Part shown: in pieces, positions 1 to 64,000 of the stretch | Numbering within the stretch: the first letter of the stretch is position 1 | Layout of the letters: each line of letters begins with the position of its first letter | From: an uncultured Hormoscilla sp. | Lineage (GTDB): Bacteria > Cyanobacteriota > Cyanobacteriia > Cyanobacteriales > Desertifilaceae | NCBI GenBank assembly: GCA_963921275.4 | Contig: OZ001293.3 | Span: forward strand, 2,592,001-2,656,000 | DNA: 64,000 bases | Direction: 5' to 3' | The notes under the pieces: generated by a model | What the model saw: the letters and a program-made list of their open reading frames with translations, nothing else | Told to the model about the DNA's origin: nothing | Database searches by the model: none | Position numbers and translations under genes: made by a program

Positions 1-81
1 AAGGATCTACGACTTGGAGCCAGATCGCTATGATCCTTTAGTATGGTATCATTCTGGAAATTAAAACAAGGATTAAATGTA

Positions 82-1026
82 ATGACTCAAATTAAGATTC
101 GCTTGCTTAAAGAACAGGAATTGCCAGAAGCAAATAAAATATTTCGATTAGCTTTTGGCACATTTATCGGTCTGCCAGACCCCATGTAATTTTCTGGTGA
201 TACTAACCTATGTGATGCGTTGGTATGCCTATCCTGAAGCTGCTTTGGCCGTCGAAATAGAAGGTAAATTAGTCGGTTCCAATTTTCTATCTAAATGGGG
301 CAGCTTTGGAACCTTTGGCCCTTTATCAGTGCATCCAGACTTTTGGGATCGAGGAGTAGGTAAGAAACTGATGGCAGCGACAATGGCATGCTTCCAAAAT
401 TGGCAAACTCAACAGATTTGTTTATTTACTTTTGCCAATAGTTTTAAGCATTTATGTTTCTATCAAAAATTTGGATTTGCCCCCCGCTTTCTGACTGCTA
501 TCTGCTCGAAGTCTGTTACAGATATGCAAGATGAATTAGAAAGTATTAGGTACTCACAAATTTTCCAAGAACAGCAAGGAGAATATTTACAAGCGACGCG
601 GGAATTAACTAATAGTCTTTATCCAGGACTAGACTTGCAGGGAAAAATATTAGCGGTAAAAAATCAAAGATTAGGAGATACTCTATTTCTTTGGGAAGAT
701 GGGAGCTTAACAGAATTTGCTGTCTGTCATTATGATGCCGGTTCAGAAGCAGGCAGCGATACTTGTTATATTAAGTTTGGCGCAGTTATTGCTGGGAAAA
801 ATAGCAGCGCTCATCGCTTGGCAAAATTATTGAAGGAATGTGAAATATTTAGCCAGATTATTGGGATGTCTAAACTGATAGCTGGAGTCAATACCAGTCG
901 TCAGCAAGCTACCTGCAAATGCTAAATCTAGGGTTTAAGATTGACATATTAGGAATAGCAATGCACAATCCCAATGAACCAGGTTATAACTGTCCCGATA
1001 TTTATGTTATCGATGATTTTCGGTAG
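82..1026 (+). pseudogene. GNAT-family N-acetyltransferase, disrupted
   Basis: ATG at 82 (MTQIKIRLLKEQEL..) hits a stop near 187. The body is in ORF 155-925 with an acetyl-CoA motif (SVHPDFWDRGVGKKLM). The C-terminus continues in another frame to TAG at 1026. Confidence 0.75.
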
Positions 1027-1058
1027 ACAAATTCAATTTTATTCATTTAATACATATC

Positions 1059-3024
1059 TCAAGCAAAGGCTGTATAAACTCTTCTTTCTCCAGTAAAAGG
1101 AAGTCTACCATGCCCCATGCGATAATTATCTAGAATTAGTATATCTCCCTCTTGCCAGTTAAATCGTTCTGCGTTTTGCCAATAACTTTTGACAATATGA
1201 TATACATCCCAAAATGCTAAATTAGCACGATCCTCAAAAGCTACATCCATATATCGATATTTGCGATAACCGGGAATTAGGGTGTGTCATCAATCAAATT
1301 GCTTGACAGAAGTAGATGGATACGGTATGGAGTCCTTATCCAGCAATAACAATCAAGAGGGCATGATATGAGACGCTATGGCTTGCGAGACGACCAGTGG
1401 GAACGGATCGAACACCTTTTACCTGGTAAAGAGGGTGACCCAGGCGCTACAGCCAAGAACAATAGATTATTCGTGTTCTGCCGTGTTATATCGATATCGT
1501 GCTGGCATTCCCTGGCGGGATTTACCGGAGTGTTTTGGGGATTTTCGGGTTGTTCATACCCGCCATACCCGTTGGTCTGAAAAGGGAGTTTGGAAGCAGG
1601 TATTCGATGTCTTGGCCTCAGACGCCGATAACGAATACGCCGCGATTGATGCCACCATCCTGCGTGCCCATCAACGAGCGTGCGGGTGCAAAAAAAAACA
1701 CCCTCAGATACGTGCGAAACCCAAGCCATAGGCCGTAGTAAAGGGGGACTATCGACAAAGATTCATGCCACTTGCGATTGCCCAAGGCAATCCCACAGGA
1801 TTTCATCTTACCCCTGGCCAAGCCCACGACGGGAAAGGCGCTGACGTGCTATTGGATAAAATCGGTGAGATTGGCGCGCTGCTTGCAGATAAAGCCTATG
1901 ATGCGGAACAACGTGTGCTCGAGCGCCTGAAAGAGGCGGATTGGATGGCTGTCATTCCTCCAAAAAGTAACCGCACAGAACACAGAGAAGACGATGAAGA
2001 AATGTACAAGTGGCGGCATCTAATTGAAAATCTATTCCAAAAACTCAAGCAATACAGGGCTCTGGCGACACGCTACGATAAAACGGCTCGCAATTTCTTG
2101 GGTGCCATCTACCTCGCGGCAGCTGTAATATGGCTTAATTGATGACACTCCCTAGTTTTTCCCGATAAATTTGCACAAATGTCAGTAAGAATAAGATAAA
2201 AAATACTAACAAACTCCTGAATTTCCTTTGATACTTAGCAACAAACCACGCCTCAATACAAATACCCCAGATGTGAAACACAGGGAGCCGTCCTGTCCAG
2301 ACAATTTCCTTGGCGATCGGATGAGAGTTAATTGTCGGCATCGGACAAGAAACAATTAATTCACCGTTAGTAAGCTACTCGATCTGTCGCCCGACATCAC
2401 GACATTTTGCCTCTATTAAATCCCGATCATCAGTATTGAATACATCTGGCCAAGATTTAGCATAACGAAACCAAGGCCACTTCCATAATCTCACGTCAAA
2501 TAATCTTTTCTGTGTACTTAAAAGTTTTGTGACCAAACGGCGGTGAAAACACTTCTGCTGTAACTGTTCCGGTAAATCTGATAAAACTGATTTCATTCAT
2601 ATTAATGACAGGAGTTTCACCATCGCTGGCAGCAACTTGAGGGCAAAAAAACAATATATAAGCAGGTTTATCTAATGGGGAGTAAGATAATTCTGTATGA
2701 CTCAGGAATTGGCACATAACTTGGTAATTCAGAAGCATTCCAGATATATTCAGTAACCTTTTGACGGGGTGCCCCACCTGGATATTGATTTTGCAGATTC
2801 GGGAAAATACTTAATCCCACTTGTTGAAATTGCTTGGGAGTTTTCACTTCATATCCTCGAATAGCGATCGCCCCATGATTGGTTATAGTCTCCTTGAGTT
2901 CGTGTTGATGATTGTTGAGATAATCAAGTAGGGACTGCAAATCTGTAGCATTTTGTTTAGCCGTTATTATGGGAAGGCTTTTTGTCAATTGTCGATCTTG
3001 TCGATCGTCTTGATTAGGCTTCAT
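1059..3024 (-). pseudogene. TauD/TfdA-family (SyrP-like) 2OG-Fe(II) dioxygenase, frameshifted and IS-interrupted
   Basis: Fragments HGAIAIRG, HTELSY..PAYILFFC..GETP and WQEGDILILDNYRMGHGRLPFTGERRV lie in different frames (ORFs 2668-3075, 2496-2777, 2375-2596, 1059-1250). An IS sits at 1280-2152. Confidence 0.8.
1280..2152 (+). mobile_element. IS5-family (IS427-group-like) insertion sequence, 873 bp, copy 1
   Basis: TIRs GGGTGTGTCATCAAT / ATTGATGACACTCCC flanked by TA on both sides. orfA has [17 protein letters not shown], orfB has ADKAYD..IENLFQKLKQYRALATRYDK, with an A9 run at the orfA/orfB junction. Confidence 0.92.
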
Positions 3025-5240
3025 TTTTGTTAACCTCCTTATTATCAACTCTTGTGGAAGTGAAAAGTTGAGCAATTAAATAAACTGCCATTCCCGCCGC
3101 CATACCGGGAAGCGTTTCGTTAACCCCATCGGACAGCTTCAATTCTATCCAGGTCAAAGCTGTACCGATGCCCACTAGCATCATGGCGATCGCCACGGGC
3201 GCACTTACGTTTTTCTGCCAAACCCGCAGGACCAATAACGGACCCAGACCAGATGCTAGGGCCGACCAGGAGAAAATTACCAACGCAAATATGTTGTCTG
3301 GAGCCAATATGGCGATCGCCACAACCAGTATTGTCACTAACAGAGTCCATAGCTTTGCCAGAGTATAAGAATTGACAGCGGCAGAAAAAATATCTCGACC
3401 CAGGGTAGCAGAACAAGAGAGAATCTGAGAGTCAGCAGTGAAAATGTGCGATGAGTTCTAGCCTAACGTAGTCAAACACGGAACGCTAGCCTAGGAAACT
3501 AGGAACTCTGATATTCATGGGGGTTCAATTCCTCTCCCCCAGGTACGGGGGTGACACCGGTCCTCAGTGCTGCGGAGCAACATCACCGTGGTGCCAAGCG
3601 AGGACTTAAATGTAGGATAGCTGGCAGCCTAAGCCGGTGACGCCGCTAGGAAAGATGGCCAAGGTTAGAGCAAGCGAACCCATGCAAGCCTCGTAAAGCT
3701 AAACCAGCGAAATAAGGCTTTATGCGCTGGCCCAAAAGGGGAAGTAGTTAGTATTGGTTATATTTTCTGGCCAATATCGTATTCAAAGAACTACCGGGGT
3801 ATAGTGGGGACCTAAAGTCATCGTGAAATGGTATCAGGGAACGAAGTAACCCCTCGTGTGCTGTCCATCGGGACAAGTCAGATGTGGAGCGAATGCCACG
3901 GGTGGGAAAGATGGCCCGAGAAGCTAATGCCTGGAGTAATGTCCACGGATAGGGATACGGATACGTATCCGCAGACGCGGGTCGGTGATAGTTGGAAACC
4001 TTCGGTAAAAGTAACCTTAAATACGCAGCGGTACTGAGTCCGGCGCTAGCTGGGCGACAGTTTGGATAAGTCCTCTGGACAAAGGGGTGAAGTAGCAGGA
4101 GGCAAGGGATAACAGGAGCAATCCTCAGTAAACCTACCCGTGACAAGGGCCAACTACCCAGTAGCCGTGTGCGGCTCCAGTCGCATGCACGGTTCCTCAA
4201 GGGAGGGTTGGGGAGCGATTCCCAGCGAGACCCCTAATAGTTCCCGCAAACAGTCCTGCCAACATCACTCCCACCAAGCCAACTGGTAATAATTCTAGTG
4301 CTAAATAGGGCAGGGTCAATTCCGGACCCCCTCCACTCATCAACTCTGGCATCAAGACTCTGCCTGTCAGTCCGATCGTCGTCGCCGTCAAGGAATTAAC
4401 CAGAAAGCAGATGCTTCTCACGTTGTTAGCCAAATCCATGTTATCTTCAGAATCGATCGCCATTGCCCGCACCATAATGTGAGGTTGACCGACTACGCCC
4501 AAACCGCTAACCAACCACCCGATCGCAAAAGGCAATACACCCCAGGCTAGATTTGGTGGATTCAAACTGACCAATGCCGGGTCAATAACGCCAAGTTTTC
4601 GACTCAATTCCATCACGCCACCGCAACTAGCAACCGCCACCACTGACAGCAGCAGTAAGGAACCAACCATCAAGATACCCTGGGCCGCATCGGTCCAGAT
4701 GGAGGCGCGGATACCCCCAGAAAAACAGTAGATGATAACGATGAAGGCTCCCAGTACGATACCAAAATAATAGTTCCAACCAAAGATCGCATTCAGGGCC
4801 TTGCTGCCAGCTACCAGTTGGGCGGCGGCATAAGCACCCAGAAACGCTATAGTAATTATCCCCGAGAGTGCGGCGATCGCCCGACCTGATTTTGCGGCCA
4901 GGAAAGAGGAGAAAGTCTCCGCATCCCTTTGGGCAGATATTTTTCTTAACCGCTTGCCCACCAACCACCAAGAGATATGCTGTCCCACCGTCGCGCTAAC
5001 AATACACCATATAGAAGCCAATACTAGTTTGTAGCTAAAACCGACCACACCTGCAAATAGAAAGCCACTCTGAGTGGTTGCCATCGCCGATAGCCTCGTC
5101 AGCCAGGGATTTACATTTCTGCTAGCTAGCAGGTAATCTGTAGTGGTCTTTTGCTTGCGCAACAGCGCCAATGTTCCCACCAATACAAATAATAGGAGAA
5201 AGGCGACGAAAGTAACCGCAATAGATGTTCTATCGTTCAT
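3014..5240 (-). pseudogene. Sodium:solute (PutP-like) symporter interrupted by an antisense group II intron
   Basis: Joining 5240-4239 to 3445-3014 gives 1434 nt in frame (..LFAGT|IFTADSQIL..), matching the paralog's LFAATISTADSQIL. The intron is on the opposite strand. Confidence 0.85.
3446..4238 (+). mobile_element. ORF-less group II intron, diverged sister type (793 nt)
   Basis: 5' end GTGCG. Domain V AGCCGTGTGCGGCTCCAGTCGCATGCACGGTTC. Domain VI ends ...GAGACCCCTAAT. EBS1 ATTTTC (3762-3767) pairs with the 5' flank GAAAAT. No RT ORF. Confidence 0.9.
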
Positions 5241-5346
5241 CGGGGATGTTTTATTTGGTTTTCATTGACGGACTTCGCTCACCTGTGATTATACGGTGAA
5301 GATAATTTTACCAAGCTAGCCAACAGGCAATTTATTTTCCATCTGT

Positions 5347-6283
5347 TTACACATTGATAGCCGACTTACTCGATAAAGCAAGATAAGCCCCGAGCAAAAT
5401 TACTACAAAACTCACCAAAGTAGAGCCGCCGATGGTTTCCGAGAAAATTGCCCAAGCTTCCAAGGAGCTAAGGACGGGAACCAGCAGACTGCATAAGGAG
5501 GTTAATCCTGAAGATAATCGCTTGAGGCTATAAGCAAAAAGTCCCAGACCTAGCACTTGGCAGATCAAGGCTAGACCCATTACCGAAACCCACCCACTTA
5601 GGGAATAGGGAAAAAGCATATCTTCGGTGAAGATAACAACGGGTAAAACCAACACCGAAGCGATCGCAGAAACCCAAGTTATAATAATTATATAGTTCTC
5701 TTTAGTTCGCAGTTTTTCTACCAACGTATAAAGCAAAAAACAATGCTGATAGTAATGCTGCTAGATCGCCTGTAATCTTGTCACTGGCGGATTCAAAATC
5801 GTTTACTACTAGGAGACCAGCGCCAGCTATTGCTATAACCATGCCGAGAATAAATCTCTTGTCAAAGCGCCTAACCACCCCCCTAAGATGACGAACGTCA
5901 AATAATGCATGAAGGTAGAGTTGGCAACGCTAGTTTTAATTAGGGACCATGCCCACAGTATGAGAGCTACAGATATAACAATTCCTGCTGCTAGCAATAG
6001 CCCCAGTGGCTCAATGCTGTAGGGCTGCGGTTTGATTGGTTGCTTGTCAAAAAGTCGCCCTCGAACGACCAATACTCCATTCCACAATCCCAAGGTGACA
6101 GTAGCCACCCAAAAGCGATTAAAGATGGTAGCATTGGGAACTAGTTCCCCTTCGCTTAAGCTGATAAAAATGGGGGCGAAAGATATGGCTATTACGCCGA
6201 CCCCTAATGCCGCGATCGCCCACATAGTTTCTGTATCGATTTGCTGTTGCACGTACTAATTTAATTCGTAGGGTTGCGAACAT
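5347..6283 (-). pseudogene. EamA/DMT-family transporter, frameshifted paralog of 9556-10506
   Basis: Fragments 5833-6252 and 5347-5736 align to the intact paralog (NATIFNRFW, WAWSL..TSVANST, LVPVLS.LEAWAIFSE). Confidence 0.85.
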
Positions 6284-6370
6284 TGATTATCTCCAGTGAC
6301 TGATACAGATCCCTTGACAATTGCTTTATTATCTTCAGAAGATTTGTCATCTCTGATAAAAATCTGCTTT

Positions 6371-8285
6371 TCACAGATTGGTATACTTAAACTTAGAGCC
6401 ACAAGCTACAGGAATCCGTCTCGCTGCCCCACGCCATAACTCCAATGCCACATCGGACAAATTTTGACCATCCGCCTGGAGCATCCGCGAGATCATGCTA
6501 ATATTGCCAAAAGACCAAAACAAGCCCGCCTCCAGCAGATACGGCTCGTTGGTTTCGGCATGCACTCTGAAGTCATACAGGGAGTAATCGCGACCGCCCA
6601 AAGCTATATGTGCCCGCTTGGCTGCATCAGAGATTTTCTCCCATAAAGAAGGCGTGACATTCCCCGGACAGACGGGTTTCACTGCTGGCTTGTCAGGTTG
6701 TTTCCTGGGCAGTCCGTCCCCTTGCAGGTCATACTTATCACGTACAGTTCTAATGGGATTGTCCTTGGTGACTAAATACTCGATCGTCGGCAGCACCCAT
6801 AACTTCCCCTCACGTTCGACTACCCCCACGCGCAGTTCCCGTCCGGGGATGTAATCTTCTACCAACAAGGTCTCGTCATGTTCAAACCCCACCCGCAATG
6901 CTTCAACTATTTGATCTTCTTCCCAAACCAAAGTCAAGCCCAAAGAATTATCTTCCGAGTTCGGCTTCACCATAAATGGGGGCTGCATGGTCACGGTATC
7001 CCCCTGGCGCACAACTTGGGCCTTGGCCACCGGGACACCAGATGCTGACACGACGCTTCTGGTTTGAGCTTTGTTAGTTGCCAGGGCAGTACAACTAGGT
7101 GGCGACCCCACTACTGGTAGCCCGAGGATGTCCTCGAAGAATCCACGGAAACTAATCATCCCTGGGACACAGAACATATGCGGCACTACTACATCCACCT
7201 CCGGTAGCCCCGCGATCGCCTCTTGGAGGGGCATCTTCTCTGATGGATGGGGTCGAGCCGGGAATCGCTTCCCGACCCTCCCTTGAGGAACCGGACTTGC
7301 GATTTTCACCGCATCCGGCTACTGGGTACTAGGCCCTTTTCATAGGTAGACTTAATAGGAATTACTTCCGTTAGCCCTTGCCGCCTGTCTTTTCTTCCCT
7401 TTCCTGGTTTAGCGAGTGGTTGTTCTGATAACCGTTAGTATCACCATTTTCAAGTCAGTTTTACCAGTTATCCATACCTTATCCTCCACTTGCGTTTCGG
7501 ATTAGTTCCGTGGCTTTTTAGGATTACTCATTCCAGCAGCTTCCTAGTATCACCGACCCACGTCAGCGCTGGCTACCCAGCATCATCTACATTACTGTAG
7601 ATGTTATCCCAGGAATTACCCCGGGCATTCGCTTCTTGGGCCATCCCTCCCCCCGTGGCTTGCGCTTAACATCTAACTTGTCCTGATGGACAGCACACGA
7701 GAGGTTACTTCGTTCCCTAACAACATTTCGCGATACCTTTAGGTCCACACTATACCCCGGGAGCTATTTGAGTACTATATTAGCCAGAGTCTAAAACTAA
7801 TACTAGCTACCATTTCCTTTTTAGGCCAGCGCATATAGCCTTATTTCGCTGGTTCCTTATAACGAGGCTTGCACATGTTTGCCTGCTCTAACCTTGGATA
7901 TCTTTCCTAGCGGCGTCACCGGCTTAGGCTGCCAGTTATCCTACATTTGAGTCCTCGCTTAGCACCACGATGATGTCGCTTCGTAGCACCGAGGACCGGT
8001 GTCACCCCCGTACCTGGGGGGAGGGGAATTTAACCCCCATGCGGTCAGAGTTCCCGGCTAATGAAACCGGGCTAGCGTTCCGTGTTTGACCACGTTAGGC
8101 TAGAACGAATCGCACAGACTGTCTAAGGATGCACCTAGCTGCCAAAGACCATCCGGGTGTACCACGGCGTAGTAGCTACTGACACCAATTGGTTGCACTA
8201 CTTCCCTTGCGTAGATTACCGACAGGTTGTAGTAGAAGTCGGATACGCGAGAACCTGCTAGGTGCAAAACTCGCAAGCAAGGCAT
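6371..8285 (-). CDS. mysD: D-Ala-D-Ala ligase-like MAA ligase, copy 1; exons 8285-8116 and 7244-6371, 347 aa if spliced
   Basis: Exon 1 MPCLRVLHLAGS..LDS joins exon 2 SEKMPLQEAI..VVPHMFCVPGM..KPNSEDNSLG..YSLYDFRV..EAGL. Total 1044 nt in frame. Lies in a mysABC context. Confidence 0.85.
7245..8115 (-). mobile_element. ORF-less group II intron, main family, copy 1 (871 nt), in mysD1
   Basis: 5' end GTGCGATTCGTTCTAG. Domain V AGCCGGATGCGGTGAAAATCGCAAGTCCGGTTC. Domain VI ends ...CTCGACCCCATCC. Confidence 0.93.
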
Positions 8286-8342
8286 TGTGTCTGATATCAT
8301 CACCAATTTTTCTGTTGTACTTGAGTTTGCTCACATATCATA

Positions 8343-8423
8343 TTAAGGGAAGATGTTTGTTTATCTTTGCTGAAAAGCATTGCCACTCCATCAACAATCA
8401 TATTAGCAGCCATGACAGGAAGC
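8343..8423 (-). pseudogene. Short relic of a sodium:solute symporter 3' end
   Basis: TTTGTTTATCTTTGCTGAAAA..ACAATCATA closely resembles 13772-13850, the end of the symporter that precedes mysD2. Confidence 0.6.
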
Positions 8424-8498
8424 AGAACCCACCTGCGGTGAAACCCTTGCCTGGCAATTATTTTTATCTGTACGCGACCAGAAAAATTTCACGCTACT

Positions 8499-9551
8499 CT
8501 AGGGTACCATACTAAATTCCATTGCCGACAGGTTAGTTTTCGTGTGAACCACCTTTTCTAGCTGAAAACCACTAGCCTTAAACAAATCCTTAAATTCTTG
8601 TTCCGTGCGCCAGTTGCCTCCCGGGTTGGCAACCATCAACTGCACTGCAAAAAGAGCTGGTATTGTCCCATCCGGACATTCTACTGGATCTCCTAAATCT
8701 GGCACTAAGGTTTGTAGAAGTAATATTTTCCCATCTTTGGGGAGAGCTTCTTTACACCGACTCAGAACTTTCAGAGCATTTTCTTTATCCCACAGGGAGA
8801 GGAAATGTTTCATGACGATCGCATCTGCCCCCTTTGGCAATTCACCAAACACATCTCCACCTACTACTTCCAATGCATCACTGGCAATTCCCTGGCTTGA
8901 CAAAAACTCCAGGGCCTTCTCTACCACGTGAGGCAGGTCAAACAATATGCCCTTGATGCCACATTTTTTGATAATCCTGGAGAGCAGTACCCCCAGACCA
9001 CCGCCAACATCCATGACTTTATTAAAGCAGCTAAAATCATATACTTCAAGTAATGAATCTGTCAGTTCTAAAGTAAAAGCCGTCAAAGCCTTATTGAACA
9101 GATCCTTCATCTCGGGGTTATCCTTAGTAAACTGGTAGACCGTCTTACCATTGACCCGTTCAAAAGGCACTTCCCCTGTGTGCAAACAATCTTCCAGTTC
9201 CTGCCATGGCTGCCACATGCTGGGGACAATAAAATGCATGCCAAAATGTCCTAGAGAAGGTCCCTCATCAGTAACCAGCAAAGCCGACATTTCCGTTTGG
9301 CCAAACACCCGTCCTGGTTTTTCCTCAAGCACTCCTAAATGAGCTAGAGCCCTGAGAATAACGTAGATAATTTCTACATTGGTAGCAGTTTTTTCAGCGA
9401 TCTTCTCCACCGGATGCGGTCCCGACTTTAACAGGTTAGGGATTCCCAATCGCGTGAGGATATAAACGCACATGCTCTGCTGGTAAGCGTAGAACATTCG
9501 GTACAGCTTCTTCTTCGACTCCATTGTGGTATCCCCTGATTTATTTTCCAT
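8499..9551 (-). CDS. SAM-dependent methyltransferase, COMT-like family 2 (O- or N-MT)
   Basis: N-terminal dimerisation region plus motifs VMDVGGGLG, FDLPHVV, GGDVF and DAIVMKHFL. 350 aa. Confidence 0.88.
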   Translation of the reverse strand: MENKSGDTTMESKKKLYRMFYAYQQSMCVYILTRLGIPNLLKSGPHPVEKIAEKTATNVEIIYVILRALAHLGVLEEKPGRVFGQTEMSALLVTDEGPSLGHFGMHFIVPSMWQPWQELEDCLHTGEVPFERVNGKTVYQFTKDNPEMKDLFNKALTAFTLELTDSLLEVYDFSCFNKVMDVGGGLGVLLSRIIKKCGIKGILFDLPHVVEKALEFLSSQGIASDALEVVGGDVFGELPKGADAIVMKHFLSLWDKENALKVLSRCKEALPKDGKILLLQTLVPDLGDPVECPDGTIPALFAVQLMVANPGGNWRTEQEFKDLFKASGFQLEKVVHTKTNLSAMEFSMVP

Positions 9552-9555
9552 ATGC

Positions 9556-10506
9556 TTACACCTTGATAGCAGATTTGCTCGATAAACCCAGATACGCCCC
9601 TAGCAATATTACCACAAAACTGAGTAAGGTAGCCCCCTTGATATTTTCTGAGAAAATTGCCCAAGCTTCCAGAGCGCTGAGGACTGGAACCAGCAGATCG
9701 CATAAGGAGACAAACCCTGAAGATAATTTATTGAGGCAATAGCTGTAAAGTCCCAGACCTATAGTTTGGCAGATTAGGGCTAGACAAATTACCGAAAGCC
9801 ACCCATTAATCGAATAGGGGAAAAGTCTCTCTTCGGTGAGCATAACGATCGGCAACAGTAAGATAGAGGCGATCGCCTCAGCCCAAGTCATAATAATTAT
9901 CGAGGTCAGTTCCCTGCGCAGTTCTTCTACCAGCAGGGTGTATAAGGAAAAAAACAATGCTGATAGTAATGCTGCTAGATCGCCAATAAGTTGGCCATTG
10001 GCCTCTGAGATATCGCTGACTCCCAGGATCCCAGCCCCTGCCATTGCGATCGCCATACCGAGAATAAATCTCTTGTCAAAGCGCCTACCCCAGATCCACC
10101 AGCCCCCGAGGACGACGAATAAAGGCATCAAATAATGCATCAGAGTAGAGTTGGCGACGCTGGTTTTGGTCAGAGACCATGCCCAGAGGATGAGACCAGC
10201 AGATAAAGCAATTCCTACTGCTAGCAATAGCCCTACTATTCTCATGCTGTAGAGCTGTGGTTTTATGGTATGGTTCTGTTCGGGACGTGCAGCCAAGAGG
10301 ATATTCCATAGCCCAAAGGCGACAGTGGCCAACCAGAAGCGATTAAAGATTGTGGCATTGGCACCGAGTTCCCCTTCACCTAAGCGGATAAAAATGGGTA
10401 CAAAAGATATGGCAATCATGCCCCCGACTAATGCGGCGATCGCCCACATAGTTTCTGTGGCTAAAAGCTGTTGCTGTGGTAATTTCAGTCGCAGGCTTGT
10501 GAACAT
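9556..10506 (-). CDS. EamA/DMT-family transporter
   Basis: 316 aa, about 10 hydrophobic segments, DMT-type motifs (TSVANSTL, GDLAALLSA, LVPVLS). Confidence 0.88.
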   Translation of the reverse strand: MFTSLRLKLPQQQLLATETMWAIAALVGGMIAISFVPIFIRLGEGELGANATIFNRFWLATVAFGLWNILLAARPEQNHTIKPQLYSMRIVGLLLAVGIALSAGLILWAWSLTKTSVANSTLMHYLMPLFVVLGGWWIWGRRFDKRFILGMAIAMAGAGILGVSDISEANGQLIGDLAALLSALFFSLYTLLVEELRRELTSIIIMTWAEAIASILLLPIVMLTEERLFPYSINGWLSVICLALICQTIGLGLYSYCLNKLSSGFVSLCDLLVPVLSALEAWAIFSENIKGATLLSFVVILLGAYLGLSSKSAIKV

Positions 10507-10637
10507 TGATTATCTCCAGTAACTTATACAGAGCTTTTGCCTATTATCTTCTCTGGTGGCAGTAAAAAGTTGGGTAATTAAATCAACTACCATCACCAGC
10601 AGTAACCATCACGATCGCCTGCTTGGATCGATCAAAA

Positions 10638-11774
10638 TTAACTATGGCTGTGGAGCAGCCAGTGTAATCCTAATTGAAAAAGATTGCTGAAGAGCACTAT
10701 CATCAACACGGTATACAGGGAGAATCTATCTTTCCCGATCGGAGAATCCTCTATCCCTGTGGGGGTAGACTGAGGCTGTCTTTGGGTGGAACTGGAGATT
10801 ACGGGTAGATCGGCTTTAGCAATTACGGAGGCTCGCTCCTCTTGCAGGCAGCAGACTTTGGTGGTGGAATAGTGAGACCAGCCCCGTTGCTCGGCTTCTT
10901 CATAGTCTTTGACTGTCAAGCTTAAATGGGGAACCTCGATGTTGCCCTGACTGGCCATAGCCAGAGCCAGCCGCAAATCTTTATGCAGCAATTTGACAGT
11001 AAAGGCAGGGCGTGCAGAGATGTCATCAAAGCGTCGTGAGAACCAATAGTTAGGCAGGCCGTGAATGTCCCCGGCGTTCTGACCAAACGAGCCGAAGTGC
11101 AGGGCATCCCAAATGGTTTGTAGCGGCAGTCCTTGGGCTAAACCCAAGGTAATTCCTTCACTCGCGGCTTGGACTGCGATCGCATTGACAGCATTGTGGA
11201 TGAGTTTGCATCGAGTTCCGCTGCTAATCTCTCCACAGTAGAGAACCCGATCGGCCATCAGTTGGAGGATGGGCTGGACTCGCTCGAAGGTTTCCTTCGA
11301 GCCGCTGGCCAGAACGGCTAAACCCATGCCCTTCTGGCTTTGGGCACCTACAGGGCAATCATTAAAGGGGGCATCTAACATCTCAACCCCTAGTTGATCC
11401 ATGGCTTGATGAAGTCTGAGTATTGTTTCTGGAGAGTTAGTGGTAATGTCTACATAGACACTGCCCGATCGCAATCCTTGAGAGAGGTTCTTTTCGCCAT
11501 CCAGCACGGCTGTTATCACGTCCGCTGGAGTAGGTAGGGCGGTAAAGATTACCTCCGCACAACTCGCAAGTTCGGCACAACTTTGGGTGATGCGGGCACC
11601 TATAGACTGCAACTGGACCATGGAATCTGGATTGATGTCATAGACATAGACCGAGTAGCCAAGGGCTAGAAAATTAGCGGCTTGTCGTCCTCCAATATTA
11701 CCGCAACCGACGATCCCAAGGGTGGGATAATTGAGGGGCGAATCAGTCTCTGAACTGTTGTTGCTTGGTGACAT
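10638..11774 (-). CDS. NAD(P)-dependent beta-hydroxyacid dehydrogenase-family oxidoreductase with a C-terminal hydrophobic tail
   Basis: Rossmann motif GIVGCGNIG, then MLDAPF, catalytic-region KLIHN and F.VKLLHKDL.LA. Ends with an extra hydrophobic tail (LYTVLMIVLFSNLFQLGLHWLL). Confidence 0.82.
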   Translation of the reverse strand: MSPSNNSSETDSPLNYPTLGIVGCGNIGGRQAANFLALGYSVYVYDINPDSMVQLQSIGARITQSCAELASCAEVIFTALPTPADVITAVLDGEKNLSQGLRSGSVYVDITTNSPETILRLHQAMDQLGVEMLDAPFNDCPVGAQSQKGMGLAVLASGSKETFERVQPILQLMADRVLYCGEISSGTRCKLIHNAVNAIAVQAASEGITLGLAQGLPLQTIWDALHFGSFGQNAGDIHGLPNYWFSRRFDDISARPAFTVKLLHKDLRLALAMASQGNIEVPHLSLTVKDYEEAEQRGWSHYSTTKVCCLQEERASVIAKADLPVISSSTQRQPQSTPTGIEDSPIGKDRFSLYTVLMIVLFSNLFQLGLHWLLHSHS

Positions 11775-11790
11775 ATTGAGAACTTATCAT

Positions 11791-13720
11791 TTACGTTTTC
11801 TCTGCTTTCGCAGCGTACTTAAACTTGGCACCACAAGCTACACGAGTACGCCGAAGAGCCGCCGCACTCCACAACTCCCATGCCAGATCGGACAAACTTT
11901 GGCCATCCGCCTGCAGCATCCGCGAGATCATGCCAATTTTGCTGAAAGATCCATACAAACTCGCCTCCAGCATATAGGGCTCATCTGTCTCGGCATGCAC
12001 TCGGAAGTCATACAGGGAGCATTCGCGACAGCCCAAAGCTATATGTGCCCGCTTCACTGCATCAGAGATTTTCTCCCATAAAGAAGGCGTGACCTTAGCC
12101 GGACACACTGGCTTCACTGCTGGCTTGTCAGGTTGTTTCCTCGGCAGTCCGTCCCCTTGCAGGTCATACTTATCACGTAAAGTTCTAATGGGATTGTCGG
12201 AGGTGACTAAATACTCGATCGCTGGCAGCACCCATAACTTCCCCTCACGCTCGACTACTGCCACCCGCAGTTCCCGTCCGGGGATGTAATCTTCTACCAA
12301 CAAGGTTTCGTCATGTTCAAACCCCACCCGCAATGCTTCAACTATTTGATCTTCTTCCCAAACCAAAGTCAAGCCCAAAGAATTATCTTCCGAGTTCGGC
12401 TTAACTATAAATGGGGGCTGCATGGTCACGCTATCCCCTCGGCGCACAACTTGGGCCTTGGCGATCGGGACACCATAGGCTGATACTACGCTTCTGGTTT
12501 GAGCTTTGTTAGTTGCTAGGGCCGTACAACTAGGTGGCGACCCCACTACCGGTAGCCCGAGGATGTCCTCGAAGAGCCCACGGAAACTGGTCATCCCTGG
12601 GACACAGAACATATGCGGCACTACTACATCCACCTCCGGTAGCCCCGCGATCGCCTCTTGGAGGGGCATCTTCTCTGATGGATGGGGTCGAGCCGGGAAT
12701 CGCTTCCCGACCCTCCCTTGAGGAACCGGACTTGCGATTTTCACCGCATCCGGCTACTGGGTACTAGGCCCTTTTCATAGGTAGACTTAATAGGAATTAC
12801 TTCCGTTAGCCCTTGCCGCCTGTCTTTTCTTCCCTTTCCTGGTTTAGCGAGTGGTTGTTCTGATAACCGTTAGTATCACCATTTTCAAGTCAGTTTTACC
12901 AGTTATCCATACCTTATCCTCCACTTGCGTTTCGGATTAGTTCCGTGGCTTTTTAGGATTACTCATTCCAGCAGCTTCCTAGTATCACCGACCCACGTCA
13001 GCGCTGGCTACCCAGCATCATCTACATTACTGTAGATGTTATCCCAGGAATTACCCCGGGCATTCGCTTCTTGGGCCATCCCTCCCCCCGTGGCTTGCGC
13101 TTAACATCTAACTTGTCCTGATGGACAGCACACGAGAGGTTACTTCGTTCCCTAACAACATTTCGCGATACCTTTAGGTCCACACTATACCCCGGGAGCT
13201 ATTTGAGTACTATATTAGCCAGAGTCTAAAACTAATACTAGCTACCATTTCCTTTTTAGGCCAGCGCATATAGCCTTATTTCGCTGGTTCCTTATAACGA
13301 GGCTTGCACATGTTTGCCTGCTCTAACCTTGGATATCTTTCCTAGCGGCGTCACCGGCTTAGGCTGCCAGTTATCCTACATTTGAGTCCTCGCTTAGCAC
13401 CACGATGATGTCGCTTCGTAGCACCGAGGACCGGTGTCACCCCCGTACCTGGGGGGAGGGGAATTTAACCCCCATGCGGTCAGAGTTCCCGGCTAATGAA
13501 ACCGGGCTAGCGTTCCGTGTTTGACCACGTTAGGCTAGAACGAATCGCACAGACTATCTAAGGATGTGCCTAGCTGCCAAAGGCCATCGGGGTGTACCAC
13601 GGCGTAGTAGCTACTGACACCAACTGGTTGCACTACTTCCCTTGCGTAGATTACCGACAGGTTGTAGTAGAAGTCGGATACGCGAGAACCTGCTAGGTGC
13701 AAAACTCGCAAGCAAGGCAT
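11791..13720 (-). CDS. mysD: D-Ala-D-Ala ligase-like MAA ligase, copy 2; exons 13720-13551 and 12679-11791, 352 aa if spliced
   Basis: Paralog of copy 1. The two exons total 1059 nt in frame once the intron is removed. Confidence 0.85.
12680..13550 (-). mobile_element. ORF-less group II intron, main family, copy 2, in mysD2
   Basis: Same 871-nt sequence and same insertion codon as copy 1. Confidence 0.93.
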
Positions 13721-13771
13721 TGTTTCTGATATCATCCCCAATCTACTGTTGTACTTAATTTTTCTCAAATG

Positions 13772-15193
13772 TTAGGAATATTTTTGTTTATCTTTGCTGA
13801 AAAACTGAGCAATTCCATAAACAATCATACCTGTAGTCATTCCCGGAAGCACTTCGTACAGTATACCAGACAAGTTTAGTCCTAATTTCCATGTCAAAGC
13901 TGCCCCTATGCCCGCCACCATCATGGCGATCACCACTGGTGCCGTTACAGGTTTTTGCCAAACCCGGACTAGCAATAGCGGACCGAGACCAGAAGCTAGG
14001 GCTGACCAAGCAAAAATTACCAATGCGAATACATTATCATCTCCTGCCAACGCCATACTCAAAATTATCATTGTTACCGTCAGGGTTCCCAGTTTTGCCC
14101 ACTTGTAAGACTGGGCAATTTGAGGAAACAAATCCTGGGTTAGAGCTGCCGAACTTGACAGGATCTGAGAGTCAGCCGTAGATATCGTCGCAGCAAACAG
14201 TCCCGCTAGCATCAATCCTACCAAGATCGCTGGCAACAATTCTAGGGATAAATAGGGCAGTGCTAACTCCGGATCCCCATTAGACATTAATTCTGGTAGC
14301 ATCACTCTCGCTGTTAGTCCTACACCTATTGCACAAAAAGATGCCATCAGACCGCAGATTATTTTGATGTTGCGAGCTTTAGCTATACTATCGGCAGAGT
14401 CGATCGCCATACCTCGCACCAGGATATGAGGTTGACCTACCACCCCAAACCCTGCTGCTATCCAACCGATGAAAAAAGGCAACAGTCCTAACTGAAGGTT
14501 TTGCGGACTTAAGGAAACCAGTGCCGGGTCTATCTCGCCCAGTTTTCTCCATATTTGGACTACGCCACCGCTGCCAGCAACTGCAACTACCAGCAGCAGC
14601 AGCAAGGAACCGATCATCACCACTGATTGCGCTGCATCCGTCCAGATGGAGGCGCGGATACCTCCAGAAAAACAATAGATGACCACAATGACCGCCCCTA
14701 CTATTATACCCAAGTTGTAGTTCCACCCGAACACCGCATTTAGTGCCTTGCTACCTGCCACCAGTTGTGCTGCCGCATAGGTTCCCATCAAGGTAATAAT
14801 AATTAAAGCTGAGACCTTTGTAATCGGGCGAAACCCCTTTGTTTCTTGACCGAGTAAGGATGAGACTGTCTCGGAAGCAGTTAACTCCGATATTTGCCTT
14901 AACCGTTTGAAAACCAACCACCAAGCAATATAATCTCCTATAGCCCAGCCGATTGTCAACCATAGGGCCGAAATTCCTGCCTGGTAAGCGAAGCCTACCT
15001 CCCCGATAAACAAAAAGCCGCTTTGACCTGATGCCTGAGCCGATAGGGCCGTCAGCCAGGGATTGACATTTCTGCTAGCCAGCAGGTAATCACTCGTCGT
15101 ATTTTGCTTGCGGGTCGCAGAATATATTCCTACCATAGTAAATAATAGCAGAAAGGCGATGAATGTCACTGCGATCCCAAATTTATTATCCAT
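13772..15193 (-). CDS. Sodium:solute (PutP-like) symporter
   Basis: 473 aa, many TM segments, SSS motifs DYLLASR, GGIRASIWTD, GQPHIL.R and AATISTADSQ. Confidence 0.9.
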   Translation of the reverse strand: MDNKFGIAVTFIAFLLLFTMVGIYSATRKQNTTSDYLLASRNVNPWLTALSAQASGQSGFLFIGEVGFAYQAGISALWLTIGWAIGDYIAWWLVFKRLRQISELTASETVSSLLGQETKGFRPITKVSALIIITLMGTYAAAQLVAGSKALNAVFGWNYNLGIIVGAVIVVIYCFSGGIRASIWTDAAQSVVMIGSLLLLLVVAVAGSGGVVQIWRKLGEIDPALVSLSPQNLQLGLLPFFIGWIAAGFGVVGQPHILVRGMAIDSADSIAKARNIKIICGLMASFCAIGVGLTARVMLPELMSNGDPELALPYLSLELLPAILVGLMLAGLFAATISTADSQILSSSAALTQDLFPQIAQSYKWAKLGTLTVTMIILSMALAGDDNVFALVIFAWSALASGLGPLLLVRVWQKPVTAPVVIAMMVAGIGAALTWKLGLNLSGILYEVLPGMTTGMIVYGIAQFFSKDKQKYS

Positions 15194-15279
15194 TGTCAGT
15201 TTGTAGGGTGGGCATTGCCCACCAAGTTAGATGGCACTGACTTAAGGTTGGTGGGCGGTGCCCACCAACCTTCTGCGCC

Positions 15280-16493
15280 CTAGTCTCCGCCCAATTCTAC
15301 TAGCTTACCTATATTAAAATCAATCTTCACCCAACCTTTCAATTTTCTCATATTATTCAGCAGGAGTAATGGTATTTGCCAGTGGTGGACCATCAAAAAC
15401 GGCAAGGGGTCATTCACCTGGAAGATCCCATCCGTTCCCTTGATTATCTTATTAAACCACCCCTTGAGTTGCCCCCAAGATCTAATTCCCGTCAGTCGCC
15501 AGAGTTCGTGATATGTCCAATAGGTAGGTTTACTCTCAGGAAGTGGCTCAATGGGCGGTTTCCGATCGTCCTTGCTATCCTGAATATATGCATCCGCGAC
15601 CCCAGGATGATTGTAAAACATGGTGATTGCCGTGTGGGTGCGCGGGTTACATTCTACTGGATAAACTTTCCCATCTTTCGTCTGAATAACATCTAAAGAA
15701 ATTTGTCCTGTCAGGTTTAATGCCTTGACAAACTGCTGCACCCATTGGAAAATATCCTGGTTATCCACTTGCTCGTAATTTACCTGAAAGGGAGAAGACC
15801 GCGAACAGCATGCAGTCTGACGATCCCCTTCCTGACCGTACTGTGGGTACAATATTCTTGTCCGCGAATAAATTCCTGCATGATCCAAGGTTGGGACTCG
15901 CTGATGGGCAATCCCTTGACAAAACTTGCCATTTCCTCTAGGCTACTCATGGGCAGTTTCGTCAGATCCAAGCGGTAAACTGAGTTATAGGCGATACTCT
16001 TAATAATGTACTGACTGCCATCGGCGGTAAAGTCAAAGTTCAGCACTTGTTCGGGGTCTGTAATCAAAAATGCTTTTGGCGCAGTTAAACCAAACTCCCT
16101 CGCCTTTTGACAAAATGTAAACTTGTTATCTAACATCTCGGTAATCTCAGCATCAAAGGTTAACGCCTCGCAGTGAGGTGATAACAATGATTTCGCGATC
16201 GAGTCGTAGTAACTGGCAACGGGACTGGATACGGGAATAAAGACATCAATCTTTTCCTGCTTGACAATATCCAATAATCCCTGACAATAGCTGTTCGGGT
16301 CAATTTCGGGTGCTGGCACGGTGAAAAATCCCTTGACCGCCCGAGAAAAGCGATGTCCTGATAACCAGTATTTATGAGTTTCTACCAGAAACACTGTATG
16401 TCCGGCTGCGTGAAAGCAACGGGCCAGTTGCAGCGCTTTTGTCATCTTACCACCCGTAATCAAGATATTTTTGGGATTTGCCGCAACCACCTT
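15280..16493 (-). pseudogene. mysC: ATP-grasp mycosporine-glycine ligase, N-terminally deleted and frameshifted
   Basis: Motifs NPKNILITGGKMTKALQLAR..ETHKYWLSGHRFSRAV..EYCTHSTV, ECNPRTH and KIDFNIGKLVELGGD. Frameshift near 15810. Confidence 0.9.
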
Positions 16494-17098
16494 TTTCTTA
16501 TCGGCATCGATAAACACCAAGTCAAAGGACTCCGAAGCATTTGCCAATTGGCGCAGGGTCTCTAAAGCCGGTGCTACCTTGACAGTAATTTTACTTCCGT
16601 GGGGGGACTCTTGGAAACAGTTTTGGCAAAGTTAGCCACATATTCATCCACCTCACAGGCAACCAGGAGTCCATCTTCTGGCAGGGCCTCTGCCATGGCC
16701 AGGGCCGAATATCCGGTGAACATGCCGATTTCCAAGATCCGTTTTGCCCCCGTCATGTGGACAAACATCTTCAGAGTTTGTCCCTCGACATGTCCCGAAA
16801 GCATCTCCTGTTCTAACTGTCGCACTAGCTCCCCATCTGAGAACCTTTTGCTCCAATCTTCTGAGGCCGTTTTGAGTGCCAATGCTGTCAAGGCGGGGGA
16901 CTCGGCAGTACTGCACTTATTCAGATAAGGTTCTATTCCTGCTGCCAGATCGTAGGCTTTTTGAACAGCAGCGGCCAGTTCTGCTGGCACCTTGGCGTCA
17001 GAGAGCATCTGCACTGCGCTGGCCAGATCTTCTACCAAGATACCCAAGGGGGTGACAGGTCTGGCTGTCTTTTCTTTCACAACCGTCGCGATCGTCAT
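16494..17098 (-). pseudogene. mysB: O-methyltransferase of 4-deoxygadusol synthesis, frameshifted and C-terminally deleted
   Basis: Motifs TARPVTPLGIL, LEQEMLSGHVEGQTLKMFVHMT and LEIGMFTGYSALAMAEALP. Frameshift near 16620; ends at FDLVFIDADKK. Confidence 0.9.
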
Positions 17099-17732
17099 GC
17101 ACTCTTCTCCCAAATTTGTTCAAAAATAGACATAAATCCTGAAATATTGAAACTACCTCTAGCTCTGACAGTCTTGACTCTCACGCTTCTTAACCCTGTT
17201 TAGAGCGGTTGGAACTCGTCTGCCCACCGGTTATAGATGACGATCGCCGGATAGAAACGGAACACGGAAGCTTTTCCCTTCTATAATTATTTCCTGGGAG
17301 TGTGGTCAAAAGTAGTTGGTTTAGTATATAATGGATATTTTCAGCGTCCAGTTGTCAAGAGGTTCTCATTAATGATATTTATTAATATTATTAAATTATT
17401 CCCAGTTATCCCTAGGCAAGATCAGTAAAAATACTCAGAAAAATATCTGGACATGGTCCCCAGGGATGTGATAGGGTTTGGCTGTTAAGCAATTGTCTAA
17501 TACCATTTTGTTAAACATCTGATAGACTTGACCGTAGCATAGATTAGAGACGGGAGCCTCCGAATAGCGCAGCGTGTTCCCAGGTTCTACCTGGGAACGA
17601 GAGAGTAGGGGTTTCTTCTCTATCAATTGTTTATGAAATTGGTATAACGTTTTTCATAGCTCTGGCGCGAGCGCGTTTTCAAGCGTGACAGCAGATTGTG
17701 ACTGAAATCTAAAGAGGAAATTTTCCGATCCG

Positions 17733-18731
17733 ATGGCAAAAGAAACATTCGACTTTGTTATTCCACTCTACCGGTTGCGTTGGAACACGCGAGCTGTTCT
17801 GGAAGGACTGACTCACCACTACAAGCCCCGGGCAATTCACATAATTGCCCCGGAAACAGAAGTGCGATCGCTCGATCCCAAGGTTAAGGAATGGCAAGTT
17901 GCTCCAGTCTATACCCACGAGGAGGAAGACTTTTTTCACAAGAGTGGTCTGACAAAGGACGCGATTTGCTCGGAACTGGATTTAGGCAAATCCCTTTATA
18001 CCTCTGGGTGGTTCTATCAGCAGCTATTAAAACTCGGTGCTTCTGAGGGCATTGATGACCTGAGTGAATGGTTCTTTGTCTGGGATAGTGACCTACTGCC
18101 AGTAGATACTTGGCCACTCATCCTCGAACATCAGCAAACTATAAAGCACGCATTTGCACTTCTTCAACACAATAAATGGGGTAATGCTCATATCGTGTCA
18201 AAGTGGGCTGAGTGGATTCGATCAGTGCTTGGGGTTGAGCCAGTTACAGACCAGGAAGGAACCTTGATTCCACATCACATGTGGTTTAAGCAGGAGTATC
18301 TGGCATCATTTAAGCAGCAAGTAAAAAACTACTTTCAATCAGACGATAGCTGGCTGCTGTTGATGATGCGCTCTGCCAATAAGTTTGAAACCTTTAGTGA
18401 ATATTGGTCCTACGTTTCCTGGGTGGCGGCGAAAGCTCCTGCTGACCTAGCCTTTCACCCCTACGAACAATACGGGGCTACCACCGAGCGATTTTTTGAT
18501 GACGGCACTGGTCTGTTTTCCACTACCCTTAAGAGCAAGCGATCGATAGAATCGGACTCAGAGTTCTTTTCTCCGACCTATGCAGAGATAGAATCGTTTA
18601 TTCAAGGAGAATACGAAGCAGATGCGCTGCCGTCATCTTTATCTTTTGAAAGTAGCCCACGACACCTTAAGAAGGACAAAAAGAACATGCATATTGAAGA
18701 GCTACGTTCTCGTTGGAACCCCCGCCAGTAG
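17733..18731 (+). CDS. DUF6492-like protein, putative GT-A-fold nucleotide-sugar transferase
   Basis: N-terminal strand FDFVIP, GWFYQQLLKL, DxD motif VWDSD and FSEYWSY. Family assigned from remembered motifs. Confidence 0.55.
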   Translation: MAKETFDFVIPLYRLRWNTRAVLEGLTHHYKPRAIHIIAPETEVRSLDPKVKEWQVAPVYTHEEEDFFHKSGLTKDAICSELDLGKSLYTSGWFYQQLLKLGASEGIDDLSEWFFVWDSDLLPVDTWPLILEHQQTIKHAFALLQHNKWGNAHIVSKWAEWIRSVLGVEPVTDQEGTLIPHHMWFKQEYLASFKQQVKNYFQSDDSWLLLMMRSANKFETFSEYWSYVSWVAAKAPADLAFHPYEQYGATTERFFDDGTGLFSTTLKSKRSIESDSEFFSPTYAEIESFIQGEYEADALPSSLSFESSPRHLKKDKKNMHIEELRSRWNPRQ

Positions 18732-18863
18732 GACGGGCGTCTCCTCTGTCCATCCCTAGGACGGGCGTCCCGCCTGTCCGGATGTGGTCAGTGGTCAGTG
18801 GCCAATGCAAGAATTTTGAATTGTTTAATAGGTGTTGTGTCAATTAGCGAGGAGGTTACTCAT

Positions 18864-19742
18864 ATGCCAGTAAAAAAACTACAGGCATTTGCCAAGTCTA
18901 TCTATCTGGAGAGGGTCTATCGTTCTATTATCAGAGAGCGGATAAAACAAATGCCGATAATTCAGGAAATGGATCGGATTAGGGAAAGTTCTCGATATCA
19001 AGACCCAAAAAGTTTAATTCCTTTTGGGTATAAGATATATTCGCAAACTGATGAAGACGGAATGATCGCAGAAATCTTCAGAAGGATTGGCTCAACAAAT
19101 AAAGTCTTTGTCGAATTTGGCATTGGGAATGGTTTGGAAAACAATACTATTTCTCTTCTATTTGATGATTGGCAAGGTTTATGGATTGAAGCCTCTTCAC
19201 GTTATGTAAAGGCAATCCGCAAGTATTTTGATCAAATCATAGAAAATGGGCAATTAAAAGTTGTGCAATCATTTATTACCAAGGATAATATCAATGACTT
19301 GATTTACGCCCAGATAAAAGATAAGGAAATCGACCTATTATCGGTTGATATTGATGGCAATGACTATCACGTTCTGAATGCAATAACCTGTATTAGACCA
19401 AGAGTAATCGCGATCGAATATAACGCCAAGTTTCGACCGCCAATTTTATATTGTATGGATTACGATGAATCATATACTTGGGAAAAAGATGATTGCGGTG
19501 GAGCTTCATTGAAGTTTCTGGAGGTAAATTTAGATAAAAAAGGTTATTGCCTTGTGGGTTGTAATATATCTGGTGTCAACGCATTTTTTGTGAGAAAAGA
19601 GCTAGTCGATGATAAATTTTTGGCTCCTTTTACTGCTGAAAATCATTATGAACCCCCAAGGTATTATTTTTCAGGATATTTCGCGGGCCATCGTTCTGCA
19701 TATAAAACCTTGGCAAAATCGCTAACCATGCGCTCCAGTTAA
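18864..19742 (+). CDS. FkbM/Methyltransf_21-like protein
   Basis: Motifs YSQTDEDG, FVEFGIGNGLENNT, DLLSVDIDGNDY, PRVIAIEYN and GVNAFFV. GAGGAGG RBS upstream. Confidence 0.6.
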   Translation: MPVKKLQAFAKSIYLERVYRSIIRERIKQMPIIQEMDRIRESSRYQDPKSLIPFGYKIYSQTDEDGMIAEIFRRIGSTNKVFVEFGIGNGLENNTISLLFDDWQGLWIEASSRYVKAIRKYFDQIIENGQLKVVQSFITKDNINDLIYAQIKDKEIDLLSVDIDGNDYHVLNAITCIRPRVIAIEYNAKFRPPILYCMDYDESYTWEKDDCGGASLKFLEVNLDKKGYCLVGCNISGVNAFFVRKELVDDKFLAPFTAENHYEPPRYYFSGYFAGHRSAYKTLAKSLTMRSS

Positions 19743-19859
19743 CTTCATTCGCTACCATTGAATACTGTAGGTTGGGTAGAGGGCCAGCGAAACCCAACAG
19801 GGCTTGCTGGTGTTGGGTTTCATGCCCAAACCCAACCTACAACTTAGCGATCGGTCTTT

Positions 19860-21224
19860 TTATTCCAGACCCAGATCGCTGAGGTACATTTCCACTCCTG
19901 CCCCACCATCGGGGAAGTTAGCACATAATGCCTTATGTTCGGATATAGCAGCTTCGAGCAATTCCTGCGGCACTTCTCGGGCATAGTCGCAGTTGCCAAT
20001 GCCGCCCCGAGGTAGGGGTGCCCACAGTCCGCCATCTCCCCGTTTGCGATTCATATTCTTCTGTCCGGAAATCATTAAATCAATGTCTTCCAGGATCGGA
20101 TGATAGACTGCCAAATCGAGGGTGCGAATCAGGGCAATGATCCGATCGCGTTCCGCAGCGGAGATCCAACCCATCATCGTGGCCAAAGTTGCCCCGAAGG
20201 CCATGCCGATGCTCACCGCGTGACCGTGCATCAGCCTCGCCGCGGGTTCATAACGGGGACTCCAAGTGTGACCGTAGGCGTGAGGCCGATCCTGATAGGT
20301 CTCGAACATGTTCGTCCCTTCGTGCTTCATATAGGAGAACAGTTCCCGGTAGATCACCTCATCGGCGATTTCCCCTAACTCTTCGTCTTCTTCAGTGGTA
20401 GCAAAGTGGGTTTCGATCAAGCGCTGACCGTATTTCTCCAGCAACTCAAAGAGAACTTTGTCATCTGTCACCGCCATCTTGATAATTTCGGCCATGCCAT
20501 TGCGGACGTGACCGGTGGGGAGGGTGCGGAATACACTCCGATCGACCAGAGTTAGCACCGGGGGATGATAAGCACCGATGCTGTTCTTGAATTGCTTGCC
20601 GTTGGTACAGGTGCGCGGTGACGGACCTGCATCAATCGCCGCGATCACCGTTGTCGGCACCATCACATAAGGAGTGCGGCGATGCTGTAAAGAACAGGCT
20701 AACCCCGCCACATCGGTGAGGACGCCACCGCCGATCACCAGCACTGGTTCGTTGCGAGACACGTCACAACCATCCTTGCCCAGGAATCCCAAAATACGGT
20801 GGACTGTTTCCGGAGTTTTGTCCGCTTCCCAGGCCCGGATCACCTGCATTTCCAGAGTAATTTCGTTGGTGTCAAAATAGCGACGCACCGACTCTCCGTA
20901 CAGCTCGTTCACGGTTTCGTCGATGACGGCAACACAGCGACCCCGACTATTATAGATTTCCGCCAGGGTGGGGTTTGACGGGTCAAATACCCCATCGACC
21001 AGCTTCACCTTGGCCGTCAGACTGTAGGTTGCAGAGACCTCGAACGATCGACCGTCCTTTCCTGGGAAGATCTGCCCTGAGCCAGTGTACCACTCTGAGG
21101 TACGATATATAGGGTCATGCTTTACCCCAATGTCCTTGTTTTCTGAGCGCTCGAACTGCTCTCTCAACTCTTCCTTGATCTTCTCTGTCAGTTCTGTTTG
21201 AGCGATTGCAGTTTGTAGACTCAT
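19860..21224 (-). CDS. mysA: Sedoheptulose-7-phosphate cyclase (demethyl-4-deoxygadusol synthase-like), divergent
   Basis: DHQS-superfamily motifs IGGGVLTDVAG, VPTT..AIDA, NGMAEIIK, AYGHTWSP and HGHAV. Lies upstream of mysB/C/D. Confidence 0.85.
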   Translation of the reverse strand: MSLQTAIAQTELTEKIKEELREQFERSENKDIGVKHDPIYRTSEWYTGSGQIFPGKDGRSFEVSATYSLTAKVKLVDGVFDPSNPTLAEIYNSRGRCVAVIDETVNELYGESVRRYFDTNEITLEMQVIRAWEADKTPETVHRILGFLGKDGCDVSRNEPVLVIGGGVLTDVAGLACSLQHRRTPYVMVPTTVIAAIDAGPSPRTCTNGKQFKNSIGAYHPPVLTLVDRSVFRTLPTGHVRNGMAEIIKMAVTDDKVLFELLEKYGQRLIETHFATTEEDEELGEIADEVIYRELFSYMKHEGTNMFETYQDRPHAYGHTWSPRYEPAARLMHGHAVSIGMAFGATLATMMGWISAAERDRIIALIRTLDLAVYHPILEDIDLMISGQKNMNRKRGDGGLWAPLPRGGIGNCDYAREVPQELLEAAISEHKALCANFPDGGAGVEMYLSDLGLE

Positions 21225-21903
21225 TATCTTTCTCTCTTTTTATTTGACACAACTGCCCGGTTCTGCCGCTTTTCGACGAACAGTGCGGCAGATTTTTGGC
21301 ATGCTTAATGGGCGATCTTCATCGCCTGAAGTAGTTGCTTTTCTGCCTCCTGTCATCCTTAGCTCATCTGACAGGGTTGACATAGCACTACCTCACGATC
21401 TACTCTCGAAGAGCGATCGCCTCAAACTTGTCTAAGTGTATCCGTCAATACACTTCCGTTGCTCGGTCTTTCTCCTGTAAGTTCTCTGTGCGAGCAACCG
21501 AGTTCTGGATACTCCTATATAGGTGTTTTACCTCTCAATATTGCTGTTGTGACTGAAAACAACTCGTCATTGTTCATCTTTGAGAGCTTCCACAACAGTA
21601 AATAGCCAGCATTTATATTTCGATCGGGGGTTAAACCTTTTTCTTTGCCAGGAACGAGCATGTCTTTCCTCTCTTTACTTTTCACCGGTTCTTGGTTTTG
21701 TTTAATCGTTATCATCCCGCATTTGGCGAGCCTTGAGCTGTCCCTATGGCAGGTCACCGTTCTCTCTCTTGTCAACCACCATTCGATCCCTCTGTATTCT
21801 TCCTACTTCTACTATAGCATATCTTGCTGCCGTTATCTACTCATCTCCAGAGAGCTCTGATTTTTTCCCTCTAGTACCTTTGGTCAGAACCCTTATCTAG
21901 TTT

Positions 21904-22774
21904 GTGCGATTCGTTCTAGCCTAACGTGGTCAAACACGGAACTCTAGCCCGGTTTCATTAGCCGGGAACTCTGACCGCATGGGGGTTAAATTCCCCTCCC
22001 CCCAGGTACGGGGGTGACACCGGTCCTCGGTGCTACGAAGCGACATCATCGTGGTGCTAAGCGAGGACTCAAATGTAGGATAACTGGCAGCCTAAGCCGG
22101 TGACGCCGCTAGGAAAGATATCCAAGGTTAGAGCAGGCAAACATGTGCAAGCCTCGTTATAAGGAACCAGCGAAATAAGGCTATATGCGCTGGCCTAAAA
22201 AGGAAATGGTAGCTAGTATTAGTTTTAGACTCTGGCTAATATAGTACTCAAATAGCTCCCGGGGTATAGTGTGGACCTAAAGGTATCGCGAAATGTTGTT
22301 AGGGAACGAAGTAACCTCTCGTGTGCTGTCCATCAGGACAAGTTAGATGTTAAGCGCAAGCCACGGGGGGAGGGATGGCCCAAGAAGCGAATGCCCGGGG
22401 TAATTCCTGGGATAACATCTACAGTAATGTAGATGATGCTGGGTAGCCAGCGCTGACGTGGGTCGGTGATACTAGGAAGCTGCTGGAATGAGTAATCCTA
22501 AAAAGCCACGGAACTAATCCGAAACGCAAGTGGAGGATAAGGTATGGATAACTGGTAAAACTGACTTGAAAATGGTGATACTAACGGTTATCAGAACAAC
22601 CACTCGCTAAACCAGGAAAGGGAAGAAAAGACAGGCGGCAAGGGCTAACGGAAGTAATTCCTATTAAGTCTACCTATGAAAAGGGCCTAGTACCCAGTAG
22701 CCGGATGCGGTGAAAATCGCAAGTCCGGTTCCTCAAGGGAGGGTCGGGAAGCGATTCCCGGCTCGACCCCATCC
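21904..22774 (+). mobile_element. ORF-less group II intron, main family, copy 3 (apparently intergenic, upstream of mysA)
   Basis: 871 nt, GTGCG...CCCCATCC. EBS2 ATAAGG at 22159-22164 and EBS1 AGACTC at 22227-22232. Confidence 0.93.
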
Positions 22775-22868
22775 AGCACATCTGCCTCGATTTTTAGCTT
22801 ACCTCATCTACTTTCATTTTACCACCTATTAGGCCGCACAGATCCTCACCTCAGTCAGTTTATTAAGC

Positions 22869-22998
22869 TATCACATAAGCTTGGATAATGCAAGGGTATA
22901 TCTCCCCTGTTTACAACATTCCTTACTCTGCCGATCGCCGCCGGCGTGCGCGCAGCGCAATCCCGAGCCTATCAGCAAGAGGTTGGCGCAGCATCTAC
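22869..22998 (+). repeat. 130-bp diverged direct repeat, unit 1
   Basis: TATCACATAAGCTTGGATAATGCAAGGG...GCAGCATCTAC recurs at 23890-24019. Confidence 0.85.
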
Positions 22999-23007
22999 CG
23001 TAAACTA

Positions 23008-23880
23008 GGGTGTGTCATCAATCAAATTGCTTGACAGAAGTAGATGGATACGGTATGGAGTCCTTATCCAGCAATAACAATCAAGAGGGCATGATATGAG
23101 ACGCTATGGCTTGCGAGACGACCAGTGGGAACGGATCGAACACCTTTTACCTGGTAAAGAGGGTGACCCAGGCGCTACAGCCAAGAACAATAGATTATTC
23201 GTGTTCTGCCGTGTTATATCGATATCGTGCTGGCATTCCCTGGCGGGATTTACCGGAGTGTTTTGGGGATTTTCGGGTTGTTCATACCCGCCATACCCGT
23301 TGGTCTGAAAAGGGAGTTTGGAAGCAGGTATTCGATGTCTTGGCCTCAGACGCCGATAACGAATACGCCGCGATTGATGCCACCATCCTGCGTGCCCATC
23401 AACGAGCGTGCGGGTGCAAAAAAAAACACCCTCAGATACGTGCGAAACCCAAGCCATAGGCCGTAGTAAAGGGGGACTATCGACAAAGATTCATGCCACT
23501 TGCGATTGCCCAAGGCAATCCCACAGGATTTCATCTTACCCCTGGCCAAGCCCACGACGGGAAAGGCGCTGACGTGCTATTGGATAAAATCGGTGAGATT
23601 GGCGCGCTGCTTGCAGATAAAGCCTATGATGCGGAACAACGTGTGCTCGAGCGCCTGAAAGAGGCGGATTGGATGGCTGTCATTCCTCCAAAAAGTAACC
23701 GCACAGAACACAGAGAAGACGATGAAGAAATGTACAAGTGGCGGCATCTAATTGAAAATCTATTCCAAAAACTCAAGCAATACAGGGCTCTGGCGACACG
23801 CTACGATAAAACGGCTCGCAATTTCTTGGGTGCCATCTACCTCGCGGCAGCTGTAATATGGCTTAATTGATGACACGCCC
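23008..23880 (+). mobile_element. IS5-family insertion sequence, 873 bp, copy 2
   Basis: Same translated ORFs as 1280-2152. TIRs flanked by TA. Confidence 0.92.
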
Positions 23881-23889
23881 TAATCAATT

Positions 23890-24019
23890 TATCACATAAG
23901 CTTGGATAATGCAAGGGTAGATCTCCCCTGTTTAAAACCTTCCCTACTCCGCCGATTGCCGCCGGCGTGCGCGCAGCGCAATCCCGATACTGTCAGCAAG
24001 GGGTTGCCGCAGCATCTAC
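23890..24019 (+). repeat. 130-bp diverged direct repeat, unit 2
   Basis: Colinear with 22869-22998, with scattered substitutions. Confidence 0.85.
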
Positions 24020-24483
24020 AGACCCTTTACTAACACTGGAACTATTGATTCCTACTAACTTGATGATGTATACTATTATTTTTTGCCTTTTCCTCCTCAT
24101 CGTCCCGTTATTGTGCAACGCCTGCAAATCTAAGATGCACCCTTGTTCTCTGACTCTGGCATGTCCTCAAAGCGGCAGCTTTGCCAACGGGCGATCGCCT
24201 CTCGTGATTAAAAGTATCTTACAGGTTTAAGGATATAGCTCTTTTTTGCCTGGAAGCGGTTCTTGTAGTGATTCTTGGGTTTGGTCTTTGACTCAAGCTA
24301 GGGTCGCTAACTATGATATACTGCACAATGACAAGCTACAGGCTACAAGCTACAGGCTATGCTAATTTTTGCTACATTAGGAGGATGATTATTCTTGCAT
24401 CATCGCTTTTGGTGAATGGCGAATGGTCCAAACCTGTCAGAATGGCGAATGGGACAATTATCAATTAACAATTGCTCAATTCT

Positions 24484-25578
24484 ATGAATCAATCTCCTAT
24501 TGGTGTGGCCGTCGTCGGCACGGGATTCGGTCAAAGAGTCCATATACCCGGATTACAAGCTCATCATCGCACTGAGGTGGTGGCAGTTTATCATCGGGAT
24601 ATAGACAAAGCAAGCTCGATCGCGTCTGCTCACAATATCCCCTACTCTGCTGACACCCTGACAGATATCGTCTCTATACCGGAAGTTGCCGCTGTCAGCA
24701 TCTGTACACCGCCATTCCTCCATTACGAGATGGCAAAGATCGTCCTGGAAGCAGGCAAACATCTGTTACTGGAAAAACCCACCACTCTCTCGGCACAGGA
24801 GGCGAAATCACTATACCATCTCGCACAAGCAAAAGGCGTAGTGGCGGCGATGGACTTTGAATTTCGCTTCGTACCGGCATGGCAGCGGTTCGGTGAAATG
24901 TTAACAGAGGGTTATGTGGGAAACAAGCGTTTGGTGAAAATTGAGTGCCTGGTTGCCAGTCGTGCGGATGGGAATCGCCCTTGGAACTGGTATGCTCAGA
25001 AAGAGAAAGGCGGTGGGATGCTGGGGGCTATGGGTTCCCATGTGTTTGATTACATCCGCTGGTTATTTGGGGATATTCAGCGACTGTCGGCCCGGTTGAT
25101 TACGGGCATTCCCCACAGACCTGACCCGAATGATGGTAAACTCAAACCTGTAGATGCTGATGATACCTGTCTGTTGATGCTGGAATTGGCAGATGGTACG
25201 CCAGTTCAGGTTTGTCTTAGTTCCGTCACCTATCAAGGCAAGGGACATTGGGTAGAAGTGTATGGCGATCGGGGTACGATGGTCCTAGGCAGCAGCAACC
25301 TGAAAGACTACGTACATGGTTTTCAGCTGCTGGCAGCACCGGCGGGGGAGTCTCTCCAGGAAGTAGAAATTCCCCAAGGTCTAGAATTTCCCCAAACCTA
25401 CAGCGACGGACGCATTGCCCCCTTTATTCGGGTAGTAGACGCCTGGGTAGAAAGCATCTCACAGGGAGTTCCCATGACTCCTTCGTTGCGGGAAGGGGTG
25501 TATTCTCAGCTGTTGATGGATTTAATCCATCAATCTCATGCTACTAACAGTTGGGTAGTAGTCCCAGACTTCTTGTAG
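24484..25578 (+). CDS. Gfo/Idh/MocA-family oxidoreductase
   Basis: Motifs VAVVGTGFG, GKHLLLEKP and GGGMLGAMGSHVFD. Confidence 0.9.
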   Translation: MNQSPIGVAVVGTGFGQRVHIPGLQAHHRTEVVAVYHRDIDKASSIASAHNIPYSADTLTDIVSIPEVAAVSICTPPFLHYEMAKIVLEAGKHLLLEKPTTLSAQEAKSLYHLAQAKGVVAAMDFEFRFVPAWQRFGEMLTEGYVGNKRLVKIECLVASRADGNRPWNWYAQKEKGGGMLGAMGSHVFDYIRWLFGDIQRLSARLITGIPHRPDPNDGKLKPVDADDTCLLMLELADGTPVQVCLSSVTYQGKGHWVEVYGDRGTMVLGSSNLKDYVHGFQLLAAPAGESLQEVEIPQGLEFPQTYSDGRIAPFIRVVDAWVESISQGVPMTPSLREGVYSQLLMDLIHQSHATNSWVVVPDFL

Positions 25579-25643
25579 GGAAGGAGAGAGGCGATCGGGT
25601 TGTTAATTTGTCAAGTTTTATTAATGGACCGATAATGCTGTAG

Positions 25644-25740
25644 TGAAAGACTAAAGTCTTTCACTACGAAGCCTGAAAGACTTTAGTCCTTACTACGAAG
25701 CTTGAAAGACTAAAGTATTTACTACGAAGCTTGAAAGACT
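25644..25740. repeat. About 3.3 copies of a 29-30 bp palindromic tandem repeat between convergent genes
   Basis: Units of TGAAAGACT(A/T)(A/T)AGT..TTACTACGAAGC with no unique spacers. Confidence 0.75.
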
Positions 25741-25748
25741 AATAACTG

Positions 25749-26378
25749 TCAGATTTCGTTCCTTTTTGCTAAAGCATTCACAGCCGCTGCGGCGATCGCA
25801 CTTCCTCCCCGTCGTCCATGGAGGGTGATAAAAGGAACTCCTCGGCTATTAGCTGCCAGTTCGGCTTTCGATTCGGCGGCACCCACAAACCCAACGGGAA
25901 AGCCCAAAATCAAGGCAGGTTTGGCGATTCTGGAATCCAGCAGTTCCAGTAAGTGAAAAAGTGCTGTTGGTGCATTGCCAATTGCGACTACAGCACCATA
26001 CAAATGGGATTTCCAGAATTCTATAGCTGCCGCCGATCGCGTATTTTGTATTTGTCGGGCCATTTCTAGCACTTCTGGATATTTGAGAGTGCAAATCACT
26101 TCATTATTCGCACTTAACCGATCGCGGATAATCCCATTTGCTACCATTTGAGAATCACAAAGAATTGGCGCACCCTTGGTTAAGGCGGCGCGTCCCGCTG
26201 CGACTGCATCGGGTGAAGCGGCTAAATCTTCTATAATATCTGTCATGCCGCAGGCGTGAATCAGCCTTACTGCTACAGGGGCTAAATCGGCAGATAAATT
26301 TTCTAGTTTCGCTTCCGCACGGATAATAGCAAAGGATTTAAGGGTTATGTCATCGCCATTGCGAATATAATCAATCAT
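25749..26378 (-). CDS. cobH: Precorrin-8X methylmutase
   Basis: Motifs SFAIIRAEA, RLIHACG, TRSAAA, IGNAPTAL, PVGFVGAAESK and GRRGGSAIAAAAVNAL. Confidence 0.95.
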   Translation of the reverse strand: MIDYIRNGDDITLKSFAIIRAEAKLENLSADLAPVAVRLIHACGMTDIIEDLAASPDAVAAGRAALTKGAPILCDSQMVANGIIRDRLSANNEVICTLKYPEVLEMARQIQNTRSAAAIEFWKSHLYGAVVAIGNAPTALFHLLELLDSRIAKPALILGFPVGFVGAAESKAELAANSRGVPFITLHGRRGGSAIAAAAVNALAKRNEI

Positions 26379-26429
26379 GGTTCAATTGTGAATTGAGAAT
26401 TGCTTTTTGAGATAAAGAAAAAGAGAAAG

Positions 26430-27641
26430 ATGCACAAGTGGCTGTCGATTGTGGGTATTGGCGAAGAGGGATTGCTAGGGGTTAACCCGGTAGGGCGATC
26501 GCTGATTGACCAAGCAGAGGTCTTAATTGGTGGAGAACGTCACTTAGCCATGCTACCCTCAGAGGATATACGGGAAAAACTCCTCTGGACTTCTCCTATT
26601 GCAGATTCGGTGCAGGAAATCATCCGTCGTCGCGGGCAAGCTGTCTGTGTTCTGGCCAGTGGGGATCCAATGTGCTATGGTATTGGAGTCACCCTCACCC
26701 GCCGCATCGCGATCGCCGAAATGACGATCGTGCCGTCTCCCTCAGTCTTCAGTCTAGCCTGTAGTCGTTTGGGTTGGTCCTTAACGGATGTGGAAACCTT
26801 GAGTTTGTGCGGTCGTGACCCGGCTTTATTGAATGGGGTTGTTTATCCAGAGGCGAGATTATTACTGTTGAGTGCCGACGGACGGACCTCTGCAACAGTG
26901 GCTAAACTCTTGACTTCCAAAGGATTTGGTGATAGTAAAATGGTGGTTTTAGAACGGATGGGCGGCCCCAAGGAACGATCAATCTCCGACATTGCTTCAT
27001 CCTGGAATGCCACAGATATAGCTGACTTGAATGCGATCGCGATTACCTGCATTTCCTGTAATCCCTTAATCCCCGCATCTCGCGTTCCCGGACTCCCCGA
27101 TACTGCTTACCACCATGACGGACAGTTGACAAAACGGGAAGTTCGTGCAATGACTCTGTCGGCCCTGGCACCCTCACCAGGACAACTGTTGTGGGATGTG
27201 GGGGCAGGTTGTGGTTCTATTGGGATTGAATGGATGCGGTGCGATCGCCGCTGTCAAGCTGTGACGATCGAACGGCATCCCACGCGCTTACAATATATAG
27301 CAGATAATGCGATCGGCCTCGGAACGCCGGATCTGAAAATCATCCCAGGATCTGCCCCAGAGGCGTTAACAGATTTACCGGAACCAGATGCTATTTTCAT
27401 CGGTGGAGGATTAACTGTTCCAGGGCTATTGGAAACCTGTTGGCAGGCCCTGCCTGTGGTCGGCAGGTTGGTGGCCAATGCTGTCACGGTAGAAGGGGAA
27501 CAAAAACTGTTTGAGTACCAAGGTAAGTGGGGCGGTGAATTAACTCGAATTGCCATCCAACGGGCCGAACCAGTGGGCAAATTCATGGGTTGGAAGACAA
27601 TGGCCCCGGTAACGCAGTGGGTTGTAGTTAAGGGTTGTTAG
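26430..27641 (+). CDS. cobL: Precorrin-6Y C5,15-methyltransferase (CbiE/CbiT fusion)
   Basis: Motifs SIVGIGEEG, LASGDPMCYGIG, DGQLTKREVR, WDVGAGCGSIGIEW and PDAIFIGGG. Confidence 0.95.
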   Translation: MHKWLSIVGIGEEGLLGVNPVGRSLIDQAEVLIGGERHLAMLPSEDIREKLLWTSPIADSVQEIIRRRGQAVCVLASGDPMCYGIGVTLTRRIAIAEMTIVPSPSVFSLACSRLGWSLTDVETLSLCGRDPALLNGVVYPEARLLLLSADGRTSATVAKLLTSKGFGDSKMVVLERMGGPKERSISDIASSWNATDIADLNAIAITCISCNPLIPASRVPGLPDTAYHHDGQLTKREVRAMTLSALAPSPGQLLWDVGAGCGSIGIEWMRCDRRCQAVTIERHPTRLQYIADNAIGLGTPDLKIIPGSAPEALTDLPEPDAIFIGGGLTVPGLLETCWQALPVVGRLVANAVTVEGEQKLFEYQGKWGGELTRIAIQRAEPVGKFMGWKTMAPVTQWVVVKGC

Positions 27642-27673
27642 TTGTTAGTTGTTAGTTGTTAGTTGTTAGTTGT
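27634..27673. repeat. Heptamer tandem repeat (GTTGTTA)n, STRR-like
   Basis: About 5.5 tandem copies. Similar heptamer runs occur near 24335, 38180, 50088, 50169 and 57990. Confidence 0.8.
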
Positions 27674-28275
27674 CAGCATTATCCCTTGATAAGTCCTGAC
27701 CAGGGTTTTAACCCACCATATGGGCCAGTCATACCATCAGGCATGTCTATTATCAACGGGAGCATCTCACTTTTTTATTTGCGAATGGGAAATAGCTAAT
27801 TGCGTATACTAAGTGCGCGCAGCGCTATGGAAAATGGCTAATGGACATAAATAAATAAATCTACCTTTCTCAATTCTCAATTCTCAAACTTGAAGGGAAC
27901 ATTACTCAGACAACAATCTAGCGCTACGGGCTACGCCGATTGCTGAGCAGAGATCGGCGTAGCCCGCAGTTTTTGACTCTTGCTGGTGAGGCAGTTCAGC
28001 TACCAATTCTATGGTCCCGTCCGGATGTATGACTCAACCCGTTGCTTCCACAAAGCATACCTGATCACGGGAAATAAGGAATTAGGGAAAAGAATCAGAC
28101 TCAGAACCTCTCGACGCATTCCTGTCTACAATGGTTCTTTACCCTGCACTTTACTGAAGTACGAATTATATTGATAAAGTGAGTATTGATAACATGAGAG
28201 GATCATAGAGTGAATCCCTTCAGGGATTTGGTAAAGTAGCCCGCAATTTATTCGCGGGCTAGATTTAGATTAGAT

Positions 28276-31200
28276 CTACACGAAGACGAAATTATCTGCT
28301 GTGAGAGCCGTAGCAGTGGATGGGGTCGAGCCGGGAATCGCTTCCCGACCCTCCCTTGAGGAACCGGACTTGCGATTTTCACCGCATCCGGCTACTGGGT
28401 ACTAGGCCCTTTTCATAGGTAGACTTAATAGGAATTACTTCCGTTAGCCCTTGCCGCCTGTCTTTTCTTCCCTTTCCTGGTTTAGCGAGTGGTTGTTCTG
28501 ATAACCGTTAGTATCACCATTTTCAAGTCAGTTTTACCAGTTATCCATACCTTATCCTCCACTTGCGTTTCGGATTAGTTCCGTGGCTTTTTAGGATTAC
28601 TCATTCCAGCAGCTTCCTAGTATCACCGACCCACGTCAGCGCTGGCTACCCAGCATCATCTACATTACTGTAGATGTTATCCCAGGAATTACCCCGGGCA
28701 TTCGCTTCTTGGGCCATCCCTCCCCCCGTGGCTTGCGCTTAACATCTAACTTGTCCTGATGGACAGCACACGAGAGGTTACTTCGTTCCCTAACAACATT
28801 TCGCGATACCTTTAGGTCCACACTATACCCCGGGAGCTATTTGAGTACTATATTAGCCAGAGTCTAAAACTAATACTAGCTACCATTTCCTTTTTAGGCC
28901 AGCGCATATAGCCTTATTTCGCTGGTTCCTTATAACGAGGCTTGCACATGTTTGCCTGCTCTAACCTTGGATATCTTTCCTAGCGGCGTCACCGGCTTAG
29001 GCTGCCAGTTATCCTACATTTGAGTCCTCGCTTAGCACCACGATGATGTCGCTTCGTAGCACCGAGGACCGGTGTCACCCCCGTACCTGGGGGGAGGGGA
29101 ATTTAACCCCCATGCGGTCAGAGTTCCCGGCTAATGAAACCGGGCTAGCGTTCCGTGTTTGACCACGTTAGGCTAGAACGAATCGCACAACCCCAATAAG
29201 GGTTAGAGAGTCATCATCATCGAAAGTGATGACTGTATTAGATCCATTTTGGGTAGTTGCCCCTAAAACCGCTGTTAAATCAGGGAATCAAAAAGCGCTA
29301 ACGTCAATAGCATCCTCAGAGATGTCGAAGTCGGTAATAGCATCCGCACTACCACTATCGGTAGCGACGAAAGTATCTGCTGCTGCTCCCAGACTCACCG
29401 TAACGGCTGTACCGGAGTTTTGGGTGAAACTGTCACTCCCACCTCCAAGTAAAACATCACCGTTGAGAGTACCATTATTGACAACATTGATGCTACCAAG
29501 AGAGCCACTAGCATGAATAGCAGCGTTCCCGTTACCACCTGTAATAGTACCCCCAGCTTCGTTGGTGATGGTGCCGTTAAACGCTACACCTGCCTGAATG
29601 AGGATACCAGCACTTTCCTCAGAAGCAATGGTACCGGAGTTAGTGATGGAACCTGTTACCGTAGCTCCTGCTGTACCGCTGAAGAAGCGAATCCCAGCGG
29701 GAACATTATCAGCACCCCGCCCTCGAATTGAACCCTGGTTTGAGATGACAATATTCTCAGAAGTTGCATCCTCATCAACTTCGCCAATTTCAGCTGAGAT
29801 CCCGCTACCGGAATTCCCGGCTCCTGCATCGATAGTACCACTACTATTGATAGTAATGCCATCTGCTGTGCCATCTAAGTAAATAGTACCATTGCGCTGA
29901 TCTCCTGTTTTCAGAATCTGCCCGGTGTTAATTAGGGTGACGCCATTACCGTCCAAGTTCACTGCACGACTGTCGGAGGATATGGTTCCTGCATTTAATA
30001 TGGTCAAATCATGGTCAGCATTACCAATATAAAGACTATTATTTGGTCCTTCAATCTCACCACTGTTGGTGATCGTGCCATCGAAAGCCACTCCATCTTC
30101 TACCAAAATCCCGCCCACAGTGCCAGTTTCTGCTTCGGTTGAGATGATATTGAAGTTGGTAATATAAGCTGTTACAGTGGCTTCTCCTTCAGCAGCAGTC
30201 AAACCGCTGAAGAAGCGGATCCCAGCGGGAACATTATCAGCACCCCGCCCTCGAATTGAACCCCGGTTTGAGATGACAATATTCTCAGAAGTTGCATCCT
30301 CATCAACTTCGCCAATTTCAGCTGAGATCCCGCTACCGGAATTCCCTGCTCCTGCATCGATGGTACCACTACTATTGATAGTAATGCCATCTGCTGTGCC
30401 ATCTAGGTAAATATTACCATTGCGCTGATCCCCCGTTCCCAGAATCTGCCCACTGTTATTCAGGGTGACATTATCCCCGTCCAAGTTGACTGCACGACTG
30501 TCGGAGGATATGGTTCCTGCATTTAATATGGTCAAATCATGGTCAGCATTAACAATATAAAGACCATTATTTGGTCCTTCAATCTCGCCACCATATCTGT
30601 TAGCGATCGTGCCATCGAAAGCCACTCCATCTTCTACCAAAATCCTGCCCACAGTGCCAGTTTCTGCTTCGGTTGAGATGATATTGAAGTTGGTAATATA
30701 AGCTGTTACAGTGGCTTCTCCTTCAGCAGCAGTCAAACCGCTGAAGAAGCGGATCCCAGCGGGAACATTATCAGCACCCCGCCCTCGAATTGAACCCCGG
30801 TTTGAGATGACAATATTCTCAGAAGTTGCATCCTCATCAACTTCGCCAATTTCAGCTGAGATCCCGCTACCGGAATTCCCTGCTCCTGCATCGATGGTAC
30901 CACTACTATTGATAGTAATGCCATCTGCTGTGCCATCTAGGTAAATAGTACCATTGCGCTGATCTCCTGTTCCCAGAATCTGCCCACTGTTATTCAGGGT
31001 GACATTATCCCCGTCCAAGTTGACTGCACGGCTATCTGAAGATATCTCCCCTGAATTTTTAATCCTGAGATTGTGGCGAGCATTACCAACGTAAATACCA
31101 TTGATATCTCCTTCAATCTCACCCCACAAACGGTTGTTGATAATACCATTGAAAGCGACCCCATCTTGAACCACAATTGCACCGCCAGCGTCTATCTCAG

Positions 31201-31530
31201 CTGAAATGGTGCCATAGTTAAAGATTGAACCAGTTACAGTCGCTTCCCCTTCATCTAAACCATTGGAGAAGCCGATACCATTTCCTGTACCTCGACCTGC
31301 TATAGTGCCATAGTTGGTGATTTCGATTTTCCGAGAATTGGCGTCTTCACTCCCAGAGCCAACTTCTTCGTAAATTCCAGCTCCGGAGTTACCAACACCT
31401 GCATCGATGATTCCGGAACTTAGATTTTCGATAGCGACGTTATCGGCGGCACCTGTTATCGTAACCACCGCAGTAGCTTCACCTTCCAGTCCCAGATTTT
31501 CATCATTAGTGAAAATCTGATTATCATCCA
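28276..31530 (-). pseudogene. Large repetitive Gly/Asn/Asp-rich surface protein with a type-I-secretion-like C-terminus; 5' truncated, in-frame TGA, intron-split
   Basis: About 534-bp internal repeats. TGA at 29290-29288, after which the frame continues ..DSLTLIGV|TATALTADNFVFV* across the intron. Confidence 0.75.
28318..29188 (-). mobile_element. ORF-less group II intron, main family, copy 4
   Basis: 871 nt, sense in the surface-protein gene, junction GTT|ACT. Confidence 0.93.
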
Positions 31531-31633
31531 CGCTGCGCGATCGGGGGAGTTCGATGCCATGGCTGCGCCACGCTGCGCGATCGGGGGAGTTCGATGCCAT
31601 GGCTGCGCCACGCTGCGCGATCGGGGGAGTTCG
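31528..31633. repeat. About 2.6 copies of a 40-bp GC-rich tandem repeat
   Basis: Units CCACGCTGCGCGATCGGGGGAGTTCGATGCCATGGCTGCG. A related GCGTGGCGCAGCCATG occurs near 51832 and 55958. Confidence 0.8.
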
Positions 31634-31780
31634 AGATTGCTTCGTACCTCGCAATGCTGCGCGGTTCGGAGTTCGGAGTTCGGATACTTCTGATGAAATC
31701 ATGCAGGCTCACATCTGCGCGAATGCGCTGCGCGTCCCGTAAGGGATACGCAACGACAGGAACGGCGATCGCGCCCTAAA

Positions 31781-32560
31781 TCAATCGAGAGAGTCTGGGT
31801 CGATATTCAGCTCGCGCAGTTTTTCTGCTAGCCGTTCGGCTCGTTGCTCGGCTTCTTGAAGTCGCTGTTGAGCTGCCGCTGCTTCCTCATCAGGAGTCAA
31901 AATCAATTCACCCTCCGATGTAAACCACCGCAACCACAGACGATTAACACCTTTATAACTTCCCCGCCACAAGCCTAAACTTAACTCCAGCCTTTTAATC
32001 TGCAAACGCCCATTACTCAAGGAAGCAGGTTCGTATCGATCGGCTACAAGATGAAATGCCTGAAATTCATCTTGTAGCCGACTGAAAACTATGTAGTAAG
32101 GCACCCGTAGTATTTGCTCGTATACTTCCCACTTGGTAGGCGGGTTTCCCGCTTGGCGCACGGTTTGTCCCAAATCTTCATTTTCCGTACTGGGCGATAA
32201 GAGTTCAATTATCACAAATGGACTCACCAGTTCTTGCCAAATTACGTAGCTATCCCGCAGATCGCGACCGTCGTAGAGTCGTTCTACTCCCACCACCGCA
32301 AACCAATCCGGGCGTTTGTACCAATTCAAATTGCGGCGATCGTAGTAAATGTTGAGGTCAGATGCCACAAACACTTGCTCCGAGGCAATATTCTTCGGTT
32401 GGAAACTGTCTGACAACAGCGTTGACTGTAGTCCGTGATATTGGTCTGGCATGGAGATCTCCTCGGGATCTTCGCTGGGCAGGTCGTACATTGTCGGCAA
32501 GGTCTGCCGAGGTGAAAGAGGCGGATTAGATTGGGTGGGTAGCGTTGCTAGTTCGTTCAT
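31781..32560 (-). CDS. Uma2-family (DUF820) endonuclease-like protein
   Basis: Motifs LPTMYDLPSEDPE, RPDWFAVVG, PFVIIELLSPST and KWEVYEQILRVPYY, with a coiled-coil tail. Confidence 0.9.
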   Translation of the reverse strand: MNELATLPTQSNPPLSPRQTLPTMYDLPSEDPEEISMPDQYHGLQSTLLSDSFQPKNIASEQVFVASDLNIYYDRRNLNWYKRPDWFAVVGVERLYDGRDLRDSYVIWQELVSPFVIIELLSPSTENEDLGQTVRQAGNPPTKWEVYEQILRVPYYIVFSRLQDEFQAFHLVADRYEPASLSNGRLQIKRLELSLGLWRGSYKGVNRLWLRWFTSEGELILTPDEEAAAAQQRLQEAEQRAERLAEKLRELNIDPDSLD

Positions 32561-32778
32561 TGCCAATCTCCTACTAGAGGGTCTTCTCTATTTTAATATC
32601 CGATCGCAAAGAGCGGAGTTCTAGAGCATCGGTCAAGTAGGGTATTGGCTATGGTTAAGATTTGGCTAAAAAAAGTAAAATATAAGATAATAAGAGATTA
32701 TTCTAGAGTTTGATGGCGCGAAAGGTTATTTAATCCCTAATATAGAGACTGTACTCAATTGTAGTGAGGAGGAGACGG

Positions 32779-35700
32779 ATGACCATATTTTTCGTAACGC
32801 CAGATGACGATCGCGTTACGGGCACCCCAGAAAGAGACCAGATATCGGGTCTGGAAGGAAATGATACTATCAATGGCGCTGGCGGAGATGACGAACTGCG
32901 CGGTAACCAGGGTAATGATATCTTGAACGGTGGTCCGGGAAGCGATCGCCTGTTCGGGAACCAGGGTAATGACATTCTCTCAGGCGGTTCGGGCCAGGAT
33001 ACTCTAATCGGAGGCGCCGGCGGAGATATCTTTATCTTGGGACAGGGACAGTCCAATTTCAGGAATGCCGATCTAATCGCAGATTTTCGTCAAGGTCAGG
33101 ATTTAATTGGTTTGAGGAACGGACGGGAATTTGCTGACCTGGAGATCCTAGGTGGCCGCAACGCTGTCCTGCGCCACCGACTACGGGGAGAATTTTTGGC
33201 CATCATCAGGGGAGTTCGGCAATCGGAAATCACCTCAGAGGACTTCACCACGGACTACCGTTCCGGAAAAATCGGGCCACCAACCACGGGACTGGAGGCG
33301 ATCGCCTCCATCGAACTCAGCGGGGCCGAAATTATCGCCCACGACGACTCTACTCAACGGTTGTTTGTAGTCACGGGGAACGAGTTCCTGGAAATTATCG
33401 ATATCGCCGACCCCACCAACCCCATTCAGGTGGATAGCATCAACCTCAGACCCTTTACCGCCAACAGTGTCGCCGCGAACAATGGCATTATCGCCGTTGC
33501 CATTGAAAATACTGTCGCCCAAGACCCTGGACTGGTAGGATTTTTCGATGGGGAGGGAGGATTTTTCGGTGCTGTCACCGTGGGGGCCCTGCCAGATATG
33601 ATTACTTTCACCCCCGATGGTCAAAAAGTTCTCGTGGCGAATGAAGGAGAACCTAACGATGATTATACCATTGACCCAGAAGGTTCTGTCAGCATTATCG
33701 ATCTATCTGGTGGGGTTGCTAACCTGAGTCAGGATAACGTTACTACTGCTGACTTTACCGCTTTTAACGATCGCCTCTCCGAACTCCTGGCAGCGGGAGT
33801 GAGGATCTTCGGTCCGGGGGCCACGGTAGCAGAAGATGTCGAACCTGAATATATCACAGTTTCGGCAGATTCCCAAACCGCCTGGATTTCTTTGCAAGAA
33901 AATAATGCGATCGCCCGCTTGGACATCAACGCCGGGGAGATAACGGGAATCTTCCCCCTGGGGTTCAAAGACCACAATGCCCAACCAGTTTTGAATACTT
34001 TCTTCTTCAACCCTGCCGAGTTACCCAGTCTGGGAACCACCGATTTTTCCGGAACGGTAGCGCGAGGGGAGATTAAACTGAGTGGATTCTCCGGATTATA
34101 CTATGAAGGGGTCAACCCCGAGAATGGGAATTTGCAATTTATCACCCATCCCGATCGGGGACCCGATGACGGCACAGATGAAAATGGTAATCGGATATTT
34201 CTCTTACCCGAGTTCCAACCAGAATTAGTTCGCTTTGAACTGGATCGGGAGTCGGGTGTATTAGATATTGTCGATCGCATCGGTCTGAAACGTCAAGATG
34301 GCACGCCCCTGACGGGTTTACCCAACCTGCCAGAATTAGATCCGGACAGTCCCGTAGACGAAGATGGTAACCTGTTAGAGTTCGACCCCTTGGGAATAGA
34401 TGCTGAGGGAGTTGTGGTGGCGCCGGACGGAACCTTCTGGTTAGTAGACGAATACCGTCCCTCCATCTATCACTTCCTCCCCGACGGAACTCTATTTAAC
34501 CGTTACGTACCAGAAGGACTCGACCCCGCTGTGGGAACCCCGGCATTACCCGCAGTGTATAATACGCGGCGACCCAACCGAGGGTTTGAAGCAGTGGCCT
34601 ACGAGGAAGGGAAAATCTATGCTTTCATTCAGCGACAACAAAGGACCGGAACCAGAAGGGGTCGCAGTGGGACAAGTGGGCGATCGCACCTATGCCTTCA
34701 TCGGCTTAGAACGGATTGGGGGTATCATGACCTATGATGTCACAGATCCGTTTAATCCCAAGTTCGTCCAGTATCTGAATAATAATCCCGAGTTTCTGCC
34801 TACAGGAGACATTGCCCCCGAAGGACTGACCTTTATCTCCCAGACAAATAGTCCCACAAACAATCCTCTGTTAGTTGTCGGGAACGAAGTCAGCGCCACA
34901 ACTACAATATTCGAGTTCGGGGGTGACTCTCGCGGTCCCGGTCCGCAACCCAACAGTCTGGTAAATGGGGTTGCTAGCGGCGATACGACTCAGGATGGGA
35001 CAGTATTATGGACTCGCAGCACATCACTAGGGGATGTCACCTTTGAATATGCTACGGACCCCAACTTTCTGACTATTGTTGGCAGCGAGAATGCTACAGT
35101 CACGAACCCCGACCTGCCAGTAAAGGTAGAATTGACGGGTTTGAGTCCGGGAACTGAGTATTATTATCGCGTGACTGACTCCGCCGGAGACTCAGAGACT
35201 GGAAAGTTCGCAACTGCTAACGAACTGGGAACCCAAGCAGGGTTGACCTTTGGCGTATCTGGAGACTGGCGGGGCGAGTTAAGTCCCTATCCCGCGATCG
35301 TCAACGCCCCAGAAAAAGATTTAGACTTTTTCGTGTTGCATGGGGACACCGTCTACGCCGACTTTCCCTCTCCCGCCGTCCCTCTGGAACAGGCCACAAC
35401 CCTAGCAGAGTTTCGGGACAAAAACAGCGAAGTGTACGATACCCGCTTGGGTTTGAATGCCTGGGGGGACCTGCGGGCCTCCACTTCGGTGTTAGCGACC
35501 ATAGACGACCACGAAGTCACCAACGACTTTGCCGGGGGTGCCCCAGCAGCAACGGATCCCCGCTTTGGCACATCTGATGGTTTAATCAACGACACCGAAC
35601 TGTATTCTTGGAATGCAAGCATTCCAAGAATACAATCCCATCCGGGATGAATTTTATGGAGAAACGGGAGACCCTCGCACCGCTGGCGAACGAAAACTCT

Positions 35701-36566
35701 ATCGGTTTAATACCTACGGGGATGATGCTGCCGTCATCATTCTGGACAACCGTTCTTTCCGCGACCCCCAGCTGCCAAACGTGACGGATGTCACCGATAC
35801 CGAACAAGTTGCTGCATTTTTGGCAAGTTTTTTCGACCCCGATCGCACGATGCTGGGGGCCCAGCAGCTAGCAGACTTAAAAGCAGACTTGCTGCAAGCA
35901 TCCGATAATGGCATCACCTGGAAATTCGTGATGGTGCCCGAACCCATCCAAAACCTGGGGGTAGCGCTAGCGGCCGATCGGTTTGAAGGATATGCAGCGG
36001 AACGGACGGAGATTTTGCAATTCATCTACCAGAACAATATCGAGAATGTCGTCTTCGTAGCAGCAGACGTGCATGGGACGATCGTCAATAATCTCACCTA
36101 TCAGACCGACCCTCTAGGGCCCCAAATACCCACAGGTGCCTGGGAAATCACCACGGGTGCTGTCGCTTACGATCGGCCCTTAGGACCCACGGTAGTGGGA
36201 ATAGCTGCGGCCAGTGGTTTACTAACACCGGAACAACTAGAATTTTACAATTCTCTTCCCACTGTCAACGATGGAGATGATGTTGTCGATGACAAGGATG
36301 ACTTTTTCAAAGATCTGACCGACCAACAGCTAATTCCCTTCGGTTATGACCCCGTGGGATTGCAAGATTCCGGGATTGATGCTACCTTACTCCAAGGTGA
36401 CTATGTTGCTGCTCACAGTTACGGCTGGACGGAGTTCGCGATCAATCCCATCAGCCAAAACCTGCTAGTCACCACCTACGGGATAGACTCCTACAGCGAA
36501 GACCAACTGCTAGCAAATCCTGGGGCCATTGTCGGGCGCGTGCCCGCGATCGTCAGTCAGTTTTAA
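32779..36566 (+). pseudogene. Multidomain alkaline phosphatase (RTX repeats, choice-of-anchor I, phytase-like, PhoD), deleted and frameshifted
   Basis: GGxGxDxL repeats; VGALPDM..ANEGEP; NRGFEA; SDNKGPEPEGV; GVASGD..VLWTR, HGDTVYAD and DDHEV. Frame breaks near 34630 and 35612. Confidence 0.8.
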
Positions 36567-36684
36567 GTAACCCCCGTGTAGTCGGTCAAGAAACCGGGTT
36601 TGGATGGTCAAGGATCTTTTTGTTTATCGGGTCGGGTTGTTCTTCATTAGAAACCCGGTTTCTAGCTTCTACTGCACTCTACTG

Positions 36685-37332
36685 CTACAGCAAGCAGATC
36701 GCCTTGAGAACTTGCAGTAGTTCCCGGGTGCGATCGCCTGCAAAAAAGTCCAGTATTGGCATAAATTGATAAGTAGGCGGATTTCCCTGTTGAATATAAA
36801 CAAACTGATAGGTACGACCATTAGTAGTCAAGCCCCAAACCGATGCTTGACTTTCGAGGCTTTGGAAAGCATAGGTGAGTAATTGGGACAAACCGGTAAA
36901 TTCCGCTGCTGCGCTGTTTTTGCTTTCTACGACCAAAATCCACAGAGGGGTATTACTTGCAGTATATTTCTGTTTGTGGGCAGCGACAATATCAAAGCGC
37001 CCTGTAATATAGGTATCCTCATCATCAATATAAAGGCGGGCAATATCTTCTTCAATTTTCACCTGGATGGGGGGCCGGTTAAAACCAGCTAACCGCAATA
37101 ATGGTGCAACCGCTATAACGCGCACCTGTCCTTCCGTGACTTTCCCCTCTCTCCAATAGGCGATCAACTCATTCTGTATGCGATCGAGTTCCTGTTGTTC
37201 GCTGTCAGTCAGGGGTTCGATTTTTCCGGAACGGTGGGTTAACAGCGGGGTAAAGGAACCGTTGTATCTGGGTTGAAACCCTAGCAAGCGTTCGACATCT
37301 TGTAGAGAAAGCTTGCGAGGTATTGTAGTCAT
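36685..37332 (-). CDS. HsdR N-terminal-like PD-(D/E)XK protein
   Basis: Motifs GRFDIV, VVESK, QLLTYA and GLTTNG. Confidence 0.7.
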   Translation of the reverse strand: MTTIPRKLSLQDVERLLGFQPRYNGSFTPLLTHRSGKIEPLTDSEQQELDRIQNELIAYWREGKVTEGQVRVIAVAPLLRLAGFNRPPIQVKIEEDIARLYIDDEDTYITGRFDIVAAHKQKYTASNTPLWILVVESKNSAAAEFTGLSQLLTYAFQSLESQASVWGLTTNGRTYQFVYIQQGNPPTYQFMPILDFFAGDRTRELLQVLKAICLL

Positions 37333-37555
37333 AACATAGGATAGAATTGGTATTAGATATCATTATAGCACCTCTTGTCACTACTACTGGACAGACTCTC
37401 GATAGTTAGTCAGACCTTTGTCATCAGCATGGGCTCTGACCAACTCCGATCGTCAGTCAGCCCACGATCGTGATAACATCAATTTATTTACTTGCCAAGA
37501 AAAAAGTTATCGTGGTATGATAGAGGAAGATAATCAAATAGGAGTACACAAAACC

Positions 37556-37783
37556 ATGATGACTGGATTAGAAGCATTACAATCTGTCCAATTTGTCACG
37601 GTAAAAGGAAAGCGACTAGCTGTCCTGAGTGCAGAAGATTGGGAAGCCATGATAGAATGGTTGGAAAATGTTGAAGATGTGCAAATCGCCCAGAGGGCCT
37701 TCGCACAATTGAAAGCAGTAGGAGGTGATCGGGAAAAAGTAGGTTGGTTGAAATGGGACTCTGTGGAAAAGGAGTTAGAGTGA
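37556..37783 (+). CDS. Putative type II antitoxin
   Basis: 75 aa acidic protein (GKRLAVLSAEDWE..LENVED). Its stop overlaps the start of a RelE-like gene (GTGA). Confidence 0.65.
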   Translation: MMTGLEALQSVQFVTVKGKRLAVLSAEDWEAMIEWLENVEDVQIAQRAFAQLKAVGGDREKVGWLKWDSVEKELE

Positions 37784-38129
37784 AACACTATACAGTTTAC
37801 ATCACCCCTGAAACATTTCGTGAAATCAAAAACCTTCCATAGAACATAGGACAGCGCGTCAGACAAGCGATTAGAGAATTGGGGCTGAAAATCCTCGCCC
37901 GTCTCGCAGTAAAATGCTTAACGTGCCTGACTTTGAAAACGAGTTCTGGCGACTGCGGCTAGATAGTTGGCGGATCTTGTATGCGATTGCAGAAGCGGAT
38001 CTGGTAGTAGACGTAGTTGCTGTACGTAAACGCCCGCCATATGACTACGGAGACTTGGAGAGACTGATAAAAAAACTTACAGTAGCACCCCTGCCAAGGA
38101 GACATTTGACACAAACTATACAATATTAA
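37780..38129 (+). pseudogene. RelE/ParE-family toxin, stop codon plus frameshift
   Basis: Reads VKHYTVYIT..NLP*..; then NPRPSRSKML..WRLRLDSWRILYAI..VVAVRKR in another frame. Confidence 0.75.
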
Positions 38130-38208
38130 ATTGTCTGTGTCAAGTGATGCAGTAAGCTAATAACAATGAAGAACCATGCCATTAACCATTAACCATTAAC
38201 CATTAACC

Positions 38209-39318
38209 ATGATAAGCAATGTCAAAATACTTACCATCCCACTATCGGGAAGTTGCGCGCTCGTTAGCGAGAACTTTGGATCGCAGTTCCAAACCTACTG
38301 TTCCGGTTCCAGTATCTCCCCCCTGTTCATGCTAGGGGATGCTGTAGAACTCTTAAACTCACTACCAAGTGAGTCGATCGACTGCTGCATGACCAGTCCT
38401 CCCTACTGGGGGAAGCGGGAGTACGAAGCCGGAGGAATTGGTCTAGAAAAAGATTTCCAGGATTACATTAATAATTTATGTGCAGTATTTGCAGAAGTCA
38501 AGCGAGTATTGAAGTCAACAGGCTCGTTTTGGTTGAATATTGGCGACAGTTACTGTAGTAAGCAGCTTCTGGGTATTCCCTGGCGGGTGGCGATCACCCT
38601 CACCGACTCCCAAGGATGGACCCTGAGAAACAGCGCCATCTGGAATAAAGTTAAAGGCGGCCCAGATCGGGCCAAAGATCGACTGCGAAACATCCACGAA
38701 AATGTCTTCCATTTCGTTAAATCACCCAAAGGTTACTACTATGATGAGGATGCAATAAGATCCACTCCCAGAAAAGCCAAAGTAGTCAATGGAGCAATTG
38801 TATCAGCAACAGGAGTGACAGGTATTCGCTATCACCGTCAAATCGAACTATCTACAGAACTTACAGAAATAGAGAAAGCCAATGCTAGGGCTGCTTTAGA
38901 TGCCATGCTGGAAGAAATTAAAAATGGCAATTTGGCTGATTTTCGCATGATTATCCGGGGTCAACAGCGAACGACGCACTCCAATTATACCTCAGTTTCG
39001 GGACGGGCAAAAGAACTTAAAGAGAAAGGCTTTTACTTTCTTAAGTATCACCCCAAAGGCTCAAAGCCAAGTGACATTTGGGAAATTTTACCAGAAGATA
39101 GTCAGAAGCGCAAGGTTCATTTTGCCCCTTACCCCGTCGATCTCTGTAAAATTCCCATATCAGCAACTTGTCCGCCTAAGGGAATAGTTCTCGATCCATT
39201 TGCAGGAACTGGTACGACAATGGTAGCAGCGCGACTACAGATGAAAAAATCCATCGGTATTGATATTTGCCGCCGATACCTAGAACTAGCGCAAGAAAGA
39301 AGCGAAACAATTTTATGA
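38209..39318 (+). CDS. Beta-class amino (likely N4-C) DNA methyltransferase
   Basis: TSPPYW near the N-terminus; HFAPYP and VLDPFAGTGTT near the C-terminus. Confidence 0.9.
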   Translation: MISNVKILTIPLSGSCALVSENFGSQFQTYCSGSSISPLFMLGDAVELLNSLPSESIDCCMTSPPYWGKREYEAGGIGLEKDFQDYINNLCAVFAEVKRVLKSTGSFWLNIGDSYCSKQLLGIPWRVAITLTDSQGWTLRNSAIWNKVKGGPDRAKDRLRNIHENVFHFVKSPKGYYYDEDAIRSTPRKAKVVNGAIVSATGVTGIRYHRQIELSTELTEIEKANARAALDAMLEEIKNGNLADFRMIIRGQQRTTHSNYTSVSGRAKELKEKGFYFLKYHPKGSKPSDIWEILPEDSQKRKVHFAPYPVDLCKIPISATCPPKGIVLDPFAGTGTTMVAARLQMKKSIGIDICRRYLELAQERSETIL

Positions 39319-40163
39319 GCAAAGTTGTTGAATTGTTTGGAATATCAAAGACAGAAGCAAATGTAGACTGGTCAAATGTTGTAGAAGAACAGCATTGTCC
39401 CTATCTACAAAAACGCTGCATTAAAATTCGCAAGAGTCAACCCGAAGTTTCTATAGGCACCTGTACGGTAATGTATGGGAAGCAAAAAGTTTCCACAATC
39501 ATCTGTCCTCATCGCCTGCTGGAACGAAAGCAAATATTTACAGACTGTCTGCACTTGTTAACCACGCATCAACCTGGAAATGAATTGCACGTTGTGACTG
39601 AAGTCTCACTCCCAGGAGGCAACGTAGATTACTTTCTATTGTCAGTCAATCAAAGCAAAGTAAGAGATTTTGTAGGAATTGAATTGCAGGCCCTGGATAC
39701 GACTGGAACCGTTTGGCAAGAACGCAAACGATTGCTTGAGGATCTTGGCGTTGAAGCAAATGCAGGTGATAATGAGTCTCGCAAATCTTTTGGAATTAAC
39801 TGGAAGATGACAGCAAAGACAAGCCTAGTTCAGTTACATCATAAAATAGATACTTTTGAAAAGTTACAGAAAAAGTTGGTATTGGTGGTTCAAGACTGCT
39901 TTCTTAGCTATATGCAGCGCCAGTTTAATTTTGCCCATGTAAACCAAGCTATAATCCGAGACTCAATGCACATTCACTCTTATCAGATGGTGATGCAAGC
40001 AGAGCACTCCTACAAGCTAACTTTAGAGGAACGCCTCAGTACTGATGCAGCGGGAATCGCTAAATGTCTAGAACTGCAAGCTGAAGCAAATGTTGAACTC
40101 GAACAGATAATCCAGGTTCTGGAATCAAAAATTTTAGGAGCTACTCTCTTCACACTTGTCTGA
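39315..40163 (+). CDS. NotI-family type II restriction endonuclease
   Basis: Cys cluster CPY..RC.K..C..CP, then GNVDYFL and GIELQALDTTG. ATGA overlap with the MTase stop. Confidence 0.75.
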   Translation: MSKVVELFGISKTEANVDWSNVVEEQHCPYLQKRCIKIRKSQPEVSIGTCTVMYGKQKVSTIICPHRLLERKQIFTDCLHLLTTHQPGNELHVVTEVSLPGGNVDYFLLSVNQSKVRDFVGIELQALDTTGTVWQERKRLLEDLGVEANAGDNESRKSFGINWKMTAKTSLVQLHHKIDTFEKLQKKLVLVVQDCFLSYMQRQFNFAHVNQAIIRDSMHIHSYQMVMQAEHSYKLTLEERLSTDAAGIAKCLELQAEANVELEQIIQVLESKILGATLFTLV

Positions 40164-40265
40164 TATCAATTTGTAGGTTCTCGTATTTGGAATAAAAGAA
40201 TATGATTGACAGAGTTCGCGCAATGGCGATCCAATTCTCAATTAACCATTGTTCAATTTCCTGTG

Positions 40266-41417
40266 TTAATTTCTCTGATAGCGCATACCAGGCAGTTGGG
40301 ACACCAAACCCAACAACTCTAACTGCAACAACGCACTAGAAACAGAACTAGCATCCATGACAGCTTGCTCGACAATTAAATCAAACAATATCGCTTCTGA
40401 CGGTACAGCCTCCAACACCTTTGCCAGGTCTGGCGCTAAATCGGGTACAGTCGGTGAAGAGGACGCAGGCGCAAACAACTCCAACTGTTCGGCCTTCTGT
40501 TCCCTCTGAGAGACTGGTGCAGCATCCAGTTGGGGAATAGCACCCAACATTTCCAGCAGATAACCTTCACTAATAATCAATTGGGCCCCCTTACTCAGTA
40601 GCCCCAAACAACCCTGAGACTTCAGATCGTCCAGACGCCCAGGCAAAACATAGACATCTCGCCCAAAATCATTGGCCAAGCGGGCGCTAATCAATGCACC
40701 CGAATTCACAGGCGCTTCCATGATCAGCACAGCACGACATAAACCTACAATAATCCGATTACGTTGGGGAAAGTGAGCCCGATCGGGTTGAGTACCTGCC
40801 GGATACTCACTTACCATCAACCCCTGCTGGAGAATTTGTTCATAAAGCTGTTTATTTCGAGGCGGATAAATCATATCCACCCCCGTGCCAAAGACCGCGA
40901 TCGTCCGTCCGCTGGCTTCCAGACAGCCCCGATGGGCTTCACTATCAATACCCTGTGCCATGCCAGAGACGATCGTAAAACCCTGCTGGGCAAGAGTGCT
41001 ACTAATTCTGCGAGTCCAGCGTTTACCATAGTCAGTCGGTTCCCGCGTCCCGACGATCGCCACTGCTGGTGTCATGCCTTGATTTTCCTCTCGTCGCACC
41101 ACCCCCCGGTAATACAGCAGGGTCGGAGGATTAGGAATTTCCCGCAGCAGGCGAGGATAGTCAGCATCAGCAGGAGTCCAAAAATGAGGATTTTTCCGTA
41201 AATGCGCTTCGGCGAGTTTTTCCGGGTCGATCGCCTTTCGGGCCGCCAACACCGTTGCCACCGTCTTAGGGCCAAACCCCTCCACTTGCCCCAAAGCCTC
41301 AGCATCCGCATGCCAAGCAGCTGCCAGGGTGCCAAAATGCTGTTGCAGACGCAATAGCAGAATCGGTCCAATGCCCTTAACCTGCGACCAGGCCAACCAA
41401 AATGCACCTTCTGCCAT
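40266..41417 (-). CDS. dprA: DNA-processing protein DprA
   Basis: Motifs AIVGTR, IVSGMAQGID..AH, FPQRNRII and EAP..SGALISA. Confidence 0.95.
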   Translation of the reverse strand: MAEGAFWLAWSQVKGIGPILLLRLQQHFGTLAAAWHADAEALGQVEGFGPKTVATVLAARKAIDPEKLAEAHLRKNPHFWTPADADYPRLLREIPNPPTLLYYRGVVRREENQGMTPAVAIVGTREPTDYGKRWTRRISSTLAQQGFTIVSGMAQGIDSEAHRGCLEASGRTIAVFGTGVDMIYPPRNKQLYEQILQQGLMVSEYPAGTQPDRAHFPQRNRIIVGLCRAVLIMEAPVNSGALISARLANDFGRDVYVLPGRLDDLKSQGCLGLLSKGAQLIISEGYLLEMLGAIPQLDAAPVSQREQKAEQLELFAPASSSPTVPDLAPDLAKVLEAVPSEAILFDLIVEQAVMDASSVSSALLQLELLGLVSQLPGMRYQRN

Positions 41418-41912
41418 TTGCTAATTATTCGTGTTCATTGTCAACAGGTTGCCCTTGTCTCCCCCGGTCAGACAGCCACCGTTCCCGTGGCTCCGACGGA
41501 GCGGTGGGTTCTGTCACTTGACAGACTCGATCAATATTCAATCATGTCTGTCAAGTGACAGGAGGATGACACTCTTGCATCTGTAATGGTATACTAAGTG
41601 AATTAAACCATGAAAAATTCGCTTATGCGGGACTTGAGAATTTTCTCAGGCAAAAAACGGCTTCTTAGCTGACTGGGTGGGGGATTTAGGTCGAACGTGC
41701 TCTTGGGAGCTTAAACCCAGAGCCTGCGGAGTTCCAGACCTGATCGACTTAAAAGTGCCTCTGTGAAAAGGTTTGATACCAATTGACGCCTATTTTTTCG
41801 CAAAGTCCCGATAGCCATCCTGGGCGACTTGCCGCTCGCCAAAAATGCAAATAGCTTCTTGTTAATGGTCAAATGTAAATTATTTGTTTTGATTTGCACT
41901 TTAGCCTTCGGC

Positions 41913-42019
41913 GTCTCCTGGGTAGTGCGAGTACAAAGCGAGCGGTCTCCTCTTTTGTGCGAATATGATGTCCCCCGGGTTTCGCCGTGCATTCGGGGGA
42001 CATCAAGCTTCCAGGAGAC
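41913..42019 (+). repeat. About 107-bp MITE-like element with TIRs, copy A
   Basis: GTCTCCTGGG...TCCAGGAGAC with internal hairpin GATGTCCCCCG/CGGGGGACATC. Confidence 0.7.
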
Positions 42020-42074
42020 ACCTCCCAGGAGACGCCAACAAAACTATCATCAATCATGTAGTGGAAGTAGGACG

Positions 42075-42806
42075 ATGAGCCAAATTAGCGTTGTCTTGAT
42101 TGAAGATCATGACCTGACTCGCGTGGGTCTGCGGACAGCATTTCATCAGCGGCGCGAGGTAAAAGTAATAGGCGAAGCAGCTAATGGCAAGGAAGGTCTG
42201 AAGTTGGTGACCGACATTAAGCCAGATATCGCTATAGTCGATATCGGTTTGCCAGACATAGATGGAATAGAGCTGACTCGCTGGCTGAAGAAGAACAGGT
42301 CAGCATCAAGAGAGTCCAAACAAAAAGTCTTGATTTTAACCATGCAGGACAATGATGAGACGGTGCTAGCAGCATTTGCAGCCGGTGCAGACTCGTACTG
42401 TATGAAGGATGTCAACCTAGAAAAGTTGATCGAGGCCCTAATCGTTACCCAAGAAGGCAACAATTGGGTGGACCCGACGATCGCCAGGATAGTGCTACAG
42501 CAAGCACGCAACAATTCGACAAGTGGACGTTCAGCAGGGTTCGGTGGTGCAGCACGGCCAAAAGCTATTCAGGTGAGTTTGAAACCAGAATATGGCCCGC
42601 GGCGGCAAACATCCTCCCTGACAGAAAGGGAATTGCAAGTGCTAGAACTAATTGTGGCAGGATGCAGTAATGCCGCGATCGCCGAAAGGCTGTATATTAC
42701 TGTAGGGACAGTCAAAACCCACGTCCGGAATATTCTCAACAAGCTCTGTGCTGATGACCGCACCCAAGCAGCGGTGCGGGCTCTACGCCGTGGCTTAGTA
42801 GGATGA
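42075..42806 (+). CDS. NarL/LuxR-family response regulator
   Basis: REC domain (IEDHDL, VDIGLPDIDG) plus LuxR HTH (LTERELQVL..TVKTHVRNILNKL). Confidence 0.93.
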   Translation: MSQISVVLIEDHDLTRVGLRTAFHQRREVKVIGEAANGKEGLKLVTDIKPDIAIVDIGLPDIDGIELTRWLKKNRSASRESKQKVLILTMQDNDETVLAAFAAGADSYCMKDVNLEKLIEALIVTQEGNNWVDPTIARIVLQQARNNSTSGRSAGFGGAARPKAIQVSLKPEYGPRRQTSSLTERELQVLELIVAGCSNAAIAERLYITVGTVKTHVRNILNKLCADDRTQAAVRALRRGLVG

Positions 42807-42840
42807 CCAGTCGATGTTTCCTGGGTAGTGCGAATACGAT

Positions 42841-42948
42841 GTCTTCTGGGTAGTGCGACTAGACACGCGAGCGGTCTCCTCTTTTGTGCAAATATGATGT
42901 CCCCCGGGTTTCGCCGTGCGTCCGGGGGACATCAAGCTCCCAGGAGAC
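42841..42948 (+). repeat. About 108-bp MITE-like element, copy B
   Basis: Colinear with 41913-42019. Confidence 0.7.
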
Positions 42949-43310
42949 CGCTCGCCCTGTCAGAAGACATCGAGCGACCAGGAAACATCGAATGTGTCTC
43001 CTGGGTAGTGCGGGGGCATCGTCGCACACCATCGGGAAGGCGACAAACCAATTTCGCCAGATGGCTCAGTTAAGATATAACCTGTAAACTGATATCAGCT
43101 TCGATGTCTCTGCCAGAGATCTTGTCCCAGGGGACATGGCTGCGCTCCCGCAAGGGATACGGCACACAGGAGACATCGATTGGGCATTGTCAATCGCTAG
43201 CGCTCCTGGGTCGCACGATGGATCTGCTGCGCGATCGGCGGGGAAAGGAGAATATAAATAGACTTACACTCAAGCCATTGGCGTTAAATTAACATTAAGT
43301 GGAGTACGGC

Positions 43311-44986
43311 ATGAGTCAGGGATCTGGGCGCAAACTCAAATTGATGGTGGTTGACGACGAGCGCGACAACCTGGATTTGCTGTACCGGACGTTTAGAAAA
43401 GAGTTTCAAGTCCACAGAGCAGACAGTGGCATCAAGGCTTTGGAGGTCCTAGAACAGCAAGGAGAAATGGCGATCATAATTTCCGACCAGCGGATGCCGG
43501 AAATGAATGGTACCGAATTTTTGGAAAAGACGGTCGAACAGTTTCCCGATACGATCCGGATTCTCCTAACAGCCTACACTGATGTGGAAGACTTGGTAGA
43601 TGCGATTAACGCCGGTAAGGTTTTTAAGTATATAGTCAAACCTTGGACCCTCACTGACCTGAAAGCAGTGGTGGAACAGGCGGCTGAAACCTACAAGGTA
43701 ATCAAGAAAAGAACGAACGAATTGGTACGCTCGCTGCGGCGGAGTCCCTCATGAATGGGGTGATGAGTGCGATCAGGGAATCCCTGGACTATGGTAGTAT
43801 GCTGCAAACGATCGTGGAGACGATCGGCTCGAACTTTGATGCTAGCTATGCTCAGCTGCGACCAGTAGAGGAAAACAACCTGACCCCGGAAGATTTCTCC
43901 TATCAGGCACCGGACGAGGAGGCTAACCCAAACCAGAATAGTACCTCCTTGAGCAATGAGCTGGTACAAGAAGTCCTAGAAACCGGTCAGACAAAAGTCA
44001 GGAACTCCCAAGATAAGAAAAACCCCTATCAACAACTAATAGTGCCCCTTACCTACCAGAAGGATGTTCTCGCTATTCTCAGTCTGTACCAATACGGCGA
44101 TCGTAGTCCCTGGGAAAAGGAAGATATCCAGCTGATAGAAAATCTGGTGGGACAAGCAGCTCTGGCCCTTTCACAAGCTAAACTATACCAGCAGGCCACG
44201 GAGTTAGCCCAACAGTTACGCTTGGAGCTAGAAGTGGCTCGCAAAATCCAGATGGGTCTGTTGCGCCAGAGTTGGTCCGAAATTGAAGGTGTCAAGGTGC
44301 AAGCCTGCTGTTATCCTGCTAGAGAAGTGGGAGGTGATTTCTTTGAGGTCTATGTACAACCCCAAGGCGATCTTTGGGTGGCGGTGGGCGATGTCTCCGG
44401 CAAAGGGGTGCCTGCTGCTCTGTTTATGGCCAGCGCAATTTCGGTTCTGCGACGAGAACTCTCTCAAGAAGGCTCCCTGGAACCGGATGTGGTGATGGGG
44501 AACCTCAACAGTTCTCTGATCGAAGACCTCGCTAGCAATAACCGCTTCATTACTATGGCTTTGGCCCGTTACAGGCCCTCAACTGGCGAGCTAGTATACA
44601 CCAGTGCGGGGCATGTTTACCCGATCGTCTGGTCTCACAAAACTGTGATAGAACAGTTAGCGTCTCCTGAAGGTAAAGTTACCATAGAGCCTAACTTACT
44701 GAAGGCTCGGGGCATCCCAGTGGGAATTCTGCCAGTATGGAAAGGAAAAGCTGGGCAAGTCCAACTTAATCCAGGAGACGTTTTGCTGCTGATTAGCGAC
44801 GGGATCACCGAAGCAAAAGACCCCGCTCATCTTGATGATGGCAGGATGCTGAACGAGGATGGTCTGTGGCGGCTGCTAACTAAGCAGGATGGACATCTGA
44901 GCCTGACAACTTTATTAGACAGTGTTCGGGCAAATAATACTGTTCAGGAAGACGACCAAACCATACTCTCTTTGGAGGTTCTGTAG
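43311..44986 (+). pseudogene. REC-GAF-SpoIIE (RsbU-like PP2C phosphatase), single frameshift near 43745
   Basis: REC domain (VVDDE, IISDQRMP) in ORF 43299-43754. GAF and PP2C (EVGGDFF, GDVSGKG, SDGITEA, DDQT) in ORF 43751-44986. The frameshift could be an assembly error. Confidence 0.8.
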
Positions 44987-44989
44987 TTA

Positions 44990-45415
44990 ATGAGAACTGA
45001 GCTTAATGTCCCAAGCGACTTAAGGTTTTTGAATATTGTAGAATCCTGGCTACTAGGTTGTTTGGAAGTTGAGCTAGGAGAATCGGTCGATTGGGCTCGG
45101 CAATCGAATCGGTTACGCTTGGCTTTAGTAGAAGCATACTCGAATGTGGTGCGTCACGCCCACAAAGAACAACAGGAGTTGCCAGTGCAGATGTGTTTAG
45201 AACTAAAAAGCCGCGATATTGCTTTGGAAGTTTGGGACCACGGTCAAGGATACGACTTGGCTACCTATCTGCCACCGGACCCAAAACAGAAGCAAGAAGG
45301 TGGCTATGGCTGGCTGATCATGAATCGTCTAATGGATCGGGTGGAGTACCGGTTACAGATAGATGGTCGCAACTGCCTGAAGTTGGAAGCAAGTTTACCA
45401 GAGGTCACCAAGTAG
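44990..45415 (+). CDS. RsbW/SpoIIAB-like anti-sigma factor kinase
   Basis: Motifs LALVEAYSNVVRHA, WDHGQG and EGGYGWLIM. Confidence 0.88.
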   Translation: MRTELNVPSDLRFLNIVESWLLGCLEVELGESVDWARQSNRLRLALVEAYSNVVRHAHKEQQELPVQMCLELKSRDIALEVWDHGQGYDLATYLPPDPKQKQEGGYGWLIMNRLMDRVEYRLQIDGRNCLKLEASLPEVTK

Positions 45416-45495
45416 TTCAGCAAAATATATTTTTAATACTAACAGAGACGCTATTAGGCGTCTCTAACAGGCGGGACAAGTCTACGAAATAAAAA

Positions 45496-47317
45496 ATGGA
45501 TGTTTCTCTGAGCAGCTCTCAGGTAAAGCAAAAAGCGCTAGAATTGGGCTTCCATAAGGTGGGCATAGCGGCTATAGATGCTAAAACTGTCAGTAAAGCA
45601 GTTGAACGTTTACAGGCATGGCTAGGAAATGGCTACCAGGCGGATATGGAATGGATGGCAAACCCTAAGCGTCAAGATATCCGTCAGGTAATGCCTTCAG
45701 TTCAGTCTATTATTACGGTAGCTCTCAATTACTATACTGCTCATCAGCGTCCTGAAGGGAGTCAGTACGGAAAAATCTCTCGCTATGGGTGGGGACGGGA
45801 CTATCATCGGGTGATGGACAAAAAGCTGAAACTGTTAGCAAACTGGCTGCGATCGCACTCTTGTGGAGTGGAAGTGCGTTACTATGCTGATACGGGACCT
45901 GTTCAGGATAAGGTATGGACCCAGGCGGCGGGGATTGGCTGGATTGCCAAGAATGGTAATGTAATTACGCGGGAGTATGGGTCTTGGGTATTTTTGGGAG
46001 AAGTGTTGACGAATATAGTTTTAACCCCAGATGGGCCCCATACTGAACATTGTGGCACTTGTACTCGCTGTATAGACGCTTGTCCTACGGGGGCGATCGC
46101 CCAGCCCTTTGTAGTAGACGCTAATCGCTGTATTGCCTATCATACGATCGAGAATCGTGCCGACAGTTTACCCCTAGCGATCGGGTCTCATCTAGAGGGT
46201 TGGGTTGCGGGTTGCGACATTTGCCAAGATGTCTGTCCCTGGAATCAGCGGTTTGCCAAAGAAACCGACATTACTGAGTTTGTGCGATTCGTTCTAGCCT
46301 AACGTGGTCAAACACGGAACGCTAGCCCGGTTTCATTAGCCGGGAACTCTGACCGCATGGGGGTTAAATTCCCCTCCCCCCAGGTACGGGGGTGACACCG
46401 GTCCTCGGTGCTACGAAGCGACATCATCGTGGTGCTAAGCGAGGACTCAAATGTAGGATAACTGGCAGCCTAAGCCGGTGACGCCGCTAGGAAAGATATC
46501 CAAGGTTAGAGCAGGCAAACATGTGCAAGCCTCGTTATAAGGAACCAGCGAAATAAGGCTATATGCGCTGGCCTAAAAAGGAAATGGTAGCTAGTATTAG
46601 TTTTAGACTCTGGCTAATATAGTACTCAAATAGCTCCCGGGGTATAGTGTGGACCTAAAGGTATTGCGAAATGTTGTTAGGGAACGAAGTAACCTCTCGT
46701 GTGCTGTCCATCAGGACAAGTTAGATGTTAAGCGCAAGCCACGGGGGGAGGGATGGCCCAAGAAGCGAATGCCCGGGGTAATTCCTGGGATAACATCTAC
46801 AGTAATGTAGATGATGCTGGGTAGCCAGCGCTGACGTGGGTCGGTGATACTAGGAAGCTGCTGGAATGAGTAATCCTAAAAAGCCACGGAACTAATCCGA
46901 AACGCAAGTGGAGGATAAGGTATGGATAACTGGTAAAACTGACTTGAAAATGGTGATACTAACGGTTATCAGAACAACCACTCGCTAAACCAGGAAAGGG
47001 AAGAAAAGACAGGCGGCAAGGGCTAACGGAAGTAATTCCTATTAAGTCTACCTATGAAAAGGGCCTAGTACCCAGTAGCCGGATGCGGTGAAAATCGCAA
47101 GTCCGGTTCCTCAAGGGAGGGTCGGGAAGCGATTCCCGGCTCGACCCCATCCAACCCCTATCCCGAGAATCTGACTCCCAAGTTGAGCGAATTGGCAGAA
47201 ATTTCTGATGCGGAGTAGAACCGGCGATTTCCCGCTTCGGCCCTGCGGCGGATTAAACCAGAGATGCTGCGGCGAAATGCTCGTGCTAACCTGGAAGCAG
47301 ATGCGCTCGTTGAATAA
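45496..47317 (+). CDS. queG: Epoxyqueuosine reductase; exons 45496-46281 and 47153-47317, premature TAG at 47216
   Basis: Motifs [29 protein letters not shown] and [12 protein letters not shown]. Spliced junction reads [24 protein letters not shown]. Confidence 0.9.
46282..47152 (+). mobile_element. ORF-less group II intron, main family, copy 5, in queG
   Basis: 871 nt, sense, junction TTT|AAC. Confidence 0.93.
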
Positions 47318-47942
47318 ATGATGGTAATTATTTTTGATTTTGATGGTACTCTGGCTGATACGCTAGATGCGATCGTCTCTATTACTAATCGCTTATCTGG
47401 GTAATTTGGATATCAACCTGCTAGTCCTGAAGAGGTGATTAAACTAAAAAATTTAAGTTCGAGAAAAGTTCTTCAGCAGTCTGGTATTTCTCTGTGGAAG
47501 TTACCTTTTTTGCTCAAAAGGGTGAGAACAGATTTCAATCATCACATGGATGAATTAAAACCAGTTCCCGGAATTAAAGCAGCCTTGAGGGAATTAAAAC
47601 AGCGCGGTTATCAGCTGGGGATTCTCACTTCTAATGCTCGGGAAAATGTGCAGCTGTTTGCCAAGCTTCATGGTTTAGATCCTCTGTTTGATTTTATTCA
47701 CAATGAATCTGTTTGAAAAAGGGCGGGCGATCGAACATTTGTTAAGTCAGTTAAGATGCGATCGCCAGGAGGTAATTTATGTGGGAGATGAAACCAGAGA
47801 TATAGAGGCGGCCAAAAAAACCAAGATTAGGGCAATCTCCGTCAGTTGGGGTTTTAATTCTCCAGAAATATTGGCCGCGCACAACCCAGATTTTTTGATC
47901 CATCAACCCAGAGAATTGATTGCAGTGATTGAAAATTGCTAA
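47318..47942 (+). pseudogene. HAD-family phosphatase (phosphoglycolate phosphatase-like)
   Basis: Motifs IIFDFDGTLAD, ILTSN and YVGDETRDI. TAA near 47402 and a frameshift near 47710. Confidence 0.82.
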
Positions 47943-47961
47943 TGGAAAATAAAGCATAAGT

Positions 47962-48180
47962 TATATCCCACTTTCCGCACGACAAGTTGTAACATGCTAA
48001 GTAATACATAATTGCTTGGTTAGATTACTATTGCATTACTTTTTGTGATCCGTACTATATCTGATAATTTAGGAAACAATACGTATATTTATTTATACGG
48101 ATATGAACTTTTCGGTTCGTAAAATCACAAGCTGTTTGTCATCATTTCGTCAAATTTGTCCGTGCGGAATGTAGGTTATA
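47962..48180. mobile_element. About 220-bp MITE
   Basis: TIRs TATATCCCACTTTCCGCACG / CGTGCGGAATGTAGGTTATA (17/20 match), non-coding interior. Confidence 0.6.
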
Positions 48181-48245
48181 TCAGATCCGGAAAATTGCCC
48201 TAAAATAAAGAAGCAGTGAAATAACCTATTCGTGGGTTTGAGACC

Positions 48246-48525
48246 ATGCCTCGACGTATTAAACTAGAACCCCACTTGACTCCTGAAGAACTGGAAAGGG
48301 GCTATCGGAGCGCCAAAAGCGGAATCCTGCGCAGTCACTACCACATAATTTGGTTGTTAAGCCAAGGTAAAACAACTCTGGAAGTATCGGAAATCACTAG
48401 GAAAATCAAGGGCGCAAACCCCTGCGTAAATGTTGTGCAACAAGCTCAACTCTGGCAAGCTCTACAAGATCAACCTGCGGATGGAGACTTGTGGGATGGT
48501 CTGAAAGTGGCCCAATGGATGAGTG
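48246..48525 (+). pseudogene. IS630-family transposase fragment
   Basis: HTH region HLTPEELE..RSHYHIIWLL..G..EVSEIT, then DGDLWDGLKVAQWM; internally deleted. Confidence 0.65.
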
Positions 48526-48668
48526 ATATCATGTCCGATTAAATGCCCATAATAAAAATTTTATCATCCTCGGGTGCTGTTGGGTTTCGCTAGCGTTTGT
48601 AGCCGTGTGCTCTACCCAACAAACGCAAGAGATCTTTTTTATTACGGTTAATCATCCGGACTTGATAT
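48526..48668. mobile_element. 143-bp MITE
   Basis: TIRs ATATCATGTCCG / CGGACTTGATAT (11/12 match). Confidence 0.55.
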
Positions 48669-48730
48669 TAATCGCTGCATACCCCCCCCTCGCAATGACA
48701 AATAAGATGCTTAACCCAGAAGTATTGCCA

Positions 48731-50068
48731 TTACTCTCCAGTAATTGACAAGCCCTCAACCCAGATTCGGGGACAGACTCCTGATCGAGTAACTTGGGGT
48801 TCTTTCTCTACAAAAACAATGGATTTTAGCAACTCCCAAATATCTCCAGCAACGGTAGCGGAATCAACACTTGTCTTTTGCCAGGCGTCCATCAGCCAAC
48901 CATCAAAGGGCAAGGAAAAGGATCCTTGTAAAGGTTGTACTCCTGCATGGAGAGCTTGAAGTTCATCGATGAAAATCACGTTTTTCGCTTCCGCAAGATT
49001 GTATTCTTGTTCAGCGGTAACTCCTGGAAACACGTGATAAAAATTTGGGCTTACTGTTACTTTAGCACCAATATTAGCGTGACCAGTGGGTTGAGAATTC
49101 AGCCGTTTCGCAGTCCCAGCACTGTGCAGGAAGTTAGTCAAAACCCCTTCGGTAATTATGGGGACTCGGCGGGTTGGCGTTCCTTCTCCATCAAAGGCGA
49201 TCTCGGCCACGTTGTCTGGATGCAGGGCGTCGTCGCAGAGGGAAAGCAAGGGAGAAGCAATTTGAGTTCCCAAAGACTCGGGAGTAGAGAGACTTTGCTT
49301 GTCGAGAATATTCTGAGCATTGAAGATATTGGAAAAAGCATTCAGCAAACTGATGAATGCTTCGGCGGAGAAAACCACCAGATATTTACCCGACTTGACC
49401 TTTTCATAGTTCAAGTGACTGATAGTTTTTTCTGCCGCCTCTTGCAGACAACCCTTGACATCTAAATTATCCAGGGAATGGCTGATTCTGAAAGCACCGG
49501 CACCGCGAGGCTTTTTCCCGGGCTGTTCAGTTTTGCTGTAAAGGAAAATCGAGCTGTAGGAGTTACCTTCAGCCCTGGCTGCACCGTCGCTGTTCAGATA
49601 AAATCGGTCAATATCTTCTTGAGCTAATCCATTGTAAGGCACACTGGCGATCGCCTCTGATGCGGACAGTAATTCTTTTTCTGCGCTTATCAATTGCGAA
49701 AGTAACCGATCGGCAGGCGCTGGGGGGGTTTTCCGATCGGCAGTTGCCAGAGTTGTCGTGGCCTCTGGACTAAAATCAGGAACATGTTCCTTAACACCGA
49801 AGAAACTCGCCTCATAAGCGGTTTTTAATGCCAATTCCACACCCTCTGGGTCAACATCTGTGGTGCTAGTCACCCCCATTGTGTTATCCTCGTTCCAGAC
49901 CCGGACCGTCACGCTCGATCGCTGGGATGCTTTCACCTGTTTGGGTTCCCCTTCATATATTTGCACGCTCGTTTCATCCACAGAGGAGCCAAATATATCA
50001 TATTTCTTGATGCCGAGTTTCTCTGCACTTTCTTTGGCCGAACTTGTAACTTCCTTAATGTTTGGCAT
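48731..50068 (-). CDS. pmbA: TldE/PmbA-family protein
   Basis: Motifs FDGEGTPT, TGHA and GSFSLP. Follows tldD. Confidence 0.88.
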   Translation of the reverse strand: MPNIKEVTSSAKESAEKLGIKKYDIFGSSVDETSVQIYEGEPKQVKASQRSSVTVRVWNEDNTMGVTSTTDVDPEGVELALKTAYEASFFGVKEHVPDFSPEATTTLATADRKTPPAPADRLLSQLISAEKELLSASEAIASVPYNGLAQEDIDRFYLNSDGAARAEGNSYSSIFLYSKTEQPGKKPRGAGAFRISHSLDNLDVKGCLQEAAEKTISHLNYEKVKSGKYLVVFSAEAFISLLNAFSNIFNAQNILDKQSLSTPESLGTQIASPLLSLCDDALHPDNVAEIAFDGEGTPTRRVPIITEGVLTNFLHSAGTAKRLNSQPTGHANIGAKVTVSPNFYHVFPGVTAEQEYNLAEAKNVIFIDELQALHAGVQPLQGSFSLPFDGWLMDAWQKTSVDSATVAGDIWELLKSIVFVEKEPQVTRSGVCPRIWVEGLSITGE

Positions 50069-50194
50069 AACCTATCTCCCTTTTCTGCTAATTGCTAATC
50101 GCTAATTGCTAATCCCTGATCATAATCGTAGGTTGGATTGAGGCACGAAACCCAACCTACCAACCTACTGGTCACTGGTCACTGCTCACTGACA

Positions 50195-51670
50195 CTAGCG
50201 TCCGCCAACAGTAATCGAATCCACCTTCAGATGAGGCTGTCCCACTGTTACGTAGATACTACCACTAACGGAGCCACAGAAACCAGGTGCTAGTCCCAAA
50301 TCTTGGGAACTCATAGAAATCTTGTTCATGATTTCGCTAGCTTCGCCAATCAATGTAGCACCCTTCAGCGGCTTGGTAATTTTGCCCTTTTCAATCAGGT
50401 AGGCTTCATCTACAGCAAAGTTAAACTCACCTGTAGCCCCCACACTGCCGCCGCCCATTTTTTTACAATAAATGCCTTTGTCGATCGAGGCAAATAGGTC
50501 ATCAATGGAGTCGTCTCCGGGGGCGATGTAGGTATTCCGCATCCGCGAAGCTGCCGCAAAGGTATAGCTTTGCCGCCGTCCACTTCCAGTGCGGGGATGT
50601 CCAGTGCGCATGGAACCGGCCCGGTCAGCAATAAAATTTTTCAGGATGCCCTTTTCAATCAACAGGGTTTTTTGAGCGGGCATCCCTTCATCATCCATGT
50701 CGATCGTCCCGAAAGCATTGCCCGATCGCCCTTCATCCCAGGCCGTCAGATTTTCGTGAGCAATTTTTTCGCCTTTTTTATCAATGAAGGGAGTAGTTTT
50801 CTTTTCGATCTGAGTCGTTTCCAGCAGGTGTCCGCAGGCTTCGTGGAAGATTACGCCGCCAAACTTATTCGCCATGATAATGGGATAAGTTCCCGACTCC
50901 ACGTAATCAGCGTAGAGCATTTTCCCGGCCGCTTCTGCTACTTCCGAGGCCGTAGTTTCATAGTCCCAGGTTTTCAAGAAATCTGCTTGACTGGTGCTGC
51001 CAACCCGTTTGTTGATCGCGGAGCGATGGCTACCATCAGCGCACAACAGATTATAACCCACAGATTGAGTCAGGCGGATGTCCCGGGCGAAAGTGCCATC
51101 ACTGGCAGCAACTAGGACCTCTTGCCAATCTCGGAAATAGATCGATCGCTTCGACTGTACGTGACTAGCTTTCTGAGCCAGTTTAGCATTAGCGTCCAGC
51201 AGCACCTCTGACATTTCCCGCATCGAGCTACATTCAGACAGCAATACTTCCTTACCTTTGGTGGTAGCATAGTCTCTGAGGGGTTCCAGGGTAACTTCCG
51301 GGATGTAGGAATTGGCAAGAGACAATTGCAGTCCCAGGATGGAGAGACCTTTTTCCAAAGCAGCTTTCAGTCCCGCAAATGTCAAGTCGTTGGTGCTGAC
51401 ATAGCAGTCCGCTTTGCCGCGAAATACTCTCACCCCAGCGCCAGTTGACAGGCGGGGGGATATACTGGTGATCGCGTCGTCTTCTGCCAGACAGCTAATA
51501 TAGTTTACCCGTTCTAGGAAGAATTCGATCAAATCCGCCCCTGTGGCCCGTCCCCATCCCAGCAGGGTGGAAATCATTGCCTCCCACGAAGCGTCGAAGC
51601 GATTTTTGGTCGAACTGTACTCACGGGCCGACAGTTCTTGGGATTGAGGTGCTGTAATTACTAGATTCAT
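50195..51670 (-). CDS. tldD: TldD metalloprotease
   Basis: Motifs [32 protein letters not shown] and GQPHL. Confidence 0.92.
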
Positions 51671-52281
51671 ACGATCTCTGCTACTGTACTCTCCGATTAT
51701 ACTTAATTTCCCTCACTTTATTTATTTTAACCAATTTCTGTCACATCTGACATCTTGCCTCGATGTCTTCTGGGTAGTGCGGGTAGCGATCCCAGAAGAT
51801 ATCGAAACCCGACAGCTTGCCCGATCGCGCAGCGTGGCGCAGCCATGCGCCCGTGAGTTGCAGGCGAGCACCTTCTATAATACAACATCTCCTACCGTAA
51901 TCCTCTGACCCTAACGCCTCGATCGCCAAGTTTGGGCGGTTAACAAGTCTACCTGTGCTACATTGGGGAAGAGAACATCTGGGGGCGATCGCAATTAATT
52001 CCCTACTTCTTCTATCAGGATATTTTTGTATAAAAACATTCCTGATGGTGGAAAACGTTTTCATTGGAGTTCGTCCTTTCCGTAATATTCTCATAAGGAA
52101 GGTGGCAAGAATTAGAAGTATACTGATAATATAGTCGATCTTCAATGGTTTATCGATCAGGTGCGGGCACTACTCCCGGAAGATTAACAGAGGATATCCG
52201 CACTCCCCCATGAGTCTAGCCCTTGAACCCACATGTTGATAGCTGATGTTTGGCGATCTGCGGACGGCGCGATCGCGATTC

Positions 52282-52938
52282 TCAATTCTCAATTTTCGAT
52301 GCTCCATTCTCAATTTTCAATTTTTCTGAATCAGCTAAAACTCCATTTAGGAATATATCAGCAAGCACTTCCGCCATTTCCTTCATGTCTTGGGGAGAAG
52401 AGTTCGGTTCCACAAGGGTATTTTGGCTGAACCCAGCGATCGTAAACATGCCCAAAAATACCTGAGCCACAATTCTCGGGTTCATGGGGCGGTAGATCCC
52501 CCGATCGATTCCCGTTTGGATGAAAGCTTCCGTCACATCCGTCATTTTCACGATCACTTCCGACTGGATGCGATCGCGCAAATCCGGGTGAAACTGCGCT
52601 TCCATAAAGCAGATCCTGAGTATATCGTTATTTTTCTGCATATTCACCATCCGCCGACGCATCATTTGAGCCACAGCCCGATAGCTTGCCATCTCACTCA
52701 AGTCTGTCAGTAGATCCGTCAGAATTTCAATCCAGCCAGCGCTAGCAATTTCAATTAAAATTGCTTTTTTACTGTCAAAATGCCTAAATATGGTTCCTTC
52801 AGCCACACCAGCTGCTTGTGCCAAATCCCGGGTGGTGGTCCCGTCATATCCCTTATGGGCAAACAACCGCTGCGCCGCTTGTAAGATGCGGGTTCGCGTC
52901 TGAGCTTCTGGTTGGGGAGGACGACTGGCAATTCGCAT
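52282..52938 (-). CDS. TetR/AcrR-family regulator
   Basis: HTH RILQAAQRLF..GYDGTTTRDLAQAAGVAEGTIFRHF.SK. Confidence 0.93.
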   Translation of the reverse strand: MRIASRPPQPEAQTRTRILQAAQRLFAHKGYDGTTTRDLAQAAGVAEGTIFRHFDSKKAILIEIASAGWIEILTDLLTDLSEMASYRAVAQMMRRRMVNMQKNNDILRICFMEAQFHPDLRDRIQSEVIVKMTDVTEAFIQTGIDRGIYRPMNPRIVAQVFLGMFTIAGFSQNTLVEPNSSPQDMKEMAEVLADIFLNGVLADSEKLKIENGASKIEN

Positions 52939-53154
52939 GACTAAATCAGGTCTTATTTGACATAATATTTGTAGCCCTATTTGGGAACACACAAGCAGTC
53001 GCTCTCCATTTCTTTACATTCTTTTACATAATTTCATCTAACTTAGCTTATCGTGTTGATGGGAATGGAGATCGCAAACTCTGTTCCCTGGCCAGGTACT
53101 GAATTACAGCTTAACTTTCCGCAGTGTTTTTCTACCACGATCGAGTAGCTAATA

Positions 53155-54873
53155 ATTAAACTAAGCCAGTCCGTCACCGGACCGACTCGTTTTCAAAACC
53201 GGACGTGAGATTTTCACCTCATCCGGCTCCTCAGTAACGCCATCCTTGTCATGGACACGGCAACTACCGTCACTGGCAGTCTTGATATCGTGGCAATGTT
53301 TGTGTAGCAGTTGTAGGTTGTCCCACTGGTCCTTACCACCTAATGAGAGTGGCTTGATGTGGTCTACTTCCCATCTGTCGTTATCCTTAAACGTTAGTCC
53401 GTATTGTTGACATTTCCCCTTTTGCCTTTTCAGTAGCATAGCTACTCGGTTACTTAATTCCGGGTTTTTGCCTAGTCTTGTGCTCCAATATGTGAGGTTC
53501 CCGTCGTATGGGCTAGCTCTTCCTTTCACTTTAATGTGTCTCACTATCCCTACACTTGCGTGTCGATTTAGTGTTACCTCCCTTTTATCTTCACACCGGA
53601 ATCGCCATTGTCCATCTTGGTCCACTGACCAGTATTTTTGGGCTATCCAATGCTTTGACTTGTTGGCGTGTCTTCTCTTTGCCCAATCCTACAGGATTTT
53701 CCATAGGTAATCGTCCATGTCCGAGTAAACTTCTTTGCTTACTCCTGTCCTGAAGTAGTTTGCCCATCCTCGTATTATCGGGTTGAGTTTGCTAATCAGG
53801 GCGTCTTGTGGAGCTGCTCTGTAACTGTTTACTATCTCTTTTAACCTTTCTTTGTGCTTACCTGTGGATTTATTACTGGGTTTGATGAGGGTCTTGTAAC
53901 CTAGGGGTTTTCCATGTCCGTTCTTGCTGCTTCTATTCTTACTAATCTCATATTGCCTTACGTTGAACCCCAAGAAGTCGAATCCTGGTTCTTCTCCCTC
54001 TAGCGTATGAGCTATTTTTGTCTTTTCCGGCTTCAATTCTAGTCCAACCCCTTTCTGCCACTCTGCTATGACCACTTGCGCCTCTTCTATCTTCTTTCTA
54101 TCCTCATGCATTACCACAAGGTCATCGGCGTATCTGACCACTGTCAGCTTCTCCTTCTCTCTTTGTGTTTTTACAAGTTCCATCACAGCCTCCTCTAGCC
54201 CATGTAGAGCTATGTTTGCCAGTAACGGTGATATGACTCCTCCCGTACCCTCTTTGGTTGCATACCATTCTTTCTTGTCTATCACCCCGGCTTTTAACCA
54301 TGCCCGTATTTGTTTACGGATTGGTGAAGTCGTATTCAGTTTTTCTATCAGCGCTTTATGGTCAATCTTATCAAAGCATTTTGCAATGTCAGCATCTAAT
54401 ACCCATTTGGGTTTGTACCTAATGCTGTTGAATATTGCTTCGATTGCATCGTGGCATCCTCTTCCAGGTCTGAATCCGTAGGAGTTACCTTCCATATACG
54501 CTTCCCATTCAGGATAACTGCGCAATTTTCAGTAACCCCTGTGTCGCTCGGTCGTGCATTGTAGGTATTCCTAATGGACGTTTTTCGTCTCTCCCTGGCT
54601 TGGGTATCCACACTCGTCGCGCGGGCCGAGCTTGGCTGGAGATTTCTATTTGTCCTACCAGTTCTAGTCGTTGCTTTGGGGTTAGTGATTTCACACCATC
54701 CACACCTGCCGTTTTCTTTCCCTGGTTGTCTTGTGTTACCTGCCGTACCGCTAGACTTTTGGCAGCCCGGGATTTTACCAGCATCATCTGTAAGTTGTCA
54801 GGGCTAATGAAACCCTGCTATCTGGGACAGCTTTTGAATTGTGTCAAGTCGGTTTAATCTAAACGAATCGCAC
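53155..54873 (-). mobile_element. ltrA: Degenerate RT/maturase/HNH-encoding group II intron (chloroplast-like class)
   Basis: GTGCG start at 54873. RT motifs GKKTAGVDG, RPLGIPT, SYGFRPGR, DADIAKCFD, YADD and FDFLGF; HNH EVDH..NLQLLH. Domain V GAGCCGGATGAGGTGAAAATCTCACGTCCGGTT; ends TTAGTTTAAT. Two frameshifts, PQ missing from GTPQGG, most of domains I-III deleted. Confidence 0.9.
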
Positions 54874-54896
54874 CCCAGATATCCTCTGGATGAATT

Positions 54897-55767
54897 GGAT
54901 GGGGTCGAGCCGGGAATCGCTTCCCGACCCTCCCTTGAGGAACCGGACTTGCGATTTTCACCGCATCCGGCTACTGGGTACTAGGCCCTTTTCATAGGTA
55001 GACTTAATAGGAATTACTTCCGTTAGCCCTTGCCGCCTGTCTTTTCTTCCCTTTCCTGGTTTAGCGAGTGGTTGTTCTGATAACCGTTAGTATCACCATT
55101 TTCAAGTCAGTTTTACCAGCTATCCATACCTTATCCTCCACTTGCGTTTCGGATTAGTTCCGTGGCTTTTTAGGATTACTCATTCCAGCAGCTTCCTAGT
55201 ATCACCGACCCACGTCAGCGCTGGCTACCCAGCATCATCTACATTACTGTAGATGTTATCCCAGGAATTACCCCGGGCATTCGCTTCTTGGGCCATCCCT
55301 CCCCCCGTGGCTTGCGCTTAACATCTAACTTGTCCTGATGGACAGCACACGAGAGGTTACTTCGTTCCCTAACAACATTTCGCGATACCTTTAGGTCCAC
55401 ACTATACCCCGGGAGCTATTTGAGTACTATATTAGCCAGAGTCTAAAACTAATACTAGCTACCATTTCCTTTTTAGGCCAGCGCATATAGCCTTATTTCG
55501 CTGGTTCCTTATAACGAGGCTTGCACATGTTTGCCTGCTCTAACCTTGGATATCTTTCCTAGCGGCGTCACCGGCTTAGGCTGCCAGTTATCCTACATTT
55601 GAGTCCTCGCTTAGCACCACGATGATGTCGCTTCGTAGCACCGAGGACCGGTGTCACCTCCGTACCTGGGGGGAGGGGAATTTAACCCCCATGCGGTCAG
55701 AGTTCCCGGCTAATGAAACCGGGCTAGCGTTCCGTGTTTGACCACGTTAGGCTAGAACGAATCGCAC
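54897..55767 (-). mobile_element. ORF-less group II intron, main family, copy 6
   Basis: 871 nt with two visible substitutions. Sense in the PAS kinase, junction AT|A. Confidence 0.93.

Positions 55768-64000: not shown

What the first reader, a model, noticed from the sequence alone, without database searches (positions are those of the whole stretch)
1059..21224. Expanded MAA (sunscreen) cluster with an unusual set of tailoring and transport genes
Seen, in minus-strand order: mysA, [two opposite-strand genes], mysB/C, Na+ symporter, mysD2, beta-hydroxyacid dehydrogenase-like, EamA, family-2 methyltransferase, mysD1, EamA, Na+ symporter, TauD-like dioxygenase; a convergent GNAT follows. Established: MysA and MysB make 4-deoxygadusol, MysC adds glycine, and MysD adds a second amino acid. 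Inference: two ligases, a reductase from the fold that includes imine reductases, a methyltransferase and a TauD-type (not PhyH/MysH-type) oxygenase suggest modified MAAs (methylated, reduced or decarboxylated) with dedicated uptake and export. I do not recognise this combination from described clusters.
Basis: partly seen in the sequence, partly recalled or inferred. Interest (0 to 1): 0.82.

Follow-up and report, generated by a model that had tools for sequence, protein, structure and literature searches.

The report
Decaying extended sunscreen (MAA) gene cluster
This is a real, extended mycosporine-like amino acid (sunscreen) gene cluster of a Hormoscilla-like cyanobacterium whose extra dehydrogenase, methyltransferase and transporter genes are conserved next to sunscreen genes in related marine cyanobacteria, but in this genome two core genes and several extras are broken.

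Summary
The accessory genes also sit beside mys genes elsewhere. Among 29 loci fetched with MysD, tblastn found the Na+ symporter in 16, EamA in 13, the dehydrogenase in 10 (always next to mysD) and the family-2 methyltransferase in 7.

Three corrections apply:
- **The locus is decaying.** A 425-nt deletion fuses truncated mysB to truncated mysC, and each also has a 1-nt frameshift. The TauD-like gene (IS element, 2 frameshifts, a stop), the second symporter (antisense intron) and the second EamA (6 stops) are pseudogenes. Both mysD copies carry an identical 871-nt ORF-less group II intron.
- **Part of the set is already described.** The methyltransferase is 61% identical to the Nostoc sp. UHCC 0926 plasmid gene at the published MysF position. 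TauD/TfdA enzymes (MysI) and paired MysD enzymes are in print.
- **The "reductase" is not imine-reductase-like.** It is a beta-hydroxyacid dehydrogenase type with its catalytic Lys kept. It forms a sharply bounded cyanobacterial subfamily with no assigned role.

The mysD-linked dehydrogenase and the in-cluster transporters are the new part. DUF6492, FkbM and GNAT are not conserved.

The parts
19860..21224 (-). mysA: DDGS-type sugar-phosphate cyclase, 454 aa, intact
   Evidence: Pfam DHQ_synthase and DHQS_C. The best PDB match is 5TPR, the Anabaena MysA (E 3.9e-97), ahead of the EEVS 4P53 (9.5e-69). In that alignment the MysA-specific Glu254 and Ala268 equivalents are kept, while the Thr347 equivalent is Lys (residue roles from PMC10666671, section MysA).
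18798..19742 (+). FkbM-like methyltransferase, probably not part of the pathway
   Evidence: Weak Pfam Methyltransf_21 hit. No tblastn hit in any of 29 related loci.
17733..18731 (+). DUF6492 protein, probably not part of the conserved pathway
   Evidence: Pfam DUF6492. Found only in L004 among 29 loci, there also between mysA and mysB. An atlas lead points to a nucleotide-diphospho-sugar-transferase-like protein.
16497..17113 (-). mysB remnant: Mg-dependent O-methyltransferase, frameshifted near 16620 and lacking about the last 76 codons
   Evidence: Pfam Methyltransf_3 covers only profile positions 21-95 of 204. There is a 1-nt deletion relative to L001 and L004. A deletion of 425-426 nt has its junction near 16497. 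Intact 280- and 285-codon frames exist in L001 and L004.
15280..16497 (-). mysC remnant: ATP-grasp ligase lacking about its first 47 codons (hydrophobic N-terminus and start), frameshifted near 15810
   Evidence: NCBIfam PRK06849 match. Two overlapping ORFs lie in different frames. There is a 1-nt deletion relative to L001, L004 and L018. Intact 460-, 467- and 452-codon frames exist in those loci.
13772..15193 (-). SSF-A: Na+/solute symporter of the PutP/PanF branch, 473 aa, intact
   Evidence: Pfam SSF. NCBIfam Na_Pro_sym scores 285.8 bits, below the 515.5 cut-off. A homologue lies beside mys genes in 16 of 29 loci.
13551..13768 (-). mysD2 exon 1
   Evidence: Translation matches MysD N-termini in the related loci. 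The exon ends ...GATAGTCT.
12680..13550 (-). ORF-less group II intron in mysD2, sense orientation, 871 nt
   Evidence: Rfam RF00029 scores 44.4 bits against a gathering score of 40. The 5' end is GTGCG. Intron-less Hormoscilla orthologues read GATAGTCT^ATCGGAG at this point. It is 100% identical to the mysD1 intron.
11791..12679 (-). mysD2 exon 2: D-Ala-D-Ala-ligase-like ATP-grasp
   Evidence: Pfam Dala_Dala_lig_C. It is 94% identical to L001. In the tree it groups with L001, L002, L005 and L017_9107 (95/95), all of which have the methyltransferase in the locus.
10638..11774 (-). mysD-linked beta-hydroxyacid-dehydrogenase-family enzyme with a C-terminal hydrophobic tail, 378 aa, intact
   Evidence: Pfam NAD_binding_2 and NAD_binding_11. 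It falls below every NCBIfam equivalog cut-off. The nearest PDB entry is HIBADH 5je8 (E 4.4e-35), and the catalytic Lys is aligned. The motifs and tail are conserved in orthologues. It lies next to mysD in 10 of 10 loci that have it. The subfamily comprises 89 clusters at 62% identity or more, then drops to 42% or less.
9556..10506 (-). EamA-A: DMT-superfamily transporter, 316 aa, intact
   Evidence: Pfam EamA x2. Weak NCBIfam matches to 2A78 and YddG. A homologue is present in 13 of 29 loci.
8499..9551 (-). MysF-type family-2 (COMT-like) methyltransferase, 350 aa, intact
   Evidence: Pfam Methyltransf_2 and Dimerisation. It is 61.4% identical over 97% of its length to Nostoc sp. UHCC 0926 pn1 757669-758685. 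That gene lies directly upstream of a TauD-family gene and an NRPS. A homologue is present in 7 of 29 loci.
8116..8306 (-). mysD1 exon 1
7245..8115 (-). ORF-less group II intron in mysD1, same site and same sequence as in mysD2
   Evidence: Rfam; repeats; 100% identity.
6371..7244 (-). mysD1 exon 2
   Evidence: Pfam Dala_Dala_lig_C. It is 88% identical in protein to mysD2 exon 2, and its nearest relatives are L003 and L004.
5347..6252 (-). EamA-B pseudogene
   Evidence: tblastn with EamA-A gives 59% identity in one frame, with six in-frame stops between about 5737 and 5895.
3050..5240 (-). SSF-B pseudogene, split between about residues 337 and 338
   Evidence: tblastn with SSF-A gives two pieces, 5240-4236 and 3454-3050, in different frames.
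3446..4235 (+). Degenerate group II intron copy, antisense to SSF-B
   Evidence: blastn shows 84% and 78% identity to the mysD intron on the + strand. D5/D6 lie at 4160-4225 (+), at 27.2 bits, below gathering, E 0.0053. GTGCG is on the + strand near 3447.
1062..3060 (-). TauD/TfdA-family dioxygenase pseudogene
   Evidence: tblastn with the intact 363-aa orthologue from L018 gives four pieces in three frames and one in-frame stop. Pfam TauD matches two pieces.
1269..2154 (+). 886-bp IS4/IS5-type element inserted in the TauD-like gene
   Evidence: Pfam DUF4096 and DDE_Tnp_1. A second copy lies at 22997-23882, 99.5% identical.
155..925 (+). GNAT acetyltransferase, a boundary gene of doubtful relevance
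   Evidence: Pfam Acetyltransf_7 and Acetyltransf_1. Found only in L003 among 29 loci.

Best explanation
The region is the local version of an extended mys (mycosporine-like amino acid) gene cluster shared by a set of mostly marine filamentous cyanobacteria. The nearest relatives are Hormoscilla genomes.

Ancestral pathway, in order:
1. MysA, MysB and MysC make mycosporine-glycine. This is established for the family.
2. One or more MysD ligases add a second amino acid. This is established for the family; the substrates here are unknown.
3. A TauD/TfdA-type dioxygenase removes a glycyl residue to give a palythine. A MysF-type methyltransferase then methylates it. Both steps are published predictions and have not been shown biochemically.
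4. A membrane-tail-anchored, probably NAD-dependent beta-hydroxyacid dehydrogenase is encoded directly beside mysD. My inference is that it acts on the beta-hydroxy-acid (Ser/Thr-derived) side chain that MysD installs. It could do so by oxidation followed by loss of CO2, as in 6-phosphogluconate dehydrogenase chemistry, leading towards amino-alcohol or enaminone MAAs.
5. An EamA exporter and a Na+-coupled SSF importer move MAAs or their amino-acid substrates. This is inferred from family and synteny only.

In this genome the cluster is being dismantled:
- mysB and mysC are fused by a 425-nt deletion, and both are also frameshifted.
- The dioxygenase, the second symporter and the second EamA are pseudogenes.
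- mysA, SSF-A, both mysD copies, the dehydrogenase, EamA-A and the methyltransferase still have open frames.
- Each mysD needs splicing of an ORF-less group II intron.

The locus as sequenced should therefore not make MAAs de novo.
For: Families:
- Pfam, NCBIfam and PDB searches.

Synteny in the 29 loci fetched with MysD2 exon 2, scored by tblastn:
- SSF in 16 loci, EamA in 13, dehydrogenase in 10, methyltransferase in 7.
- TauD-family gene in 5: three Hormoscilla-type and two MysI-type.
- The dehydrogenase lies 147 nt or less downstream of mysD in 9 of 10 loci and 407 nt upstream in 1 of 10. Eight of the 10 are not labelled Hormoscilla.
- Six of the 10 also hold mysA, mysB or mysC in the fetched stretch.

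Dehydrogenase:
- It is a bounded subfamily: 89 clusters at 62-99% identity, and the next hit is at 42%.
- Rossmann motif, YDIN, DAPFNDC, GT.CKLIHN and the C-terminal hydrophobic tail are conserved. The tail is present in 7 of 9 aligned sequences.

Methyltransferase:
- 61% identical to the Nostoc UHCC 0926 gene at the published MysF position (PMC10510106 passages).
- A C-A-T-TE NRPS lies directly upstream of it in L002, L003, L009 and L018.

Decay:
- Deletion. Intact mysB and mysC frames in L001 and L004, and an intact mysC frame in L018, whose fetched stretch does not reach mysB.
- 1-nt deletions at CC and TT dinucleotides, not in long homopolymers.
- TauD lesions and IS element. Antisense intron. 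EamA-B stops.
- Housekeeping genes elsewhere in the window are open: CbiC, DprA, PetA, PetC, GH57, PmbA/TldD. Lesions are therefore concentrated, not scattered.

Intron:
- The insertion is exact. Intron-less orthologues read CT^A at the site. All host frames agree with removal of 871 nt.
Against: - No activity of the dehydrogenase, methyltransferase, dioxygenase or transporters was or could be tested. Their substrates are inferred.
- The Trichodesmium-labelled loci (L007, L019) have the symporter but no dehydrogenase in the fetched stretch. This does not help the recalled link between that genus and asterina-330.
- A relative of the dehydrogenase-bearing Lyngbya strains was reported to make shinorine, porphyra-334 and trace palythine by a targeted assay that looked for only those three (PMC13280781, passages). 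No modified product is documented.
- The substrate-binding motif of characterised beta-hydroxyacid dehydrogenases (DAPVSGG, recalled) reads DAPFNDC here, so the substrate may be something quite different.
- The loci were chosen through MysD similarity, and 5 of the 29 are Hormoscilla. The counts are not an unbiased census.
- The two 1-nt frameshifts could be assembly errors.
- dN/dS against relatives is 0.19-0.62 for all genes, and the broken ones do not clearly stand out.
- Whether the ORF-less introns are spliced is unknown. The only maturase-type ORF in the window is itself split.
Confidence: 0.75

Rival explanations
1. The cluster is fully functional in the organism, and the apparent lesions are assembly or sequencing artefacts.
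For: The two frameshifts in mysB and mysC are single-base deletions. The assembly resolves many identical repeats, as a long-read assembly would, and such assemblies can carry indels. Other genes in the window also look split, for example the PhoD-like gene at 32746-36563.
Against: - A 425-426-nt deletion with clean flanking alignment to two relatives is not a typical base-calling error. Nor are an 886-bp IS insertion, a 790-nt antisense intron or an in-frame stop.
- The single-base deletions lie in 2-base runs, not long homopolymers.
- Lesions cluster in a few genes. About 8 kb of neighbouring mys genes and the housekeeping genes of the window are open.
- Other Hormoscilla loci carry different lesions in the same cluster: L001 in mysD exon 1 and EamA, L003 in the dehydrogenase and EamA, L018 in mysD and SSF-B (hit pattern).
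Confidence: 0.08
2. The accessory genes are unrelated neighbours and have no role in MAA metabolism.
For: This is probably true for DUF6492 (1 of 29 loci), FkbM (0 of 29) and GNAT (1 of 29). Nothing shows biochemically that the symporter, EamA or dehydrogenase touch MAAs.
Against: - The symporter, EamA, dehydrogenase and methyltransferase recur beside mys genes in loci labelled Lyngbya, Okeania, Dapis, Trichodesmium, Gomphosphaeria, Oscillatoria and others, despite rearranged gene orders.
- The dehydrogenase is always next to mysD (10 of 10).
- The dehydrogenase is a separate subfamily and not a housekeeping HIBADH.
Confidence: 0.07
3. The dehydrogenase is an imine reductase that reduces the C=N bond of imino-mycosporines.
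For: Imine reductases share the NAD_binding_2/NAD_binding_11 fold (recalled). MysD products contain an imine.
Against: - The catalytic Lys of beta-hydroxyacid dehydrogenases is kept and is invariant in 9 of 9 aligned orthologues. In imine reductases this position is Asp or Tyr (recalled).
- All 27 PDB sequences with E <= 1e-10 are hydroxyacid or aldehyde dehydrogenases or unnamed. None is named as an imine reductase.
- Reducing the imine would destroy the UV chromophore.
Confidence: 0.07
4. The surviving late genes (two mysD, dehydrogenase, methyltransferase, SSF-A, EamA-A) still work. They act on mycosporine-glycine or 4-deoxygadusol obtained from outside the cell, as a salvage or cross-feeding arrangement.
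For: Exactly the early genes mysB and mysC are broken, while a contiguous block from 6371 to 15193 keeps open frames, including an importer-type symporter. dN/dS of these genes against relatives is 0.2-0.6, not 1.
Against: mysA is also still open, which salvage would not need. The divergence times are short, so open frames may simply not have decayed yet. Both mysD copies depend on splicing of an intron with no intact maturase in view. There is no evidence on any external source.
Confidence: 0.08

Closest known systems
Canonical cyanobacterial mysABCD cluster (Anabaena variabilis / Nostoc punctiforme type; Balskus and Walsh 2010, as cited in PMC10666671)
   Same: It has the same four core families in the same order: DDGS-type MysA, Mg-dependent O-methyltransferase MysB, ATP-grasp MysC and D-Ala-D-Ala-ligase-like MysD.
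   Different: - mysB and mysC are inactivated here.
- MysA belongs to a divergent branch: 72-77% identical to the Dapis, Okeania and Gomphosphaeria loci, but only 39-45% to the Lyngbya and Nostocales loci.
- There are two mysD copies, each with a group II intron.
- A symporter, EamA, dehydrogenase and methyltransferase are interleaved.
mysF-mysI-mysE module of Nostoc sp. UHCC 0926 plasmid pn1 (PMC10510106)
   Same: The family-2 methyltransferase is 61% identical. A TauD/TfdA-family dioxygenase accompanies it in Hormoscilla relatives. A C-A-T-TE NRPS sits beside the methyltransferase in L002, L003, L009 and L018.
   Different: - The Hormoscilla-type dioxygenase is only 25-27% identical to MysI, whereas true MysI orthologues in L005 and L017 are 62-69%.
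- The window has no NRPS. The methyltransferase lies between EamA and a second mysD.
- The dioxygenase is a pseudogene here.
Paired MysD1/MysD2 ligases of Nostoc sp. UHCC 0302 (PMC11378024)
   Same: Two MysD paralogues occur in one organism. In the published case they prefer different amino acids (Thr versus Ser).
   Different: Here the paralogues are 88% identical, lie 5.4 kb apart in one cluster and share an identical intron. Their substrates are not known. I could not map the two published specificity residues (PMC11983340) because no reference numbering was available.
Beta-hydroxyacid dehydrogenases (HIBADH, tartronate semialdehyde reductase, sulfolactaldehyde reductase; PDB 5je8, 1vpd, 6sm7)
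   Same: Same two-domain fold families, the same Rossmann motif and the same catalytic Lys-x3-Asn segment.
   Different: - It scores far below every NCBIfam equivalog cut-off, for example HIBADH 132.7 against 291.6.
- It has a changed substrate-loop motif and an extra segment of about 75 residues ending in a hydrophobic tail.
- It is genetically tied to mysD.
Hormoscilla 'shinorine-like NRPS cluster' noted by Schorn et al. 2019 (PMC6520454)
   Same: It is probably the same cluster family. L003 (GUM202) and L018 (GM7CHS1pb) hold the NRPS plus mys genes.
   Different: That paper gives one sentence on it (passages read) and does not discuss the accessory genes or the decay. The window's version lacks the NRPS.

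Membership tests
mys (MAA) biosynthetic gene cluster | DDGS-type MysA (EEVS-like cyclase with the MysA-specific Glu254 and Ala268) | tested here: met
   5TPR is the best PDB hit (E 3.9e-97), and both residues align to Glu and Ala. The third signature residue, Thr347, is Lys (residue list from PMC10666671).
mys (MAA) biosynthetic gene cluster | Intact MysB O-methyltransferase | tested here: not met
   The gene has a frameshift and lacks about 76 C-terminal codons relative to L001 and L004. Pfam covers profile positions 21-95 of 204.
mys (MAA) biosynthetic gene cluster | Intact MysC ATP-grasp ligase | tested here: not met
   The gene lacks about its first 47 codons including the start, and has a 1-nt deletion near 15810.
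mys (MAA) biosynthetic gene cluster | MysD (D-Ala-D-Ala-ligase-like) or MysE for the second amino acid | tested here: inconclusive
   Two mysD genes have open exons, and the exon junction is in frame once 871 nt are removed. Splicing itself was not testable.
MysF methyltransferase (PMC10510106) | Close sequence relative of the methyltransferase encoded next to mysI and mysE in Nostoc sp. UHCC 0926 | tested here: met
   61.4% identity over 97% of the query to pn1 757669-758685. The next genes downstream are a TauD-family gene and an NRPS. That plasmid stretch carries no annotation in the collection, so the name is assigned from the paper's gene order.
MysF methyltransferase (PMC10510106) | N-methylation of a palythine-type MAA | not testable with these tools
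   This is only a prediction in the paper itself. The nearest solved structures are O-, N- and C-methyltransferases of small molecules.
MysI dioxygenase (TauD/TfdA type) | TauD/TfdA family membership | tested here: met
   Pfam TauD matches two pieces. The intact orthologue matches clavaminate-synthase-like and TauD/TfdA-like PDB chains.
MysI dioxygenase (TauD/TfdA type) | Orthology to Nostoc MysI | tested here: not met
   25-27% identity to the Nostoc gene and to its L005 and L017 orthologues, which are 62-69% identical among themselves.
MysI dioxygenase (TauD/TfdA type) | Intact gene | tested here: not met
   IS insertion, two frameshifts and one stop.
Beta-hydroxyacid dehydrogenase family (HIBADH-like) | N-terminal Rossmann domain plus all-helical NAD_binding_11 domain with the catalytic Lys | tested here: met
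   Pfam. The Lys aligns with that of 5je8 and is invariant in 9 of 9 orthologues.
Beta-hydroxyacid dehydrogenase family (HIBADH-like) | Membership of a characterised equivalog (HIBADH, tartronate semialdehyde reductase, sulfolactaldehyde reductase, L-threonate dehydrogenase) | tested here: not met
   All ten NCBIfam matches are far below their cut-offs.
Imine reductase | Asp or Tyr in place of the catalytic Lys (recalled); similarity to solved imine reductases | tested here: not met
   The Lys is kept. None of the 27 PDB sequences with E <= 1e-10 is named as an imine reductase.
Group II intron | Domain V/VI match, 5' GUGYG, exact insertion that leaves the host frame restorable | tested here: met
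   RF00029 scores 44.4 bits against 40. GTGCG at the 5' end. The empty site is seen in orthologues. The 3' end reads ...AUCC, not the usual AY. No reverse transcriptase ORF lies inside (871 nt).

The most novel reading that the evidence does not exclude
The mysD-coupled, membrane-tail-anchored beta-hydroxyacid dehydrogenase is the missing tailoring enzyme that converts Ser/Thr-bearing MAAs (shinorine, porphyra-334) into amino-alcohol or enaminone MAAs (asterina-330 or palythene type). It would oxidise the side-chain hydroxyl, after which CO2 is lost. The co-clustered EamA and SSF proteins would be the first dedicated MAA exporter and importer. In the sponge-symbiont-like lineage this machinery is being lost gene by gene.
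Probability: 0.2. Interest if true: 0.75.

Novelty: new variant of a known kind. Interest (0 to 1): 0.5.

Why it matters
A 2023 review of MAA biosynthesis states that the known four-step route does not explain amino-alcohol MAAs such as asterina-330 or enaminone MAAs such as palythene (PMC10666671, tailoring section). I also found no paper linking a transporter to mys genes. Searches combining mycosporine with symporter and mysC, or with EamA, gave nothing relevant. The phrase "hydroxyisobutyrate dehydrogenase" had 0 occurrences in the 15 of 19 papers listed.

A dehydrogenase subfamily that always sits beside mysD, together with two transporter families inside the cluster, gives concrete and cheap candidates to test in intact orthologous clusters, for example those of Lyngbya sp. 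PCC 8106 or L. aestuarii BL J.

The window's own copy is a poor choice for expression because its core genes are broken. It does add one evolutionary observation: Hormoscilla-type genomes carry different lesions in the same cluster, which suggests relaxed selection on sunscreen synthesis.

Tried and rejected
- **MysD specificity residues.** I read the passages on the two omega-loop residues (PMC11983340) and aligned the loop region of 27 MysD sequences. Without a numbered reference sequence I could not place the two residues, so I make no substrate prediction for MysD1 or MysD2.
- **dN/dS.** I hoped this would separate constrained from decaying genes. Values are 0.19-0.62 throughout. mysC is higher against L001 and L018 (0.50, 0.56) but not against L004 (0.23). 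I do not rely on it.
- **Canonical intron boundaries.** GTGCG...CAT (869 nt) would put every host gene out of frame. I rejected them in favour of 871 nt, which the empty sites in orthologues confirm.
- **Chen et al. 2021.** This genome-neighbourhood paper (PMC8905528) is not held. Its list of co-occurring genes could bear on the novelty claim and stayed unseen.
- **Supplements.** The tables of PMC10510106 and PMC12235509 were not opened.
- **Synteny of the wider dehydrogenase subfamily.** Synteny around the roughly 89 dehydrogenase-subfamily members outside my 29 loci is therefore unchecked.
- **Chemotype links.** Links between Lyngbya or Trichodesmium and asterina-330 are recalled only. merely confirmed that a Lyngbya sp. 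CU2555 MAA paper exists.

Full report
**1. What is there**

Coordinates and strands are given in the parts list.
- On the minus strand, from high to low coordinate: a DHQS-like cyclase, an Mg-type O-methyltransferase fragment, two overlapping ATP-grasp fragments, an SSF symporter, a D-Ala-D-Ala-ligase-like gene in two exons, and a NAD_binding_2/NAD_binding_11 dehydrogenase.
- They are followed, still on the minus strand, by an EamA transporter, a family-2 methyltransferase, a second ligase in two exons, EamA fragments, SSF fragments and TauD fragments.
- On the plus strand lie DUF6492 and a weak FkbM match, between the cyclase and the O-methyltransferase.
- A GNAT gene on the plus strand sits at the low-coordinate end.

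**2. Introns and an IS element**

Rfam finds group II intron domain V/VI at 7247-7323 and 12682-12758 on the minus strand. It finds five more identical hits and one different hit elsewhere in the window.
- blastn shows seven near-identical copies of one element, plus a diverged copy at 3445-4234.
- All seven copies read ...T|GTGCG...CATCC|A.... Only removal of 871 nt keeps the host frames open.
- Intron-less Hormoscilla orthologues read GATAGT CTA TCGGAG at exactly this place. The insertion is therefore exact, and splicing would restore ...LDSLSEK....
- None of the 27 mysD copies in the fetched loci that have both exon matches carries an insertion there. The gaps are 3-21 nt.
- The two mysD introns are 100% identical. 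The flanking exons are 91-96% identical, falling to 80% at the 3' end.
- The diverged copy in the second symporter lies on the plus strand. Domain V/VI is at 4160-4225 (+), 27.2 bits, below gathering, and GTGCG is on the plus strand. It is antisense to the gene and cannot be spliced out of its mRNA.
- An 886-bp IS4/IS5-type element (1269-2154) interrupts the TauD-like gene. A 99.5% identical copy lies at 22997-23882.

**3. Relatives and synteny**

One scan of genome contigs with MysD2 exon 2 gave 29 loci. The closest are titled Hormoscilla: L001 at 94%, L003, L004, L018 and L024. The source genome itself is not in that collection.

tblastn of the window's proteins against the loci gave the following counts out of 29:

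| Gene | Loci with a match |
|---|---|
| MysC | 20 |
| MysB | 17 |
| SSF | 16 |
| MysA | 14 |
| EamA | 13 |
| Dehydrogenase | 10 |
| Methyltransferase | 7 |
| TauD family | 5 |
| GNAT | 1 |
| DUF6492 | 1 |
| FkbM | 0 |

Typical gene orders are:
- mysA-B-C-EamA-SSF-mysD-dehydrogenase: L011 (Lyngbya aestuarii BL J), L013 (Lyngbya sp. PCC 8106) and L010.
- A-B-C-SSF-EamA-dehydrogenase-mysD: L012 (Okeania).
- A-B-C-SSF-mysD-dehydrogenase-EamA-methyltransferase-mysD': L001. This is the window's order.

The dehydrogenase is next to mysD in all 10 loci that have it: 9 within 147 nt downstream and 1 at 407 nt upstream. A C-A-T-TE NRPS of 1305-1388 residues lies directly upstream of the methyltransferase in L002, L003, L009 and L018. 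The window and L001 have none.

The loci were selected through MysD similarity, and several are short contigs. These are counts in a biased sample, not frequencies.

**4. Decay in this genome**

- **mysB and mysC.** DNA alignment of 15200-17250 with L001 and L004 shows that the window lacks 425-426 nt. The junction is near 16497. In L001 and L004 that interval encodes the last 76 or so residues of MysB, the spacer and the first 47 or so residues of MysC. In the window the two remnants are fused. The window also lacks one C of a CC pair in mysB and one T of a TT pair in mysC.
- **TauD-like gene.** It aligns to the intact 363-residue L018 orthologue in four pieces in three frames, with one stop and the IS element.
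- **EamA-B.** It has six in-frame stops.
- **SSF-B.** It is split by the antisense intron.
- **Contrast with the rest of the window.** CbiC, a corrin methylase, DprA, PmbA/TldD, PetC, PetA and a GH57 enzyme are open. Other accessory genes are split: a PhoD-like phosphatase and the intron-encoded reverse transcriptase/HNH protein. Concentration of lesions in a few genes, and their kinds, argue for real pseudogenes and against random assembly error.
- **Other Hormoscilla loci.** They show different split matches in the same cluster: L001 in mysD exon 1 and EamA, L003 in the dehydrogenase and EamA, L018 in mysD and SSF-B.
- **dN/dS.** Values against relatives are 0.19-0.62 and do not separate broken from open genes cleanly.

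**5. What the accessory genes are**

*Methyltransferase.* tblastn against plasmids gives Nostoc sp. UHCC 0926 pn1 as by far the best hit: 61.4% identity against 33% or less for the rest. Downstream of that gene lie a TauD-family gene and an NRPS. This is the published mysF-mysI-mysE arrangement. In that work MysF is predicted to methylate palythine and MysI (TauD/TfdA) to make palythine (PMC10510106, passages).

*TauD-like gene.* The Hormoscilla-type protein is only 25-27% identical to that MysI. L005 and L017 carry true orthologues at 62-69%. TauD/TfdA genes in actinobacterial MAA clusters are also reported (PMC12235509, passages).

*Dehydrogenase.*
- The nearest solved structures are HIBADH (5je8), 2-hydroxymethylglutarate dehydrogenase, sulfolactaldehyde reductase and tartronate semialdehyde reductase, and the catalytic Lys is aligned.
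- All NCBIfam equivalogs are far below cut-off.
- Nine orthologues conserve GCGNIG.RQAANF, YDIN, DAPFNDC and GT.CKLIHNAVNA. Seven of the nine have a C-terminal hydrophobic tail.
- In the large protein collection, 89 clusters are 62-99% identical, and the next is 42%. Named members come from Hormoscilla, Moorea/Moorena, Okeania, Coleofasciculus, Lyngbya, Dapis, Symploca, Scytonema, Rivularia and Cyanothece, plus one Vitrella entry.

*MysA.* It matches the Anabaena MysA structure better than EEVS and keeps two of three MysA-specific residues (PMC10666671).

*Transporters.* SSF-A is nearest to PutP and PanF, below cut-off. EamA-A weakly matches amino-acid/carboxylate exporters.

**6. How it most likely works**

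Shown for the family in the literature:
- MysA, MysB and MysC give mycosporine-glycine.
- MysD adds a second amino acid.

Published prediction:
- A TauD-type enzyme removes a glycyl group to give palythine, and MysF methylates it.

My inference:
- The dehydrogenase is genetically coupled to mysD and belongs to a family that oxidises beta-hydroxy acids. It most likely acts on the Ser/Thr side chain of MysD products.
- Oxidation would give a beta-carbonyl acid that loses CO2 readily. This is the chemistry of the related 6-phosphogluconate dehydrogenase (established knowledge). It would lead towards amino-alcohol or enaminone MAAs, whose enzymes are unknown (PMC10666671).
- EamA would export, and SSF would import MAAs or substrates.

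None of these inferred steps was testable here. In this window the pathway is blocked at mysB and mysC.

**7. Novelty**

- The core cluster, MysF, TauD-type enzymes and paired MysD enzymes are in print.
- A shinorine-like NRPS cluster in Hormoscilla was mentioned in one sentence (PMC6520454).
- I found no paper that connects a HIBADH-like dehydrogenase, an SSF symporter or an EamA transporter with mys genes. Chen et al. 2021 could not be read, and supplements were not opened.
- I therefore class the finding as a new variant of a known kind, of moderate interest. Its value lies in the conserved dehydrogenase and transporters, not in this damaged copy.

Noticed in passing
window 7245-8115(-), 12680-13550(-), 21904-22774(+), 28318-29188(-), 46282-47152(+), 54897-55767(-), 62312-63183(-): Seven near-identical copies (99.5-100%) of one 871-nt ORF-less group II intron lie within 64 kb. 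Each is flanked by T on the 5' side and A on the 3' side. One sits in a QueG-like gene and one near the end of a large repeat protein. The 3' end reads ...AUCC and not the usual AY.
   Followed up: partly
window about 53155-54873(-): A longer group II intron has a different domain V (RF04357/RF00029 at 53155-53232). Its reverse transcriptase/maturase/HNH reading frame is split into three ORFs. Its 5' GTGCG lies about 25 nt downstream of the ORF-less copy at 54897-55767, so two introns sit almost back to back.
   Followed up: no
window 1269-2154 and 22997-23882: Two 99.5% identical copies of an 886-bp IS4/IS5-type element (DUF4096 and DDE ORFs). They bracket the mys region.
   Followed up: partly
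window 29291-31708(-), repeats 29535-31036: An 806-codon ORF without any Pfam match contains three tandem repeats of 528-534 nt that are 93-99% identical. An intron copy sits just downstream, near a C-terminal ...LTADNFVFV segment.
   Followed up: no
window 32746-36563(+): A choice-of-anchor-I / RTX / PhoD-like phosphatase gene is split into three overlapping ORFs. It is probably another pseudogene.
   Followed up: no
window 38200-40160(+): An N6/N4 DNA methylase is followed by a NotI-like restriction endonuclease ORF, a likely type II restriction-modification pair.
   Followed up: no
L002:5307-9221, L003:3974-8137, L009:140-4246, L018:4223-8236: A single-module C-A-T-TE NRPS (MysE-like) lies directly upstream of the MysF-type methyltransferase in four related loci. 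It is absent from the window and from L001.
   Followed up: partly
table, row P0083: One member of the mysD-linked dehydrogenase subfamily (62% identity, 405 aa) carries the source name Vitrella brassicaformis, a eukaryotic alga. Whether this reflects gene transfer or contamination was not examined.
   Followed up: no
window 8499-21224 versus L001: Synonymous divergence from L001 is mosaic along the cluster: dehydrogenase 0.007, SSF-A 0.043, mysA 0.10, mysB 0.22. This suggests recombination between lineages or a composite MAG.
   Followed up: no
window 10638-10870 (C-terminal about 75 codons of the dehydrogenase); L001/L004/L018 mysC 5' ends: The dehydrogenase ends in a conserved hydrophobic segment. 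MysC of the relatives begins with one, and that segment is deleted in the window. Both hint that the pathway works at the membrane, next to the transporters.
   Followed up: partly

What the first reader, a model, noticed from the sequence alone, without database searches (positions are those of the whole stretch)
22159..22232. Readable targeting code: EBS1/EBS2 explain the seven relaxed insertion sites
Seen: the last 14 nt of the 5' flanks are TCCTTAGACAGTCT, TCCTTAGATAGTCT, CCCTTATCTAGTTT, CCCTTATTGGGGTT, ACATTACTGAGTTT, CTTCTATTGAGGAT and TCCTTCTGGAGACT, each followed by A. The consensus is CCTTATnGAGTCT|A. The intron has AGACTC in a hairpin loop (22227-22232; stem TATTAG/CTAATA) and ATAAGG (22159-22164), the exact complements. 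Sites tolerate wobbles and 1-2 mismatches. Inference: insertion occurred by reverse splicing with loose specificity, which would explain the genome-wide spread; the element is a compact, potentially retargetable ribozyme.
Basis: partly seen in the sequence, partly recalled or inferred. Interest (0 to 1): 0.75.

Follow-up and report, generated by a model that had tools for sequence, protein, structure and literature searches.

The report
ORF-less group II intron targeting code
Seven nearly identical copies of a small self-splicing intron sit at places that match three short guide sequences inside the intron, which is the ordinary way group II introns choose targets, seen here at unusually high density inside the genes of a cyanobacterium.

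Summary
The window carries seven copies of an 871-nt ORF-less group II intron with only 5 variable columns. It also holds an 83% identical older copy and a 5'-truncated RT-encoding intron. The seven 14-nt flanks are as listed. AGACTC (22227-32) lies in a covarying hairpin loop. ATAAGG (22159-64) lies in a hypervariable stretch of a multi-branched loop, the subgroup IIB position of EBS2.

Two diverged relatives have different EBS1 sequences that each match their own flank 6/6. The "A" after each site is real. The intron ends ...CATCC, 2 nt beyond the Rfam match, as intact QueG homologs show. This A is IBS3, paired with a candidate EBS3 at U22267.

With the copies removed in silico, 6 of the 9 best-matching positions among 115,766 are occupied.

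Corrections:
- ATAAGG occurs three times, and complementarity alone is weak evidence.
- Canonical EBS2 is 5 nt.
- Sites carry 1-3 mismatches.
- Mobility needs a reverse transcriptase supplied in trans.

This is a new member of a known kind, closest to the Thermosynechococcus ORF-less introns. Genome-wide spread could not be tested.

The parts
21904..22774 (+). Copy c1 of the 871-nt ORF-less group II intron (GTGCGA...CCCCATCC)
   Evidence: blastn; boundaries; consensus fold into six domains
21891..21903 (+). Target site of c1: IBS2 21891-21896 (CCTTAT), spacer 21897, IBS1 21898-21903 (TAGTTT); IBS3 is A22775
   Evidence: IBS2 6/6 WC; IBS1 4 WC + 1 GU + 1 mismatch
22158..22164 (+).
   Evidence: Hypervariable 5-mer between invariant CTCGT.A and AACCAGCG in 5 sequences; lies in a multi-branched loop; layout as described in PMC8643678
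22167..22193 (+). Hairpin CCAGCG/CGCTGG whose loop carries a second ATAAGG (22175-22180). It is invariant in all relatives, so it is not EBS2
22216..22242 (+). EBS1 hairpin; EBS1 AGACTC at 22227-22232 in the loop
   Evidence: Stem shows compensatory changes at 4 pairs; loop 6-mer differs in all 5 lineages; best intron 6-mer against the seven IBS1, 31/42
22267..22267 (+). Candidate EBS3 (U), pairing with +1 A of the 3' exon
   Evidence: In the 3-nt internal loop 3' of helix 22151-56/22260-65; U/U/A versus +1 A/A/T in main, div and L002; inference from three lineages
22371..22376 (+). J2/3 (AGGGAT), with gamma candidate
   Evidence: GG in main and L002 (intron ends CC) versus AA in div (ends AT)
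22696..22774 (+). Domain 5 (22696-22733), domain 6 (22737-22769) with bulged A22766, and 3' tail CATCC (22770-22774)
   Evidence: RF00029 at 44.4 bits, gathering 40; fold
7245..8115 (-). Copy c2, sense orientation, in an ATP-grasp (D-Ala-D-Ala-ligase-C) gene
12680..13550 (-). [quoted passage not shown] Flanks are 87-91% identical while the introns are 100% identical
28318..29188 (-). Copy c4, same strand as the 804-aa ORF and about 100 nt downstream of its stop; the frame continues across the junction
46282..47152 (+). Copy c5, sense orientation, in queG between codons ...TEF and NPY...
62312..63183 (-). Copy c6 (872 nt, one extra A), sense orientation, at the 3' end of a 261-aa ORF
54897..55767 (-). 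Copy c7, sense orientation, in a short ORF (...LLLR|I|IHPEDIW...) just upstream of the truncated RT intron
3446..4238 (+). Diverged family member 'div' (793 nt, 83% identical over its 5' 510 nt), antisense within a sodium:solute symporter gene. Its own EBS1 ATTTTC matches its flank GAAAAT
   Evidence: the interrupted gene is 793 nt longer than its paralog over the gap
53155..54793 (-). 5'-truncated group II intron of another family. Its RT/maturase/HNH protein is broken into three ORFs, so it is not a working source of IEP

Best explanation
The region 22159-22232 holds the two 5'-exon guide sequences of an 871-nt ORF-less subgroup IIB (IIB2-like) group II intron.

The guide elements are:
- EBS2 (UAAGG, 22160-64, possibly extended by A22159), which pairs with positions -13..-9 (-8) of the target.
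- EBS1 (AGACUC, 22227-32), which pairs with -6..-1.
- A third single-base guide, most likely U22267 (EBS3), which pairs with the A at +1.

Shown here:
- Seven almost identical copies exist.
- Their junctions are exact.
- The guide positions are the hypervariable, structurally expected ones.
- The guides covary with flanks in relatives.
- The code predicts which sites in the window are occupied.

Inferred from established group II intron biology:
- The excised intron RNA, bound to a reverse transcriptase/maturase made by another intron of the same genome, reverse-spliced into DNA at these sites and was copied into DNA.
- All seven sites carry 1-3 mismatches and identical EBS sequences, so this was a recent burst of relaxed-specificity retrohoming or retrotransposition from one master sequence.
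- Copies in sense orientation can be spliced out of host mRNAs.
For: - Seven copies show 5 singleton differences in 872 columns, and the EBS1/2/3 sequences are identical.
- The flanks are as listed, with pairing 9-11 of 12 against a background mean of 4.29; 0.5% of 113,984 positions reach 9 or more.
- After in-silico removal of the copies, 4 of the 5 positions with at least 10 WC pairs and +1 A are occupied, and 6 of the 9 with at least 9. This is out of 115,766 positions (hypergeometric P = 1.8e-25).
- In the 5-lineage alignment, the two guide segments are the variable islands in conserved context.
- div has EBS1 ATTTTC against flank GAAAAT, 6/6. L002 has TGCACA against TGTGCA, 6/6.
- IBS2 scores 3/5 WC in div, 3 WC plus 1 GU of 5 in L002, and 4/5 WC in L001.
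- EBS3 candidate pairs with +1 as U-A, U-A and A-T.
- The consensus fold has 213 pairs, 49 with compensatory changes. EBS2 lies in a multi-branched loop and EBS1 in a hairpin loop.
- RF00029 scores above gathering in all copies.
- The 871-nt excision restores QueG as in 8 of 8 inspected homologs. The frames of the ATP-grasp genes, c4 and c7 agree.
- Nine of the 120 listed clusters of RT/maturases of 500 aa or more come from a contig of the same length (6,879,066 bp) as the window's own protein.
- Known precedent: Thermosynechococcus ORF-less introns mobilised in trans (PMC2882425: abstract and section 10).
Against: - No site is a perfect match.
- c7 has only 7 WC pairs of 12.
- The L001 relative fails at IBS1, with 1 WC and 1 GU of 6.
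- Runner-up intron 6-mers reach 29/42 against IBS1, versus 31/42 for the real EBS1.
- Both complements occur by chance in 5.9% of shuffles.
- The EBS2a/-14 pair, reported as essential for EcI5 mobility, is WC in only 1 of 7 sites (PMC8643678).
- Only three relatives with 5' flanks could be fetched.
- There is no working IEP in the window.
- No RNA or mobility data exist.
- The intron ends in CC rather than the usual AY.
Confidence: 0.9

Rival explanations
1. Same element and same code, but a different route. The insertions were ectopic retrotranspositions into transiently single-stranded DNA (replication forks or transcription bubbles) or into RNA. They were not endonuclease-assisted retrohoming into duplex DNA.
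For: - All seven sites are imperfect.
- The EBS2a/-14 pair, proposed to drive duplex unwinding, is missing in 6 of 7 sites but kept in 3 of 3 older relatives (PMC8643678).
- Six of the six copies in or next to ORFs are on the sense strand.
- None of the three best unoccupied sites is sense within an ORF.
Against: - The sense bias can equally come from selection.
- div and the copy seen through P0136 are antisense.
- The related IEPs carry HNH domains.
- c2 and c3 look like homing into paralogous sites.
- The sample is small.
Confidence: 0.3
2. The copies spread at the DNA level, by segmental duplication, gene conversion or recombination. The flank similarity would then reflect shared ancestry of the sites rather than RNA guidance.
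For: c2 and c3 lie in a duplicated gene cluster.
Against: - The c2/c3 flanks are 87-91% identical while the introns are 100% identical.
- The other five sites lie in unrelated sequence, and similarity stops at -14 and +1.
- Excision is exact in queG.
Confidence: 0.03
3. EBS2 is not 22159-64 but one of the other ATAAGG copies: the hairpin loop at 22175-80, or 22537 in domain 4.
For: All three give the same 34/42 score against the flanks. The 22175 copy sits in a hairpin loop, the IIA-type position.
Against: - The 22175 loop is invariant in five lineages whose IBS2 sequences differ.
- The 22159 segment varies. Its variants match the relatives' -13..-9 at 3 WC of 5 (div), 4 WC of 5 (L001), and 3 WC plus 1 GU of 5 (L002).
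- 22537 lies in the poorly conserved domain 4.
Confidence: 0.03
4. The complementarity is a post-hoc coincidence.
For: Both 6-mers occur in 5.9% of shuffled introns.
Against: Site occupancy statistics, structural placement and covariation in relatives.
Confidence: 0.01

Closest known systems
Thermosynechococcus elongatus TeI3/TeI4 group II intron families (Mohr, Ghanem & Lambowitz 2010, PMC2882425; abstract, section 10 and passages read)
   Same: - Cyanobacterial host.
- Families of identical ORF-less introns mobilised by IEPs of related introns.
- Families differ in EBS1/2/3.
- Target choice is mainly by base pairing, with little protein constraint.
- The concept of target-site saturation applies to both.
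   Different: - Those introns are described as IIB1 and EcI5-like; this one has IIB2 features.
- There, most sites have 0-1 mismatch, and most lie in intergenic DNA, other introns or IS elements. Here all seven have 1-3 mismatches, and 5 of 7 lie inside ordinary ORFs.
- There, ORF remnants show derivation by deletion; none were detected here.
- Relaxed targeting there is tied to high temperature. The closest relatives here are sponge-symbiont MAGs.
- Local load here is 7 copies in 64 kb (9.5% of the window) versus about 1.3% of that genome.
Cyanobacterial/chloroplast subgroup IIB2 (CL2) introns, and the EBS2a-IBS2a rule (Monachello et al. 2021, PMC8643678; abstract, section 10 and passages read)
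   Same: - EBS2 lies in a multi-branched loop.
- A 3-nt spacer has a variable middle base followed by A.
- The EBS2 duplex is 5 bp.
- EBS3 lies in an internal loop of ID.
- Extra stem-loops sit at the 5' base of domain I.
- D5 resembles plastid ndhA/ndhB D5 models.
   Different: - No ORF.
- The -14/EBS2a pair is WC in only 1 of 7 recent sites.
- The terminal dinucleotide is CC.
EcI5, Ll.LtrB and other 'targetron' introns (as summarised in PMC8643678 and in the listing of PMC3898094; details recalled)
   Same: Programmable recognition by EBS1, EBS2 and EBS3/delta. Natural relatives here show five different EBS1/EBS2 sets on one scaffold.
   Different: Those are RT-encoding and experimentally retargeted. 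Nothing has been tested for this element.
Relatives in Hormoscilla MAG contigs (L001 JACOMV010000367.1, L002 JACONN010000005.1, L003 JACOMV010000032.1)
   Same: 73-78% identical ribozyme scaffold with the same architecture.
   Different: Different EBS sequences and sites. L002 is 933 nt with a larger domain 4. L003 is 5'-truncated. L001 contains the antisense D5-D6 of another intron.

Membership tests
Group II intron ribozyme | 5' end GUGYG | tested here: met
   GTGCGA in all 7 copies, div, L001 and L002
Group II intron ribozyme | Domain 5/6 match to a curated covariance model | tested here: met
   RF00029 at 44.4 bits against a gathering score of 40 in each of the 7 copies
Group II intron ribozyme | Six-domain secondary structure supported by compensatory changes | tested here: met
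   RNAalifold on main, div and L002: 213 pairs, 49 with double changes, D1-D6 recognisable. This is a prediction from only 3 sequences. The Rfam D1-D4 models stayed below gathering (RF01999 at 22 versus 36)
Group II intron ribozyme | Bulged branch-point A in domain 6 near the 3' end | tested here: met
   Unpaired A22766, 8 nt before the last base. Lariat formation could not be tested
Group II intron ribozyme | 3' terminal AY | tested here: not met
   The main family and L002 end in CC; div ends AT and the L001 tail AC. J2/3 GG versus AA covaries with the terminus, so the end is probably functional
Group II intron ribozyme | Exact excision restores the host reading frame | tested here: met
   The queG junction TEF|NPYPEN equals that of 8 of 8 inspected intact homologs. 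The frames of four other ORF contexts (c2, c3, c4, c7) agree
Group II intron ribozyme | Self- or protein-assisted splicing activity | not testable with these tools
   No RNA data
Subgroup IIB (IIB2-like) | [quoted passage not shown] | tested here: met
   definition from PMC8643678
Subgroup IIB (IIB2-like) | EBS3 in an internal loop of ID pairs with +1 of the 3' exon | tested here: inconclusive
   U22267 fits in 3 of 3 lineages with known 3' exons, and +1 is A in 7 of 7 copies. Three lineages are too few
Subgroup IIB (IIB2-like) | EBS2a (middle of the 3-nt spacer) pairs with -14 | tested here: inconclusive
   WC in div, L001 and L002 (3 of 3) but in only 1 of 7 main-family sites
Subgroup IIB (IIB2-like) | [quoted passage not shown] | tested here: met
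   Hairpins at about 21916-21947 and 21948-21966 in the MFE and consensus folds. These are predictions
Subgroup IIB (IIB2-like) | CL2-class IEP | not tested
   The element has no ORF. The class of the genome's IEPs was not determined
Trans-mobilised ORF-less intron family (T. elongatus type) | Several near-identical ORF-less copies at different sites | tested here: met
Trans-mobilised ORF-less intron family (T. elongatus type) | Intact related IEPs in the same genome | tested here: met
   Nine of the 120 listed RT/maturase clusters (501-596 aa) come from a contig of 6,879,066 bp, the length given for the window's own QueG.
Trans-mobilised ORF-less intron family (T. elongatus type) | Derived from an ORF-containing intron, with ORF remnants in domain 4 | tested here: not met
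   tblastn of 11 IEPs against the intron gave no sense-strand hit better than E = 1.1
Trans-mobilised ORF-less intron family (T. elongatus type) | Mobility demonstrated | not testable with these tools
   Inferred only from copy identity and site pattern

The most novel reading that the evidence does not exclude
This ORF-less intron may have come close to saturating its relaxed target sites. Two thirds of the best sites in this window are occupied. If the window is typical of the 6.9-Mb genome, the intron would be present in hundreds of copies, mostly inside ordinary genes in sense orientation. That would be by far the heaviest and most eukaryote-like group II intron load reported in a bacterium. 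It would have been reached in a non-thermophile and without the EBS2a/-14 pair thought necessary for invading duplex DNA.
Probability: 0.3. Interest if true: 0.75.

Novelty: new member of a known kind. Interest (0 to 1): 0.4.

Why it matters
The mechanism itself is textbook: group II introns find targets through EBS-IBS pairing. This case adds the following:

- It is a clean natural example in which a three-part RNA code, read from the sequence alone, predicts 6 of the 9 best sites in 58 kb as occupied.
- It is a recently active ORF-less family inserted mostly within host genes. ORF-less introns are described as rare in bacteria (PMC4424553, passages). In Thermosynechococcus few introns sit in genes (PMC2882425, section 10).
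- It shows that the Rfam-based 3' boundary is off by 2 nt for this lineage, which matters for annotating the interrupted genes.
- It gives a natural test case for whether the EBS2a-IBS2a pair is dispensable.

No paper in the searched library links Hormoscilla with group II introns (0 papers). The main text of the comparative-genomics paper on these symbionts does not mention introns.

Tried and rejected
- **Plasmid collection.** blastn 'distant' gave no match.
- **Rfam D1-D4 models.** None reached gathering. The Rfam 3' end (...CAT) was taken as the boundary at first and then rejected on reading-frame and homolog evidence.
- **c7 nested in the neighbouring RT-encoding intron (twintron).** Rejected. 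The upstream 390 nt have no domain-I features or Rfam hit. c7 lies in a separate short ORF, and the RT intron is 5'-truncated.
- **Hairpin-loop ATAAGG at 22175 as EBS2.** Rejected because it is invariant.
- **Sense-only, transcription-coupled insertion.** Weakened by the antisense div copy and by the antisense copy read through by P0136.
- **IEP remnants in domain 4.** None significant.
- **Scoring that counts G-U pairs.** It lets in 11 unoccupied sites at 10 or more of 12 pairs with +1 A. WC-only scoring separates occupied from unoccupied sites much better.
- **Not attempted.** Replication-strand bias, IEP classification, and homolog checks of the ATP-grasp, c4 and c6 junctions.

Full report
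**What is in the window.**
- Rfam finds eight group II intron domain-5/6 matches. Seven are identical in score (RF00029, 44.4 bits). One different match lies at 53155-53231.
- blastn with the copy at the finding shows seven copies at 99.65-100% identity. It also shows an eighth, diverged copy, 83% identical over the first 510 nt.
- Aligned, the seven copies differ at 5 singleton columns of 872. c2, c3 and c4 are identical, and none of the differences touches the proposed guide sequences.
- The elements have no ORF.
- The window is cyanobacterial (petC, petA). Its QueG is 91% identical to that of Hormoscilla sp. MAGs, and the window's own protein is listed from a 6,879,066-bp contig.

**Checking the observation.**
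- AGACTC is at 22227-32, in a loop closed by TATTAG/CTAATA. ATAAGG is at 22159-64.
- The phrase "each followed by A" depends on where the intron ends. Rfam aligns the end to ...CCCCAT, which would make the 3' exon start CCA in all seven.
- That boundary is wrong by 2 nt. In queG (copy c5), only removal of 871 nt (GTGCG...CATCC) gives ...ETDITEF|NPYPENL.... Eight of 8 inspected intact homologs read ...EF(N/Q)PY... without an extra residue. Removing 869 nt shifts the frame, and 868 nt inserts a Ser.
- The reading frames of both ATP-grasp genes (c2, c3), of the ORF at c4 and of the ORF at c7 are continuous only with the same boundary.
- In relatives the corresponding tails are ACCCCTAAT, ACCCCTACC and ACCCCTAAC. 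The J2/3 dinucleotide is GG where the intron ends CC (main, L002) and AA where it ends AT (div). This is as expected for the gamma-gamma' contact (recalled).

**Are these really EBS1 and EBS2?**
- Complementarity alone is weak evidence. Both 6-mers appear in 5.9% of 20,000 shuffled introns, and ATAAGG occurs three times (22159, 22175, 22537).
- The decisive evidence is comparative. I fetched three relatives from Hormoscilla MAG contigs (73-78% identical) and aligned them with the main copy and the diverged window copy.
- Two short islands vary in all five lineages inside otherwise conserved sequence. One is the five bases after CTCGT-N-A (main TAAGG, 22160-64). The other is the six bases in the loop of the hairpin at 22216-42 (main AGACTC).
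- The second ATAAGG (22175-80) sits in an invariant hairpin loop and is therefore not a specificity element.
- A consensus fold of the three full-length sequences gives a six-domain structure with 213 pairs, 49 of them with compensatory changes. [quoted passage not shown]
- This is the layout that Monachello et al. describe for subgroup IIB: an 'EBS2 loop', a 3-nt spacer with EBS2a in the middle and an A on its 3' side, and a 5-bp EBS2 duplex (PMC8643678, passages).
- Two stem-loops at the 5' base of domain I and D5 similarity to plastid ndhA/ndhB models point to the IIB2 variety. The same paper says IIB2 is confined to cyanobacteria and chloroplasts.

**Covariation with the targets.**

| Lineage | EBS1 vs flank | IBS2 pairing | EBS2a / -14 |
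|---|---|---|---|
| div | ATTTTC vs GAAAAT, 6/6 WC | 3 of 5 WC | WC |
| L002 | TGCACA vs TGTGCA, 6/6 WC | 3 WC + 1 GU of 5 | WC |
| L001 | 1 WC + 1 GU of 6 | 4 of 5 WC | WC |

- L001's failure at IBS1 goes against the code and is unexplained.
- L003 is 5'-truncated and has no flank.
- For the 3' exon, the middle base of the 3-nt internal loop just 3' of helix 22151-56/22260-65 is U, U, A in main, div and L002. Their +1 bases are A, A, T. I therefore propose U22267 as EBS3. Three lineages make this an inference, not a proof.

**Statistics.**
- Against 113,984 background positions (both strands, introns masked), the mean is 4.29 pairs (WC+GU) of 12. 571 positions (0.50%) reach 9 or more, 74 reach 10 or more, and 7 reach 11 or more. 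The seven sites score 11, 10, 10, 11, 10, 10, 9.
- An unbiased scan of every intron 6-mer against the seven flanks ranks AGACTC at 22227 first for -6..-1 (31/42; next best 29). ATAAGG ranks first for -13..-8 (34/42; next best 28).
- The most telling test removes the seven copies in silico and scores all 115,766 positions by WC pairs only.

| Threshold (with +1 A) | Positions | Occupied |
|---|---|---|
| at least 10 of 12 WC | 5 | 4 |
| at least 9 of 12 WC | 9 | 6 |
| at least 7 of 12 WC | 375 | 7 |

- The hypergeometric P for 6 of 9 is 1.8e-25.
- Per site there are 1-3 true mismatches and 0-2 wobbles. -1 T, -4 G and -10 T are invariant.
- No site is a perfect match, so none looks like the original homing site.

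**Context of the copies.**
- c2 and c3 interrupt two paralogous ATP-grasp genes at the same codon. Their flanks are 86.7% (309 nt) and 91.0% (864 nt) identical, but the introns are 100% identical. This indicates two insertions (or conversion), not inheritance through the duplication.
- c5 is in queG. c6 is at the end of a 261-aa ORF. c7 is in a short ORF. c4 is about 100 nt past the stop of an 804-aa ORF, in the same frame. c1 is intergenic.
- All six copies in or next to ORFs are in sense orientation.
- The diverged copy is antisense in a symporter gene. That gene is exactly 793 nt longer than its paralog across the gap.
- There are no target-site duplications.
- The seven copies make up 9.5% of the window.

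**Source of the protein.**
- The only RT in the window belongs to a different, 5'-truncated intron (53155-54793, -). Its RVT_N, RVT_1+GIIM and HNH parts lie in three broken ORFs. It cannot be the helper.
- A search with its RT piece lists nine clusters of 501-596-aa RT/maturases among the best 120. They come from a contig of 6,879,066 bp, which I take to be the same genome.
- One of them (P0136) ends by reading 34 residues through an antisense copy of this very intron at 97% identity. This shows at least one further copy outside the window, inside an IEP gene.
- No ORF remnant is detectable in domain 4 (best sense-strand E = 1.1).

**Mechanism.**
- Shown: identity of the copies, exact junctions, position and variability of the guide segments, covariation, and site occupancy.
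- Inferred from established group II biology: the excised RNA, bound by an IEP supplied in trans, reverse-splices into DNA at sites paired with EBS2, EBS1 and EBS3 and is copied into DNA. Sense copies can splice out of mRNAs.
- Open point: the EBS2a/-14 pair is reported as essential for EcI5 integration into duplex DNA (PMC8643678 abstract and section 10). It is WC in 3 of 3 older relatives but in only 1 of 7 recent sites. This could mean a relaxed IEP, a single-stranded DNA route, or nothing (n = 7).

**Comparison with the known.**
- The closest system is the Thermosynechococcus elongatus intron population. It has 28 copies (about 1.3% of the genome), ORF-less families mobilised in trans, families defined by EBS1/2/3, and target-site saturation (PMC2882425 abstract and section 10).
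- Differences here:
  - IIB2-like rather than IIB1 structure.
  - All sites are mismatched.
  - Most copies lie in ordinary genes rather than in intergenic DNA, introns or IS elements.
  - No ORF remnant.
  - Much higher local density.
  - The host is related to tropical sponge symbionts rather than being a thermophile.
- ORF-less introns are called rare in bacteria (PMC4424553, passages).
- I found no paper that links Hormoscilla and group II introns (0 papers; no occurrence of 'intron' in the main text of PMC6520454).
- 'Retargetable' is plausible. Five natural EBS sets sit on one scaffold, and retargeting is the known principle of targetrons. It is untested here, and the element is not autonomous.

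**Verdict.**
- This is a new member of a known kind and of moderate interest.
- The open and more exciting question is the genome-wide copy number, which these tools could not reach.

Noticed in passing
window 47216-47218: queG exon 2 has an in-frame TAG where 8 of 8 inspected homologs have Trp. The intron-bearing gene may already be a pseudogene.
   Followed up: partly
window 1269-2154 and 22997-23882: Two 99.5% identical copies of an IS5-like element, each with DUF4096 + DDE_Tnp_1 ORFs. The second copy is flanked by 130-bp direct repeats, 22869-22998 and 23890-24019, 91.5% identical.
   Followed up: partly
window 4200-21224, - strand: A partly duplicated cluster that looks like mycosporine-type biosynthesis and transport: DHQ-synthase-like, O-methyltransferases, two ATP-grasp genes, NAD-binding, EamA, and SSF symporters. 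Three of its genes are interrupted by introns (c2, c3, div). The cluster assignment is recalled, not tested.
   Followed up: no
window 53155-54793, - strand: A 5'-truncated RT-encoding group II intron of another family. Similarity to intact IEPs starts at about residue 45, and the protein is in three broken ORFs. It lies only about 100 nt downstream of copy c7.
   Followed up: partly
protein P0136 (same-length contig, outside the window): A 503-aa RT/maturase whose last 34 residues are the antisense translation of the ORF-less intron's D6-D5 (97% identical). This indicates a further copy inserted antisense in an IEP gene. P0150 ends similarly in a more diverged relative.
   Followed up: partly
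window 22167-22193: A hairpin whose 15-nt loop (containing the second ATAAGG) is conserved in five lineages that are otherwise 73-83% identical, with its AATAAGGCT core invariant in all five. It is probably a tertiary-contact motif of unknown partner.
   Followed up: no
window 22770-22774 and 22371-22376: The main family and L002 end in CC instead of the usual AY. J2/3 GG/AA covaries with the terminal CC/AT. The Rfam model mis-places the 3' end by 2 nt.
   Followed up: yes
L001:1182-1255 (- strand): The D5-D6 of a second intron lies antisense inside the first intron of this Hormoscilla MAG contig, a nested arrangement cut by the contig end.
   Followed up: no
window 32764-36563: A choice-of-anchor/phytase-like/PhoD phosphatase gene is split over three overlapping ORFs, suggesting frameshifts.
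   Followed up: no
window 29288-29290: The stop codon of the 804-aa ORF lies about 34 codons before copy c4, and the same frame continues open across the intron site to a stop 13 codons later. This is either a nonsense mutation or a 3'-UTR insertion.
   Followed up: no
window 59258 (-), 56017 (+), 63952 (+): These are the three unoccupied positions with at least 9 WC pairs and +1 A. None lies in sense orientation inside an ORF of my list.
   Followed up: partly

Follow-up and report, generated by a model that had tools for sequence, protein, structure and literature searches.

RmInt1 of Sinorhizobium meliloti, a mobile group II intron of class D (IIB3), offers a described parallel to the introns analysed here. 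In the portion of the RmInt1 literature on which we draw, this intron ends in CC in place of AY, pairs its last C with a gamma G and forms lariats, and its CC end has been studied by mutation (PMC4238363). The seven introns that we call the main family likewise end in CC instead of AY. Since AY is a consensus with published exceptions (PMC4238363), we do not take the CC end to exclude group II membership. There are also differences between RmInt1 and the main family. RmInt1 is IIB3/class D, whereas the main family appears to have IIB2-type features; it encodes its own protein, whereas the main family carries no ORF; and it resides in an insertion sequence, whereas the main-family copies sit in ordinary genes. 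In addition, exon CC follows intron CC in RmInt1, giving an ambiguous CCCC run that has been blamed for low fidelity, whereas the first exon base after the main family is A. Class D introns of the RmInt1 type encode a protein without an endonuclease (En) domain; the only reverse transcriptase (RT) in the DNA analysed has an HNH domain.

Another parallel comes from class B introns with a domain VII, such as B.c.I4, in which the true 3' splice site also lies downstream of the position given by the standard model (PMC4424553, PMC2691827, PMC1865049, each used in part). In the relevant passages of a review, class B introns that carry an extension of 50-70 nt are the only ones listed with altered 3' sites (PMC4424553). 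According to these excerpts, such introns splice 53-70 nt downstream by way of an added domain, whereas the offset in the main family is 2 nt with nothing added: only 4 nt follow domain VI, and a domain VII-type 3' extension (50-70 nt) is absent. Lastly, ORF-less IIB2 (chloroplast-like) introns have been described in cyanobacteria, for example Tr.e.I7 of Trichodesmium, and the sections of that literature at hand do not mention a non-AY 3' end; the main family and its CC-type relatives end in CC. Our literature search found no paper joining Hormoscilla and group II introns.

Seven copies and their host genes

The 64-kb window (the whole stretch of DNA that was analysed) holds seven near-identical ORF-less group II introns, 871 nt long (872 in one copy), with 0-3 substitutions among them. 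Copy 1 (21904..22774, plus strand, 871 nt), which carries the CC end under study, lies in no ORF. Each of the other six interrupts an ORF in sense orientation. Copy 2 (46282..47152, plus) is inserted in queG after ...DITEF. Copies 3 (7245..8115, minus) and 4 (12680..13550, minus) split the same Leu codon (CT/A) in two Ddl-like (mysD-like) paralogs, A and B respectively. Copy 5 (28318..29188, minus) is close to the C-terminus of a large secreted-type (T1SS-like) protein (GTT/ACT), copy 6 (54897..55767, minus) interrupts a PAS-like ORF (AT/A) 23 nt upstream of an RT-encoding element, and copy 7 (62312..63183, minus, 872 nt) splits a Tyr codon (T/AC) of a two-repeat protein. Copies 3 and 4 are identical introns between diverged exon flanks, which indicates independent homing or gene conversion and fits repeated homing. 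The loci of the two mysD-like paralogs extend over 6371-8330 and 11791-13771 (minus strand), and their neighbours are a methyltransferase, a PRK06849-like ATP-grasp fragment and a second, intact symporter.

All seven copies show the boundary T/GTGCG...CCCCATCC/A that a sequence-only reading of this DNA had described, with a GUGYG-type start (GTGCG, 7/7) at one end and CC at the other. Across the window, the final 15 nt of the intron, GGCTCGACCCCATCC, are found exactly seven times (0.08 expected by chance), and so is the 5' motif GTGCGATTCGTTCTAGCC. A further stretch, GGCCCGTCCCCATCC at 51545-51559 (plus strand), has two mismatches to the main intron 3' end and no domain V near it, and is probably a chance match. 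In copy 1, the 3' tail AUCC is at 22771..22774 (plus strand); its last C (22774) is gamma', its penultimate C (22773) stands in place of the usual A, and the base that follows (22775), the first of the 3' exon and thus the IBS3 position, is A, as in 7/7 copies.

The host genes tell where the intron ends. Excision of GTGCG...ATCC recreates the gap-free sequence of homologs in four hosts. In mysD-like A and B, the spliced reading is ...QLG(A/T)SLDS-L-SEKMPLQEAIA..., and the Leu of the split codon is found in 12/12 aligned homologs (12 aligned out of 120 listed). Spliced queG, whose product is 91% identical to a Hormoscilla homolog, reads ...TEF/NPYPEN; all 14 of the homologs aligned have this Phe, and the next residue is N in the eight nearest of them and Q in the remaining six. 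Judged by its protein homologs, the organism stands next to Hormoscilla cyanobacteria. The repeat protein becomes ...GD/YLYSE, the same as in both of the homologs that reach the junction (2/4). The sequence-only reading had claimed restored frames in six hosts; homologs bear this out for the four above, and for the other two the claim is plausible. The spliced T1SS-like C-terminus would be ...LIGV/TATALTADNFVFV followed by a stop, and the spliced PAS-like host ...R/IIHPED, both plausibly sensible readings. For the secreted-type, PAS-like and repeat hosts, a Pfam search with the part encoded by exon 1 found no family. At the DNA level, the CC end in place of AY is real.

Relatives, ribozyme structure and splice-site contacts

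The window also contains a sister intron (3446..4238, plus strand; 793 nt), with a mean column identity of 85% to the main family, which ends in AU rather than CC (CCCCTAAT, tail UAAU). Its orientation is antisense to the sodium:solute symporter gene that hosts it, so that it could not be spliced from the symporter mRNA. The symporter ORF on the opposite strand (341+143 codons) is restored only by exact excision of the sister, and the ends of this intron are thereby fixed independently. Its domain VI is equal in length to that of the main family, and its UAAU aligns gap-free with AUCC; ATCC therefore does sit at the homologous terminus, as had been proposed from sequence. Its domain V loop is UCCA, not GNRA. 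The RT-encoding element (53155..54873, minus strand), which starts 23 nt after copy 6 and ends in AAU, is a degenerate remnant: about 95 nt of 5' ribozyme abut the ORF directly, with the remainder of domain I and all of domains II-III deleted, and domains V-VI are retained. Its RT/maturase/HNH ORF is broken into three pieces (RVT_N; RVT_1+GIIM; HNH), and an in-frame TAG is seen near 53690 (minus). There is no intact reverse transcriptase/maturase within the 64-kb window.

Further relatives came from a domain V pattern scan over one genome per species, which gave at least 104 loci, 80 of them taken with flanking DNA; a scan of genome contigs with a domain V plus J5/6 pattern gave no match. Seven loci among the at least 104 matches have the domain VI of the main family, GGGAGG...UCGACCCC, followed by four bases. 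Four of these end in CC (L051 AUCC/A, L067 GUCC/U, L096 GACC/G and L007 AACC/A, with 3' ends set by alignment only) and three in AY (L011 UAAC; L014 and L065 UAAU). The sister, L011, L014 and L065 have the same domain VI, 4-nt linker and branch distance as the main family, and differ from it in ending UAAU or UAAC.

The helices of domains V and VI are well maintained in these introns. Domain V is a hairpin with the catalytic AGC and a bulge of 2 nt. In copy 1, it is at 22699..22730 (plus strand; GAAA loop), as identified by Rfam and pair counts, and domain VI at 22737..22770 (plus), with a bulged branch-candidate A at 22766. Over nine sequences the domain V-VI helices are 98.7% paired, with double changes at 10 pairs; this was equalled by 0/500 shuffles, and slid controls gave 32-57%. 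Taken separately, domain V has 13 pairs that are 99.1% paired in nine relatives, and domain VI has 13 pairs, seven of them doubly changed in a compensatory way, with the bulged A in 9/9 sequences. Eight nucleotides follow this A in the main family and the sister and seven in the RT element, and both the bulged A and the 8-nt spacing are identical in CC- and AY-ending relatives. The sequence-only reading had put the branch A at -9, versus -8 in the RT element. The position is correct, but it has no link to the CC end: being common to AU- and AC-enders, it is a feature of the lineage and not part of the CC variant.

Upstream, the domain II stem and the basal domain III stem are 93.8% paired with eight double-change pairs, and this covariation bounds the six-base linker J2/3 between them (AGGGAU; 22371..22376 in copy 1, plus strand, with gamma the G at 22373). 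A whole-intron RNAalifold fold made from two sequences was not a proper six-domain model; it was used for hints only, and the helices were tested separately. The family appears to be of IIB2 (chloroplast-like) type: the 5' sequence and the abutment of domains III and IV are present, two extra 5' hairpins are predicted, and there is an EBS3 candidate. The EBS1 candidate AGACUC (22227..22232, plus), in a hairpin loop, complements GAGUCU-like 5' exon ends, and the EBS2 candidate UAAGG (22160..22164, plus) complements CCUUA upstream of 4/7 copies. The EBS1 loop is a perfect complement of the 5' exon end in both the sister (GAAAAT) and L067 (AAGGAT), and complements it at 4-6 of 6 positions in the seven copies. 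In L067, where the +1 base is U instead of A, a U-to-A change is found at two adjacent candidate EBS3 columns.

The linker J2/3 changes together with the intron end. It is AGGGAU in 4/4 CC-type introns and AAAGAU in the AU-ending sister; in two more distant AC-enders it is GAGGAU (L097) and AAGGAC (L055). The passages used here on P.li.LSUI2 assign gamma to A420, two positions before residue A422 of J2/3 (PMC6224600). Taking gamma as the base that precedes the conserved GA, it complements the last intron base throughout: G-C in the four CC-type introns, A-U in the sister and G-C in the two AC-enders. The covariation of gamma with gamma' across intron types, proposed earlier as a check, is thus present, and it rests on few independent contrasts because the change from AU to CC and the A-to-G switch at gamma may be a single evolutionary event.

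The pairing between tail and linker could extend further. From gamma on, the tail AUCC would form four contiguous pairs with 5'-GGAU-3' of J2/3 in the main family and L051; L067 (GUCC) would have four if G-U is counted, and L007 (AACC) three plus an A-A mismatch. In the canonical relatives, where UAAU or UAAC faces AGAU or GGAU, only the gamma pair can form. Immediately 5' of gamma stands G in 4/4 CC-type introns and A in 3/3 AY-type ones. With few lineages to compare, we consider it doubtful, though worth stating, that the CC-type tail pairs with J2/3 beyond the single gamma-gamma' pair, over up to four bases, and that the base 5' of gamma follows the penultimate intron base.

Splicing pathway and alternative readings

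The variant 3' splice site after CC put forward in the sequence-only reading is supported by the four homolog-checked hosts, the aligned sister intron and the gamma-gamma' covariation. Very probably, then, the main family is a mobile ORF-less IIB2-type group II intron whose RNA ends in ...GACCCCAUCC-3', with the exons joined at CC instead of at the AU 2 nt before it. The 3' site is set by the usual contacts, and the sole departure is the penultimate base, C for A. The last intron C would pair with the gamma G of J2/3 AGGGAU, the A with which the 3' exon begins in every copy would pair with a U at EBS3, and the bulged A of domain VI, 8 nt upstream of the splice site, would be the branch point, its 4-nt linker appearing normal for the lineage.

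From the sequences we infer that the main family is spliced, branches at this A and has its exons ligated. Excision would most likely yield a lariat, helped by a maturase supplied in trans, and the intron would have spread through reverse splicing at targets that fit EBS1 and EBS2 and have A at +1. Branching is favoured over hydrolysis on two counts: structural selection acts on domain VI and its bulged A, and the presence of seven near-identical copies at EBS1/EBS2-matching sites argues for recent reverse splicing of the excised intron. Full reverse splicing is known to need the lariat. Hydrolytic splicing, which had been raised as an option, finds no support: seven of the 13 domain VI pairs are compensatory, the bulged A is kept, and the seven copies imply reverse splicing. 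As in RmInt1 (PMC4238363), the CC end could be accompanied here by an inefficient second step and by low fidelity.

This last point leads to a reading that we regard as unlikely, in which the boundaries are right but splicing is poor or hydrolytic, and the intron is mainly a gene-disrupting retroelement whose hosts decay to pseudogenes. For RmInt1, which is known to end in CC, the description of splicing reports that the second step is inefficient and that few exons are ligated, both in vitro and in vivo (PMC4238363), and the sister intron, being antisense in its gene, cannot leave its transcript. Three hosts also have in-frame stops near the intron. In queG, TAG (47216-47218, plus strand) replaces a Trp found in 14/14 homologs, 63 nt downstream of the intron; in the repeat protein, TAG (62297-62295, minus) replaces a Glu 15 nt downstream; and the T1SS-like host has an apparent in-frame TGA (29290-29288, minus) about 100 nt upstream. 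These three may not be expressed as proteins, and their frames therefore show the insertion point only. An intron-free HAD-like ORF has an apparent in-frame TAA as well (47402-47404, plus). As in-frame stops occur in several genes, one of them intron-free, the window looks generally pseudogene-rich, and the decay would be general rather than tied to the intron. Both mysD-like paralogs still keep open frames (71+291 and 73+296 codons), and the near-identical copies are likely to be younger than the lesions in the host genes. The sense-strand position of 6/7 copies in their ORFs, the maintenance of domain VI and its bulged A by covariation, and the need of full reverse splicing for the lariat also speak against poor splicing.

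Far less probable is a canonical end at CCCCAU, with the trailing CC being exon sequence required by the homing site. This placement has the Rfam model on its side: RF00029 matches domains V-VI in 7/7 copies (44.4 bits against a cut-off of 40), and its alignment stops at CCCCAU, 2 nt before the end supported by the frames. The branch A would then be at the textbook distance, and CCA comes next in 7/7 copies, as a homing site would require. However, an end at CCCCAT leaves the CC behind and shifts the frame in 6/6 genic copies, as the sequence-only reading had said, and the homologs of the mysD-like, queG and repeat proteins have no extra residue at the junction. The relatives that end in GUCC, GACC and AACC have no AY at that place, and the UAAU of the sister, confirmed by the restored symporter ORF, sits at the aligned position.

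In the remaining option, the two ends would move in step by 1 or 2 nt (e.g., TGTGCG...CCATC/CA, named earlier as a junction that would overturn the CC end). It draws on the invariant T before and A after the intron, and some of these shifts leave the protein of one host or another unchanged (+1 and +2 for the mysD-like genes, -1 for queG), but it is next to impossible. Every shift (-2, -1, +1, +2) conflicts with one host or more, and the repeat protein by itself contradicts all four, since its conserved Tyr would become His with -1 or -2 and Cys with +1 or +2. In the mysD-like proteins, -1 and -2 give Pro for Leu, queG would acquire Asp (+1), Val (+2) or Ser (-2), and the intron start GUGCG would be lost.

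Distribution and significance of the CC end

Three of the CC-ending relatives (L051, L067 and L007) are from Hormoscilla metagenome-assembled genomes. Their flanks yielded no decisive ORF. Identity to the main intron is just 70-78% in L067 and L051, which indicates that CC has been kept through much divergence, with positions -4 and -3 varying. From the sequences compared, the CC end thus appears to be a lineage trait, fixed in a sub-lineage that comprises this genome and Hormoscilla genomes. A blastn search of the main intron against 72,556 plasmids, including the S. meliloti megaplasmids, gave no match.

Some observations were made further afield. Among the scan loci, eight from unrelated bacteria (L004, L026, L052, L042, L044, L062, L063 and L101) apparently end in CCCUCC, CUCUCC or CCCGGC, and relatives of these eight end in CCCGAC or CUCUAC, all ends being read from their position relative to domain VI. 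Departures from AY may therefore be commoner than the rule implies. A blastn search with L052 against plasmids led to an intron on S. meliloti pSymA that is 2191 nt long and, by this length, is not RmInt1. In this intron (L105/L106, pSymA 1064000-1069800), EBS1 CUCCCGC matches the 5' exon GCGGGAG, and the intron ends in ...CUACUCAUCC; its host region reads as an IS256-like transposase, and this context left the 3' end ambiguous.

A CC terminus has published precedent in another class, namely RmInt1, in the portion of the work that describes it (PMC4238363); it is rare but not unprecedented. For annotation, the consequence is direct: both RF00029 and the AY rule end the intron 2 nt early, and automated annotation would frameshift every host gene. 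If the extended pairing of the tail with J2/3 is true, nature would here have rewired the docking of the 3' splice site, with a short helix in place of the contact normally made by the penultimate A. Finally, the close sisters (UAAU or UAAC at the end, with AAAGAU against AGGGAU in J2/3 of the sister within the window) represent built-in controls for the role of the penultimate base in the second splicing step.
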